Shown: piece after piece, positions 1 through 64,000 of the stretch | Layout: each line of letters opens with the position of its first letter | How positions within the stretch are numbered: the stretch's first letter is position 1 | Assembly: GCA_964016885.1 (NCBI GenBank) | Contig: OZ024740.1 | Span: 434,620,001-434,684,000 of the forward strand | Origin: Eledone cirrhosa | Taxonomy: Eukaryota | DNA: 64,000 nucleotides | Direction of reading: 5' to 3' | The notes under the pieces: model-generated | The model's database searches: none | What the model saw: the letters and a program-made list of their open reading frames with translations, nothing else | Told to the model about the DNA's origin: nothing | Made by a program: the position numbers and the translations under genes

Positions 1-1920
1 GCAGAGGAAAGAAAGTTCAAGCATGTTCTACAACGTGAGGACCAAAAACGTGAGGTGTTCAGGATTGCCAGGCAATGTGTCAAGGAAAACCGTGATATTG
101 TCGGGGAGAAGTGTGTACTTAACGATGATGGCATACTTGCCATCACCGACGCTGATAAGAAGGTAGCTTGGAAGTGTCACTACGAAAGGCTTCTAAATGA
201 GGAGAACAAATGGGAGAAAGACAGTCTCCCCCAGATCGATCCAATAGAGGGACCAGCAGTGTTAGTTGAAGGTAGTATAATAAGTAAGGCAATCAAAGAT
301 ATGAAGACGGGTAAGGCGGCTGGGCCTTCGGAAATAGTTGCTGAGATGCTGAAGGCATCTGGTTCGGTGGGACACACCATGGTCACCCGGATAGTTAACC
401 AAGTCGTACAGAATGGGGTTGTTCCGAAGGAATGGCGTAGCAGCATCATCGTTAACTGCTATAAGGGAAAAGGAGATGCCCTAGATAGGAGTAACTATAG
501 AGGCATTAAATTAATCGACCAGGTCATGAAGGTCACGGAAAAAGTAATAGCGCAACTAATCAGAGAGAGAATTGATCTAGATGAAATGCAGTTCGGGTTT
601 GTGTCAGGCAAAAGTACCACAGACGCTCTTTTCATTGTACGACAACTACAGGAGAAGTACCTAGCTAAAAGTAAACCCCTATACTTAGCTTTTGTCGACT
701 TGGAGAAAGCCTTCGACAGAGTCCCCCGTTCCATTATCTGGTGGTCTCTTAGAAAACTAGGTGTTGACGAATGGCTTGTGAGAGCTATACAAGCCATGTA
801 TAAAGAAACAGTCAGTAAGGTTAGAATTAACAACGAATATAGTGAAGAGTTTAGCGTAAAAGTTGGTGTCCATCAGGGCTCTGTACTTAGCCCCCTACTA
901 TTTATTATTGCTCTTCAGGCTATAACAGAGGAGTTCAAGACCGGCTGCCCATGGGAACTCCTATACGCAGATGATCTAACGCTCATAGCTGAATCAATGA
1001 CCGAACTAGAGAAGAAATTCCAAACGTGGAAGCACGGCCTAGAATCAAAAGGCCTTAAAATTAACCTGGCTAAGACTAAAGTTCTAGTTTGTAGGAAAGA
1101 AAATAAGGCGGCGGTCCCATCGGGGAAATGGCCATGCTCAGTGTGTAGGAAAGGCGTAGGTAGAAACTCCATTTTATGTCCCAAATGCAAAGTATGGGTG
1201 CATAAAAGATGTAGTGGGATCACAGGTAAGCTAACTAAGAACATAGATTTTACATGTGGCCGGTGCTCTGGTGCAATAAGTAGCAGCAAGTGCCCACAAA
1301 ATACTAGCTCCTTCAACTGCGCTGAGGGTTCTATAGAAATAGTGGACAGCTTCCGTTATCTGGGTGACAAAATCAGCAGTGGGGGAGGGTGCTCTGAAAG
1401 TACAGTAGCTAGAGTCAGAACTGGATGGAAAAAGTTCAGAGAGCTTATACCACTATTAGCCGCTAGAGGGTTCTCCCTAAAAATGAAAGGCAGGTTATAC
1501 GATGCCTGCATACGAACAGCAATGCTGCATGGCAGTGAGACCTGGGCATTGTGTGCAGAGGATATACGCAGACTAGAGAGGAACGAAGCTTGCATGCTCC
1601 GCTGGATGTGCAATAGTAATATACGTGAACGGCAAAGCATAAACGAACTAAGGAAAAAATTAGAAATAAGAGGGATCAGATGTTGTTTACTCGAGAGAAG
1701 GCTACGTTGGTACGGTCACGTGATGCGCATGAAAGACGACAGCTGTATAACAAAGTGCAGGGCAATAAAGATAGACGGTAGCCACGGAGTAGGCAGACCC
1801 AGAAAAACATGGGACGAGCTGATAAATTCCGACCTCACACGCTTACACCTCTCCAAGACAATGTCACTGGACCGAGACCTTTGGCGGTACTCAGTAATAG
1901 AGAAGACCCGCCTTACCTAA
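1..1920 (+). CDS. RTE LINE reverse transcriptase ORF (5'-partial) with PHD-like Cys/His insertion
   Basis: Frame 1 is open from base 1 (AEERKFKH...) to TAA at 1918-1920. RT motifs: KAAGP, YKGKGD..NYRGI, QFGF, AFVDLEKAFDRV, GVHQGSVLSPLLF, YADD, FRYLG. Confidence 0.93.
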   Translation, partial: AEERKFKHVLQREDQKREVFRIARQCVKENRDIVGEKCVLNDDGILAITDADKKVAWKCHYERLLNEENKWEKDSLPQIDPIEGPAVLVEGSIISKAIKDMKTGKAAGPSEIVAEMLKASGSVGHTMVTRIVNQVVQNGVVPKEWRSSIIVNCYKGKGDALDRSNYRGIKLIDQVMKVTEKVIAQLIRERIDLDEMQFGFVSGKSTTDALFIVRQLQEKYLAKSKPLYLAFVDLEKAFDRVPRSIIWWSLRKLGVDEWLVRAIQAMYKETVSKVRINNEYSEEFSVKVGVHQGSVLSPLLFIIALQAITEEFKTGCPWELLYADDLTLIAESMTELEKKFQTWKHGLESKGLKINLAKTKVLVCRKENKAAVPSGKWPCSVCRKGVGRNSILCPKCKVWVHKRCSGITGKLTKNIDFTCGRCSGAISSSKCPQNTSSFNCAEGSIEIVDSFRYLGDKISSGGGCSESTVARVRTGWKKFRELIPLLAARGFSLKMKGRLYDACIRTAMLHGSETWALCAEDIRRLERNEACMLRWMCNSNIRERQSINELRKKLEIRGIRCCLLERRLRWYGHVMRMKDDSCITKCRAIKIDGSHGVGRPRKTWDELINSDLTRLHLSKTMSLDRDLWRYSVIEKTRLT

Positions 1921-2089
1921 ATACAAAGTAAAAACCTACTACAGTCAGTAGGCACCTCTATCAAAACACACCCCCGTCCCACCACCTTCACCCCACCCAC
2001 ACCGCCCCTTTCAATGTAAAGTTATGTTGGTCCCACAACATCCAGGCCGAAACAAATGAGATCGTGTAGGTCTCACGACAAAAAACACA

Positions 2090-2320
2090 CAGTCCACGCT
2101 GTAAATGTGGCCGTGTAGGCTACACGGTAAAAACCTCCCAGCCCCACACTGTAAATGTGGTTGGTGTTAGGAAGGGCATCCAGCTGTAGAAAACCCGCCA
2201 GACAGTCCACGCTGTAATGTGGCCGTGTAGGCAACACGGTAAAAACCTCCCAGCCCCACACTGTAAATGTGGTTGGTGTTAGGAAGGGCATCCAACTGTA
2301 GAAAACCCGCCAGACAGTCC
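2090..2320 (+). repeat. Tandem ~113-bp duplication in the RTE 3' UTR, each copy built from two related ...CCAC(g/a)CTGTAAATGTGG... subunits
   Basis: agtccacgctgtaa recurs at 2091 and 2204; ggaagggcatcca recurs at ~2171 and ~2282. Confidence 0.85.
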
Positions 2321-2479
2321 TATGCGAGTAAGACAACCACTCTTGCCTCAAGTGGGAAAACCCCCGTCCAAACCCATGCAAGCGTGGAACACGGACGCTA
2401 AACCTGATGATGATGATGATGATGATGAGATTTATATATTATTTATTTCGAGAACAATACCTTAACATCAGTATGAGTG

Positions 2480-2740
2480 GCTGATAAAACCAGTTATGTA
2501 CTTGGGTCAATGTAATGGACTTTCTTCTACCCCCAAATTGCTGGCCTTGTTCCATTGAAGGCAGATTTCTTAGAATGTCGGAAACATGTCTTTTGGTATT
2601 TACTTCGATCACTTAACATTCCGAGTTCAAATCCTGCTGAGGTTAGCTTTGCCATCCATCCTTACAGGGTCAATAAAGTACCAGTAACATACTGGGATCA
2701 ATTTAATTGCTGGCCTTGTGTAATAAGTAGAAACAGTTAT
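2480..2740 (+). mobile_element. Degenerate tRNA-SINE copies (family B)
   Basis: gagttcaaatcc B-box, gcc(t/a)tccatccttacagggtcaataaagtaccagt core and aattgctggccttgtg tail, shared with the copies at 18425 and 18883. Confidence 0.7.
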
Positions 2741-2995
2741 AACCCCCCCTCCCAATCTCCTCTTTCCTCCATGATATTGCCACAGGGAGAGGGGGGTATA
2801 TGTAGTTGTTCCCCTCAGTATTTACATCAGATCTATTCCATCTGATCATCCACCTCTGTCTCTCTCTCTCTCTCTCTACTGCTTCCCCTCCCTTACTATC
2901 TTCTAGTACTTCTCCTCCTACTGCCTCCCTCACACTCCCTGCCTTTTACCGTTCGGTGGTTGGTCAAGTATAGTAGCAGTTAGTACTGTGTTAAA

Positions 2996-5900
2996 ATCAT
3001 CATCATCACCATCATTGTTATTGTGTCGTCTCTTCCATACATGCATGGCTTCCACAGCATCTCCTGTCATCTTCAACTATTTAAGATCAGCTCTCACAAC
3101 CTCTACTGCAGCTCTCACAACCTCTACTGCAGCTCTCACAACCTCTACCCAGCTCTCACAACCTCTACTGCAGCTCTCACAACCTCTACTGCAGCTCTCA
3201 CAAACTCTACTGCAGCTCTCACAACCTCTACTGCAGCTCTCACAACCTCTACTGCAGCTCTCACAACCTCTACTGCAGCTCTCACAACCTCTACTGCAGC
3301 TCTCACAACCTCTACTGCAGCTCTCACAACCTCTACTGCAGCTCTCACAACCTCTACTGCAGCTCTCACAACCTCTACCCAGCTCTCACAACCTCTACTG
3401 CAGCTCTCACAACCTCTACTGCAGCTCTCACAAACTCTACTGCAGCTCTCACAACCTCTACTGCAGCTCTCACAACCTCTACTGCAGCTCTCACAACCTC
3501 TACCCAGCTCTCACAACCTCTACTGCAGCACTCACAACCTCTACTGCAGCTCTCACAACCTCTACTGCAGCTCTCACAACCTCTACTGCAGCTCTCACAA
3601 CCTCTACCCAGCTCTCACAACCTCTACTGCAGCTCTCACAACCTCTACTGCAGCTCTCACAACCTCTACTGCAGCTCTCACAACCTCTACCCAGCTCTCA
3701 CAACCTCTACTGCAGCACTCACAACCTCTACTGCAGCTCTCACAACCTCTACTGCAGCTCTCACAACCTCTATGCAGCTCTCACAACCTCTACTGCAGCT
3801 CTCACAACCTCTATCCAGCTCTCACAACCTCTACTGCAGCTCTCACAACCTCTACTGCAGCTCTCACAACCTCTACTGCAGCTCTCACAACCTCTACCCA
3901 GCTCTCACAACCTCTACCCAGCTCTCACAACCTCTACCCAGCTCTCACAACCTCTACTGCAGCTCTCACAACCTCTACTGCAGCTCTCACAACCTCTACT
4001 GCAGCTCTCACAACCTCTACTGCAGCTCTCACAACCTCTACTGCAGCTCTCACAACCTCTACCCAGCTCTCACAACCTCTACTGCAGCTCTCACAACATC
4101 TACCCAGCTCTCACAACCTCTACCCAGCTCTCACAACCTCTACCCAGCTCTCACAACCTCTACCCAGGTCTCACAACCTCTACCCAGCTCTCACAACCTC
4201 TACCCAGCTCTCACAACCTCTACCCAGCTCTCACAACCTCTACTGTAGCTCTCACAACCTCTACCCAGCTCTCACAACCTCTACTGCAGCTCTCACAACC
4301 TATACCCAGCTTTCACAACCTCTACTGCAGCTCTCACAACCTCTACCCAGCTCTCACAACCTCTACTCAGCTCTCACAACCTCTACCCAGCTCTCACAAC
4401 CTCTACCCAGCTCTCACAACCTCTACCCAGCTCTCAACCTCTACCCAGCTCTCACAACCTCTACTGCAGCTCTCACAACCTCTACCCAGCTCTCACAACC
4501 TCTACCCAGCTCTCACAACCTCTATCCAGCTCTCACAACCTCTACTGCAGCTCTCACAACCTCTACCCAGCTCTCACAACCTCTACCCAGGTCTCACAAC
4601 CTCTACCCAGCTCTCACAACCTCTACTGTAGCTCTCACAACCTCTACTGCAGCTCTCACAACCTCTACTGCAGCTCTCACAACCTCTACCCAACTCTCAC
4701 AACCTCTACCCAGCTCTCACAACCTCTACCCAACTCTCACAACCTCTACCCAGTTCTCACAACCTCTACTGCAGCTCTCACAACCTCTACTGCAGCTCTC
4801 ACAACCTCTATCCAGCTCTCACAATCTCTACCCAGCTCTCACAACCTCTACTGCAGCTCTCACAACCTCTACCCAGCTCTCACAACCTCTACTGCAGCTC
4901 TCACAACCTCTACCCAACTCTCACAACCTCTACCCAGCTCTCACAACCTCTACCCAGCTCTCACAACCTCTACCCAGCTCTCACAACCTCTACCCAGCTC
5001 TCACAACCTCTACCCAGCTCTCACAACCTCTACCCAGCTCTCACAACCTCTACCCAGCTCTCACAACCTCTACCCAGCTCTCACAACCTCTACCCAGCTC
5101 TCACAACCTCTACCCAGCTCTCACAACCTCTACTGCTGCTCTCACAACCTCTACCCAGCTCTCACAACCTCTACCCAGCTCTCACAACCTCTACCCAGTT
5201 CTCACAACCTCTACCCATCTCTCACAACCTCTACCCAGTTCTCACAACCTCTACCCATCTCTCACAACCTCTACCCAGCTCTCACAACCTCTACCCAGCT
5301 CTCACAACCTCTACCCAGCTCTCACAACCTCTACCCAGCTCCCACAACCTCTACTGCAGCTCTCACAACCTCTACCCAGCTCCCACAACCTCTACTGCAG
5401 CTCTCACAACCTCTACCCAGCTCTCACAACCTCTACCCAGCTCTCACAACCTCTACCCAGCTCTCACAACCTCTACCCAGCTCCTACAACTTCTACCCAG
5501 CTCTCACAACCTCTACTGCAGCTCTCACAACCTCTACCCAGCTCTCACTACCTCTACCCAGGTCTCACAACCTCTACCCAGCTCTCACAACCTCTAATAA
5601 GCTCTCACAACCTCTACCCAGCTCCTACAACCTCTACCCAGCTCTCACAACCTCTACTGCAGCTCTCACAACCTCTACCCAGCTCCCACAACCTCTACTG
5701 CAGCTCTCACAACCTCTACCCAGCTCTCACAACCTCTACCCAGCTCTCACGACCTCTACCCAGGCATCACAACCTCTATTGCAGCTCTTACAACCGCTAC
5801 TGCAGCTCTCACAACCTCTACTGCAGCTCTCACAACCTCTACCCAGCTCTCACAACCTCTACCCAGCTCTCACAACCTCTACTGCAGCTCTCACAACCTC

Positions 5901-6525
5901 TACCCACCTCTCACAACCTCTACTGCAGCTCTCACAACCTCTACTGCAGCTCTCACAACCTCTACTGCAGCTCTCACAACCTCTACTGCAGCTCTCACAA
6001 CCTCTACCCAGCTCTCACAACCTCTACCCAGCTCTCACAACCTCTACCCAGCTCTCACAACCTCTACTGCAGCTCTCACAACCTCTACCCAGCTCTCACA
6101 ACCTCTACCCAGCTCTCACAACCTCTACCCAGCTTTCACAACCTCTACCCAGCTCTCACAACCCTTACCCAGCTCTTCCTTGGTCTACCTCCACAGCTCT
6201 CACAACCTCTACTGCAGCTCTCACAACCTCTACTGCAGCTCTCACAACCTCTACCCAGCTCTCACAACCTCTACCCAGCTCTTCCTTGGTCTACCTCTAC
6301 CCAGCTCTCACAACCTCTACTGCAGCTCTCACAACCTCTACTGCAGCTCTCACAACCTCTACTGCAGCTCTCACAACCTCTACCCAGCTCTCACAACCTC
6401 TACCCAGCTCTCACAACCTCTACCCAGCTCTCACAACCTCTACCCAGCTCACCCAGCTCTTCCTTGGTCTACCTCTACTGCAGCTTCTTTCCACAGGGAT
6501 TTCTTAACACTTCTTCACCCAACAT
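2996..6525 (-). mobile_element. Decayed 5'-truncated RTE 3' end split by the 20/21-bp minisatellite
   Basis: The minus-strand flanks translate as WVKKC*EIPVERSCSRGRPRKSW (6520-6452) and VEVVRADLK*LKMTGDAVEAMHVWKR (3107-3033), homologous to CITKCRAIKIDGSHGVGRPRKTWDELINSDL of the intact RTE. A (GAT)n tail lies at ~2996-3017. Confidence 0.8.
3088..6487. repeat. Minisatellite, ~3.4 kb, mixed 21-bp (CAGCTCTCACAACCTCTACTG) and 20-bp (CAGCTCTCACAACCTCTACC) units
   Basis: Directly visible tandem array with two interspersed unit variants. Confidence 0.98.
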
Positions 6526-6732
6526 CATCATCATCATCACCGTTTTACATCTGTTCTTCCATGCTAGCATGGGTTAGACAGGTTGTCCTGTTGTGGGCAG
6601 TGTCCAGTTGGCTGACCTTGCCTTGCTCATACAGGAACTGATTCTGGCTTGATATCTACAGCTGGATGTCCTTCCTAACCCCAACCTCATTTACAGTGAG
6701 TGCTGGCTGCCTTCTTGCCATGGCACCTCCCC
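6523..6732 (-). mobile_element. SINE/RTE-type 3' tail fragment
   Basis: Reverse complement matches 12845-12990 and the RTE 3' UTR (ggttaggaaggacatccagctgtaga ... catggaa ... (GAT)n). Confidence 0.75.
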
Positions 6733-6867
6733 TCCCACTTTACAGTGGGAGGGGTGGGGCATATTGTCTATATGCTTCAGCTTCGGCTTGTACCCGTTGG
6801 GGGTCTTCTGTATTACAGTGTGACCCCTGTGTCATCGCCTTTCAGAGGTGCAACAATCAAATATATT

Positions 6868-7175
6868 TTACAAATAATAATAATAATGATTTCTACTATA
6901 GGTACAAGGCCAGCAATTTGAAAGGTTGTGGAAAGTCAATTAAGTCAACTCCAGTACATTACTGGTATTTTATTGACCCCGTAAGTATGAAAAGCAAAGC
7001 TAAACTCGGAAGGATTAGCTTTGCCTTTCCCTGCCGAGGTTAGCTTTACCGTTCATCGTTACGGGGTCAATAAAGTACCGGTAATGCACTGGGGCTCAAT
7101 TTAATTCCCCCCCCCCCTCAAAATTGCTGGCCTTGTGCCTATAGTAGAAATCATTATTATTATTATTATTTGTAA
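6868..7175. mobile_element. Two truncated family-B SINE copies in inverted (head-to-head) orientation
   Basis: aataataatgatttctactataggtacaaggccagcaatt (6877-6917) is the reverse complement of aattgctggccttgtgcctatagtagaaatcattattatt (7122-7161); the core motifs are also inverted. Confidence 0.8.
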
Positions 7176-7344
7176 TTCCTGCTTATGTTAAAAATGAAAG
7201 AAATATTGAATTTTTTTTTCCAACTTGTGGAATTTTGTAAATGTTCTATTTTAAGAAATGATATTTTGGTAAATATATTTAAAAGTCTGCCTGGTTTAAT
7301 AGACATCCATTTTGTATAATTTATAACTTTTCTTTCTTTTACAG

Positions 7345-7476
7345 TCATCTACTATACATTCAGTACCTATGCTGAAATCAAAAACTCTGACCAACAAAGC
7401 GATTTTGGCTTCAGTCCTGCTTTTGCTGGTAACTTTGAGTATTACCTTGGTTTAGAACAGACTTGGTTGATCAGTG
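7345..7476 (+). CDS. SLC44A: Choline transporter-like protein (CTL/SLC44A), internal exon A
   Basis: ttttacag|...|gtaagt; encodes IYYTFSTYAEIKNSDQQSDFGFSPAFAGNFEYYLGLEQTWLISG; phase is compatible with the next exon. Confidence 0.85.
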
Positions 7477-7501
7477 GTAAGTTTTCAGTTTTTAATTAAA
7501 A

Positions 7502-8185
7502 TTCTTCTTCTTTGCCCATTTATTCCTGAGAGTGTCGTGGGGGCAGAGTCCTCAAACACTCCTTCCAACAGATCCTGTCAGAAGCAACTGTCTCCAACTG
7601 ATCTGGTTAAATCCCCACCCCTGGGTTGCCTACCAGTTGGTTTTACCTGTAAAATCTGTCCAATTCTTTCCTGAGGCATTCTAACCACATGTCCATAGTA
7701 TCGGAGCTGTGATCTCTCAATTCAGAGAAGTAGCAACTCTACCTGGAGCGACTCTCTGATTTCTGAGTTACATACTTCATCAAGTAATGTTACTCCAAAG
7801 ACCCTTCAGAGGAATCCCATTTTGGCCGTTTGTAGTCGTGATGATATTCTTTCGGTCATTACCCAAGGTTTGCAACCATAGTTACGGGTTGGCACGAAAA
7901 CTGAATTGAAGATGGCGAGTTTGGCTTTTACACTTACCTCCCTTCTTCTGATTACTGAATACTGAATCTGGCACATTACTGCATCAGCTCCTGCAATTCT
8001 TATACTTAATTCAGCCTCCTGCCTTCCATCACTCGTGAACATGGCCCCCGAGATACTTGAACTCCTCCACCTGCTTCAGTAGAACTACATTCACATGTAG
8101 AGTGCACTGTGCAGACTTCCTTTAGAGAACGAGTGTCTCAGTTCTCACAGCACTGATATTCCAGCCATGCTGCACTCGGCGTTGT
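7502..8185 (-). mobile_element. Decayed RTE-clade LINE 3' fragment with (GAA)n tail
   Basis: Minus-strand ORF remnant FTSDGRQEAELSIRIAGA...KLAIFNSVFVPTRNYGCKPW (RTE thumb/C-terminus); 3' end is similar to 17945-18325. Confidence 0.85.
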
Positions 8186-8516
8186 AAGTTTAAATAAGTA
8201 TTACCTTCATTTAGAACAGACCTGCTTGGTCAATCGTGTTTAGATTTTAATAAAAGTTTTGTATGCTTTGGTTAAAAATGTGAATTATCATGTTTCAAGC
8301 TGGAGCCGTTCTGGGGCTGTTTTTCAGTGAAAATAGAGTGTTTTCCCCATAAATAGGTTCGAAGATGTGAGAGGGGAAAGGAAAAGGCAAAAAGAAAAAA
8401 AAAGAAAAAAACATATTTGTAGGAAGTCAGTAGTGGTCAAAGTTAAGATGGGAGAAATTATGACATTGGTAGAAGTGGGGAGGTGTTGAAAAGTTGTGTT
8501 AAATGAATGATATATG

Positions 8517-9050
8517 GGGAAGAGTGTGGCTTAGTGGTTAGGGTGTTCAGTTCACAATTGTAAAGTTGTGTATTCAATTTCTGGACTGGGTGTCACATTA
8601 TGTCCTTAAGCAAGACACTTTATTTCATGTTGCTCCAGTTGTGAAGGTGTATGGCTTAGTGGTTAGAGCATTGGACTTGCTATCGAAAGGTTGTGAGTTC
8701 AATTCTCAGACCAGGTGATGTTGTTTCCTTGAGCAAGACACTTTATTTCATGTTCCTCCATTTTACTCAGCTGTAGAAATGAGATGATAGGACTGGGGTC
8801 CCTATCATTAAATTACCCAAGACACCTCCAATGAGATATACCTTGGAGGAGGCCAGCTTTACCTGCAGAGGTGTGAGCTGTCACACACAGTTGACTCATC
8901 AGGCAAAATTAAATTGTTCCTGTAATTGTCCCAATGTGTCTTGCTGAATCTCCCTTAGAACTTGTTAAAGGGTGCACATGTTTGTGGAATGCTCAGCCAC
9001 TTACATGTTAATTTCATGAGCAGGCAGCTCTGTTGAATGAATCAACTGGA
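8517..9050 (+). mobile_element. Tandem tRNA-derived CORE-like SINE copies (family A)
   Basis: A-box tggcttagtggttag and B-box gagttcaattc, followed by ccttgagcaagacactttatttca...cagctgtagaaatgag, which resembles the MIR/CORE domain. Heads start at ~8517 and ~8641. Confidence 0.8.
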
Positions 9051-9552
9051 GTACAGGTGTTTGGAAATGTTGAAAGTTGAACATCACATGGGACAATACT
9101 CCATATCACAGTGATAGGTAAAACTTTCTAAATTTCTACAGATTGTGTAGGAAACAACTGAACTCGGGAATAAATTAAGATTTTCTATATAAAATTATAT
9201 TAACCCTTTCAATACCACATTTCAGATGAAATTTGAATTAGTTATTGAAGAATTTGGAGGAATTTACCAAAAATATTTATTATTTCATTACTAAGATGAT
9301 GTTCGTCCTACATAATTTTACTGTTAAGTTATGTTACAGTTTTAATTTATATAGAAACCCTTTAAAATGGGTTGTTTTATTTGTTGGAACCAGAGATGGT
9401 TTGGGTTGGTTTGGTATCAAAAGGATTAAACACATGGTTTAAATCTCTTCTGTGGCTTTGGTGCACTTTTCTGCCTCACATTGCTATTTATAAGGTCCCT
9501 AATATCTAACTTATGATCTACCACTTGTCTGATTTTAACATTTATAAACAAC

Positions 9553-9556
<4 letters not shown>

Positions 9557-9605
<49 letters not shown>
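9557..9605. repeat. (CT)n microsatellite
   Basis: About 24 CT units. Confidence 0.97.
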
Positions 9606-9608
<3 letters not shown>

Positions 9609-9699
9609 TATAGCTTTTAAAGGTCACAGCTGAAATTATTTCTTCACTTGATATCGGATATTAATGGATTTTTAAACTCTATTTCTTTTCTAACTTCAG

Positions 9700-9799
9700 G
9701 TATTATCTGTACAATTGTATTTGTGATATGTTTGATTTTGCTGATTTTTGTGGCTAAGAAACTCTGCCTTGCCATTGAACTCATTAAGGAAGCAAGTCG
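9700..9799 (+). CDS. SLC44A: CTL/SLC44A exon B
   Basis: cttcag|...|gtaaga; IICTIVFVICLILLIFVAKKLCLAIELIKEASR matches the SLC44 'RIxIAIxLIKEASKA' motif. Confidence 0.92.
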
Positions 9800-10671
9800 G
9801 TAAGAGACAAAGACATTTCTATCATTCATTAATAGGGATATCTCAAACTAGTTCTTACTCTTACTTGTTCCATAGGAAACATAAGTCAACCAATCATCTT
9901 CAATGCTGTCAGCCTGTGGCAGCTCGTTAACATCTGTGCCAGGTGATGTTGACAGTTTGTAGGTCACTTTGGAATGTCTGCCACCAAGTCAACTTTACTC
10001 AGCCTCATCTCAAACAAGACACCAATAATAATAACAACTACCATATTCTACATAGCCAAGATACATAACATTTAACTCTTAACATCATGGACCACATGAA
10101 ATCACAGCAGCAAATGCTGTTTTCTACTTTCAAGAAGTAAAAACAGTTTTATGACTGCATCACATTAAATAATTGAAGACTTTACTTCAATACTGCAAAT
10201 GTTCATATCAATCTATCCAGTAGTAAAAACACTATAAACATTTGCATTAACAAACCCATTTTTATATATTTTCTGCTGATGTTAAGAGTTAAAGAAAAAG
10301 AGTGGAATTTGTTAGAAAGATCCTTTCTCTGAGTTAACTTAAAACTGATCTGTTTCCTAAGTTATTAGTGACTTTACTAATGCACAGCTGTCATACCCTG
10401 GATGATCTAGATAAAAAAATACAGGGTTGACAGGGTGTCAGTGTGTCCACAAATGCATGTAACTGTGATACATTCTACTAAGTCATACTCAATTGCAACT
10501 AACGGCTGTAGTTTATGTTTCAATATATTAGGTGATCCTATTAGAAAGACTGAAAATGTTTTTTGTTTTTTTCTTTAGCTCAGTTTGTTGAAGATTATTT
10601 TTATTGACACTAGAATATTTTGGGACACCAAAGTTAATGATTTTAAAATACAACCATAAATTCTTTTGTAG

Positions 10672-10764
10672 GGCTTCAACCTCTGTGATGTTCACATTTA
10701 TCTGGCCGTTTGTACCGTTTTTATTGGAGTCTGGAATTCTCTTTTACTGGATTACCAGTGCAAT
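10672..10764 (+). CDS. SLC44A: CTL/SLC44A exon C (ends at U12-type donor)
   Basis: tttgtag|...AT|gtatccttct; encodes ASTSVMFTFIWPFVPFLLESGILFYWITSA(I). Confidence 0.9.
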
Positions 10765-10920
10765 GTATCCTTCTACCATCTCAGTTCCAGTTCTATAAAG
10801 ACTGACTTTTCTTCCATGTTATCAACCAACCCAAAACAGATTGTTTAAATATTAACACTACCAAAATTTGAAATTACACTTTCATTAACACCTTACATTT
10901 TACAGAAGCACTTGGCATAT

Positions 10921-11235
10921 TACCATCATTTTTACCCCCGTCTTGTCTATAAAACCCCATCACTTTTACCTCAGTCTTCTGTATAACAGCCCATCACTTT
11001 TACCTCAGTCTTCTGTATAACACCCCATCACTTTTACCCCAATCTTCTCTACAACACCCCATCACTGTTACCTCAGTCTTCTCTATAACACCCCATCACT
11101 TTTACTTCCATCTTCTGTATAACACCCCATCACTTTTACCTCAGTCTTTGGTATAACATCCTATCACTTTTACCCCTGTCTCTATAACACCCCATCACTT
11201 TTACCCCTGCCTTCTCTATAACACCCCATCATTTT
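10921..11235. repeat. Degenerate ~34-bp minisatellite (~9 copies)
   Basis: Unit ATAACACCCCATCACTTTTACCTCAGTCTTCTGT; copies start at 10983 and 11017. Confidence 0.9.
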
Positions 11236-11550
11236 GCTCACTATGATCCCTCTGGGACCACTGACCTAGGATGACCCCAGTCTCATCAAGCAAGAAGAAG
11301 ATTTTGAAATAGAAAATCTTTAACATGTTACTATAAAGACCATAAGTGTAATTTATATAATGGCTAAAATTAATATTTCTAATTCCGAATTATTTTTAGA
11401 GTTGGTGAATCAGAAAATATATTTGATTAATAAAAAATATATTTGATTAATAAAAAATAAATATATTCTATTTTGAAACATTTTATTAAACTTTATATTT
11501 TCACAAAGTTGGTAATAGAGGGAACAGGGGTGGGTGGGGTAGATAAGAGA

Positions 11551-11660
11551 TGGGGTTAGACTCCAGATAGAAGGGGCAGGGGGGTTAGACTCCAGATAGA
11601 TGGGGCAGGAGAGTTAGACTCCAGATAGAAGGGGTAGGGGGTTAGACTCCAGATAGAAGT
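11551..11660. repeat. G-rich ~29-bp tandem repeat (4 copies)
   Basis: Unit GGGGTTAGACTCCAGATAGAAGGGGCAGG. Confidence 0.85.
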
Positions 11661-12196
11661 GTAACCCATGTAAGCCTGGAAAATAGATGTTAAACAGTAA
11701 TGTTGTTGATGATGTACCAAATATCTAAATTTAGATAGAGGTTAGAAACTCTCAGGAGAGCTGGACAGTAGGTCTTTATAGAAGAAACCCCCTCAAGCGA
11801 GTGTTTTGGTCCTTAACTTGATAAAATGTGTTACTAAATTTAAATAAACCTCTTTAAGAAAGCTGCAAGATATCTCTTCCATATTATAACTGGTTTCTTA
11901 GTGTTTATTGCCATAGATGATTTGTCATAATTTTCTTAGAGGACTTTGATAATATTTTTATGACTCAAAGAGAGAAAATAGAGGAAGAAAGCACAACTGG
12001 TTAGACAGAAGATCAAATCTGATAACATGGAACAGGGTCAACATTGTTGAATGGTTACAAGGTTTATATGGTAGTGTTAAACTGACAGATTAACTGAACC
12101 ACATAATGTTTTGTGTTGTCATCATATTTGTAATGTTTAATTTTAGGTTTTGAAAATCCATCTCAGAATTGTATTACTTTCCTTAATGAGTACAAG

Positions 12197-12296
12197 ATAC
12201 CTCGCTACAATGGGCCAACCTGAGACCTATCGTAATATTGTCAATGTTAGCCATGGAATGAAGAATTTGTCTAGAGTTTACTGTAATAACCAGAAT
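12197..12296 (+). CDS. SLC44A: CTL/SLC44A exon D
   Basis: acaag|A TAC CTC...AAT|gtaagt; YLATMGQPETYRNIVNVSHGMKNLSRVYCNNQN matches the SLC44 'YLATSGxP' motif. Confidence 0.88.
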
Positions 12297-12657
12297 GTAA
12301 GTATTCATAATGTTTGGTTAAATTGCATCTAAAAGATCTTTTCATTGAATTCTGCCAGAAGTTGTAACTGGTAGATAATATCAGCAAAGGAAAGAACAAT
12401 GAAAACATTGTTTTGTTGGTCATATTTGACAAGTTCCACTCCATTTGGTAAGTGGTCTGGGATCTTGTCAACCAAACTTTGCTATTTCCTTGAAGACTTG
12501 CAGATTGTAAGACACATGAAGTGAATGATCAGCTTCAAAACATATATACCTGTATTTGTTATTGATTATATTATTGATTATAACATATAACCTTGTACAT
12601 GTCATTGATTACAACATATATACCTGTACATGTTATTGATTAAATTCTATATATAAT

Positions 12658-12990
12658 GGAGGCACATGGCTTAGTGGTTAGAGCATTGGCTTTGCAATCG
12701 AAAGGTTGTGAGTTCAATTCTCAGACCGGGTGATGTTATTTCCTTGAGCAAGACACTTTATTTCACATTGCTCCAGTTTACTCAGCTGTAGAAATGAGAT
12801 GATAGGGACTGGGGTCCCTATCATTCCACTGCAAACTGGTTGTGGAGGTGCCATGGCAAAAAGCACCCAGCACTCACTGTAAATGAGGTTGGTGTTAGGA
12901 AGAGCATCCAGCTGTAGAAATCAAGCCAGAATCAGTTCCCGTCGCACCCTTGCAAGCAGGGAAAAAGGGGATGTAAAATGAAATGAATGG
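12658..12990 (+). mobile_element. tRNA/CORE-like SINE (family A) with RTE-type 3' tail
   Basis: 12658-12825 is nearly identical to 8641-8810; it then continues into aagcacccagcactcactgtaaatgaggttggtgttaggaagagcatccagctgtagaaa, shared with the RTE 3' UTR. Confidence 0.85.
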
Positions 12991-13084
12991 ACTATAGAAC
13001 CTTTATGTATTGAGTACTTTAGTGTTTACACACATGAACTAATACAAAGATCAGTGGAATATATACCGTACTTAAAAATAATAA

Positions 13085-13195
13085 ACTATGTGTTAGTATT
13101 AGAAAGAGCATGTGGTTGTAGAATACTGCCTCAAAATGTTTCATACAGCCCATGCCAACATGGAAAAGCATATGTAAAAACGATGATGATGATGT
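13085..13195 (+). mobile_element. Degenerate SINE/RTE 3' tail fragment
   Basis: ttagaaagagcat..tgtagaa...cccatgccaacatggaaaag...gatgatgatgat. Confidence 0.6.
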
Positions 13196-13224
13196 ATTGT
13201 AGTATATATAATTTCTCCCGTGTA

Positions 13225-13300
13225 TAATAATAAAAATTGTGTACAGTGCTCAGGTGCACTACAACTAATCAAAAGTGTATGTATAGTACATAAGTATGTA
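13225..13300 (-). mobile_element. Short CR1-like 3' end fragment
   Basis: attgtgtacagtgctcaggtgcactacaact..tcaaaagtg.atgtatagtacata matches 63076-63132. Confidence 0.6.
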
Positions 13301-13814
13301 ACCACTTAACTATGAAGTAGAATATTTAACCTGCCTTGTGTGAGAGTTGTTACCATGTAAAACCTTGTAAGATTTTTACATTGAGTTGTTGCAGAGATGA
13401 ACATTGTCTTTCATTCTTTTGGGATTGGTAAAATAACTGTTTAATGTAGTAGACTTGTTAGACTATTGGACAAAATACCTTCAGCTATATGTTCCAGATC
13501 TTAGTTATATTGAGTTAAAATCCTGATGTAACTTACTTGAGCGGTAGACTTAATCCATCCTTTAGTTTAACACCCTCATTTCGCCCATTGGTGTCTTTAG
13601 CAAAGCCTGCTCTGTTGGAAGCATTTAGGCTAAACGGTTAAACGGTAGTAATAATATAATTTTCTGAGCTTAACATAAACAGTTTAACCTCACAACTTTT
13701 GTTCTTCCATACTTAGTTTAACCTCACACTGTTATTTCATACTTATAGTTTTTGTAAATCTTAAATAATTTTGTTTATATATTTTTTCTTTTGTATTTTT
13801 AAAAATTGTTTTAG

Positions 13815-13864
13815 GGTGAATTTATCGAAGATATGTGTGACTTTGTTCACTATGGTGATAGTAA
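13815..13864 (+). CDS. SLC44A: CTL/SLC44A exon E (50 bp)
   Basis: ttttag|GGT...AGT AA|gtaagt; GEFIEDMCDFVHYGDSK (CxFxxYG loop). Its phase 0 start and phase 2 end bridge exons D and F. Confidence 0.8.
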
Positions 13865-15762
13865 GTAAGTATAAACCAATTCTTGTATCTTGGATATTTA
13901 TATTATCTAAATCCTTATTTGCTCAATTCCACCAAATAAATAAACAAAACTTTAATTACAATATATTTATATCATGGGACTCTCAGTTGTGATAAAGACA
14001 ACCTCTCCTGAGCACTCCTCGGTAGGTGAGACTGTACATAAACGAGACAGATCCCTAACTTGTCTGGGAGATCAGTAGCCCCACTTCAGTACTGACTTGG
14101 TCTACGTAGACCTATCTAACCTTCGCTAACAGGGAGAGTGGATGTTGAAAGGATGATAACATATTTTAAACTTATCTAAATACAATGTAGAAAACTGACA
14201 ATTTAAAAGTTGTTACACTTCTAAAGATTCTGTCCAGAGTTGTGACTAGTAGATAGTAACAGTAATGGAAGGACCAATGGAAACATTGTTTCCTTGGTCC
14301 GATTTGATGAGTTCCACCACATCTAAAGATATAACTTAGCAATACAGTAAAGAAATAAACTTAATCTCAAATTTTGTTTTGCTTTCTTCAAGAAAACTTT
14401 ATCACTCTCTCAGACTATATTATAGAAATAACTGCATAAATTTAGTGTTGCTATGTTGCTAATCATCATTAGTGTGTGTGATGTCGGCATTGGTTAGCTA
14501 GGTTTACTACACCTTTAGTGGAACATCTTGCCATTTCTATTTGCCCTGCTTCAGGCAATAGTTCTTTCTTCCTTTCCTCACCGCTACCGCCTCTTCATTA
14601 TCCCTGACTTCTGATCCTCTTCTATAACCCCTCCTTTCTTAGCGTCTCCCTGATTATTGTTTCGTAATTGGGTTTTGAGGAAGAAAAATTAGTCTACAGT
14701 ATAGGTAAATAAATAAATAAATATTTAACAAAATCTAACGAACTAAGGGAAATAACTGAATTGAAGTAGTAAATACCAAACAAGAAAACAAATCTTAACG
14801 TCAATTGTCAGTGATTCTGAGAGATAAAGGGAGATAACTTGCATGTCCTGAGTATGAAGTTAGGTGAGAGCATCATTATTTATCTCCATAGCAACCCTGA
14901 GTAGTGATAGGATCACTGGAATTCCAACCATAACCATAATAGTTCTTGGAAGAGCGATTCTGGTTGAGAACAAGTCGAGGTGACTGATAGCAATACAGTG
15001 ACCAGATATGGCTAGTTGCGATATAAGTGGGCTCCTGTTGGACAAATAAGCCAGGACCAACAATGGTAAACTAAAGGAGATGGAGAAATGGGTGATACTG
15101 TTAGCTCTAAACCTGTTACAACCCAGTAATATAGTATATAGTCATATATTTACTTTGCTATCATCATTAAAAAATTGTATGTAAAACTAAAAAAAAAAAA
15201 AAAAAAAACATTTAAAATAGTTTTGAGAGAATCCACTCCCATTTTCAATTAAGGATAAGTATACCTATGTCAAATGTGATCTGTTAATGAAAGTGTAATG
15301 TGTATATATAGAGAGATGTACAAATGAAAGCATCTCTCTTGTTTATTATTATTATATATTACATAATAGTTTAACAATAATAACAAAAGCAAGTTATTTT
15401 ACCTACCTAATAGCCAATGGAACCAATCAGCAGATCTCACTACATTCTAACAGATTACAGTTCTAACTACGGTAAAGACCCTACCACAAAAGGTAGACCA
15501 CATTGTATGTATATATATATATATATTGAGATCGGGGAGACCACTAATCTTGGGAGTTTTCAATGCATGGGGAGATGCAGAGTGGGTAGAGAGATATGTA
15601 AAATTCTGACCTGGCACTGTGGTCAAGATTTTACATCTATCTCTCTCTCTGTATATATATATATATATATATAATAGTAATAATAATAAATTTGAAGACT
15701 AAAATCCAAAGAGGGCTCAATAAGGATAAATATATATCAAATATATAAGAACCGTAGAGCAA

Positions 15763-16747
15763 ATATTTGTTAAAATAACAGATTAAGTTTAAGCAAAGAA
15801 TCGCTGCTTTCACCCTTAACAGGATCTTCTGAAACTAAAAAAATCAATCTGTAACGCAGAAGTAAATATTTCGGAAAACGTTGCAACCGAAGGAAGACAG
15901 GAAGACGATACTTTGGTTCGTGGAAACGTTCCCTGGCAAAGAACGGAAAAAACGAAGATAATACGTCATTAATAGGAGCGGTGAAAAACAAATAAATACA
16001 TGCAAAGACAAAACCACGTTTATGGTAAATGAAGTCGTAGACTAATATTCTTTTAGGTGGTTCGTGGAGACGTTCTCTGACAATGAACGGAAAAAACGGA
16101 GAAGATAATACATCATTATGTGGAGCGGTGAGAACAATTACGCGCAAAGACAAAACCACGTTTATTGTATAACAGAAGTTGTAGACTAAAATTCTATTTA
16201 GGAAACCGAATGATTCCTGGCTTCAGAGTTAAGAATAAATAAATTACAGAGGTAATTGAAATTAAATATATACATGCACGCATCCATATACGTACATACA
16301 CATGCATATTCGAAAACACCTGCCATGGGTATGCAAATACAAGCAGGTACCAAAAAAATCACGCACGCACATACAGAACCCACGCAACGCCTGTACATTA
16401 TCTTCTTTGTTTTTTCCGTTCATTGCCAGAGAACGTCTCCACGAACCACCTAAAAGAATATTAGTCTACGACTTCATTTACCATAAACGTGGTTTTGTTT
16501 TTGCGTGTATTTATTTGTTTTTCACCGCTCCTATTAATGACGTATTATCTTCGTTTTTTTCCGTTCTTTGCCAGGGAACGTTTCCATGAACCAGAGTATC
16601 GTCTTCCTGTCTTCCTTCGGTTGCAACGTTTTTCGAAATATTTACTTCTGCGTTCACAGATTGATTTTTTTTAGTTTCAGAAGATCCCGTTAAGGGTGAA
16701 AGCAGCGATTCTTTGCTTAAACTTTAATCTGTTATTTTAATAAATAT
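15763..16747. mobile_element. Non-autonomous foldback/long-TIR DNA element (~350-bp inverted arms, internal ~145-bp tandem subrepeat)
   Basis: 15763-16110 is the near-identical reverse complement of 16396-16747; TTAA at 15770-15773 and 16737-16740; no transposase. Confidence 0.85.
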
Positions 16748-16854
16748 ATATGAGAAGACTTAAATCTAATTATCCCATCAATCTACCATAATTTTGTGAA
16801 AATGTTTCAAGCAATTGTTATTTATTGATAATGGTGATATTCCTATATTTTCAG

Positions 16855-17031
16855 ATATGCTGTTGTCTTTGAGCTGTTTCTTGCCTTCATGGTATTTTGG
16901 TTAGTTAGTTTTGTTACAGCTCTCAACCAAATGGTACTTAGTGGTGCTTTTGCAAGTTATTACTGGGCTTACAACAAAAAGTCTGATATACCGACATTCC
17001 CAATTCTGGCTTCATTTGGCCGAGCTATCAG
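16855..17031 (+). CDS. SLC44A: CTL/SLC44A exon F
   Basis: tttcag|...AG|gtaaga; YAVVFELFLAFMVFWLVSFVTALNQMVLSGAFASYYWAYNKKSDIPTFPILASFGRAIR contains the hallmark 'GAFASYYW'. Confidence 0.95.
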
Positions 17032-17149
17032 GTAAGATCTGTTTTAACCAATATTTCAATATTTCTATGTTACCATTTCTATATGGAACTGATTCAGTGT
17101 ACTTCTAAACCACTGATGTACAATCTTTGACAGAACATTACACAAGTCA

Positions 17150-17365
17150 ATAATTAGGGGTCAATAGTATATAATTAGGGGTTAGTAGTATATAATTAGG
17201 GGTCAGTAGTATATAATAATTAGAGGTCAATAGTATATAATAATTAGAGGTCAATAATATATATAAAATTATGAGTCAGTAGTATATAATTAGGGTCAGT
17301 AGTATATAATTATGGGTCAATAGTATATAATTAGGGGTCAATAGTATATAATAATAATTAAGGGA
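17150..17365. repeat. ~21-24-bp AT-rich minisatellite (~9 copies)
   Basis: Unit AATTAGGGGTCAATAGTATAT. Confidence 0.88.
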
Positions 17366-17439
17366 GGGGTCAATTTAATGAACTACACACATTTCGCCAA
17401 AATGTGTGCCCTGCTATCTTTGTTATCCTGCTTTGCAGC

Positions 17440-17600
17440 ATACAGTTATAGCCCTTTACATTCTGAGTTCAATCTAGCCAATATTAGAGTTGCTTCTCAT
17501 CCTTACAGGGTTGATAAAATAAAGTACCAGTAATACACTGGTGTCAATTTAATCAGCCTGCCCTCATTTTCTGGCCTTGTGCCTAAATCAGATACAATAA
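17440..17600 (+). mobile_element. Degenerate family-B SINE
   Basis: gccctttac..tctgagttcaa...catccttacaggggttgataaaataaagtaccagt...ctggccttgtgccta. Confidence 0.7.
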
Positions 17601-17626
17601 TTATTGGTGTTATTTTTATTATTTAG

Positions 17627-17755
17627 ATACCATCTTGGTTCTCTGGCATTTGGATCCCTCCTCGTTGCTATTGTTAAGTTTATTAAACTCATCCTTGAAT
17701 TTATCAACGCCAAACTGAAGGATTCGAAAAACAAAGTGGCCAAGTTTATGATGAG
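17627..17755 (+). CDS. SLC44A: CTL/SLC44A exon G
   Basis: atttag|...AG|gtatgt; YHLGSLAFGSLLVAIVKFIKLILEFINAKLKDSKNKVAKFMMR contains the hallmark 'YHxGSLAFGSL'. Confidence 0.96.
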
Positions 17756-17944
17756 GTATGTATAAAATATATCTTAAATGTGTTTATATATCAAATATGT
17801 GTGTGAAACAGAAATAGAACAAGTTATTTGTCACTAATATACAGGACATGTCAATGAAAAGGTAACTAAAACTAAATCAGAGAAGTTTAAGTTATGCCAA
17901 AGACTCCATTGGGTGGAATACAATAAAAACTAATACAAGAGAGT

Positions 17945-18325
17945 TTCTTCTTCCACTTATTCCTGAGAAGATTGTTGGGGCAGAGTCCTCAAACACTCCT
18001 TCCAGTGGGTCCTGTCAGAAGCAGACATCTCCAACTGATTCGGCTGGATCCTCAAGTGAGACCAACCAAGCTCATGGATGTTATCCAACCATCTTGCTCG
18101 GGGTCTACCCCAGGGTCTCCTGTTGGTTAGTTTTGCCCATAAAATCTGTCCAGTGATTCTTTCTTGAGACATTCTAACCACATGTCCATAGTATTAGTTG
18201 TGATCTCTCAGTTCGGAGAAGTAGAGGCTCTACCTGGAGTGACTCTCTCATCTCTGAGCTACGTACTCTATTGGGTAATGTTACTCCTAACACCCTTTGG
18301 AGGAACTCCACTTCGGCTGCTTGTA
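17945..18325 (-). mobile_element. Decayed RTE 3' fragment (same family as 7502-8185)
   Basis: Minus-strand remnant VRMSQERITGQIL...RPWGRPRARWLD; (GAA)n-like end. Confidence 0.85.
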
Positions 18326-18424
18326 TTTGCAACCATTTTTTTCAAGAAATCGTTGGAAGTTTATTGTTGTATGAATATATCACATTTAAAAAGAAAGTGT
18401 ATGACGCTATCGTATCGTTATCAA

Positions 18425-18655
18425 GGATGGTGAACTGGCAGTAATCAGTAGAGCGTCGGACATGTTTTGTGGCACAGAGTTACGGCCCTTTACGGTCTGA
18501 GTTCAAATCCCACCGGGGTTAACTTTGCCTTTCATCCTTACGAGGTCGATAAAATAAAGTACCAGTCATGCACTGGGGTCGATTTAATCGACTTTCCCCT
18601 CCCCGAAAATTGATGGCCTTGTGACTATATGAGAAAGCATTATTATTATTATTAT
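18425..18655 (+). mobile_element. tRNA-derived SINE family B, near full length; central domain resembles the Meta/MESC type
   Basis: A-box tggcagtaatcagtag, B-box gagttcaaatcc, core gcctttcatccttacgaggtcgataaaataaagtaccagt, (ATT)n tail. Confidence 0.82.
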
Positions 18656-18672
18656 TTCTCTGTATTATTTAG

Positions 18673-18742
18673 GTGTATGTACTGTTGTTTTTGTTGTCTG
18701 GAAAACTTTCTAACGTACCTCAACAAAAATGCTTACATCCAG
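18673..18742 (+). CDS. SLC44A: CTL/SLC44A exon H
   Basis: tttag|...CAG|gtaaat; CMYCCFCCLENFLTYLNKNAYIQ matches the hallmark 'CCFWCLEKFxxxLNRNAYI'. Confidence 0.96.
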
Positions 18743-18882
18743 GTAAATCTATATTTTTCTACATGGAACTTATTTTATTCTTTAAACCTTTCATGGTTGC
18801 ATTGCTAATGAAATACATTTATCTTAATTAATGAAGAATTTTGAGGAATTTACTAAAATTCTTCCATTATTAACTTAATGTT

Positions 18883-19075
18883 AAGGCAGTGGATTGGCAG
18901 TATCGGTAGAGGGTCGGACGCCATGCTTTGCAGCAAAGAGTTACGGCCCTTTATGGTCTGAGTTCAAATCCCGCCGAGGTTAGTTTTGCCTTTCATCCTT
19001 ACGGGGTCGATAAAATAAAGTACCAGTAATACACTGGGATAATTGCTGGCCTTGTGCCTAACGTAGAAACAATTA
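18883..19075 (+). mobile_element. tRNA-derived SINE family B
   Basis: Homologous to 18425-18655. Confidence 0.82.
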
Positions 19076-19151
19076 GTAACTTAATGTATTTCCTATGAAA
19101 TATTTGTTTTATTTGCAGTAATTTTTTATACAACTTTCTTTTTAATTTTAG

Positions 19152-19225
19152 ATTGCCATTCATGGTAAAAGCTTCTGTGTCGCAGCAAAGAAAGCGTTTT
19201 CTCTGATTATGCGTAATCCTCTCAA
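19152..19225 (+). CDS. SLC44A: CTL/SLC44A exon I
   Basis: ttttag|...AA|gtaatt; IAIHGKSFCVAAKKAFSLIMRNPL matches the hallmark 'AIxGxxFCxSAKxAFxLxMRN'. Confidence 0.96.
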
Positions 19226-19724
19226 GTAATTGATCATTAATTAATCATTTCTGTATGAGTTAATAAGGGAGTCTCTATATTGTTGTTCAACCTGCTAGAG
19301 ATGACAGGGGCAGTGTTGTTAGTCAAGATTAAAAGATGAGCTAGAGGTTGATACTACTGTAGCTATCAACTTCATTGCTTTTATGTCCACTTTTCCAGGC
19401 TGCTATCAGTTAGATGTCTGAAACATTGTTTTACAACCAAATTAATTTACCGATGTCAACTCATTTAGTCGTTCCTTGCTACACACATGGAGACTATTTG
19501 ACTATTCTAAAAACCGAGATATACACCATATTGTGTGTGTGTGTATATATATAGAGAAATATATGAGAATGTTAGATGAAAAATGGTAATATGACAGATT
19601 AAGCTACTTCAAGAAACTTTGATAGAGTGTTTCAATATGATATTAGAATGAAATGAAATGATTTTAGTTGTTAACTAAAGAAAGATATATTAGACATGGA
19701 GAAATAACATTAAACTGGCAACTC

Positions 19725-22700
19725 CTCTATAAGGTGGTAGTGCTGGTGACATAACAAAGACACCCAGTCCACTCTGTAAGGTGGTAGTGGTGGTGACATA
19801 ACAAAGACACCCAGTCCACTCTGTAAGGTGGTAGTGGTGGTGACATAACAGACACCCAGTCCACTCTGTAAGGTGGTAGTGCTGGTGACATAAGACACCC
19901 AGTCCACTCTGTAAGGTGGTAGTGCTGGTGACATAACAAAGACACCCAGTCCACTCTGTAAGGTGGTAGTGGTGGTGACATAACAGACACCCAGTCCACT
20001 CTGTAAGGTGGTAGTGACATAACAGACACCCAGTCCACTCTGTAAGGTGGTTGTGGTGGTGACATAACAGACACCCAGTCCACTCTGTAAGGTGGTAGTG
20101 GTGGTGACATAAGACACCCAGTCCACTCTGCAAGGTGGTAGTGACATAAGAGACACCCAGTCCACTCTGTAAGGTGGTTGTGGTGGTGACATAAGACACC
20201 CAGTCCACTCTGTAAGGTGGTAGTGACATAACAGACACCCAGTCCACTCTGTAAGGTAATAGTGACATAACAAAGACACCCAGTCGACTCTGTAAGGTGG
20301 TTGTGGTGGTGACATAACAGACACCCACTCCACTCTGTAAGGTGGTAGTGGTGGTGACATAAGACACCCAGTCCACTCTGTAAGGTGGTAGTGACATAAC
20401 AGACACCCAGTCCACTCTGTAAGGTGGTTGTGGTGGTGACATAAGACACCCAGTCCACTCTGTAAGGTGGTAGTGACATAACAGACACCCAGTCCACTCT
20501 GTAAGGTAGTAGTGACATAACAAAGACACCCAGTCCACTCTGTAAGGTGGTAGTGGTGGTGACATAAGACACCCAGTCCTCTCTGTAAGGTGGTAGTGCT
20601 GGTGACATAACTGACACCCAGTCCACTCTGTAAGGTGGTTGTGGTGGTGACATAACAAAGACACCCAGTCCACTCTGTAAGGTGGTAGTGGTGGTGACAT
20701 AAGACACCCAGTCCACTCTGTAAGGTGGTAGTGCTGGTGACATAACAGACACCCAGTCCACTCTGTAAGGTGGTAGTGCTGGTGACATAACAGACACCCA
20801 GTCCACTCTGTAAGGTGGTAGTGCTGGTGACATAACAGACACCCAGTCCACTCTGTAAGGTGGTAGTGCTGGTGACATAACTGACACCCAGTCCACTCTG
20901 TAAGGTGGTAGTGGTGGTGACATAAGACACCCAGTCCACTCTGTAAGGTGGTTGTGGTGGTGACATAAAGACACCCAGTCCACTCTGTAAGGTGGTAGTG
21001 GTGGTGACATAACAGACACCCAGTCCACTCTGTAAGGTGGTTGTGGTGGTGACATAACAGACACCCAGTCCACTCTGTAAGGTGGTAGTGGTGGTGACAT
21101 AACAGACACCCAGTCCACTCTGTAAGGTGGTTGTGGTGGTGACATAACAAAGACACCCAGTCCACTCTGTAAGGTGGTAGTGACATAACAGACACCCAGT
21201 CCACTCTGTAAGGTGGTTGTGCTGGTGACATAACAGACACCCAGTCCACTCTGTAAGGTGGTAGTGGTGGTGACATAAGACACCCAGTCCACTCTGTAAG
21301 GTGGTAGTGACATAAGAGACACCCAGTCCACTCTGTAAGGTGGTTGTGGTGGTGACATAAGACACCCAGTCCACTCTGTAAGGTGGTAGTGACATAACAG
21401 ACACCCAGTCCACTCTGTAAGGTAGTAGTGACATAACAAAGACACCCAGTCCACTCTGTAAGGTGGTTGTGGTGGTGACATAACAGACACCCAGTCCACT
21501 CTGTAAGGTAGTAGTGACATAACAAAGACACCCAGTCCACTCTGTAAGGTGGTAGTGGTGGTGACATAAGACACCCAGTCCACTCTGTAAGGTGGTTGTG
21601 GTGGTGACATAACAAAGACACCCAGTCCACTCTGTAAGTTGGTAGTGGTGGTGACATAAGACACCCAGTCCACTCTGTAAGGTGGTTGTGGTGGTGACAT
21701 AACAAAGACACCCAGTCCACTCTGTAAGGTGGTAGTGGTGGTGACATAAGACACCCAGTCCACTCTGTAAGGTGGTTGTGGTGGTGACATAACAAAGACA
21801 CCCAGTCCACTCTGTAAGTTGGTAGTGGTGGTGACATAAGACACCCAGTCCACTCTGTAAGGTGGTTGTGGTGGTGACATAACAAAGACACCCAGTCCAC
21901 TCTGTAAGGTGGTAGTGCTGGTGACATAACAGACACCCAGTCCACTCTGTAAGGTGGTAGTGCTGGTGACATAACAGACACCCAGTCCACTCTGTAAGGT
22001 GGTAGTGCTGGTGACATAACAGACACCCAGTCCACTCTGTAAGGTGGTAGTGCTGGTGACATAACAGACACCCAGTCCACTCTGTAAGGTGGTTGTGGTG
22101 GTGACATAAGACACCCAGTCCACTCTGTAAGGTGGTAGTGCTGGTGACATAACAGACACCCAGTCCACTCTGTAAGGTGGTAGTGGTGGTGACATAACAA
22201 AGACACCCAGTGCACTCTGTAAGGTGGTTGTGGTGGTGACATAACAAAGACACCCAGTCCACTCTGTAAGGTGGTAGTGACATAACAGACACCCAGTCCA
22301 CTCTGTAAGGTGGTTGTGGTGGTGACATAACAGACACCCAGTCCACTCTGTAAGGTAGTAGTGACATAACAGACACCCAGTCCACTCTGTAAGGTAGTAG
22401 TGACATAACAGACACCCAGTCCACTCTGTAAGGTGGTTGTGGTGGTGACATAACAGACACCCAGTCCACTCTGTAAGGTAGTAGTGACATAACAGACACC
22501 CAGTCCACTCTGTAAGGTGGTTGTGGTGGTGACATAACAAAGACACCCAGTCCACTCTGTAAGGTAGTAGTGACATAACAGACACCCAGTCCACTCTGTA
22601 AGGTGGTTGTGGTGGTGACATAACAGACACCCAGTCCACTCTGTAAGGTGGTTGTGGTGGTGACATAACAAAGACACCCAGTCCACTCTGTAAGGTAGTA

Positions 22701-25700
22701 GTGACATAACAGACACCCAGTCCACTCTGTAAGGTGGTTGTGGTGGTGACATAACAGACACCCAGTCCACTCTGTAAGGTAGTAGTGACATAACAGACAC
22801 CCAGTCCACTCTGTAAGGTGGTTGTGGTGGTGACATAACAGACACCCAGTCCACTCTGTAAGGTAGTAGTGACATAACAGACACCCAGTCCACTCTGTAA
22901 GGTAGTAGTGACATAACAGACACCCAGTCCACTCTGTAAGGTGGTTGTGGTGGTGACATAACAGACACCCAGTCCACTCTGTAAGGTAGTAGTGACATAA
23001 CAGACACCCAGTCCACTCTGTAAGGTGGTAGTGACATAAGACACCCAGTCCACTCTGTAAGGTGGTAGTGACATAACAGACACCCAGTCCACTCTGTAAG
23101 GTAGTAGTGACATAACAAAGACACCCAGTCCACTCTGTAAGGTAGTAGTGGTGGTGACATAAGACACCCAGTCCACTCTGTAAGGTGGTAGTGCTGGTGA
23201 CATAACTGACACCCAGTCCACTCTGTAAGGTGGTTGTGGTGGTGACATAACAAAGACACCCAGTCCACTCTGTAAGGTGGTAGTGGTGGTGACATAAGAC
23301 ACCCAGTCCACTCTGTAAGGTGGTAGTGCTGGTGACATAACAGACACCCAGTCCACTCTGTAAGGTGGTAGTGCTGGTGACATAACAGACACCCAGTCCA
23401 CTCTGTAAGGTGGTAGTGCTGGTGACATAACTGACACCCAGTCCACTCTGTAAGGTGGTAGTGGTGGTGACATAAGACACCCAGTCCACTCTGTAAGGTG
23501 GTTGTGGTGGTGACATAACAAAGACACCCAGTCCACTCTGTAAGGTGGTAGTGGTGGTGACATAAGACACCCAGTCCACTCTGTAAGGTGGTAGTGCTGG
23601 TGACATAACAGACACCCAGTCCACTCTGTAAGGTGGTAGTGGTGGTGACATAACAGACACCCAGTCCACTCTGTAAGGTGGTAGTGGTGGTGACATAACA
23701 GACACCCAGTCCACTCTGTAAGGTGGTTGTGGTGGTGACATAACAAAGACACCCAGTCCACTCTGTAAGGTGGTAGTGACATAACAGACACCCAGTCCAC
23801 TCTGTAAGGTGGTTGTGGTGGTGACATAACAAAGACACCCAGTCCACTCTGTAAGGTGGTAGTGACATAACAGACACCCAGTCCACTCTGCAAGGTGGTT
23901 GTGCTGGTGACATAACAGACACCCAGTCCACTCTGTAAGGTGGTTGTGGTGGTGACATAAGACACCCAGTCCACTCTGTAAGGTGGTAGTGACATAACAG
24001 ACACCCAGTCCACTCTGTAAGTGGTAGTGGTGGTGACATAACAAAGACACCCAGTCCACTCTGTAAGGTGGTTGTGGTGGTGACATACAGACACCCAGTC
24101 CACTCTGTAAGGTGTTGTGAGGTGACATAACAAAGACACCCAGTCCACTCTGTAAGGTGGTAGTGGTGGTGACATAAGACACCCAGTCCACTCTGTAAGG
24201 TGGTTGTGGTGGTGACATAACAAAGACACCCAGTCCACTCTGTAAGTTGGTAGTGGTGGTGACATAAGACACCCAGTCCACTCTGTAAGGTGGTTGTGGT
24301 GGTGACATAACAAAGACACCCAGTCCACTCTGTAAGGTGGTAGTGGCTGGTGACATAAAGACACCCAGTCCACTCTGTAAGGTGGTAGTGCTGGTGACAT
24401 AACAAGACACCCAGTCCACTCTGTAAGTTGGTAGTGGTGGTGACATACAGACACCCAGTCCACTCTGTAAGGTGGTTGTGGTGGTGACATAACAAGACAC
24501 CCAGTCCACTCTGTAAGGTGGTAGTGCTGGTGACATAACAGACACCCAGTCCACTCTGTAAGGTGGTAGTGGTGGTGACATAACAAGACACCCAGTCCAC
24601 TCTGTAAGGTGGTAGTGTGGTGACATAACAGACACCCAGTCCACTCTGTAAGGTGGTAGTGTGGTGACATAACAGACACCCAGTCCACTCTGTAAGGTGG
24701 TTGTGGTGGTGACATAACAGACACCCAGTCCACTCTGTAAGGTGGTAGTGCTGGTGACATAACAGACACCCAGTCCACTCTGTAAGGTGGTAGTGGTGGT
24801 GACATAACAGACACCCAGTCACTCTGTAAGGTGGTTGTGGTGGTGACATAACAAGACACCCAGTCCACTCTGTAAGGTGGTAGTGTGACATAACAGACAC
24901 CCAGTCCACTCTGTAAGGTGGTTGTGGTGGTGACATAACAGACACCCAGTCCACTCTGTAAGGTAGTAGTGACATAACAGACACCCAGTCCACTCTGTAA
25001 GGTGGTAGGTAGTGACATAACAGACACCCAGTCCACTCTGTAAGGTGGTTGTGGTGGTGACATAACAAGACACCCAGTCCACTCTGTAAGGTAGTAGTGA
25101 CATAACAGACACCCAGTCCACTCTGTAAGGTGGTTGTGGTGGTGACATAACAAGACACCCAGTCCACTCTGTAAGGTAGTAGTGACATAACAGACACCCA
25201 GTCCACTCTGTAAGGTGGTTGTGGTGGTGACATAACAGACACCCAGTCCACTCTGTAAGGTGGTTGTGGTGGTGACATAACAAAGACACCCAGTCCACTC
25301 TGTAAGGTAGTAGTGACATAACAGACACCCAGTCCACTCTGTAAGGTGGTTGTGGTGGTGACATAACAGACACCCAGTCCACTCTGTAAGGTAGTAGTGA
25401 CATAACAGACACCCAGTCCACTCTGTAAGGTGGTTGTGGTGGTGACATAACAGACACCCAGTCCACTCTGTAAGGTGGTAGTGACATAACAGACACCCAG
25501 TCCACTCTGTAAGGTAGTAGTGACATAACAGACACCCAGTCCACTCTGTAAGGTGGTTGTGGTGGTGACATAACAGACACCCAGTCCACTCTGTAAGGTA
25601 GTAGTGACATAACAGACACCCAGTCCACTCTGTAAGGTGGTAGTGACATAAGACACCCAGTCCACTCTGTAAGGTGGTAGTGACATAACAGACACCCAGT

Positions 25701-28700
25701 CCACTCTGTAAGGTAGTAGTGACATAACAAGACACCCAGTCCACTCTGTAAGGTAGTAGTGGTGGTGACATAAGACACCCAGTCCACTCTGTAAGGTGGT
25801 AGTGCTGGTGACATAACTGACACCCAGTCCACTCTGTAAGGTGGTTGTGGTGGTGACATAACAAAGACACCCAGTCCACTCTGTAAGGTGGTAGTGGTGG
25901 TGACATAAGACACCCAGTCCACTCTGTAAGGTGGTAGTGCTGGTGACATAACAGACACCCAGTCCACTCTGTAAGGTGGTAGTGCTGGTGACATAACAGA
26001 CACCCAGTCCACTCTGTAAGGTGGTAGTGCTGGTGACATAACTGACACCCAGTCCACTCTGTAAGGTGGTAGTGGTGGTGACATAAGACACCCAGTCCAC
26101 TCTGTAAGGTGGTTGTGGTGGTGACATAACAAAGACACCCAGTCCACTCTGTAAGGTGGTAGTGGTGGTGACATAAGACACCCAGTCCACTCTGTAAGGT
26201 GGTAGTGCTGGTGACATAACAGACACCCAGTCCACTCTGTAAGGTGGTAGTGGTGGTGACATAACAGACACCCAGTCCACTCTGTAAGGTGGTAGTGGTG
26301 GTGACATAACAGACACCCAGTCCACTCTGTAAGGTGGTTGTGGTGGTGACATAACAAAGACACCCAGTCCACTCTGTAAGGTGGTAGTGACATAACAGAC
26401 ACCCAGTCCACTCTGTAAGGTGGTTGTGGTGGTGACATAACAAAGACACCCAGTCCACTCTGTAAGGTGGTAGTGACATAACAGACACCCAGTCCACTCT
26501 GCAAGGTGGTTGTGCTGGTGACATAACAGACACCCAGTCCACTCTGTAAGGTGGTAGTGGTGGTGACAAGACACCCAGTCCACTCTGTAAGGTGGTAGTG
26601 ACATAAGAGACACCCAGTCCACTCTGTAAGGTGGTTGTGGTGGTGACATAAGACACCCAGTCCACTCTGTAAGGTGGTAGTGACATAAGACACCCAGTCC
26701 ACTCTGTAAGGTAGTAGTGACATAACAAAGACACCCAGTCCACTCTGTAAGGTGGTAGTGCTGGTGACATAACAGACACCCAGTCCACTCTGTAAGGTGG
26801 TAGTGCTGGTGACATAACTGACACCCAGTCCACTCTGTAAGGTGGTAGTGGTGGTGACATAAGACACCCAGTCCACTCTGTAAGGTGGTTGTGGTGGTGA
26901 CATAACAAAGACACCCAGTCCACTCTGTAAGGTGGTAGTGGTGGTGACATAAGACACCCAGTCCACTCTGTAAGGTGGTAGTGCTGGTGACATAACAGAC
27001 ACCCAGTCCACTCTGTAAGGTGGTAGTGCTGGTGACATAACTGACACCCAGTCCACTCTGTAAGGTGGTAGTGGTGGTGACATAAGACACCCAGTCCACT
27101 CTGTAAGGTGGTTGTGGTGGTGACATAACAAAGACACCCAGTCCACTCTGTAAGGTGGTAGTGGTGGTGACATAAGACACCCAGTCCACTCTGTAAGGTG
27201 GTAGTGCTGGTGACATAACAGACACCCAGTCCACTCTGTAAGGTGGTAGTGCTGGTGACATAACAGACACCCAGTCCACTCTGTAGGGTGGTAGTGGTGG
27301 TGACATAACAGACACCCAGTCCACTCTGTAAGGTGGTAGTGCTGGTGACATAACAGACACCCAGTCCACTCTGTAAGGTGGTAGTGCTGGTGACATAACT
27401 GACACCCAGTCCACTCTGTAAGGTGGTAGTGGTGGTGACATAAGACACCCAGTCCACTCTGTAAGGTGGTTATGGTGGTGACATAACAAAGACACCCAGT
27501 CCACTCTGTAAGGTGGTAGTGGTGGTGACATAAGACACCCAGTCCACTCTGTAAGGTGGTAGTGCTGGTGACATAACAGACACCCAGTCCACTCTGTAAG
27601 GTGGTAGTGCTGGTGACATAACTGACACCCAGTCCACTCTGTAAGGTGGTAGTGGTGGTGACATAAGACACCCAGTCCACTCTGTAAGGTGGTTGTGGTG
27701 CTGACATAACAAAGACACCCAGTCCACTCTGTAAGGTGGTGGTAGTGGTGGTGACATAAGACACCCAGTCCACTCTGTAAGGTGGTAGTGCTGGTGACAT
27801 AACAGACACCCAGTCCACTCTGTAAGGTGGTAGTGCTGGTGACATAACAGACACCCAGTCCACTCTGTAGGGTGGTAGTGGTGGTGACATAACAGACACC
27901 CAGTCCACTCTGTAAGGTGGTAGTGCTGGTGACATAACAGACACCCAGTCCACTCTGTAAGGTGGTTGTGGTGGTGACATAACAAAGACACCCAGTCCAC
28001 TCTGTAAGGTGGTAGTGACATAACAGACACCCAGTCCACTCTGTAAGGTGGTTGTGGTGGTGACATAACAGACACCCAGTCCACTCTGTAAGGTGGTTGT
28101 GGTGGTGACATAACAAAGACACCCAGTCCACTCTGTAAGGTGGTTGTGGTGGTGACATAACAAAGACACCCAGTCCACTCTGTAAGGTAGTAGTGACATA
28201 ACAGACACCCAGTCCACTCTGTAAGGTAGTAGTGACATAACAGACACCCAGTCCACTCTGTAAGGTGGTAGTGCTGGTGACATAACAGACACCCAGTCTA
28301 CTCTGTAAGGTGGTTGTGGTGGTGACATAAGACACCCAGTCCACTCTGTAAGGTGGTAGTGGTGGTGACATAACAGACACCCAGTCAACTCTGTAAGGTA
28401 GTAGTGACATAACAGACACCCAGTCCACTCTGTAAGGTAGTAGTGACATAACAGACACCCAGTCCACTCTGTAAGGTAGTAGTGACATAACAGACACCCA
28501 GTCCACTCTGTAAGCTAGTAGTGACATAACAGACACCCAGTCCACTCTGTAAGGTGGTTGAGGTGGTGACATAAGACACCCAGTCCACTCTGTAAGGTGG
28601 TAGTGCTGGTGACATAACAGACACCCAGTCCACTCTGTAAGGTGGTAGTGGTGGTGACATAACAGACACCCAGTCCACTCTGTAAGGTGGTAGTGACATA

Positions 28701-31700
28701 ACAGACACCCAGTCCACTCTGTAAGGTGGTTGTGGTGGTGACATAACTGACACCCAGTCCACTCTGTAAGGTAGTAGTGACATAACAGACACCCAGTCCA
28801 CTCTGTAAGGTAGTAGTGACATAACAGACACCCAGTCCACTCTGTAAGGTAGTAGTGACATAACAGACACCCAGTCCACGCTGTAAGGTGGTTGTGGTGG
28901 TGACATAAGACACCCAGTCCACTCTGTAAGGTGGTAGTGCTGGTGACATAACAGACACCCAGTCCACTCTGTAAGGTGGTAGTGCTGGTGACATAACAGA
29001 CACCCAGTCCAATCTGTAAGGTGGTAGTGCTGGTGACATAACAGACACCCAGTCCACTCTGTAAGGTGGTAGTGACATAACAGACACCCAGTCCACTCTG
29101 TAAGGTAGTAGTGACATAACAAAGACACCCAGTCTACTCTGTAAGATGGTTGTGGTGGTGACATAACAGACACCCAGTCCACTCTGTAAGGTAGTAGTGA
29201 CATAACAAAGACACCCAGTCCACTCTGTAAGGTGGTAGTGCTGGTGACATAACTGACACCCAGTCCACTCTGTAAGGTGGTAGTGGTGGTGACATAAGAC
29301 ACCCAGTCCACTCTGTAATGTGGTTGTGGTGGTGACATAACAAAGACACCCAGTCCACTCTGTAAGGTGGTAGTGGTGGTGACATAAGACACCCAGTCCA
29401 CTCTGTAAGGTGGTAGTGCTGGTGACATAACAGACACCCAGTCCAATCTGTAAGGTGGTTGTGGTGGTGACATAACAGACACCCAGTCCACTCTGTAAGG
29501 TGGTAGTGGTGGTGACATAACAGACACCCAGTCCACTCTGTAAGGTGGTTGTGGTGGTGACATAACAAAGACACCCAGTCCACTCTGTAAGGTGGTAGTG
29601 ACATAACAGACACCCAGTCCACTCTGTAAGGTGGTTGTGCTGGTGACATAACAGACACCCAGTCCACTCTGTAAGGTGGTAGTGGTGGTGACATAACAGA
29701 CACCCAGTCCACTCTGTAAGGTGGTAGTGGTGGTGACATAAGACACCCAGTCCACTCTGTAAGGTGGTAGTGACATAACAGACACCCAGTCCACTCTGTA
29801 AGGTGGTTGTGGTGGTGACATAACTGACACCCAGTCCACTCTGTAAGGTAGTAGTGACATAACAGACACCCAGTCCACTCTGTAAGGTAGTAGTGACATA
29901 ACAGACACCCAGTCCACTCTGTAAGGTAGTAGTGACATAACAGACACCCAGTCCACGCTGTAAGGTGGTTGTGGTGGTGACATAAGACACCCAGTCCACT
30001 CTGTAAGGTGGTAGTGCTGGTGACATAACAGACACCCAGTCCACTCTGTAAGGTGGTAGTGCTGGTGACATAACAGACACCCAGTCCACTCTGTAAGGTG
30101 GTAGTGGTGGTGACATAAGACACCCAGTCCACTCTGTAAGGTGGTAGTGACATAACAGACACCCAGTCCACTCTGTAAGGTAGTAGTGACATAACAAAGA
30201 CACCCAGTCCACTCTGTAAGGTGGTGACGGTGGTGACATAAGACACCCAGTCCACTCTGTAAGGTGGTAGTGACATAACAGACACCCAGTCCACTCTGTA
30301 AGGTAGTAGTGACATAACAAAGACACCCAGTCCACTCTGTAAGGTGGTAGTGGTGGTGACATAAGACACCCAGTCCACTCTGTAAGGTGGTAGTGCTGGT
30401 GACATAGCAGACACCCAGTCCACTCTGTAAGGTGGTAGTGCTGGTGACATAACAGACACCCAGTCCACTCTGTAAGGTGGTAGTGCTGGTGACATAACTG
30501 ACACCCAGTCCACCCTGTAAGGTGGTAGTGGTGGTGACATAAGACACCCAGTCCACTCTGTAAGGTGGTTGTGGTGGTGACATAACAAAGACACCCAGTC
30601 CACTCTGTAAGGTGGTAGTGGTGGTGAAATAAGACACCCAGTCCACTCTGTAAGGTGGTAGTGCTGGTGACATAACAGACACCCAGTCCACTCTGTAAGG
30701 TGGTTGTGGTGGTGACATAACAGACACCCAGTCCACTCTGTAAGGTGGTTGTGGTGGTGACATAACAGACACCCAGTCCACTCTGTAAGGTGGTTGTGGT
30801 GGTGACATAACAGACACCCAGTCCACTCTGTAAGGTAGTAGTGACATAACAAAGACACCCAGTCCACTCTGTAAGGTGGTAGTGGTGGTGACATAAGACA
30901 CCCAGTCCACTCTGTAAGGTGGTAGTGCTGGTGACATAGCAGACACCCAGTCCACTCTGTAAGGTGGTAGTGGTGGTGACATAACAAAGACACCCAGTCC
31001 ACTCTGTAAGGTGGTTGTGGTGGTGACATAACAGACACCCAGTCCACTCTGTAAGGTGGTAGTGCTGGTGACATAACAGACACCCAGTCCACTCTGTAAG
31101 GTGGTAGTGCTGGTGACATAACTGACACCCAGTCCACCCTGTAAGGTGGTAGTGGTGGTGACATAAGACACCCAGTCCACTCTGTAAGGTGGTAGTGGTG
31201 GTGACATAACAGACACCCAGTCCACTCTGTAAGGTGGTAGTGCTGGTGACATAACAGACACCCAGTCCACTCTGTAAGGTGGTTGTGGTGGTGACATAAC
31301 AGACACCCAGTCCACTCTGTAAGGTGGTTGTGGTGGTGACATAACAAAGACACCCAGTCCACTCTGTAAGGTAGTAGTGACATAACAGACACCCAGTCCA
31401 CTCTGTAAGGTAGTAGTGACATAAGACACCCAGTCCACTCTGTAAGGTGGTTGTGGTGGTGACATAACAGACACCCAGTCCACTCTGTAAGGTAGTAGTG
31501 ACATAACAGACACCCAGTCCACTCTGTAAGGTGGTTGTGGTGGTGACATAACTGACACCCAGTCCACTCTGTAAGGTGGTAGTGCTGGTGACATAACTGA
31601 CACCCAGTCCACTCTGTAAGGTAGTAGTGACATAACAGACACCCAGTCCACTCTGTAAGGTAGTAGTGACATAACAGACACCCAGTCCACTCTGTAAGGT

Positions 31701-34700
31701 AGTAGTGACATAACGGACACCCAGTCCACTCTGTAAGGTAGTAGTGACATAACAGACATCCAGTCCACTCTGTAAGGTAGTAGTGACATAACAGACACCC
31801 AGTCCACTCTGTAAGGTGGTTGTGGTGGTGACATAACTGACACCCAGTCCACTCTGTAAGGTGGTTGTGGTGGTGACATAACTGACACCCAGTCCACTCT
31901 GTAAGGTAGTAGTGACATAACAGACACCCAGTCCACTCTGTAAGGTAGTAGTGACATAACAGACACCCAGTCCACTCTGTAAGGTAGTAGTGACATAACA
32001 GACACCCAGTCCACTCTGTAAGGTAGTAGTGACATAACAGACACCCAGTCCACTCTGTAAGCTAGTAGTGACATAACAGACACCCAGTCCACTCTGTAAG
32101 GTAGTAGTGACATAACAGACACCCAGTCCACTCTGTAAGGTGGTTGTGGTGGTGACATAACTGACACCCAGTCCACTCTGTAAGGTAGTAGTGACATAAC
32201 AGACACCCAGTCCACTTTGTAAGGTAGTAGTGACATAACAGACACCCAGTCCACTCTGTAAGGTAGTAGTGACATAACAGACACCCAGTCCACTCTGTAA
32301 GCTAGTAGTGACATAACAGACACCCAGTCCACTCTGTAAGGTAGTAGTGACATAACAGACACCCAGTCCACTCTGTAAGGTGGTTGTGGTGGTGACATAA
32401 CTGACACCCAGTCCACTCTGTAAGGTAGTAGTGACATAACAGACACCCAGTCCACTCTGTAAGGTAGTAGTGACATAACAGACACCCAGTCCACTCTGTA
32501 AGGTGGTTGTGGTGGTGACATAACTGACACCCAGTCCACTCTGTAAGGTAGTAGTGACATAACAGACACCCAGTCCACTCTGTAAGGTAGTAGTGACATA
32601 ACAGACACCCAGTCCACTCTGTAAGGTAGTAGTGACATAACTGACACCCAGTCCACTCTGTAAGGTAGTAGTGACATAACAGACACCCAGTCCACTCTGT
32701 AAGGTAGTAGTGACATAACAGACACCCAGTCCACTCTGTAAGGTAGTAGTGACATAACACACATCCAGTCCACTCTGTAAGGTAGTAGTGACATAACAGA
32801 CACCCAGTCCACTCTGTAAGCTAGTAGTGACATAACAGACACCCAGTCCACTCTGTAAGGTAGTAGTGACATAACAGACACCCAGTCCACTCTGTAAGGT
32901 GGTTGAGGTGGTGACATAAGACACCCAGTCCACTCTGTAAGGTGGTAGTGGTGGTGACATAACAGACACCCAGTCCACTCTGTAAGGTGGTAGTGCTGGT
33001 GACATAACAGACACCCAGTCCACTCTGTAAGGTGGTTGTGGTGGTGACATAAGACACCCAGTCCACTCTGTAAGGTGGTAGTGACGTAACAGACACCCAG
33101 TCCACTCTGTAAGGTAATAGTGACATAACAAAGACACCCAGTCGACTCTGTAAGGTGGTTGTGGTGGTGACATAACAGACACCCACTCCACTCTGTAAGG
33201 TGGTAGTGGTGGTGACATAAGACACCCAGTCCACTCTGTAAGGTGGTAGTGACATAACAGACACCCAGTCCACTCTGTAAGGTGGTTGTGGTGGTGACAT
33301 AAGACACCCAGTCCACTCTGTAAGGTGGTAGTGACATAACAGACACCCAGTCCACTCTGTAAGGTAGTAGTGACATAACAAAGACACCCAGTCCACTCTG
33401 TAAGGTGGTAGTGGTGGTGACATAAGACACCCAGTCCTCTCTGTAAGGTGGTAGTGCTGGTGACATAACTGACACCCAGTCCACTCTGTAAGGTGGTTGT
33501 GGTGGTGACATAACAAAGACACCCAGTCCACTCTGTAAGGTGGTAGTGGTGGTGACATAAGACACCCAGTCCACTCTGTAAGGTGGTAGTGCTGGTGACA
33601 TAACAGACACCCAGTCCACTCTGTAAGGTGGTAGTGCTGGTGACATAACAGACACCCAGTCCACTCTGTAAGGTGGTAGTGCTGGTGACATAACAGACAC
33701 CCAGTCCACTCTGTAAGGTGGTAGTGCTGGTGACATAACTGACACCCAGTCCACTCTGTAAGGTGGTAGTGGTGGTGACATAAGACACCCAGTCCACTCT
33801 GTAAGGTGGTTGTGGTGGTGACATAAAGACACCCAGTCCACTCTGTAAGGTGGTTGTGGTGGTGACATAAAGACACCCAGTCCACTCTGTAAGGTGGAAG
33901 TGGTGGTGACATAACAGACACCCAGTCCACTCTGTAAGGTGGTTGTGGTGGTGACATAACAGACACCCAGTCCACTCTGTAAGGTGGTAGTGGTGGTGAC
34001 ATAACAGACACCCAGTCCACTCTGTAAGGTGGTTGTGGTGGTGACATAACAAAGACACCCAGTCCACTCTGTAAGGTGGTAGTGACATAACAGACACCCA
34101 GTCCACTCTGTAAGGTGGTTGTGCTGGTGACATAACAGACACCCAGTCCACTCTGTAAGGTGGTAGTGGTGGTGACATAAGACACCCAGTCCACTCTGTA
34201 AGGTGGTAGTGACATAAGAGACACCCAGTCCACTCTGTAAGGTGGTTGTGGTGGTGACATAAGACACCCAGTCCACTCTGTAAGGTGGTAGTGACATAAC
34301 AGACACCCAGTCCACTCTGTAAGGTAGTAGTGACATAACAAAGACACCCAGTCCACTCTGTAAGGTGGTTGTGGTGGTGACATAACAGACACCCAGTCCA
34401 CTCTGTAAGGTAGTAGTGACATAACAAAGACACCCAGTCCACTCTGTAAGGTGGTAGTGGTGGTGACATAAGACACCCAGTCCACTCTGTAAGGTGGTTG
34501 TGGTGGTGACATAACAAAGACACCCAGTCCACTCTGTAAGTTGGTAGTGGTGGTGACATAAGACACCCAGTCCACTCTGTAAGGTGGTTGTGGTGGTGAC
34601 ATAACAAAGACACCCAGTCCACTCTGTAAGGTGGTAGTGGTGGTGACATAAGACACCCAGTCCACTCTGTAAGGTGGTTGTGGTGGTGACATAACAAAGA

Positions 34701-37700
34701 CACCCAGTCCACTCTGTAAGTTGGTAGTGGTGGTGACATAAGACACCCAGTCCACTCTGTAAGGTGGTTGTGGTGGTGACATAACAAAGACACCCAGTCC
34801 ACTCTGTAAGGTGGTAGTGCTGGTGACATAACAGACACCCAGTCCACTCTGTAAGGTGGTAGTGCTGGTGACATAACAGACACCCAGTCCACTCTGTAAG
34901 GTGGTAGTGCTGGTGACATAACAGACACCCAGTCCACTCTGTAAGGTGGTAGTGCTGGTGACATAACAGACACCCAGTCCACTCTGTAAGGTGGTTGTGG
35001 TGGTGACATAAGACACCCAGTCCACTCTGTAAGGTGGTAGTGCTGGTGACATAACAGACACCCAGTCCACTCTGTAAGGTGGTAGTGGTGGTGACATAAC
35101 AAAGACACCCAGTGCACTCTGTAAGGTGGTTGTGGTGGTGACATAACAAAGACACCCAGTCCACTCTGTAAGGTGGTAGTGACATAACAGACACCCAGTC
35201 CACTCTGTAAGGTGGTTGTGGTGGTGACATAACAGACACCCAGTCCACTCTGTAAGGTAGTAGTGACATAACAGACACCCAGTCCACTCTGTAAGGTAGT
35301 AGTGACATAACAGACACCCAGTCCACTCTGTAAGGTGGTTGTGGTGGTGACATAACAGACACCCAGTCCACTCTGTAAGGTAGTAGTGACATAACAGACA
35401 CCCAGTCCACTCTGTAAGGTGGTTGTGGTGGTGACATAACAAAGACACCCAGTCCACTCTGTAAGGTAGTAGTGACATAACAGACACCCAGTCCACTCTG
35501 TAAGGTGGTTGTGGTGGTGACATAACAGACACCCAGTCCACTCTGTAAGGTGGTTGTGGTGGTGACATAACAAAGACACCCAGTCCACTCTGTAAGGTAG
35601 TAGTGACATAACAGACACCCAGTCCACTCTGTAAGGTGGTTGTGGTGGTGACATAACAGACACCCAGTCCACTGTGTAAGGTGGTTGTGGTGGTGACATA
35701 ACAGACACCCAGTCCACTCTGTAAGGTAGTAGTGACATAACAGACACCCAGTCCACTCTGTAAGGTGGTTGTGGTGGTGACATAACAGACACCCAGTCCA
35801 CTCTGTAAGGTAGTAGTGACATAACAGACACCCAGTCCACTCTGTAAGGTAGTAGTGACATAACAGACACCCAGTCCACTCTGTAAGGTGGTTGTGGTGG
35901 TGACATAACAGACACCCAGTCCACTCTGTAAGGTAGTAGTGACATAACAGACACCCAGTCCACTCTGTAAGGTGGTAGTGACATAAGACACCCAGTCCAC
36001 TCTGTAAGGTGGTAGTGACATAACAGACACCCAGTCCACTCTGTAAGGTAGTAGTGACATAACAAAGACACCCAGTCCACTCTGTAAGGTGGTAGTGGTG
36101 GTGACATAAGACACCCAGTCCACTCTGTAAGGTGGTAGTGCTGGTGACATAACTGACACCCAGTCCACTCTGTAAGGTGGTTGTGGTGGTGACATAACAA
36201 AGACACCCAGTCCACTCTGTAAGGTGGTAGTGGTGGTGACATAAGACACCCAGTCCACTCTGTAAGGTGGTAGTGCTGGTGACATAACAGACACCCAGTC
36301 CACTCTGTAAGGTGGTAGTGCTGGTGACATAACAGACACCCAGTCCACTCTGTAAGGTGGTAGTGCTGGTGACATAACTGACACCCAGTCCACTCTGTAA
36401 GGTGGTAGTGGTGGTGACATAAGACACCCAGTCCACTCTGTAAGGTGGTTGTGGTGGTGACATAACAAAGACACCCAGTCCACTCTGTAAGGTGGTAGTG
36501 GTGGTGACATAAGACACCCAGTCCACTCTGTAAGGTGGTAGTGCTGGTGACATAACAGACACCCAGTCCACTCTGTAAGGTGGTAGTGGTGGTGACATAA
36601 GACACCCAGTCCACTCTGTAAGGTGGTAGTGGTGGTGACATAACAGACACCCAGTCCACTCTGTAAGGTGGTTGTGGTGGTGACATAACAAAGACACCCA
36701 GTCCACTCTGTAAGGTGGTAGTGACATAACAGACACCCAGTCCACTCTGTAAGGTGGTTGTGGTGGTGACATAACAAAGACACCCAGTCCACTCTGTAAG
36801 GTGGTAGTGACATAACAGACACCCAGTCCACTCTGTAAGGTGGTTGTGCTGGTGACATAACAGACACCCAGTCCACTCTGTAAGGTGGTAGTGGTGGTGA
36901 CAAGACACCCAGTCCACTCTGTAAGGTGGTAGTGACATAAGAGACACCCAGTCCACTCTGTAAGGTGGTTGTGGTGGTGACATAAGACACCCAGTCCACT
37001 CTGTAAGGTGGTAGTGACATAAGACACCCAGTCCACTCTGTAAGGTAGTAGTGACATAACAAAGACACCCAGTCCACTCTGTAAGGTGGTAGTGCTGGTG
37101 ACATAACAGACACCCAGTCCACTCTGTAAGGTGGTAGTGCTGGTGACATAACTGACACCCAGTCCACTCTGTAAGGTGGTAGTGGTGGTGACATAAGACA
37201 CCCAGTCCACTCTGTAAGGTGGTTGTGGTGGTGACATAACAAAGACACCCAGTCCACTCTGTAAGGTGGTAGTGGTGGTGACATAAGACACCCAGTCCAC
37301 TCTGTAAGGTGGTAGTGCTGGTGACATAACAGACACCCAGTCCACTCTGTAAGGTGGTAGTGCTGGTGACATAACTGACACCCAGTCCACTCTGTAAGGT
37401 GGTAGTGGTGGTGACATAAGACACCCAGTCCACTCTGTAAGGTGGTTGTGGTGGTGACATAACAAAGACACCCAGTCCACTCTGTAAGGTGGTAGTGGTG
37501 GTGACATAAGACACCCAGTCCACTCTGTAAGGTGGTAGTGCTGGTGACATAACAGACACCCAGTCCACTCTGTAAGGTGGTAGTGCTGGTGACATAACAG
37601 ACACCCAGTCCACTCTGTAGGGTGGTAGTGGTGGTGACATAACAGACACCCAGTCCACTCTGTAAGGTGGTAGTGCTGGTGACATAACAGACACCCAGTC

Positions 37701-40700
37701 CACTCTGTAAGGTGGTAGTGCTGGTGACATAACTGACACCCAGTCCACTCTGTAAGGTGGTTGTGGTGGTGACATAAGACACCCAGTCCACTCTGTAAGG
37801 TGGTTGTGGTGGTGACATAACAAAGACACCCAGTCCACTCTGTAAGGTGGTAGTGGTGGTGACATAAGACACCCAGTCCACTCTGTAAGGTGGTAGTGCT
37901 GGTGACATAACAGACACCCAGTCCACTCTGTAAGGTGGTAGTGCTGGTGACATAACTGACACCCAGTCCACTCTGTAAGGTGGTAGTGGTGGTGACATAA
38001 GACACCCAGTCCACTCTGTAAGGTGGTTGTGGTGCTGACATAACAAAGACACCCAGTCCACTCTGTAAGGTGGTAGTGGTGGTGACATAAGACACCCAGT
38101 CCACTCTGTAAGGTGGTAGTGCTGGTGACATAACAGACACCCAGTCCACTCTGTAAGGTGGTAGTGCTGGTGACATAACAGACACCCAGTCCACTCTGTA
38201 GGGTGGTAGTGGTGGTGACATAACAGACACCCAGTCCACTCTGTAAGGTGGTAGTGCTGGTGACATAACAGACACCCAGTCCACTCTGTAAGGTGGTTGT
38301 GGTGGTGACATAACAAAGACACCCAGTCCACTCTGTAAGGTGGTAGTGACATAACAGACACCCAGTCCACTCTGTAAGGTGGTTGTGGTGGTGACATAAC
38401 AGACACCCAGTCCACTCTGTAAGGTGGTTGTGGTGGTGACATAACAAAGACACCCAGTCCACTCTGTAAGGTGGTTGTGGTGGTGACATAACAAAGACAC
38501 CCAGTCCACTCTGTAAGGTAGTAGTGACATAACAGACACCCAGTCCACTCTGTAAGGTAGTAGTGACATAACAGACACCCAGTCCACTCTGTAAGGTGGT
38601 AGTGCTGGTGACATAACAGACACCCAGTCTACTCTGTAAGGTGGTTGTGGTGGTGACATAAGACACCCAGTCCACTCTGTAAGGTGGTAGTGGTGGTGAC
38701 ATAACAGACACCCAGTCCACTCTGTAAGGTAGTAGTGACATAACAGACACCCAGTCCACTCTGTAAGGTAGTAGTGACATAACAGACACCCAGTCCACTC
38801 TGTAAGGTAGTAGTGACATAACAGACACCCAGTCCACTCTGTAAGCTAGTAGTGACATAACAGACACCCAGTCCACTCTGTAAGGTGGTTGAGGTGGTGA
38901 CATAAGACACCCAGTCCACTCTGTAAGGTGGTAGTGCTGGTGACATAACAGACACCCAGTCCACTCTGTAAGGTGGTAGTGGTGGTGACATAACAGACAC
39001 CCAGTCCACTCTGTAAGGTGGTAGTGACATAACAGACACCCAGTCCACTCTGTAAGGTGGTTGTGGTGGTGACATAACTGACACCCAGTCCACTCTGTAA
39101 GGTAGTAGTGACATAACAGACACCCAGTCCACTCTGTAAGGTAGTAGTGACATAACAGACACCCAGTCCACTCTGTAAGGTAGTAGTGACATAACAGACA
39201 CCCAGTCCACTCTGTAAGGTGGTTGTGGTGGTGACATAAGACACCCAGTCCACTCTGTAAGGTGGTAGTGCTGGTGACATAACAGACACCCAGTCCACTC
39301 TGTAAGGTGGTAGTGCTGGTGACATAACAGACACCCAGTCCAATCTGTAAGGTGGTAGTGCTGGTGACATAACAGACACCCAGTCCACTCTGTAAGGTGG
39401 TAGTGACATAACAGACACCCAGTCCACTCTGTAAGGTAGTAGTGACATAACAAAGACACCCAGTCTACTCTGTAAGATGGTTGTGGTGGTGACATAACAG
39501 ACACCCAGTCCACTCTGTAAGGTAGTAGTGACATAACAAAGACACCCAGTCCACTCTGTAAGGTGGTAGTGCTGGTGACATAACTGACACCCAGTCCACT
39601 CTGTAAGGTGGTAGTGGTGGTGACATAAGACACCCAGTCCACTCTGTAAGGTGGTTGTGGTGGTGACATAACAAAGACACCCAGTCCACTCTGTAAGGTG
39701 GTAGTGGTGGTGACATAAGACACCCAGTCCACTCTGTAAGGTGGTAGTGCTGGTGACATAACAGACACCCAGTCCACTCTGTAAGGTGGTTGTGGTGGTG
39801 ACATAACAGACACCCAGTCCACTCTGTAAGGTGGTAGTGGTGGTGACATAACAGACACCCAGTCCACTCTGTAAGGTGGTTGTGGTGGTGACATAACAAA
39901 GACACCCAGTCCACTCTGTAAGGTGGTAGTGACATAACAGACACCCAGTCCACTCTGTAAGGTGGTTGTGCTGGTGACATAACAGACACCCAGTCCACTC
40001 TGTAAGGTGGTAGTGGTGGTGACATAACAGACACCCAGTCCACTCTGTAAGGTGGTAGTGGTGGTGACATAAGACACCCAGTCCACTCTGTAAGGTGGTT
40101 GTGGTGGTGACATAACAGTCACCCAGTCCACTCTGTAAGGTGGTAGTGGTGGTGACATAAGACACCCAGTCCACTCTGTAAGGTGGTAGTGACATAACAG
40201 ACACCCAGTCCACTCTGTAAGGTAGTAGTGACATAACAAAGACACCCAGTCCACTCTGTAAGGTGGTAGTGGTGGTGACATAAGACACCCAGTCCACTCT
40301 GTAAGGTGGTAGTGACATAACAGACACCCAGTCCACTCTGTAAGGTAGTAGTGACATAACAAAGACACCCAGTCCACTCTGTAAGGTGGTAGTGGTGGTG
40401 ACATAAGACACCCAGTCCACTCTGTAAGGTGGTAGTGCTGGTGACATAGCAGACACCCAGTCCACTCTGTAAGGTGGTAGTGCTGGTGACATAACAGACA
40501 CCCAGTCCACTCTGTAAGGTGGTAGTGCTGGTGACATAACTGACACCCAGTCCACCCTGTAAGGTGGTAGTGGTGGTGACATAAGACACCCAGTCCACTC
40601 TGTAAGGTGGTTGTGGTGGTGACATAACAAAGACACCCAGTCCACTCTGTAAGGTGGTAGTGGTGGTGAAATAAGACACCCAGTCCACTCTGTAAGGTGG

Positions 40701-43700
40701 TAGTGCTGGTGACATAACAGACACCCAGTCCACTCTGTAAGGTGGTAGTGCTGGTGACATAACAGACACCCAGTCCACTCTGTAAGGTGGTTGTGGTGGT
40801 GACATAACAGACACCCAGTCCACTCTGTAAGGTGGTTGTGGTGGTGAAATAAGACACCCAGTCCACTCTGTAAGGTGGTAGTGCTGGTGACATAACAGAC
40901 ACCCAGTCCACTCTGTAAGGTGGTAGTGCTGGTGACATAACAGACACCCAGTCCACTCTGTAAGGTGGTTGTGGTGGTGACATAACAAAGACACCCAGTG
41001 CACTCTGTAAGGTGGTTGTGGTGGTGACATAACAAAGACACCCAGTCCACTCTCTAAGGTGGTAGTGACATAACAGACACCCAGTCCACTCTGTAAGGTG
41101 GTAGTGGTGGTGACATAACAAAGACACCCAGTCCACTCTCTAAGGTGGTAGTGACATAAGACACCCAGTCCACTCTGTAAGGTGGTTGTGGTGGTGACAT
41201 AACAGACACCCAGTCCACTCTGTAAGGTGGTTGTGGTGGTGACATAACAGACACCCAGTCCACTCTGTAAGGTGGTAGTGCTGGTGACATAGCAGACACC
41301 CAGTCCACTCTGTAAGGTGGTAGTGGTGGTGACATAACAAAGACACCCAGTCCACTCTGTAAGGTGGTTGTGGTGGTGACATAACAGACACCCAGTCCAC
41401 TCTGTAAGGTGGTAGTGCTGGTGACATAACAGACACCCAGTCCACTCTGTAAGGTGGTAGTGCTGGTGACATAACTGACACCCAGTGCACCCTGTAAGGT
41501 GGTAGTGGTGGTGACATAAGACACCCAGTCCACTCTGTAAGGTGGTAGTGGTGGTGACATAACAAAGACACCCAGTCCACTCTCTAAGGTGGTAGTGACA
41601 TAAGACACCCAGTCCACTCTGTAAGGTGGTTGTGGTGGTGACATAACAGACACCCAGTCCACTCTGTAAGGTGGTTGTGGTGGTGACATAACAGACACCC
41701 AGTCCACTCTGTAAGGTGGTTGTGGTGGTGACATAACAGACACCCAGTCCACTCTGTAAGGTAGTAGTGACATAACAAAGACACCCAGTCCACTCTGTAA
41801 GGTGGTAGTGGTGGTGACATAAGACACCCAGTCCACTCTGTAAGGTGGTAGTGCTGGTGACATAGCAGACACCCAGTCCACTCTGTAAGGTGATAGTGGT
41901 GGTGACATAACAAAGACACCCAGTCCACTCTGTAAGGTGGTTGTGGTGGTGACATAACAGACACCCAGTCCACTCTGTAAGGTGGTAGTGCTGGTGACAT
42001 AACAGACACCCAGTCCACTCTGTAAGGTGGTAGTGCTGGTGACATAACTGACACCCAGTCCACCCTGTAAGGTGGTAGTGGTGGTGACATAAGACACCCA
42101 GTCCACTCTGTAAGGTGGTAGTGGTGGTGACATAACAGACACCCAGTCCACTCTGTAAGGTGGTAGTGCTGGTGACATAACAGACACCCAGTCCACTCTG
42201 TAAGGTGGTTGTGGTGGTGACATAACAGACACCCAGTCCAATCTGTAAGGTGGTAGTGCTGGTGACATAACAGACACCCAGTCCACTCTGTAAGGTGGTA
42301 GTGACATAACAGACACCCAGTCCACTCTGTAAGGTAGTAGTGACATAACAAAGACACCCAGTCTACTCTGTAAGATGGTTGTGGTGGTGACATAACAGAC
42401 ACCCAGTCCACTCTGTAAGGTAGTAGTGACATAACAAAGACACCCAGTCCACTCTGTAAGGTGGTAGTGCTGGTGACATAACTGACACCCAGTCCACTCT
42501 GTAAGGTGGTAGTGGTGGTGACATAAGACACCCAGTCCACTCTGTAAGGTGGTTGTGGTGGTGACATAACAAAGACACCCAGTCCACTCTGTAAGGTGGT
42601 AGTGGTGGTGACATAAGACACCCAGTCCACTCTGTAAGGTGGTAGTGCTGGTGACATAACAGACACCCAGTCCACTCTGTAAGGTGGTTGTGGTGGTGAC
42701 ATAACAGACACCCAGTCCACTCTGTAAGGTGGTTGTGGTGGTGACATAACAAAGACACCCAGTCCACTCTGTAAGGTGGTAGTGACATAACAGACACCCA
42801 GTCCACTCTGTAAGGTGGTTGTGCTGGTGACATAACAGACACCCAGTCCACTCTGTAAGGTGGTAGTGGTGGTGACATAACAGACACCCAGTCCACTCTG
42901 TAAGGTGGTAGTGGTGGTGACATAAGACACCCAGTCCACTCTGTAAGGTGGTTGTGGTGGTGACATAACAGTCACCCAGTCCACTCTGTAAGGTGGTAGT
43001 GGTGGTGACATAAGACACCCAGTCCACTCTGTAAGGTGGTAGTGACATAACAGACACCCAGTCCACTCTGTAAGGTAGTAGTGACATAACAAAGACACCC
43101 AGTCCACTCTGTAAGGTGGTAGTGGTGGTGACATAAGACACCCAGTCCACTCTGTAAGGTGGTAGTGACATAACAGACACCCAGTCCACTCTGTAAGGTA
43201 GTAGTGACATAACAAAGACACCCAGTCCACTCTGTAAGGTGGTAGTGGTGGTGACATAAGACACCCAGTCCACTCTGTAAGGTGGTAGTGCTGGTGACAT
43301 AGCAGACACCCAGTCCACTCTGTAAGGTGGTAGTGCTGGTGACATAACAGACACCCAGTCCACTCTGTAAGGTGGTAGTGCTGGTGACATAACTGACACC
43401 CAGTCCACCCTGTAAGGTGGTAGTGGTGGTGACATAAGACACCCAGTCCACTCTGTAAGGTGGTTGTGGTGGTGACATAACAAAGACACCCAGTCCACTC
43501 TGTAAGGTGGTAGTGGTGGTGAAATAAGACACCCAGTCCACTCTGTAAGGTGGTAGTGCTGGTGACATAACAGACACCCAGTCCACTCTGTAAGGTGGTA
43601 GTGCTGGTGACATAACAGACACCCAGTCCACTCTGTAAGGTGGTTGTGGTGGTGACATAACAGACACCCAGTCCACTCTGTAAGGTGGTTGTGGTGGTGA

Positions 43701-46700
43701 AATAAGACACCCAGTCCACTCTGTAAGGTGGTAGTGCTGGTGACATAACAGACACCCAGTCCACTCTGTAAGGTGGTAGTGCTGGTGACATAACAGACAC
43801 CCAGTCCACTCTGTAAGGTGGTTGTGGTGGTGACATAACAAAGACACCCAGTGCACTCTGTAAGGTGGTTGTGGTGGTGACATAACAAAGACACCCAGTC
43901 CACTCTCTAAGGTGGTATTGACATAACAGACACCCAGTCCACTCTGTAAGGTGGTAGTGGTGGTGACATAACAAAGACACCCAGTCCACTCTCTAAGGTG
44001 GTAGTGACATAAGACACCCAGTCCACTCTGTAAGGTGGTTGTGGTGGTGACATAACAGACACCCAGTCCACTCTGTAAGGTGGTTGTGGTGGTGACATAA
44101 CAGACACCCAGTCCACTCTGTAAGGTGGTAGTGCTGGTGACATAGCAGACACCCAGTCCACTCTGTAAGGTGGTAGTGGTGGTGACATAACAAAGACACC
44201 CAGTCCACTCTGTAAGGTGGTTGTGGTGGTGACATAACAGACACCCAGTCCACTCTGTAAGGTGGTAGTGCTGGTGACATAACAGACACCCAGTCCACTC
44301 TGTAAGGTGGTAGTGCTGGTGACATAACTGACACCCAGTGCACCCTGTAAGGTGGTAGTGGTGGTGACATAAGACACCCAGTCCACTCTGTAAGGTGGTA
44401 GTGGTGGTGACATAACAAAGACACCCAGTCCACTCTCTAAGGTGGTAGTGACATAAGACACCCAGTCCACTCTGTAAGGTGGTTGTGGTGGTGACATAAC
44501 AGACACCCAGTCCACTCTGTAAGGTGGTTGTGGTGGTGACATAACAGACACCCAGTCCACTCTGTAAGGTGGTTGTGGTGGTGACATAACAGACACCCAG
44601 TCCACTCTGTAAGGTAGTAGTGACATAACAAAGACACCCAGTCCACTCTGTAAGGTGGTAGTGGTGGTGACATAAGACACCCAGTCCACTCTGTAAGGTG
44701 GTAGTGCTGGTGACATAGCAGACACCCAGTCCACTCTGTAAGGTGGTAGTGGTGGTGACATAACAAAGACACCCAGTCCACTCTGTAAGGTGGTTGTGGT
44801 GGTGACATAACAGACACCCAGTCCACTCTGTAAGGTGGTAGTGCTGGTGACATAACAGACACCCAGTCCACTCTGTAAGGTGGTAGTGCTGGTGACATAA
44901 CTGACACCCAGTCCACCCTGTAAGGTGGTAGTGGTGGTGACATAAGACACCCAGTCCACTCTGTAAGGTGGTAGTGGTGGTGACATAACAGACACCCAGT
45001 CCACTCTGTAAGGTGGTAGTGCTGGTGACATAACAGACACCCAGTCCACTCTGTAAGGTGGTTGTGGTGGTGACATAACAGACACCCAGTCCACTCTGTA
45101 AGGTGGTTGTGGTGGTGACATAACAAAGACACCCAGTCCACTCTGTAAGGTAGTAGTGACATAACAGACACCCAGTCCACGCTGTAAGGTAGTAGTGACA
45201 TAAGACACCCAGTCCACTCTGTAAGGTGGTTGTGGTGGTGACATAACAGACACCCAGTCCACTCTGTAAGGTAGTAGTGACATAACAGACACCCAGTCCA
45301 CTCTGTAAGGTGGTTGTGGTGGTGACATAACTGACACCCAGTCCACTCTGTAAGGTGGTAGTGCTGGTGACATAACTGACACCCAGTCCACTCTGTAAGG
45401 TAGTAGTGACATAACAGACACCCAGTCCACTCTGTAAGGTAGTAGTGACATAACAGACACCCAGTCCACTCTGTAAGGTAGTAGTGACATAACAGACACC
45501 CAGTCCACTCTGTAAGGTAGTAGTGACATAACAGACATCCAGTCCACTCTGTAAGGTAGTAGTGACATAACAGACACCCAGTCCACTCTGTAAGGTGGTT
45601 GTGGTGGTGACATAACTGACACCCAGTCCACTCTGTAAGGTGGTTGTGGTGGTGACATAACTGACACCCAGTCCACTCTGTAAGGTAGTAGTGACATAAC
45701 AGACACCCAGTCCACTCTGTAAGGTAGTAGTGACATAACAGACACCCAGTCCACTCTGTAAGGTAGTAGTGACATAACAGACACCCAGTCCACTCTGTAA
45801 GGTAGTAGTGACATAACAGACACCCAGTCCACTCTGTAAGCTAGTAGTGACATAACAGACACCCAGTCCACTCTGTAAGGTAGTAGTGACATAACAGACA
45901 CCCAGTCCACTCTGTAAGGTGGTTGTGGTGGTGACATAACTGACACCCAGTCCACTCTGTAAGGTAGTAGTGACATAACAGACACCCAGTCCACTTTGTA
46001 AGGTAGTAGTGACATAACAGACACCCAGTCCACTCTGTAAGGTAGTAGTGACATAACAGACACCCAGTCCACTCTGTAAGCTAGTAGTGACATAACAGAC
46101 ACCCAGTCCACTCTGTAAGGTAGTAGTGACATAACAGAGACCCAGTCCACTCTGTAAGGTGGTTGTGGTGGTGACATAACTGACACCCAGTCCACTCTGT
46201 AAGGTAGTAGTGACATAACAGACACCCAGTCCACTCTGTAAGGTAGTAGTGACATAACAGACACCCAGTCCACTCTGTAAGGTAGTAGTGACATAACAGA
46301 CACCCAGTCCACTCTGTAAGGTGGTTGTGGTGGTGACATAACTGACACCCAGTCCACTCTGTAAGGTAGTAGTGACATAACAGACACCCAGTCCACTCTG
46401 TAAGGTAGTAGTGACATAACAGACACCCAGTCCACTCTGTAAGGTAGTAGTGACATAACAGACACCCAGTCCACTCTGTAAGGTAGTAGTGACATAACAG
46501 ACACCCAGTCCACTCTGTAAGGTAGTAGTGACATAACAGACACCCAGTCCACTCTGTAAGGTAGTAGTGACATAACAGACATCCAGTCCACTCTGTAAGC
46601 TAGTAGTGACATAACAGACACCCAGTCCACTCTGTAAGGTAGTAGTGACATAACAGACACCCAGTCCACTCTGTAAGGTGGTTGAGGTGGTGACATAAGA

Positions 46701-49700
46701 CACCCAGTCCACTCTGTAAGGTGGTAGTGGTGGTGACATAACAGACACCCAGTCCACTCTGTAAGGTGGTAGTGCTGGTGACATAACAGACACCCAGTCC
46801 ACTCTGTAAGGTGGTAGTGCTGGTGACATAACAGACACCCAGTCCACTCTGTAAGGTGGTAGTGCTGGTGACATAACTGACACCCAGTCCACTCTGTAAG
46901 GTGGTAGTGGTGGTGACATAACAAAGACACCCAGTGCACTCTGTAAGGTGGTTGTGGTGGTGACATAAGACACCCAGTCCACTCTGTAAGGTGGTAGTGC
47001 TGGTGACATAAGACACCCAGTCCACTCTGTAAGGTGGTAGTGGTGGTGACATAAGACACCCAGTCCACTCTGTAAGGTGGTAGTGCTGGTGACATAACAG
47101 ACACCCAGTCCACTCTGTAAGGTGGTTGTGGTGGTGACATAACAGACACCCAGTCCACTCTGTAAGGTGGTAGTGGTGGTGACATAACAGACACCCAGTC
47201 CACTCTGTAAGGTGGTTGTGGTGTTGACATAACAAAGACACCCAGTCCACTCTGTAAGGTGGTAGTGACATAAGAGACACCCAGTCCACTCTGTAAGGTG
47301 GTTGTGGTGGTGACATAAGACACCCAGTCCACTCTGTAAGGTGGTAGTGCTGGTGACATAACAGACACCCAGTCCACTCTGTAAGGTGGTAGTGCTGGTG
47401 ACATAACAGACACCCAGTCCACTCTGTAAGGTGGTAGTGCTGGTGACATAACAGACACCCAGTCCACTCTGTAAGGTGGTAGTGCTGGTGACATAACAGA
47501 CACCCAGTCCACTCTGTAAGGTGGTAGTGGTGGTGACATAAGACACCCAGTCCACTCTGTAAGGTGGTAGTGCTGGTGACATAACTGACACCCAGTCCAC
47601 TCTGTAAGGTGGTAGTGGTGGTGACATAAGACACCCAGTCCACTCTGTAAGGTGGTAGTGGTGGTGACATAAGACACCCAGTCCACTCTGTAAGGTGGTT
47701 GTGGTGGTGACATAACAAAGACACCCAGTCCACTCTGTAAGGTGGTAGTGGTGGTGACATAAGACACCCAGTCCACTCTGTAAGGTGGTAGTGCTGGTGA
47801 CATAACAGACACCCAGTCCACTCTGTAAGGTGGTAGTGCTGGTGACATAACTGACACCCAGTCCACTCTGTAAGGTGGTAGTGGTGGTGACATAAGACAC
47901 CCAGTCCACTCTGTAAGGTGGTTGTGGTGGTGACATAACAAAGACACCCAGTCCACTCTGTAAGGTGGTAGTGGTGGTGACATAAGACACCCAGTCCACT
48001 CTGTAAGGTGGTAGTGCTGGTGACATAACAGACACCCAGTCCACTCTGTAAGGTGGTAGTGCTGGTGACATAACAGACACCCAGTCCACTCTGTAAGGTG
48101 GTTGTGGTGGTGACATAACAGACACCCAGTCCACTCTGTAAGGTGGTTGTGGTGGTGACATAACAAAGACACCCAGTCCACTCTGTAAGGTGGTAGTGAC
48201 ATAACAGACACCCAGTCCACTCTGTAAGGTGGTAGTGGTGGTGACATAAGACACCCAGTCCACTCTGTAAGGTGGTAGTGACATAAGAGACACCCAGTCC
48301 ACTCTGTAAGGTGGTTGTGGTGGTGACATAAGACACCCAGTCCACTCTGTAAGGTGGTAGTGCTGGTGACATAAGACACCCAGTCCACTCTGTAAGGTGG
48401 TAGTGACATAACAGACACCCAGTCCACTCTGTAAGGTAGTAGTGACATAACAAAGACACCCAGTCCACTCTGTAAGGTGGTTGTGGTGGTGACATAACAG
48501 ACACCCAGTCCACTCTGTAAGGTGGTAGTGGTGGTGACATAAGACACCCAGTCCACTCTGTAAGGTGGTAGTGACATAACAGACACCCAGTCCACTCTGT
48601 AAGGTAGTAGTGACATAACAAAGACACCCAGTCCACTCTGTAAGGTGGTAGTGGTGGTGACATAAGACACCCAGTCCACTCTGTAAGGTGGTAGTGCTGG
48701 TGACATAACAGACACCCAGTCTACTCTGTAAGGTGGTAGTGCTGGTGACATAACAGACACCCAGTCCACTCTGTAAGGTGGTAGTGCTGGTGACATAACA
48801 GACACCCAGTCCACTCTGTAAGGTGGTAGTGCTGGTGACATAACTGACACCCAGTCCACTCTGTAAGGTGGTAGTGGTTGTGACATAAGACACCCAGTCC
48901 ACTCTGTAAGGTGGTTGTGGTGGTGACATAACAAAGACACCCAGTCCACTCTGTAAGGTGGTAGTGGTGGTGACATAAGACACCCAGTCCACTCTGTAAG
49001 GTGGTAGTGCTGGTGACATAAGACACCCAGTCCACTCTGTAAGGTGGTAGTGCTGGTGACATAACAGACACCCAGTCCACTCTGTAAGGTGGTAGTGGTG
49101 GTGACATAACAGACACCCAGTCCACTCTGTAAGGTGGTAGTGCTGGTGACATAACAGACACCCAGTCCACTCTGTAAGGTGGTTGTGGTGGTGACATAAC
49201 AAAGACACCCAGTGCACTCTGTAAGGTGGTTGTGGTGGTGACATAACAAAGACACCCAGTCCACTCTGTAAGGTGGTAGTGACATAACAGACACCCAGTC
49301 CACTCTGTAAGGTGGTTGTGGTGGTGACATAACAGACACCCAGTCCACTCTGTAAGGTGGTTGTGGTGGTGACATAACAAAGACACCCAGTCCAACCCAG
49401 TCCACTCTGTAAGGTAGTAGTGACATAAGACACCCAGTCCACTCTGTAAGGTAGTAGTGACATAAGACACCCAGTCCACTCTGTAAGGTAGTAGTGACAT
49501 AACAGACACCCAGTCCACTCTGTAAGGTGGTTGTGGTGGTGACATAACAGACACCCAGTCCACTCTGTAAGGTAGTAGTGACATAACAGACACCCAGTCC
49601 ACTCTGTAAGGTGGTTGTGGTGGTGACATAACTGACACCCAGTCCACTCTGTAAGGTAGTAGTGACATAACAGACACCCAGTCCACTCTGTAAGGTAGTA

Positions 49701-52700
49701 GTGACATAACAGACACCCAGTCCACTCTGTAAGGTGGTAGTGCTGGTGACATAACAGACACCCAGTCCACTCTGTAAGGTGGTTGTGGTGGTGACATAAC
49801 AGACACCCAGTCCACTCTGTAAGGTAGTAGTGACATAACAGACACCCAGTCCACTCTGTAAGGTAGTAGTGACATAACAGAGACCCAGTCCACTCTGTAA
49901 GGTAGTAGTGACATAACAGACACCCAGTCCACTCTGTAAGGTAGTAGTGACATAACAGACACCCAGTCCACTCTGTAAGCTAGTAGTGACATAACAGACA
50001 CCCAGTCCACTCTGTAAGGTGGTAGTGGTGGTGACATAAGACACCCAGTCCACTCTGTAAGGTAGTAGTGCTGGTGACATAACAGACACCCAGTCCACTC
50101 TGTAAGGTGGTAGTGCTGGTGACATAACAGACACCCAGTCCACTCTGTAAGGTAGTAGTGCTGGTGACATAACTGACACCCAGTCCACTCTGTAAGGTAG
50201 TAGTGCTGGTGACATAACAGACACCCAGTCCACTCTGTAAGGTGGTAGTTCTGGTGACATAATAGACACCCAGTCCACTCTGTAAGGTGGTAGTGCTGGT
50301 GACATAACAGACACCCAGTCCACTCTGTAAGGTGGTTGTGGTGGTGACATAACAGACACCCAGTCCACTCTGTAAGGTAGTAGTGACATAACAGACACCC
50401 AGTCCACTCTGTAAGGTAGTAGTGACATAACAGACACCCAGTCCACTCTGTAAGGTGGTAGTGGTGGTGACATAAGACACCCAGTCCACTCTGTAAGGTG
50501 GTAGTGACATAACAAAGACACCCAGTTAACTCTGTAAAGTGGTAGTGGTGGTGACATCACAGACACCCAGTCCACTCTGTAAGGTGGTAGTGCTGGTGAC
50601 ATAACAGACACCCGGTCCACTCTGTAAGGTGGTAGTGCTGGTGACATAACAGACACCCAGTCCACTCTGTAAGGTGGTAGTGCTGGTGACATAACAAAGA
50701 CACCCAGTCCACTCTGTAAGGTCGTAGTGCTGGTGACATAACAGACACCCAGTCCACTCTGTAAGGTGGTAGTGCTGGTGACATAATAGACACCCAGTCC
50801 ACTCTGTAAGGTGGTAGTGGTGGTGACATAACAGACACCCAGTCCACTCTGTAAGGTGGTAGTGGTGGTGACATAACAAAGACACCCAGTCCACTCTGTA
50901 AGGTGGTAGTGCTGGTGACATAACAGACACCCAGTCCACTCTGTAAGGTTTGTAATGCTGGCGACATAACAGACACCCAGTTCACTCTGTAAGGTGGTAG
51001 TGGTGGTGACATAACAGACACCCAGTCCACTCTGTAAGGTGGTAGTGCTGGTGACATAACAAAGACACCCAGTCCACTCTGTAAGATGGTAGTGCTGGTG
51101 ACATAACAGAGACCCAGTCCACTCTGTAAGGTGGTAGTGCTGGTGACATAACAGACACCCAGTCCACTCTGTAAGGTGGTAGTGCTGGTGACATAACAGA
51201 CACCCAGTCCACTCTGTAAGGTGGTAGTGGTGGTGACATAACAGACACCCAGTGCACTCTGTAAGGTGGTAGTGCTGGTGACATAACAGACACACAGTCC
51301 ACTCTGTAAGGTGGCAGTGGTGGTGACATAACAGACACCCAGTGCACTCTGTAAGGTGGTAGTGCTGGTGACATAACTGACACCCAGTCCACTCTGTAAG
51401 GTGGTAGTGCTGGTGACATAACAGACACCCAGTCCACTCTGTAAGGTGGTAGTGGTGGTGACATAAGACACCCAGTCCACTCGGTAAGGTGGTTGTGGTG
51501 GTGACATAACAGACACCCAGTCCACTCTGTAAGGTGGTAGTGCTGGTGACATAACAGACACCCGGTCCACTCTGTAAGGTGGTAGTGGTGGTGACATAAC
51601 AGACACCCAGTCCACTCTGTAAGGTGGTAGTGCTGGTGACATAACAAAGACACCCAGTCCACTCTGTAAGGTGGTAGTGCTGGTGACATAACAGACACCC
51701 AGTCCACTCTGTAAGGTGGTAGTGCTGGTGACATAACAAAGACACCCAGTCCACTCTGTAAGGTGGTAGTGGTGGTGACATAAGACACCAGTCCACTCTG
51801 TAAGGTTGTACTGCCGGTGACATAACAGACACCCAGTCCACTCTGTAAGGTGGTAGTGCTGGTGACATAACAAAGACACCCAGTCTACTCTGTAAGGTGG
51901 TAGTGCTGGTGACATAAGACACCCAGTCCACTCTGTAAGGTGGTAGTGCTGGTGACATAACAGACACCCAGTCCACTCTGTAAGGTGGTAGTGCTGGTGA
52001 CATAACAAAGACACCCAGTCTACTGTGTAAGGTGGTAATGCTGGTGACATAACAAAGACACACAGTCTACTATGTAAGGTGGTAGTGCTGGTGACATAAG
52101 ACACCCAGTCCACTCTGTAAGGTGGTAGTGCTGGTGACATAACAAAGACACCCAGTCCACTCTGTAAGGTGGTAGTGCTGGTGACATAACAGACACCCAG
52201 TCCACTCTGTAAGGTGGTAGTGCTGGTGACATAACAAAGACACCCAGTCCACTCTGTAAGGTGGTAGTGCTGGTGACATAACAGACACCCAGTCCACTCT
52301 GTAAGGTGGTAGTGCTGGTGACATAACAAAGACACCCAGTCCACTCTGTAAGGTGGTAGTGCTGGTGACATAACAAAGACACCCAGTCCACTCTGTAAGG
52401 TGGTAGTGCTGGTGACATAACTGACACCCAGTCCACTCTGTAAGGTGGTAGTGCTGGTGACATAACAGACACCCAGTCCACTCTGTAAGGTGGTAGTGCT
52501 GGTGACATAACAAAGACACCCAGTCCACTCTGTAAGGTGGTAGTGCTGGTGACATAACAAAGACACCCAGTCCACTCTGTAAGGTGGTAGTGCTGGTGAC
52601 ATAACTGACACCCAGTCCACTCTGTAAGGTGGTAGTGCTGGTGACATAACTGACACCCAGTCCACTCTGTAAGGTGGTAGTGCTGGTGACATAAGACACC

Positions 52701-55700
52701 CAGTCCACTCTGTAAGGTGGTAGTGCTGGTGACATAACAGACACCCAGTCCACTCTGTAAGGTGGTAGTGCTGGTGACATAACTGACACCCAGTCCACTC
52801 TGTAAGGTGGTAGTGGTTGTGACATAAGACACCCAGTCCACTCTGTAAGGTGGTTGTGGTGGTGACATAACAAAGACACCCAGTCCACTCTGTAAGGTGG
52901 TAGTGGTGGTGACATAAGACACCCAGTCCACTCTGTAAGGTGGTAGTGCTGGTGACATAAGACACCCAGTCCACTCTGTAAGGTGGTAGTGCTGGTGACA
53001 TAACAGACACCCAGTCCACTCTGTAAGGTGGTAGTGGTGGTGACATAACAGACACCCAGTCCACTCTGTAAGGTGGTAGTGCTGGTGACATAACAGACAC
53101 CCAGTCCACTCTGTAAGGTGGTTGTGGTGGTGACATAACAAAGACACCCAGTGCACTCTGTAAGGGGGTTGTGGTGGTGACATAACAAAGACACCCAGTC
53201 CACTCTGTAAGGTGGTAGTGACATAACAGACACCCAGTCCACTCTGTAAGGTGGTTGTGGTGGTGACATAACAGACACCCAGTCCACTCTGTAAGGTGGT
53301 TGTGGTGGTGACATAACAAAGACACCCAGTCCACTCTGTAAGGTGGTTGTGGTGGTGACATAACAAAGACACCCAGTCCACTCTGTAAGGTAGTAGTGAC
53401 ATAAGACACCCAGTCCACTCTGTAAGGTAGTAGTGACATAAGACACCCAGTCCACTCTGTAAGGTAGTAGTGACATAACAGACACCCAGTCCACTCTGTA
53501 AGGTGGTTGTGGTGGTGACATAACAGACACCCAGTCCACTCTGTAAGGTAGTAGTGACATAACAGACACCCAGTCCACTCTGTAAGGTGGTTGTGGTGGT
53601 GACATAACTGACACCCAGTCCACTCTGTAAGGTAGTAGTGACATAACAGACACCCAGTCCACTCTGTAAGGTAGTAGTGACATAACAGACACCCAGTCCA
53701 CTCTGTAAGGTGGTAGTGCTGGTGACATAACAGACACCCAGTCCACTCTGTAAGGTGGTTGTGGTGGTGACATAACAGACACCCAGTCCACTCTGTAAGG
53801 TAGTAGTGACATAACAGACACCCAGTCCACTCTGTAAGGTAGTAGTGACATAACAGAGACCCAGTCCACTCTGTAAGGTAGTAGTGACATAACAGACACC
53901 CAGTCCACTCTGTAAGGTAGTAGTGCTGGTGACATAACAGACACCCAGTCCACTCTGTAAGGTGGTAGTGCTGGTGACATAACAGACACCCAGTCCACTC
54001 TGTAAGGTAGTAGTGCTGGTGACATAACTGACACCCAGTCCACTCTGTAAGGTAGTAGTGCTGGTGACATAACAGACACCCAGTCCACTCTGTAAGGTGG
54101 TAGTGCTGGTGACATAATAGACACCCAGTCCACTCTGTAAGGTGGTAGTGCTGGTGACATAACAGACACCCAGTCCACTCTGTAAGGTGGTTGTGGTGGT
54201 GACATAACAGACACCCAGTCCACTCTGTAAGGTAGTAGTGACATAACAGACACCCAGTCCACTCTGTAAGGTAGTAGTGACATAACAGACACCCAGTCCA
54301 CTCTGTAAGGTGGTAGTGGTGGTGACATAAGACACCCAGTCCACTCTGTAAGGTGGTAGTGGTGGTGACATAACAAAGACACCCAGTTAACTCTGTAAGG
54401 TGGTAGTGGTGGTGACATCACAGACACCCAGTCCACTCTGTAAGGTGGTAGTGCTGGTGACATAACAGACACCCGGTCCACTCTGTAAGGTGGTAGTGCT
54501 GGTGACATAACAGACACCCAGTCCACTCTGTAAGGTCGTAGTGCTGGTGACATAACAGACACCCAGTCCACTCTGTAAGGTGGTAGTGCTGGTGACATAA
54601 TAGACACCCAGTCCACTCTGTAAGGTGGTAGTGGTGGTGACATAACAGACACCCAGTCCACTCTGTAAGGTGGTAGTGGTGGTGACATAACAAAGACACC
54701 CAGTCCACTCTGTAAGGTGGTAGTGCTGGTGACATAACAGACACCCAGTCCACTCTGTAAGGTTTGTAGTGCTGGTGACATAACAGACACCCAGTCCACT
54801 CTGTAAGGTGGTAGTGGTGGTGACATAACAGACACCCAGTCCACTCTGTAAGGTGGTAGTGCTGGTGACATAACAAAGACACCCAGTCCACTCTGTAAGA
54901 TGGTAGTGCTGGTGACATAACAGAGACCCAGTCCACTCTGTAAGGTGGTAGTGCTGGTGACATAACAGACACCCAGTCCACTCTGTAAGGTGGTAGTGCT
55001 GGTGACATAACAGACACCCAGTCCACTCTGTAAGGTGGTAGTGGTGGTGACATAACAGACACCCAGTGCACTCTGTAAGGTGGTAGTGCTGGTGACATAA
55101 CAGACACACAGTCCACTCTGTAAGGTGGCAGTGGTGGTGACATAACAGACACCCAGTGCACTCTGTAAGGTGGTAGTGCTGGTGACATAACTGACACCCA
55201 GTCCACTCTGTAAGGTGGTAGTGCTGGTGACATAACAGACACCCAGTCCACTCTGTAAGGTGGTAGTGGTGGTGACATAAGACACCCAGTCCACTCTGTA
55301 AGGTGGTTGTGGTGGTGACATAACAGACACCCATTCCACTCTGTAAGGTGGTAGTGCTGGTGACATAACAGACACCCGGTCCACTCTGTAAGGTGGTAGT
55401 GGTGGTGACATAACAGACACCCAGTCCACTCTGTAAGGTGGTAGTGCTGGTGACATAACAAAGACACCCAGTCCACTCTGTAAGGTGGTAGTGCTGGTGA
55501 CATAACAGACACCCAGTCCACTCTGTAAGGTGGTAGTGCTGGTGACATAACAAAGACACCCAGTCCACTCTGTAAGGTGGTAGTGGTGGTGACATAACAG
55601 ACACCAGTCCACTCTGTAAGGTTGTACTGCCGGTGACATAACAGACACCCAGTCCACTCTGTAAGGTGGTAGTGCTGGTGACATAACAAAGACACCCAGT

Positions 55701-56551
55701 CTACTCTGTAAGGTGGTAGTGCTGGTGACATAAGACACCCAGTCCACTCTGTAAGGTGGTAGTGCTGGTGACATAACAGACACCCAGTCCACTCTGTAAG
55801 GTGGTAGTGCTGGTGACATAACAAAGACACCCAGTCTACTGTGTAAGGTGGTAATGCTGGTGACATAACAAAGACACACAGTCTACTATGTAAGGTGGTA
55901 GTGCTGGTGACATAAGACACCCAGTCCACTCTGTAAGGTGGTAGTGCTGGTGACATAACAAAGACACCCAGTCCACTCTGTAAGGTGGTAGTGCTGGTGA
56001 CATAACAGACACCCAGTCCACTCTGTAAGGTGGTAGTGCTGGTGACATAACAAAGACACCCAGTCCACTCTGTAAGGTGGTAGTGCTGGTGACATAACAG
56101 ACACCCAGTCCACTCTGTAAGGTGGTAGTGCTGGTGACATAACAAAGACACCCAGTCCACTCTGTAAGGTGGTAGTGCTGGTGACATAACAAAGACACCC
56201 AGTCCACTCTGTAAGGTGGTAGTGCTGGTGACATAACTGACACCCAGTCCACTCTGTAAGGTGGTAGTGCTGGTGACATAACAGACACCCAGTCCACTCT
56301 GTAAGGTGGTAGTGCTGGTGACATAACAAAGACACCCAGTCCACTCTGTAAGGTGGTAGTGCTGGTGACATAACAAAGACACCCAGTCCACTCTGTAAGG
56401 TGGTAGTGCTGGTGACATAACTGACACCCAGTCCACTCTGTAAGGTGGTAGTGCTGGTGACATAACTGACACCCAGTCCACTCTGTAAGGTGGTAGTGCT
56501 GGTGACATAAGACACCCAGTCCACTCTGTAAGGTGGTAGTGCTGGTGACAT
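19725..56551. repeat. Giant modular satellite, ~36.8 kb, 37-47-bp units: GACACCCAGTCCACTCTGTAAGG + variable (TGG/TAG)n module + GACATAA + 0-4-nt linker
   Basis: Continuous head-to-tail array with a 23-bp near-invariant core; kb-scale higher-order duplications are marked by rare variants. Confidence 0.99.
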
Positions 56552-56715
56552 GATGACAATCACCCAGCCATAGAAAACCAAGTGAAAAGTTGAGTGTATA
56601 AGAGATCAACTGACCTATCTGACGCCATGACTTGACAGCACTCAATATTTCATTCGAGTGTGGAATATTGAGAGGATATCTTTGAGTGGGTTTAATCCTG
56701 CTCCAATATCTTTTG

Positions 56716-59700
56716 GATGTATTACACTGCTCCATGGTGACTGAAATACTAATAGCTACATAGATAATGTGTTACAGTGCTCCATGGTGTCTGAAATACT
56801 AACAGCTACATAGATGATGTATTACACTGCTCCATGGTGACTGAAATACTAATAGCTACATAGATAATGTGTTACAGTGCTCCATGGTGACTGAAATACT
56901 AACAGCTACATAGATAATGTGTTACAGTGCTCCATGGTGACTGAAATACTAATAGCTACATAGATGATGTATTACAGTGCTCCATGGTGACTGAAATACT
57001 AATAGCTACATAGATGATGTATTACACTGCTCCATGGTGACTGAAATACTAACAGCTACATAGATGATGTATTACAGTGCTCCATGGTGACTGAAATACT
57101 AATAGCTACATAGATGATGTATTACACTGCTCCATGGTGACTGAAATACTAACAGCTACATAGATGATGTATTACAGTGCTCCATGGTGACTGAAATACT
57201 AATAGCTACATAGATGATGTATTACACTGCTCCATGGTGACTGAAATACTAACAGCTACATAGATGATGTATTACAGTGCTCCATGGTGTCTGAAATACT
57301 AATAGCTACATAGATGATGTATTACAGTGCTCCATGGTGACTGAAATACTAATAGCTACATAGATGATGTATTACAGTGCTCCATGGTGACTGAAATACT
57401 AATAGCTACATAGATAATGTATTACAGTGCTCCATGGTGGCTGAAATACTAACAGCTACATAGATGATGTATTACAGTGCTCCATGGTGGCTGAAATACT
57501 AATAGCTACATAGATGATGTATTACACTGCTCCATGGTGACTGAAATACTAACAGCTACATAGATGATGTATTACAGTGCTCCATGGTGACTGAAATACT
57601 AACAGCTACATAGATGATGTATTACATTGCTCCATGGTGACTGAAATACTAACAGCTACATAGATGATGTATTACAGTGCTCCATGGTGTCTGAAATACT
57701 AATAGCTACATAGATGATGTATTACAGTGCTCCATGGTGACTGAAATACTAATAGCTACATAGATGATGTATTACAGTGCTCCATGGTGACTGAAATACT
57801 AATAGCTACATAGATGATGTATTACAGTGCTCCATGGTGCCTGAAATACTAATAGCTACATAGATGATGTATTACAGTGCTCCATGGTGCCTGAAATACT
57901 AATAGCTACATAGATGATGTATTACAGTGCTCCATGGTGCCTGAAATACTAATAGCTACATAGATGATGTATTACAGTGCTCCATGGTGCCTGAAATACT
58001 AATAGCTACATAGATGATGTATTACAGTGCTCCATGGTGACTGAAATACTAACAGCTACATAGATGATGTGTTACAGTGCTCCATGGTGACTGAAATACT
58101 AACAGCTACATAGATGATGTATTACAGTGCTCCATGGTGCCTGAAATACTAACAGCTACATAGATGATGTGTTACAGTGCTCCATGGTGACTGAAATACT
58201 AACAGCTACATAGATGATGTATTACAGTGCTCCATGGTGCCTGAAATACTAACAGCTACATAGATGATGTGTTACAGTGCTCCATGGTGACTGAAATACT
58301 AACAGCTACATAGATGATGTATTACAGTGCTCCATGGTGCCTGAAATACTAATAGCTACATAGATAATGTATTACAGTGCTCCATGGTGGCTGAAATACT
58401 AATAGCTACATAGATGATGTATTACAGTGCTCCATGGTGACTGAAATACTAACAGCTACATAGATGATGTATTACAGTGCTCCATGGTGACTGAAATACT
58501 AACAGCTACACAGATGATGTATTACAGTGCTCCATGGTGACTGAAATACTAACAGCTACATAGATGATGTATTACAGTGCTCCATGGTGTCTGAAATACT
58601 AATAGCTACATAGATGATGTATTACAGTGCTCCATGGTGACTGAAATACTAATAGCTACATAGATGATGTATTACAGTGCTCCATGGTGACTGAAATACT
58701 AATAGCTACATAGATAATGTGTTACACTGCTCCATGGTGACTGAAATACTAACAGCTACACAGATGATGTATTACAGTGCTCCATGGTGACTGAAATACT
58801 AATAGCTACATAGATGATGTATTACAGTGCTCCATGGTGTCTGAAATACTAATAGCTACATAGATGATGTATTACAGTGCTCCATGGTGACTGAAATACT
58901 AATAGCTACATAGATGATGTATTACAGTGCTCCATGGTGACTGAAATACTAATAGCTACATAGATGATGTATTACAGTGCTCCATGGTGACTGAAATACT
59001 AACAGCTACATAGATGATGTATTACAGTGCTCCATGGTGACTGAAATACTAATAGCTACATAGATGATGTATTACAGTGCTCCATGGTGACTGAAATACT
59101 AATAGCTACATAGATGATGTATTACAGTGCTCCATGGTGACTGAAATACTAACAGCTACATAGATAATGTATTACAGTGCTCCATGGTGACTGAAATACT
59201 AATAGCTACATAGATGATGTATTACAGTGCTCCATGGTGACTGAAATACTAATAGCTACATAGATGATGTATTACAGTGCTCCATGGTGCCTGAAATACT
59301 AATAGCTACATAGATGATGTATTACAGTGCTCCATGGTGCCTGAAATACTAATAGCTACATAGATGATGTATTACAGTGCTCCATGGTGACTGAAATACT
59401 AATAGCTACATAGATGATGTATTACAGTGCTCCATGGTGCCTGAAATACTAATAGCTACATAGATGATGTATTACAGTGCTCCATGGTGCCTGAAATACT
59501 AATAGCTACATAGATGATGTATTACAGTGCTCCATGGTGACTGAAATACTAATAGCTACATAGATGATGTATTACAGTGCTCCATGGTGCCTGAAATACT
59601 AATAGCTACATAGATGATGTATTACAGTGCTCCATGGTGCCTGAAATACTAATAGCTACATAGATGATGTATTACAGTGCTCCATGGTGACTGAAATACT

Positions 59701-61166
59701 AATAGCTACATAGATGATGTATTACAGTGCTCCATGGTGCCTGAAATACTAATAGCTACATAGAAGATGTATTACAGTGCTCCATGGTGCCTGAAATACT
59801 AATAGCTACATAGATGATGTATTACAGTGCTCCATGGTGACTGAAATACTAATAGCTACATAGATGATGTATTACAGTGCTCCATGGTGCCTGAAATACT
59901 AATAGCTACATAGATGATGTATTACAGTGCTCCATGGTGCCTGAAATACTAATAGCTACATAGATGATGTATTACAGTGCTCCATGGTGACTGAAATACT
60001 AACAGCTACATAGATGATGTGTTACAGTGCTCCATGGTGACTGAAATACTAACAGCTACATAGATGATGTATTACAGTGCTCCATGGTGCCTGAAATACT
60101 AACAGCTACATAGATGATGTGTTACAGTGCTCCATGGTGACTGAAATACTAACAGCTACATAGATGATGTATTACAGTGCTCCATGGTGCCTGAAATACT
60201 AATAGCTACATAGATAATGTATTACAGTGCTCCATGGTGACTGAAATACTAACAGCTACACAGATGATGTATTACAGTGCTCCATGGTGCCTGAAATACT
60301 AACAGCTACATAGATGATGTATTACAGTGCTCCATGGTGACTGAAATACTAATAGCTACATAGATGATGTATTACAGTGCTCCATGGTGACTGAAATACT
60401 AATAGCTACATAGATGATGTATTACAGTGCTCCATGGTGTCTGAAATACTAATAGCTACATAGATAATGTATTACAGTGCTCCATGGTGACTGAAATACT
60501 AATAGCTACATAGATAATGTATTACAGTGCTCCATGGTGACTGAAATACTAACAGCTACATAGATAATGTATTACAGTGCTCCATGGTGGCTGAAATACT
60601 AATAGCTACATAGATAATTTATTACAGTGCTCCATGGTGGCTGAAATACTAATAGCTACATAGATGATGTATTACAGTGCTCCATGGTGGCTGAAATACT
60701 AACAGCTACATAGATGATGTATTACAGTGCTCCATGGTGACTGAAATACTAATAGCTACATAGATGATGTGTTACAGTGCTCCATGGTGGCTGAAATACT
60801 AATAGCTACATAGATGATGTATTACAGTGCTCCATGGTGGCTGAAATACTAACAGCTACATAGATGATGTATTACAGTGCTCCATGGTGACTGAAATACT
60901 AACAGCTACATAGATGATGTATTACATTGCTCCATGGTGGCTGAAATACTAACAGCTACATAGATGATGTATTACAGTGCTCCATGGTGGCTGAAATACT
61001 AACAGCTACATAGATGATGTATTACAGTGCTCCATGGTGGCTGAAATACTAACAGCTACATAGATAATGTATTACAGTGCTCCATGGTGGCTGAAATACT
61101 AATAGCTACATAGATAATGTATTACAGTGCTCCATGGTGGCTGAAATACTAATAGCTACATAGATG
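56716..61166. repeat. 50-bp satellite, ~4.4 kb (~89 copies)
   Basis: Unit GTATTACAGTGCTCCATGGTGACTGAAATACTAATAGCTACATAGATGAT with strict 50-bp period and substitutions only. Confidence 0.99.
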
Positions 61167-61284
61167 GGGTTCAATTCTGCTACTAACACCTGCTTTCTTT
61201 GATATCACTCCTCTGCTCTTTGTAGTCTGAATTTAAATAGTTAGTGTGGGATAATCTGTTGGTATTGCAATGTGGGATAACCCA

Positions 61285-61405
61285 ACAAAATGCACTCGGC
61301 CCACCCTGAAAGGTGGTTAGTGTTATGGAGGGCATCCAGCTGTAGAAACCATGCCATATATGGGATGTATGAGCAGGTTGAAAACATGTAAAACCAATAA
61401 TGATG
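61285..61405 (+). mobile_element. Degenerate SINE/RTE 3' tail fragment
   Basis: caaaatgcactcggcccaccctgaaaggtggttagtgttatggagggcatccagctgtagaaacc. Confidence 0.65.
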
Positions 61406-61655
61406 CTAGCTGTAGCATTACATGAGACCCCTTGCAAGCCATTATAACAAAATTGTGATTGTAGCTATAAGCAGTGTTTAATATATTTTAAACTGGAGAC
61501 TTTGTGGCTGAGGAAGTTAACTAGGTGTAGGACATACATTATTAGCTTCACAGCAGATAGTGGTAATTGTATAAGAGATGTAAAGGATGCAGTTATTTAT
61601 CAGAGAAAAACCTCTCAATATGTATTTTAAAATGATTTCTATCTTTGTATTATAG

Positions 61656-61726
61656 TGCTGTTATAATGGATAAAGTAACTGACCTGATACTGTTGTTGAG
61701 CAAACTTATGATAACTGCAGTAGTTG
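61656..61726 (+). CDS. SLC44A: CTL/SLC44A exon J (after 42.4-kb intron)
   Basis: tatag|T GCT...GTT G|gtaagt; (N)AVIMDKVTDLILLLSKLMITAVV(G) matches the hallmark 'DKVTDLLLFxGKL'; phase matches exon I. Confidence 0.93.
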
Positions 61727-62125
61727 GTAAGTAGCTCATTTTATATTTAGAGAGGAAATTAATAGTAAACTGTGAATTAAAAATGTTTTCTCTTATTGGC
61801 CCTGATGGTTGACAGTTGATGGGCGAGATAGAAAATAACAGGGATTTACATTGTGTACTTAGGAAAATTAAAACATCTACAGCTAACAATAGAGCAAGAA
61901 GAAATGTAAAGTGGTTGTGTAGGTGTCACAATAAAAAATACCCAGAGTTTAACATGTAGCTCTACATTAGTCCTTCATTGAGAGTCTCTGTCGTGTAAAG
62001 TTTAACATGTAGCTCTACATTAGTCTTTTGGAGCAAAGCAGTCAGTTGATTCTCATTGTTGACTAGAGTTTCCTCAAAAATATTAGCACTCTTCCCTTCC
62101 TCTCACCAGCTAAATATCCCAACTG

Positions 62126-62689
62126 TTAGAGGGCTGAGAGTGTTTGGTATATTCCAGATACTAGAGGACTGAGAGTGTCTGGTATATTCCAGATACTAGA
62201 GGACTGAGAGTGTTTGGTATATTCCAGATACTAGAGGACTGAGAGTGTTTGGTATATTCCAGATACTAGAGGACTGAGAGTGTCTGGTATATTCCAGATA
62301 CTAGAGGACTGAGAGTGTCTGGTATATTCCAGATACTAGAGGACTGAGAGTGTCTGGTATATTCCAGATACTAGAGGACTGAGAGTGTTTGGTATATTCC
62401 AGATACTAGAGGACTGAGAGTGTCTGGTATATTCCAGATACTAGAGGACTGAGAGTGTTTGGTATATTCCAGATACTAGAGGACTGAGAGTGTCTGGTAT
62501 ATTCCAGATACTAGAGGACTGAGAGTGTCTGGTATATTCCAGATACTAGAGGGCTGAGAGTGTCTGGTATATTCCAGATACTAGAGGGCTGAGAGTGTCT
62601 GGTATATTCCAGATACTAGAGGACTGAGAGTGTCTGGTATATTCCAGATACCAGAGGACTGAGTATCTGGTATAATCCAGATACCAGAT
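62126..62689. repeat. 35-bp minisatellite (~16 copies)
   Basis: Unit ACTAGAGGACTGAGAGTGTCTGGTATATTCCAGAT with an internal TCTGG...CCAGA mini-hairpin. Confidence 0.97.
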
Positions 62690-63057
62690 GCTATTGGTCT
62701 TTGCTTGACTCAGGTCTGTGGTCCTGGCAATACTAGACAACACCTGCTCACTGCCCAGAAATGTCTGCAGCTGCCACAGCATATTGAGCTGTCTATGCAG
62801 AATGACCACCTGACCAGTGGTGCATGTCTCTTCTTCAAGAAACAAAAGAGCAGGCACTCTAACCTGGTTAAGATCAAAATTGGAGCAAGCCACAATAATA
62901 TATAATAGATGTGATGTTTACATTCATCACCTCTCACCTTTCAGGGCTAGCTTCCTGCCAGTTCAATTCTGGGAGAGACCGAGAAACTAACCACTCTGGT
63001 TGTAATCTTATCCCAGTTTTTATTAAGAATGATTCTTTTATATGTTTTTTTTATCTT

Positions 63058-63392
63058 AAAATAATAATGAAAATTATTGTGTACAATGTTCAGGTGTACT
63101 ACAACTCATCAAAGGTGCATGTATAGTACATAGAATAAGGTACAAAAGTCAGGAAAGTGAACAGTGTAAGAGTCATGATATACATGCATACATGTTTATG
63201 GAGAGGAACATCAGGTATAGTGCTGGCGAATTTTGGGAGGTTTTGAAGGATACAGTGTCCTGACAGCTAACAACTGATGCAGGTAGTTTGTTTCATGCTT
63301 CAGCAACTCTGAGCATGAAAAAATGTTTCTGAAAGTCATGGGAGCTGTGCTGTTTTCTGACTTTGTAGGCATGTCTACGGTATGTTAGACAT
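63058..63392 (-). mobile_element. Decayed CR1-clade LINE 3' end
   Basis: Minus strand reads HAYKVRKQHSSHDFQKHFFMLRVAEA*NKLPASVVSCQDTVSFKT, the CR1 ORF2 C-terminal motif (TRGH..K....FF..RV...WN.LP..VV......FK). Confidence 0.8.
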
Positions 63393-64000
63393 ATGGTGTC
63401 ATGTCCACAGTATGTTAGACATGGTGTCATGTCTATGGTATGTTAGACATGGTGTCATGTCCACAGTATGTTAGACATGGTGTCATGTCTATGGTATGTT
63501 AGACATGGTGTCATGTCTATGGTATGTTAGACATGGTGTCATGTCCACAGTATGTTAGACATGGTGTCATGTCTATGGTATGTTAGACATGGTGTCATGT
63601 CTATGGTATGTTAGACATGGTGTCATGTCCACAGTATGTTAGACATGGTGTCATGTCTACGGTATGTTAGACATGGTGTCATGTCTACGGTATGTTAGAC
63701 ATGGTGTCATGTCTATGGTATGTTAGACATGGTGTCATGTCTATGGTATGTTAGACATGGTGTCATGTCTATGGTATGTTAGACATGGTGTCATGTCTAT
63801 GGTATGTTAGACATGGTGTCATGTCCACAGTATGTTAGACATGGTGTCATGTCTATGGTATGTTAGACATGGTGTCATGTCCACAGTATGTTAGACATGG
63901 TGTCATGTCTATGGTATGTTAGACATGGTGTCATGTCTATGGTATGTTAGACATGGTGTCATGTCCACAGTATGTTAGACATGGTGTCATGTCCACAGTA
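63369..64000. repeat. 28-bp minisatellite running off the window end
   Basis: Unit CATGTC(TATG/CACA)GTATGTTAGACATGGTGT with a CATGTCTA...TAGACATG palindrome. Confidence 0.97.

What the first reader, a model, noticed from the sequence alone, without database searches (positions are those of the whole stretch)
2996..64000. Retroelement 3' ends repeatedly seed tandem arrays: three independent cases in one gene
Seen: three unrelated arrays each sit in or match the 3'-terminal region of a non-LTR element. The 20/21-mer (3088-6487) lies inside an RTE C-terminus, the 28-mer (63369-end) starts at the CR1 'TRGH' motif, and the 45-mer (19725-56551) matches the RTE/SINE 3' tail. Established: TE-derived satellites are known case by case. 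Inference: this genome has a systematic LINE/SINE-to-satellite route that inflates introns, either by replication slippage and unequal exchange at microhomologies or by RT template slippage during target-primed reverse transcription. Whether the RT participates cannot be determined from this sequence.
Basis: partly seen in the sequence, partly recalled or inferred. Interest (0 to 1): 0.8.

Follow-up and report, generated by a model that had tools for sequence, protein, structure and literature searches.

The report
Retroelement-seeded minisatellites with one hotspot
The three tandem arrays do start from old retrotransposon fragments, but such fragments seed arrays no more often than their abundance predicts in a 0.05% genome sample, apart from one already-doubled 48-base retrotransposon tail piece that likely expands after insertion.

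Summary
The 20/21-mer lies inside an RTE-type LINE C-terminal fragment, the 28-mer starts at the 5'-truncation point of a CR1-type copy, and the 45-mer is a ~48-bp module of an RTE/SINE 3' tail.

The general claim does not hold. In 137 random 10-kb stretches, array edges lay in high-copy repeats 20/102 times, against 170/756 (genome-wide) and 223/696 (local) control sites. SINE or LINE 3' seeds other than the module were 7/58 against 42/378. About 30% of the window's non-tandem DNA is SINE/LINE 3' end, so 3 of 8 arrays is expected (P=0.44).

One hotspot is real: the 48-bp module seeded 5/58 arrays against 6/378 controls (P=0.009). It is already a tandem dimer in 34 of 59 young copies. Copies with 3 or more modules are all old (0/59 young, 11/55 old), and the 37-kb array grew by kb-scale block duplications. 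Expansion is therefore likely a host DNA process after insertion, not RT slippage.

This is a new instance of TE-derived minisatellites, a known kind.

The parts
1..2430 (+). Young RTE-type LINE, 5' part cut by the window edge: 639-aa open frame (RVT_1, PHD-like), 3' UTR and (GAT)n tail. Clade name rests on recalled features.
   Evidence: 39 other copies of 1880-2430 at 99% identity among 40 candidates scored
2063..2320 (+). Internal tandem duplications in that LINE's 3' UTR (49 bp x2, 112 bp x2) made of the same ~48-bp module as the 45-mer; part of the mobile element itself
3010..6531 (-). 5'-truncated RTE-type C-terminal fragment that holds the 20/21-mer array
   Evidence: (collinear with L127)
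3088..6450 (-). 20/21-mer minisatellite, 164 copies; this unit found only here; bounded by a 7-bp direct repeat at 20-bp spacing in this copy
7345..61726 (+). Host gene, choline transporter-like (SLC44/CTL); candidate exons from 7345 to 61656-61726, two of them confirmed by Pfam PF04515
17150..17352 (+). 21-mer array, probably seeded in a truncated tRNA-type SINE body (weak match)
   Evidence: E 3e-4
19226..61655 (+). 42,430-bp intron; 41,278 bp (97%) is two tandem arrays
19725..56551 (+). 45-mer array from the RTE/SINE tail module: 846 units of 104 types, 37-47 bp as a rule, with block duplications of up to 91 units (~4 kb) 10 kb apart; remnant tail follows to about 56671
56716..61166 (+). 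50-mer array, 89 copies, no seed found in any repeat
62127..62688 (-). 35-mer array at the edge of an L1/Tx1-like ORF interior fragment (62694-63023)
63128..63370 (-). CR1-type 3' end fragment, 5'-truncated at the array seed
63370..64000 (-). 28-mer array; continues 910 bp beyond the window, then unique DNA

Best explanation
The arrays are minisatellites that likely grew in place, long after insertion, from whatever DNA lay in an array-prone chromosome region, and retroelement 3' ends supply seeds about in proportion to their abundance, except for one pre-doubled 48-bp RTE/SINE tail module. Steps. (1) Shown: SINE and LINE 3' fragments make up about 30% of the window's non-tandem DNA, and the window lies 8 Mb from a chromosome-scale contig end, where arrays are dense. 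(2) Inferred: a first local duplication arises by replication slippage or repair in any sequence. (3) Shown: for the tail module that step is often already done, since many young element copies carry two modules. (4) Inferred from block structure and age: unequal exchange or gene conversion then expands the array over time, up to 37 kb here. The RT likely acts only as disperser of the seed.
For: No overall TE excess at array edges (20/102 vs 170/756 and 223/696). SINE/3' seeds without the module 7/58 vs 42/378. 3 of 8 in the window has P=0.44. Module 5/58 vs 6/378 and 5/348 (P 0.009, 0.007); age-matched 5/52 vs 2/291 and 3/268; on unmasked DNA 5 seen vs 0.57 expected, or 1.3 at the array-rich rate (P 3e-4, 0.01). 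Of 121 module sites, 61 have one copy, 48 two, 6 three and 6 four or more. Three or more copies: 0/59 young vs 11/55 old (P 2e-4); four or more: 0/59 vs 6/55 (P 0.011). In 29 long module arrays 92% of variant occurrences are shared between units. The 45-mer has block repeats scoring 55 vs at most 6 in 20 shuffles. Complex minisatellites cover 0.5% of 72 interior stretches of the four large contigs, 46% of 9 stretches within 30 Mb of their ends, and 7-8% on smaller contigs.
Against: The sample is 1.37 of 2,996 Mb and gives 58 usable arrays, so a 1.5- to 2-fold excess is not excluded. The 45-family library sees only high-copy repeats; array edges are harder to align than control sites (the BLAST version, missed the window's own 45-mer); 44 of 58 arrays have no assigned seed and some may be decayed TEs. 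Counting abutting repeats, 6 of 8 window arrays touch SINE/3' ends (P=0.011, though abutting is a larger target). No excess microhomology at the unit period in family homologues (19 of 20 arrays testable; mean 3.4 vs 3.6 nt, P=0.52), so the start of non-module arrays is unexplained. Three-copy sites may be inherited from older masters.
Confidence: 0.72

Rival explanations
1. Retroelement 3' ends in general are privileged seeds.
For: All 12 retroelement-seeded arrays in the random sample are in SINEs or LINE 3' ends, none in LINE interiors (0/58 vs 30/378, P=0.02). The RTE C-terminal segment of the 20/21-mer also seeded arrays elsewhere with periods 28, 51, 51 and mixed (4 of 6 places fetched confirmed, one similar by eye, one unrelated).
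Against: The interior deficit is no longer significant once young copies are dropped (0/52 vs 11/291, P=0.38). Without the module there is no excess. About 190 arrays on that C-terminal segment are expected by chance from its ~59,000 estimated copies. SINE 5' heads and L1/Tx1-like interiors seed arrays too.
Confidence: 0.13
2. RT template slippage during insertion makes the arrays.
For: The 28-mer begins at the 5'-truncation point of its CR1-type copy. The young RTE-type element carries 49x2 and 112x2 duplications in its 3' UTR, which could have arisen during reverse transcription.
Against: No young copy is expanded (0/59). Expanded copies are not more often at a 5' junction than old unexpanded ones (5' flank continues into repeat 18/39 vs 19/48, P=0.66). 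Shared variants and kb-scale block duplications in a 37-kb array need rounds of DNA-level copying.
Confidence: 0.07
3. An old RTE/SINE subfamily carried a long internal VNTR, as SVA does, and the module arrays were mostly inserted already long.
For: Nine of the 29 long arrays examined share one identical unit consensus, and expanded copies are confined to old tails.
Against: Those loci were picked for likeness to one query. Copy number ranges from 8 to 36 among arrays with the same upstream type, several upstream types occur, 44 of 55 old copies have only 1-2 modules, and variants are shared within loci.
Confidence: 0.08

Closest known systems
TE-derived minisatellites of the human genome (Ahmed and Liang 2012, PMC3389668; parts 1-3 of 4 read, no supplements)
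   Same: About a quarter of arrays trace to TEs (23% there; 14 of 58 here). Arrays grow locally with time and older elements have more units. Hotspots arise where the element already holds a tandem repeat (LTR12, L1PA). Flanking direct repeats explain few cases.
   Different: Different elements (RTE-type and CR1-type LINEs, tRNA SINEs), far longer arrays (up to ~850 units), and about 6% of sampled DNA is complex minisatellite. They report more arrays in younger elements; here expanded module copies are confined to old ones.
Alu-, B1- and MaLR-derived minisatellites and the Haber-Louis short-repeat model (seen as passages in reviews PMC6947457 and PMC9659126; primary papers not read)
   Same: A SINE or LINE segment becomes the unit; later growth by slippage, conversion or unequal crossing-over; accumulation near chromosome ends.
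   Different: Excess short direct repeats were not detected at family level here; the one hotspot rests on a whole pre-duplicated unit.
SVA-type internal VNTR (described in PMC3389668; details recalled)
   Same: A tandem module dispersed by retrotransposition that varies in copy number between loci.
   Different: Young copies here carry only 1-2 modules; long arrays appear only in old copies.
RTE-generated microsatellite families in moths (PMC2887409; abstract only)
   Same: RTE 3' ends spread repeat seeds.
   Different: There the repeats are terminal simple repeats; here a 48-bp module inside the 3' UTR.

Membership tests
TE-derived minisatellite | Unit aligns to an interspersed repeat beyond chance | tested here: met
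   (best E 2e-15, 1e-31 and 9e-13 for the three arrays); 0 reversed-decoy hits at 12 bits
TE-derived minisatellite | Single- or low-copy state exists in other copies of the element | tested here: met
   L127 for the 20/21-mer; CR1-type copies L002-L030 for the 28-mer; 109 of 121 module sites have 1-2 copies
TE-derived minisatellite | Local expansion (units more alike within the array than elsewhere) | tested here: met
   20/21-mer 90-100% within, 87% or less elsewhere; 45-mer best match elsewhere 89%; block duplications
Haber-Louis microhomology origin | 5-10 bp direct repeats bounding the seed before expansion | tested here: inconclusive
   A 7-bp repeat bounds the 20-mer in this copy, but may postdate the array; no excess in family homologues of 19 arrays, a weak test
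SVA-like mobile VNTR element | Young insertions carry long, variable arrays | tested here: not met
   0 of 59 young copies have 3 or more modules
TPRT slippage product | Expansion present at insertion, independent of age, tied to the 5' junction | tested here: not met
TPRT slippage product | Target-site duplications around the whole array | not tested
   old copies; not examined
RTE and CR1 clades | Placement in an RT phylogeny | not tested
   RVT_1 shown; clade names rest on recalled C-terminal motifs and tail type
Systematic 3'-end-to-satellite route | Seeds enriched in LINE/SINE 3' ends beyond abundance | tested here: not met
   met only for one module

The most novel reading that the evidence does not exclude
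An RTE 3' UTR module, duplicated within the mobile lineages (possibly by RT slippage) and shared with SINE tails, works as a retrotransposon-delivered minisatellite primer. It has founded some 2,400-29,000 separate arrays in this genome, up to 37 kb long, and is a lineage-wide driver of intron growth in octopus-like cephalopods.
Probability: 0.35. Interest if true: 0.5.

Novelty: new member of a known kind. Interest (0 to 1): 0.3.

Why it matters
It tempers the idea of a special LINE/SINE-to-satellite route: in a genome with roughly 100,000-180,000 complex minisatellites (extrapolated), every abundant TE segment will seed arrays repeatedly. The hotspot module is useful as a natural replicate set: thousands of loci starting from the same 1-2 copy seed, datable by their tails, in which to measure how region and age govern minisatellite birth and growth. 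My searches listed no paper on TE-derived minisatellites in octopus; subscription journals are mostly not covered.

Tried and rejected
BLAST edge test: arrays looked depleted of repeats (23/141 vs 495/1344), but it missed the window's own 45-mer, so it is too insensitive and was replaced by profiles. Flank-only test: no enrichment (10/33 vs 75/190 local), but its filter wrongly dropped long units; the filter was changed.

A link between arrays and 5' junctions, suggested by the 28-mer and, was rejected. Family-level microhomology: no excess. Hairpin in the module or the 45-mer: z from -1.8 to +1.8 in five folds, nothing notable.

Orthologous single-copy state: a related organism's contigs (run X1) cover the exon before the 45-mer and some intron pieces but not the array junctions, so this stays open. 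Run X2 confirms the 45-mer's left junction and the 34- and 29-mers, but may be the assembly's own sample.

Protein-level comparison of the RTE fragment failed on stop codons; DNA alignments were used instead. Earlier-findings look-ups returned nothing. Three of 140 random stretches asked for did not exist (short contig). Five of 63 random arrays had no usable flank and are left out of the 58.
Full report
Setting. The window is G000:C1:434620001-434684000, 8 Mb from the end of a 443-Mb contig in a 3.0-Gb genome. The repeat types point to an octopus-like cephalopod (inference; RTE LINEs are reported in octopus in PMC9115989, passages read, and RTE-derived tails of cephalopod SINEs in PMC5786205, two passages read). 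The host gene is choline transporter-like (PF04515 on two exons; candidate exons 7345-61726).

Observation. TRF confirms the three arrays and five more with 3 or more copies. The 20/21-mer interrupts an RTE-type C-terminal fragment: its two edges align end to end with one uninterrupted copy in L127 (E 2e-15 and 8e-7). The 28-mer's element-side edge is 96-97% identical to CR1-type copies; the array runs 910 bp past the window and is followed by unique DNA, so the copy is 5'-truncated at the seed. The 45-mer matches a ~48-bp module found in 98-99 other loci held. It lies in a 42,430-bp intron that is 97% tandem array. Of the other five arrays, the 50-mer has no match elsewhere, the 35-mer sits at an L1/Tx1-like ORF interior, the 21-mer weakly matches a SINE body, and the 29- and 34-mers only abut repeat tails.

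Is three in one window more than chance? SINE and LINE 3' ends make up 4,969 of 16,768 non-tandem bases (30%). Three of eight has P=0.44 and four of eight P=0.19; six of eight, counting abutters, P=0.011 with a larger target.

Genome sample. I took 137 random 10-kb stretches (140 asked). TRF covers 26% of them. A strict filter keeps 63 complex minisatellites, 6.4% of bases. They are unevenly placed: 0.5% of bases in 72 interior stretches of the four large contigs, 46% in 9 stretches near their ends, 7-8% on smaller contigs. I built profiles for 45 high-copy repeat families from the sample and scored array edges against control sites of the same geometry; reversed decoys gave no hit at the threshold used. 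Array edges spanned a repeat 20/102 times, against 170/756 genome-wide (P=0.61) and 223/696 in the same stretches. By class, for the 58 arrays with a usable flank: SINE or LINE 3' end other than the module 7/58 vs 42/378 and 90/348; LINE interior 0/58 vs 30/378 (P=0.02); module 5/58 vs 6/378 and 5/348 (P 0.009, 0.007). After dropping young sites the interior deficit is not significant (0/52 vs 11/291), the non-module 3' class stays flat (6/52 vs 27/291), and the module stays enriched (5/52 vs 2/291 and 3/268). With the module included, the 3' class exceeds the genome-wide but not the local control (11/52 vs 29/291, P=0.03; 58/268, P=1). Limits: small sample, high-copy families only, array edges harder to align than controls, and 44 of 58 arrays unassigned.

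The hotspot. The module sits in the 3' tail shared by several RTE-type subfamilies and SINEs. The young LINE at 1-2430 carries it duplicated, and 39 other copies share that structure at 99% identity (40 of 1,454 candidates scored, chosen by similarity). Among 121 module sites in the sample, 61 have one copy, 48 two, 6 three and 6 four or more. Because TRF masks some dimers in the controls, I also counted on unmasked DNA: 5 arrays seen, 0.57 expected, 1.3 at the array-rich rate. Genome searches found related arrays at about 30 places for the 45-mer (best 89%, 39 of 592 candidates scored) and dozens more for a 48-mer (40 of 4,930 scored). The 29 non-overlapping loci examined hold 8-59 copies. 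Extrapolation gives 2,400-29,000 such arrays. The 20/21-mer's parent segment also seeded arrays elsewhere (4 of 6 places fetched, of 10 listed), but about 190 are expected by chance, so this shows no hotspot.

Mechanism. Expansion tracks age: 0 of 59 young and 11 of 55 old module sites have 3 or more copies (P=2e-4), and 1 of 27 selected long arrays has a tail 95% or more identical to another copy (a biased set). Expanded sites are not more often at a 5' junction (18/39 vs 19/48). Units within a locus share most variants (92% of 2,473 occurrences; some may stem from the original dimer). The 45-mer has 104 unit types and repeated blocks up to 91 units long. These shown results point to DNA-level growth after insertion (inferred: slippage, then unequal exchange or conversion, favoured near chromosome ends). 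The RT likely only spreads the seed; whether it made the dimers in the master elements is open. Pre-existing microhomology was not in excess in 19 testable arrays, and the module forms no notable hairpin. The orthologous state in a relative could not be read.

Comparison. Ahmed and Liang (PMC3389668, parts 1-3 of 4 read; supplements not opened) report 23% of human minisatellites as TE-derived, local growth with age, hotspots where the element already holds a tandem repeat, and only 6% explained by flanking repeats or partial units. Reviews PMC9659126 and PMC6947457 (passages read) list Alu, B1, LINE-1 and CR1 cases and subtelomeric accumulation. The present case fits this kind: 14 of 58 arrays TE-seeded, one pre-duplicated hotspot. 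It is not an SVA-like mobile VNTR, since young copies carry 1-2 modules. Searches listed no paper on this in octopus.

Verdict. Observation confirmed. The systematic 3'-end route is not supported beyond one module, and RT-driven expansion is disfavoured. New member of a known kind; interest 0.3.

Noticed in passing
random sample L050-L186: Complex minisatellites are strongly regional: 0.5% of bases in the interiors of the four large contigs, 46% within 30 Mb of their ends (9 stretches), 7-8% on smaller contigs; most units are locus-specific.
   Followed up: partly
window 1-2430: Young RTE-type LINE with an intact 639-aa frame to the window edge, a PHD-like finger after the RT, and at least 39 near-identical tails elsewhere; likely recently active.
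   Followed up: partly
L163:6311-9778: Intact 1,156-aa endonuclease-RT-zf-RVT frame of an L1/Tx1-like element; a decayed relative lies at window 62694-63023.
   Followed up: partly
L081:5575-6343 and L185:4093-5027; L148:1384-1618 and L168:1828-2005; L097 and L156; L070 and L137: Near-identical units at unlinked loci (48-, 37-, 310- and ~470-mers): multi-locus arrays, probably carried inside other mobile elements.
   Followed up: no
window 15651-16747: A ~290-bp segment holding a 144-bp dimer recurs in inverted orientation (about 15700-16200 against 16400-16747), with matches to one repeat family at both outer ends.
   Followed up: no
L275, L276, L277: Three unlinked arrays from the RTE C-terminal segment share a very similar 51-bp junction and lack the element's 3' tail; independent origin or one dispersed array was not resolved.
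   Followed up: partly
L031-L033 (just beyond the window): Two more long arrays follow within 30 kb: a ~39-47-mer with a variable CT tract and a 19/20-mer over 12 kb.
   Followed up: no
L133:8207-9852, L159:5202-6545: 84- and 168-bp period arrays that look like C2H2 zinc-finger coding repeats (by eye).
   Followed up: no
run X1 laid on window 19725-19790: The related organism's contigs also hold tandem copies of the tail module, so the dimer is likely older than this species.
   Followed up: no

What the first reader, a model, noticed from the sequence alone, without database searches (positions are those of the whole stretch)
19725..56580. The 36.8-kb satellite unit derives from the RTE/SINE shared 3' tail
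Seen: unit GGTGACATAACAAAGACACCCAGTCCACTCTGTAAGGTGGTTG aligns with the SINE tail GGTGCCATGGCAAAAAGCACCCAGCACTCACTGTAAATGAGGTTG (12847-12891), the RTE UTR ACAAAAAACACACAGTCCACGCTGTAAATGTGG (2078-2110) and 61285-61320. The array's right edge runs into CCCAGCCATAGAAAACC (~56563-56579), matching the next tail motif CCAGCTGTAGAAAACC. It has the same orientation as the gene. Inference: several hundred copies of a putative RT-recognition segment would be transcribed in the pre-mRNA, possibly acting as an RT decoy/template or a small-RNA source.
Basis: partly seen in the sequence, partly recalled or inferred. Interest (0 to 1): 0.75.

Follow-up and report, generated by a model that had tools for sequence, protein, structure and literature searches.

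The report
Giant satellite grown from retrotransposon tail
A 36.8-kb tandem array of 848 short units is homologous to a repeated motif in the 3' end of an RTE-like LINE and its partner SINE, and it likely ballooned in place from one truncated element copy, which is an ordinary, already known way for satellite DNA to arise.

Summary
The array runs from 19725 to 56551 with 848 units of 37-47 bp. A unit trimer finds five places in the rest of the window, and all five are LINE/SINE 3' tails (E 3.9e-7 to 3e-3). None of 200 shuffled units reaches 19.9 bits. The right flank (56552 to about 56690) is a decayed copy of the rest of the tail.

The derivation is supported and can be stated more precisely. 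The unit is a variable-number tandem repeat built into the 3'UTR of an older RTE-like LINE lineage. Locus L120 shows ORF end, UTR, 6 units, tail and (GAT)n in that order. Copies with 3 to 35+ units before an intact tail are widespread: 4409 first-look candidates, and 29 of 30 fetched loci carry them. Of 30 other arrays, 11 run straight into the tail, while 0 of 35 left flanks do. Unit number changes in place. The window's array grew by 2.6-13.8-kb internal duplications.

The RT-decoy or small-RNA idea has no support. 210 of 846 stems are broken without compensation, and no RNA run was listed. A choline-transporter-like gene on the + strand ends 448 bp upstream of the array, and no downstream exon was found in 230 kb.

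This is a new member of a known kind: a retroelement-derived satellite.

The parts
19725..56551 (+). Minisatellite array: 848 units of 37-47 bp (modal unit 45 bp). It is internally built from 2.6-13.8-kb duplicated blocks.
   Evidence: TRF; unit census; block duplications with 37-40 of 40 consecutive units identical at lags of 59-319 units.
56552..56690 (+). Decayed remainder of the retroelement 3' tail directly after the last unit. It contains the CCAGCCATAGAAAACC motif at 56563-56579. No (GAT)n is left.
   Evidence: Colinear alignment with the tails that follow other arrays. A profile of 9 other arrays' tails hits 56605-56671 with E 0.0025 over the whole window. nhmmer with the window's own RTE and SINE tails reaches 21-26 nt past the array end.
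1..1920 (+). 3' part of the ORF of a young RTE-like LINE (reverse transcriptase plus PHD finger). It is open at the window's start.
   Evidence: ORF listing. Pfam RVT_1 E 1e-32 and PHD E 1.1e-5. 40 of 40 scored genomic copies of its 3'UTR are 99-100% identical, one of them the window's own copy, out of 1456 first-look candidates.
1921..2432 (+). 3'UTR of the young LINE. It holds four unit-like copies (2058-2167 and 2198-2279, inside a 112-bp duplication), then the rest of the tail and (GAT)8.
   Evidence: Sequence; TRF periods 49 and 112; nhmmer unit hits.
12660..12990 (+). SINE with a tRNA-like head (12667-12724). Its 3' tail shares 105 of 118 positions with the old LINE tail and holds about 1.6 unit copies at 12825-12893.
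   Evidence: Rfam tRNA at 27.5 bits, E 0.00098 in a 401-base search, which is below the gathering score of 29. Unit hit. Pairwise alignment.
6523..6865 (-). 5'-truncated copy of the older RTE-like LINE lineage: ORF end, UTR, about 1.6 units (6755-6678), full tail (6651-6532) and (GAT)n. It has the same tail subtype as the tails that follow the arrays.
   Evidence: Sequence, compared with L120. The tail profile hits it with E 1.1e-19. Unit hit with E 3.2e-4.
61260..61345 (+). Isolated tail fragment with one unit-like copy followed by GGAGGGCATCCAGCTGTAGAAAC.
   Evidence: Sequence; nhmmer E 3.1e-3.
9669..19277 (+). Six exon-like matches to a choline-transporter-like (PF04515) protein. The last one (19152-19277) ends 448 bp before the array.
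   Evidence: Pfam hits; genome family search; tblastn with an intronless paralogue of the same genome.

Best explanation
The 36.8-kb array is an over-grown copy of a 45-48-bp tandem repeat that is built into the 3' untranslated tail of an RTE-like LINE lineage and shared with its partner SINE. It most likely started as one 5'-truncated retrotransposed copy and then expanded in place by unequal exchange or replication slippage.

Shown:
- The unit is homologous to the tail.
- The array is followed by the rest of the tail.
- Intact LINE copies elsewhere carry the same repeat between the ORF and the tail, with 1.6 to 35+ units.
- Copies with identical flanks differ in unit number.
- The window's array consists of multi-kb duplicated blocks.

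Inferred:
- This locus began as a truncated retrotransposition product.
- Growth was by unequal sister-chromatid or homologue exchange.
- The array has no function of its own.
For: (1) Homology. The five best unit hits in the non-array window are all element tails (E 3.9e-7 to 3e-3). 0 of 200 shuffled units reach 19.9 bits.

(2) Embedding. Of the 30 arrays with at least 250 nt of right flank captured, 11 continue on the same strand into the rest of the tail (E 1e-25 to 5e-4). Of 35 left flanks, 0 have a tail adjacent; the single hit lies about 350 nt upstream and belongs to another element. The window's own flank matches an independent tail profile at 56605-56671, E 0.0025.

(3) The unit is native to the LINE. 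L120 reads ORF end (45% aa identity to the window's ORF), about 100 bp of UTR, 6 units, tail and (GAT)n. L085 reads ORF end, UTR and 26 units. Window 6523-6865 on the minus strand is the same lineage with about 1.6 units. The young LINE has four unit-like copies.

(4) Spread. A query of 3 units plus tail gave 4409 first-look candidates. All 40 scored places match almost full length: 39 at 82-90% identity, plus the query's own place. 29 of 30 fetched loci have 3 to 35+ units before the tail. 27 of 30 end in (GAT)n, although the query itself included (GAT)4. Many begin inside a unit at varying phase. A neat example lies 8 kb upstream of the window: 6.8 units, an intact tail and (GAT)4.

(5) In-place change. 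Three paralogous copies on contig C25 share both flank anchors but span 600, 547 and 978 bp.

(6) Growth mode. At lags of 12.9, 2.85, 13.8, 10.3 and 3.8 kb, 40, 39, 37, 37 and 37 of 40 consecutive units are identical.

(7) Homogenisation. Mean within-array unit identity is 0.906, against 0.788 between the modal units of 41 arrays.

(8) Age contrast. The window's tail remnant is far more decayed than the array units are from each other.
Against: No target-site duplication was found around any array-plus-tail element, including the window's. So insertion by retrotransposition at this locus is inferred from structure only.

The window's tail remnant is weak on its own: E 0.0025 with the profile, and no hit at E < 1e-3 with a single tail sequence. 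It has no (GAT)n.

19 of 30 other arrays show no detectable tail.

Six of the 30 loci are copies of one segmental duplication on C25, so independent insertions are fewer than loci.

The array's length and block structure rest on the assembly. Only the left junction (19049-19789) is confirmed by a short-read contig, possibly from the same individual.

Growth during reverse transcription, by template jumping between the repeated units, cannot be excluded for the first few units.
Confidence: 0.8

Rival explanations
1. The arrays are made during retrotransposition rather than afterwards. The reverse transcriptase would repeatedly jump back between the tandem units of the template RNA, so each new insertion arrives with a long array and an abrupt 5' end.
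For: All arrays examined start abruptly. In most, nothing from the element lies upstream (0 of 35 left flanks carry tail or SINE body next to the array). Unit number varies widely between insertions, from 3 to 35+. The repeat lies in the part of the tail that LINE and SINE share.
Against: Ordinary 5' truncation explains the abrupt starts equally well. Copies sharing both flanks differ in array length (600, 547 and 978 bp), which must have arisen after insertion. The window's array is built of 2.6-13.8-kb duplicated blocks with 37-40 of 40 units identical. That is a DNA-level process, and it is much younger than the decayed tail next to the array.
Confidence: 0.1
2. The array is kept because it does something. 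Its transcript would present hundreds of RT-recognition hairpins and act as a decoy or template for the LINE reverse transcriptase, or it would be a small-RNA source against the LINE/SINE.
For: The unit corresponds to the 5' start of the region shared by SINE and LINE (105 of 118 identical from the first hairpin onward). The CTGTAAA-loop hairpin keeps its stem between elements through a two-sided change, CACA/TGTG in the LINE against CTCA/TGAG in the SINE and old LINE. The array is in sense to a + strand gene.
Against: The 4-bp stem is intact in 636 of 846 unit junctions. The 153 GTAG variants and the other breaks are never compensated. The array RNA is not more stable than shuffles (z +1.10 on the + strand, +2.55 on the - strand). 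No downstream exon was found that would place the array in an intron. Dozens of sampled small arrays (37, 29), out of hundreds to thousands of first-look candidates, fit neutral turnover.
Confidence: 0.05
3. The direction is the reverse. A pre-existing host minisatellite was captured into the LINE 3'UTR, for example by 3' transduction or template switching, and the window's array is a remnant of that source rather than a derivative of the element.
For: Homology alone does not give a direction. LINE 3'UTRs are known to pick up foreign sequence (general knowledge, not tested here).
Against: The window's array and 11 of 30 others are followed by element-specific tail sequence that is not part of the repeat. 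Unit-like copies occur in at least three diverged element lineages: the young LINE, the old LINE at 45-51% ORF identity, and the SINE. Even the tail's next segment looks like a further decayed unit (read by eye).
Confidence: 0.04

Closest known systems
SINE-derived satellites (sSats) of squamate reptiles (Vassetzky et al. 2023, PMC10702118; abstract and Discussion read)
   Same: Both are tandem repeats of part of a retroelement with a longer terminal unit that continues to the element's 3' (or 5') terminus. Both have many loci per genome, from a few units up to about 1000. Longer loci are more homogeneous. The proposed origin is a primary duplication followed by unequal recombination.
   Different: Here the repeat is already a native, variable part of an autonomous LINE's 3'UTR, seen between ORF and tail, so seeds are spread by the LINE itself. 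The units are 37-48 bp. The host is a different, AT-rich 3.0-Gb genome whose identity was not determined.
PisTR-A satellite from the hypervariable 3'UTR tandem repeats of Ogre LTR retrotransposons in pea (Macas et al. 2009, as summarised in the review PMC9659126; passages read)
   Same: A tandem repeat that belongs to a retroelement's 3'UTR is amplified into long satellite arrays outside complete elements.
   Different: That case is an LTR retrotransposon in a plant. This one is a non-LTR LINE/SINE tail with a (GAT)n terminus.
SVA elements of hominids and their internal VNTR (recalled; no paper read here)
   Same: Both are retrotransposed elements carrying an internal VNTR of about 35-50-bp units whose number varies between copies and can expand.
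   Different: SVA is a composite non-autonomous element mobilised by L1. Here the VNTR sits in the autonomous LINE's own 3'UTR and in its SINE partner's tail.
Stringent LINE/SINE pairs with a shared 3' stem-loop, e.g. eel UnaL2/UnaSINE1 (Kajikawa and Okada 2002; recalled, not read here)
   Same: The SINE 3' tail is homologous to the partner LINE's 3' tail (105 of 118). The tail contains a conserved small hairpin and a terminal short tandem repeat.
   Different: RT recognition of this hairpin is untested here. The hairpin is tandemly repeated and has given rise to satellites.
PcH-Sat satellite of the limpet Patella caerulea, proposed to derive from a Nin-SINE (PMC11121367; only the search listing and the start of the abstract seen)
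   Same: A satellite is attributed to a SINE on the basis of sequence similarity.
   Different: It involves a different SINE superfamily and a different part of the element. The details were not read.

Membership tests
Retroelement-derived satellite (sSat-type architecture) | Array unit homologous to a defined part of the interspersed element, beyond chance | tested here: met
   nhmmer E 3.9e-7 to 3e-3 at 5 element tails. 0 of 200 shuffles reach 19.9 bits.
Retroelement-derived satellite (sSat-type architecture) | Terminal unit continues into element sequence up to the element's terminus | tested here: met
   In the window: 56552 to about 56690, decayed, profile E 0.0025. In 11 of 30 other arrays the continuation is clear. 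At least 4 of those 11 still show three or more exact GAT repeats at the end.
Retroelement-derived satellite (sSat-type architecture) | Multiple loci, with homogenisation within loci | tested here: met
   146 matches at about 35 places, from 925 first-look candidates. Identity is 0.906 within arrays and 0.788 between them.
   RVT_1 E 1e-32 in the 639-aa ORF fragment at 1-1920. Only the 3' part of the ORF lies in the window.
   No phylogeny was made. The 5' part of the element is outside the window and was not analysed. A short tandem-repeat 3' terminus, (GAT)8, is present; that this is typical of RTE is recalled. The PHD finger is not something I can assign to the clade.
LINE/SINE partner pair with shared 3' tail | SINE 3' region homologous to the LINE 3' end; SINE head derived from a pol III gene | tested here: met
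   Tail: 105 of 118 identical to the old LINE and 93 of 119 to the young LINE. The head matches tRNA at 27.5 bits, below Rfam's gathering score of 29, with E 0.00098 in a 401-base search.
LINE/SINE partner pair with shared 3' tail | The shared stem-loop is what the reverse transcriptase recognises | not testable with these tools
   The evidence is indirect only. The hairpin is predicted in both long tails (z -2.13 and -3.50), and there is one two-sided stem change between elements.

The most novel reading that the evidence does not exclude
The 45-48-bp unit is the reverse transcriptase's recognition hairpin. On this reading the LINE lineage carries a variable-number array of its own RT-binding sites and seeds thousands of minisatellite loci by 5'-truncated retrotransposition. 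Loci that balloon, like this 848-unit array, would, if transcribed, act as multivalent sponges or super-templates for the element's RT.
Probability: 0.08. Interest if true: 0.65.

Novelty: new member of a known kind. Interest (0 to 1): 0.33.

Why it matters
This locus gives a complete series for how a satellite is born from a retrotransposon:
- about 1.6 units in the SINE and in a minimal LINE tail;
- four unit-like copies in the young LINE;
- 3 to 35+ units in dispersed LINE copies;
- 848 units here.

There is also direct evidence that unit number changes at fixed loci. For annotators, it means a large class of minisatellites in this genome should be filed as LINE 3'UTR derivatives.

It does not change the current view of how satellites arise. 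Retroelement tails and 3'UTRs are established sources (PMC10702118, PMC9659126).

Tried and rejected
Target-site duplications. I compared 100 nt upstream of 11 arrays with the sequence after their tails. I found only short or low-complexity shared words. One 10-mer at L001 lies about 115 nt beyond the tail end, which is not convincing.

Expression. The look-up of sequencing runs listed no RNA holder, so nothing can be said about transcription either way.

Relatives. Contigs of a run of another organism (X4) cover 19107-19443 at about 90% identity but do not reach the array junction. Array-like words are abundant in X4 and X8, but summed contig depth is not a copy number.

RNA structure. Folding gave no signal for the array. 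My first 5+7+5 register for the hairpin was wrong for the satellite, which has a 4-bp stem and an 8-nt loop. I recounted.

Literature. A literal search for a 16-mer of the tail found 0 papers. The Octopus vulgaris repeat paper (PMC13282606; passages read) says nothing on such satellites, and I have no evidence that this genome is an octopus.

Relabelling. I first labelled window 6532-6990 on the minus strand as a SINE. The sequence shows it is a 5'-truncated LINE copy.

The 50-bp satellite at 56716-61166. The tail profile gave no hit inside it at E <= 10, so I treat it as unrelated.

Earlier notes. The search of earlier findings returned nothing for this genome.


Full report
**What is there**

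The window lies at C1:434,620,001-434,684,000 of a 3.0-Gb assembly. That is 8.2 Mb from the end of a 442.9-Mb contig. The neighbourhood is packed with unrelated minisatellites.

TRF reports one array at 19725-56551 with period 45, 848.6 copies, 89% matches and 6% indels. Splitting on an anchor motif gives 848 anchors. Unit lengths are 45 (345), 39 (178), 43 (137), 47 (117), 41 (33) and 37 (15). There are 106 distinct unit strings, and the commonest occurs 120 times.

**Is the resemblance to the element tails real?**

Yes. I searched a trimer of the 47-bp unit with nhmmer against the 27.1 kb of non-array window on both strands. Its five best hits are:

| Place | Strand | E-value |
|---|---|---|
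| 2058-2167 | + | 3.9e-7 |
| 2198-2279 | + | 7.3e-6 |
| 12825-12893 | + | 1.4e-5 |
| 6755-6678 | - | 3.2e-4 |
| 61278-61321 | + | 3.1e-3 |

Every one is a LINE or SINE 3' tail, and every one is in the element's sense orientation.

The best hit spans more than two units, because the tails themselves contain tandem copies of the motif. The young LINE's 3'UTR has TRF periods of 49 and 112. The SINE and the old LINE tail each have about 1.6 copies.

0 of 200 reach 19.9 bits and 2 of 200 reach 12.4 bits. The real unit has five hits at or above 12.4 bits.

**The flanks**

The flank aligns colinearly with the tails that follow other arrays as far as about 56690.

I built a profile only from the tail part downstream of GTAGAAA at nine other arrays. 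It hits 56605-56671 on the + strand with E 0.0025 for the whole 64-kb window. Since only about 150 nt in one orientation were of interest, the local significance is higher; that last point is my inference.

The remnant is much more decayed than the tails at other loci and has lost its (GAT)n. The left edge is abrupt. There is no SINE body and no LINE UTR or ORF upstream.

**The elements in the window**

- 1-1920 is the 3' part of a LINE ORF (RVT_1 E 1e-32, plus a PHD finger).
- Its 3'UTR (1921-2432) ends in (GAT)8. It belongs to a very young family: 40 of 40 scored copies are 99-100% identical, one of them the window's own copy, out of 1456 candidates.
- 12660-12990 is a SINE with a tRNA-like head (27.5 bits, below Rfam's gathering score).
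- 6523-6865 on the minus strand, which I first took for a SINE, is a 5'-truncated copy of an older LINE lineage: ORF end, UTR, about 1.6 units, tail and (GAT)n.

The SINE tail and this old LINE tail are 105 of 118 identical. The shared region begins exactly at the first unit hairpin.

**Related arrays elsewhere**

The unit finds 146 matches at about 35 places on many contigs, out of 925 first-look candidates of which 39 were scored. I delimited 37 arrays in 35 fetched loci.

Of the 30 arrays with at least 250 nt of right flank captured (the window's own included), 11 continue directly, on the same strand, into the rest of the tail (E 1e-25 to 5e-4). Of 35 left flanks, 0 have a tail next to the array. 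One hit lies 350 nt upstream and is the end of another element. 19 of the 30 show no tail at this threshold, the window's own among them.

No array has a SINE head or body upstream. The largest other array in this sample is about 4.4 kb with 85 units, so the window's is roughly eight times longer than any other I saw. I did not survey the whole genome.

**The unit is a native part of a LINE 3'UTR**

Eight kilobases upstream of the window lies a neat small element: 6.8 units of 48 bp, an intact tail and (GAT)4. Using its last three units plus tail as a query gave 4409 first-look candidates. All 40 scored places match almost full length: 39 at 82-90% identity, plus the query's own place.

In 29 of the 30 fetched loci the tail is preceded by 3 to 35+ units. 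27 of 30 end in (GAT)n, although the query contained (GAT)4, so this count is biased.

L120 shows the full order: ORF end (45% amino-acid identity to the window's ORF), about 100 bp of UTR, six units, tail and (GAT)n. L085 shows ORF end, UTR and 26 units. Other loci start inside a unit at various phases, as expected for 5' truncation.

So the 'satellite' is a variable-number tandem repeat of the LINE's own 3'UTR, and it is spread around the genome with the element. Six of these 30 loci are copies of one segmental duplication on C25, so the number of independent insertions is smaller than the number of loci.

**How the arrays grow**

Three of the C25 paralogues share both an upstream and a downstream flank anchor, yet they span 600, 547 and 978 bp between anchor and tail, with 12, 10 and 18 hairpin motifs. 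Unit number therefore changes at a fixed locus.

The window's array is made of large duplicated blocks:

| Lag | Identical units out of 40 consecutive |
|---|---|
| 299 units (12.9 kb) | 40 |
| 65 units (2.85 kb) | 39 |
| 319 units (13.8 kb) | 37 |
| 241 units (10.3 kb) | 37 |
| 86 units (3.8 kb) | 37 |
| 59 units (2.6 kb) | 33 |

This is the signature of unequal exchange on DNA. It is also young compared with the decayed tail beside it.

Arrays are more uniform inside than between loci (0.906 against 0.788 for the modal units of 41 arrays). Unit variants form a graded series. It runs from the LINE-like form (GTGGTCATGTAGGTGTCAC...) to the window's form (GTGGTAGTGCTGGTGACAT...).

**Function**

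I found nothing that points to one.

- The unit keeps a 4-bp stem (CCAC...GTGG) around the loop TCTGTAAG in 636 of 846 junctions. The second commonest variant (GTAG, 153 junctions) and the other breaks are never compensated.
- The array RNA is no more stable than shuffles (z +1.10 on the + strand and +2.55 on the - strand). The element tails do fold (z -2.13 and -3.50). Their CTGTAAA hairpin differs between LINE and SINE by a two-sided stem change.
- That this hairpin is what the RT recognises is an analogy with stringent LINE/SINE pairs. This is recalled from Kajikawa and Okada 2002, which I did not read here.

**Gene context**

Six exon-like matches to a choline-transporter-like protein (PF04515) lie on the + strand from 9669 to 19277. 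The last one ends 448 bp before the array, so the orientation statement is right.

The exons for the last 80 or so residues lie within about 6 kb in a paralogue 355 kb upstream. They were not found in the rest of the window or in the next 230 kb, of which 200 bases read N. Either this gene copy is truncated at the satellite block or its end is far away. The claim that the array is part of a pre-mRNA is therefore open. No RNA run was listed (no inference drawn from this).

**Assembly support**

One 741-bp short-read contig of run X1 spans 19049-19789 with one difference. It may come from the sequenced individual. Nothing independent confirms the array's length.

**Comparison with what is known**

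The architecture is the one described for SINE-derived satellites of squamates. These are tandem units with a longer terminal unit running to the element's terminus, at many loci, with longer loci more homogeneous (PMC10702118, abstract and Discussion read).

Satellites derived from retroelement 3'UTRs are also on record: Ogre/PisTR-A, the 3' part of cetacean L1, CR1/HinfI, and HeT-A (review PMC9659126, passages and Table 1 read). I found no paper on this particular LINE tail. That shows only that these four searches of the open-access library found none.

**Verdict**

The decoy/small-RNA inference is unsupported. It is an ordinary mechanism and a new member of a known kind. Interest is modest, mainly as an unusually complete series from 1.6 to 848 units.

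Noticed in passing
window 9669-19277 (+); paralogue at G000:C1:434264872-434276726; intronless copy at G000:C1:111509798-111510826 (-): A choline-transporter-like (PF04515) gene copy has six detectable exons that stop 448 bp before the array. The exons for about the last 80 residues were not found in the following 274 kb. The same contig also holds a nearby paralogue and an intronless 506-aa open frame, possibly a retrocopy.
   Followed up: partly
window 3088-6450, with 3009-3067 (-) and 6523-6865 (-): A 3.4-kb array of a 20-bp unit lies between the 3' end of the truncated old LINE copy (about 50 bp away) and a separate terminal tail fragment with (GAT)n at 3009-3067 on the minus strand (E 0.029). 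This may be a second satellite associated with an element tail. No unit-to-tail homology was shown.
   Followed up: partly
window 1135-1266 (aa 379-422 of the ORF at 1-1920): The young LINE's ORF carries a PHD-finger match (E 1.1e-5) after the reverse transcriptase domain.
   Followed up: no
L064, L067, L071, L078 (G000:C27 at 16.87, 20.40, 21.32 and 19.04 Mb): Four arrays on one small contig share the same modal 48-bp unit variant. This points to a chromosome-local subfamily or segmental duplication.
   Followed up: no
L095, L097, L099, L106, L110, L113 (G000:C25, 19.5-21.9 Mb): Six array-plus-tail loci share the same 3' flank, so they are copies of one segmental or tandem duplication spread over about 2.3 Mb.
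   Followed up: partly
window 56716-61166, 62127-62688, 63370-63993; L091 1-10000; L092 1-1190, 5426-7503: The region is a mosaic of at least ten unrelated minisatellites (periods 16, 20, 24, 28, 34, 35, 47, 50 and 56/168 bp), 8.2 Mb from the contig end.
   Followed up: no
window 18885-19075: Another, very abundant interspersed repeat shows enormous summed contig depth in runs of organisms A, B and E. It is unrelated to the tail family studied here.
   Followed up: no
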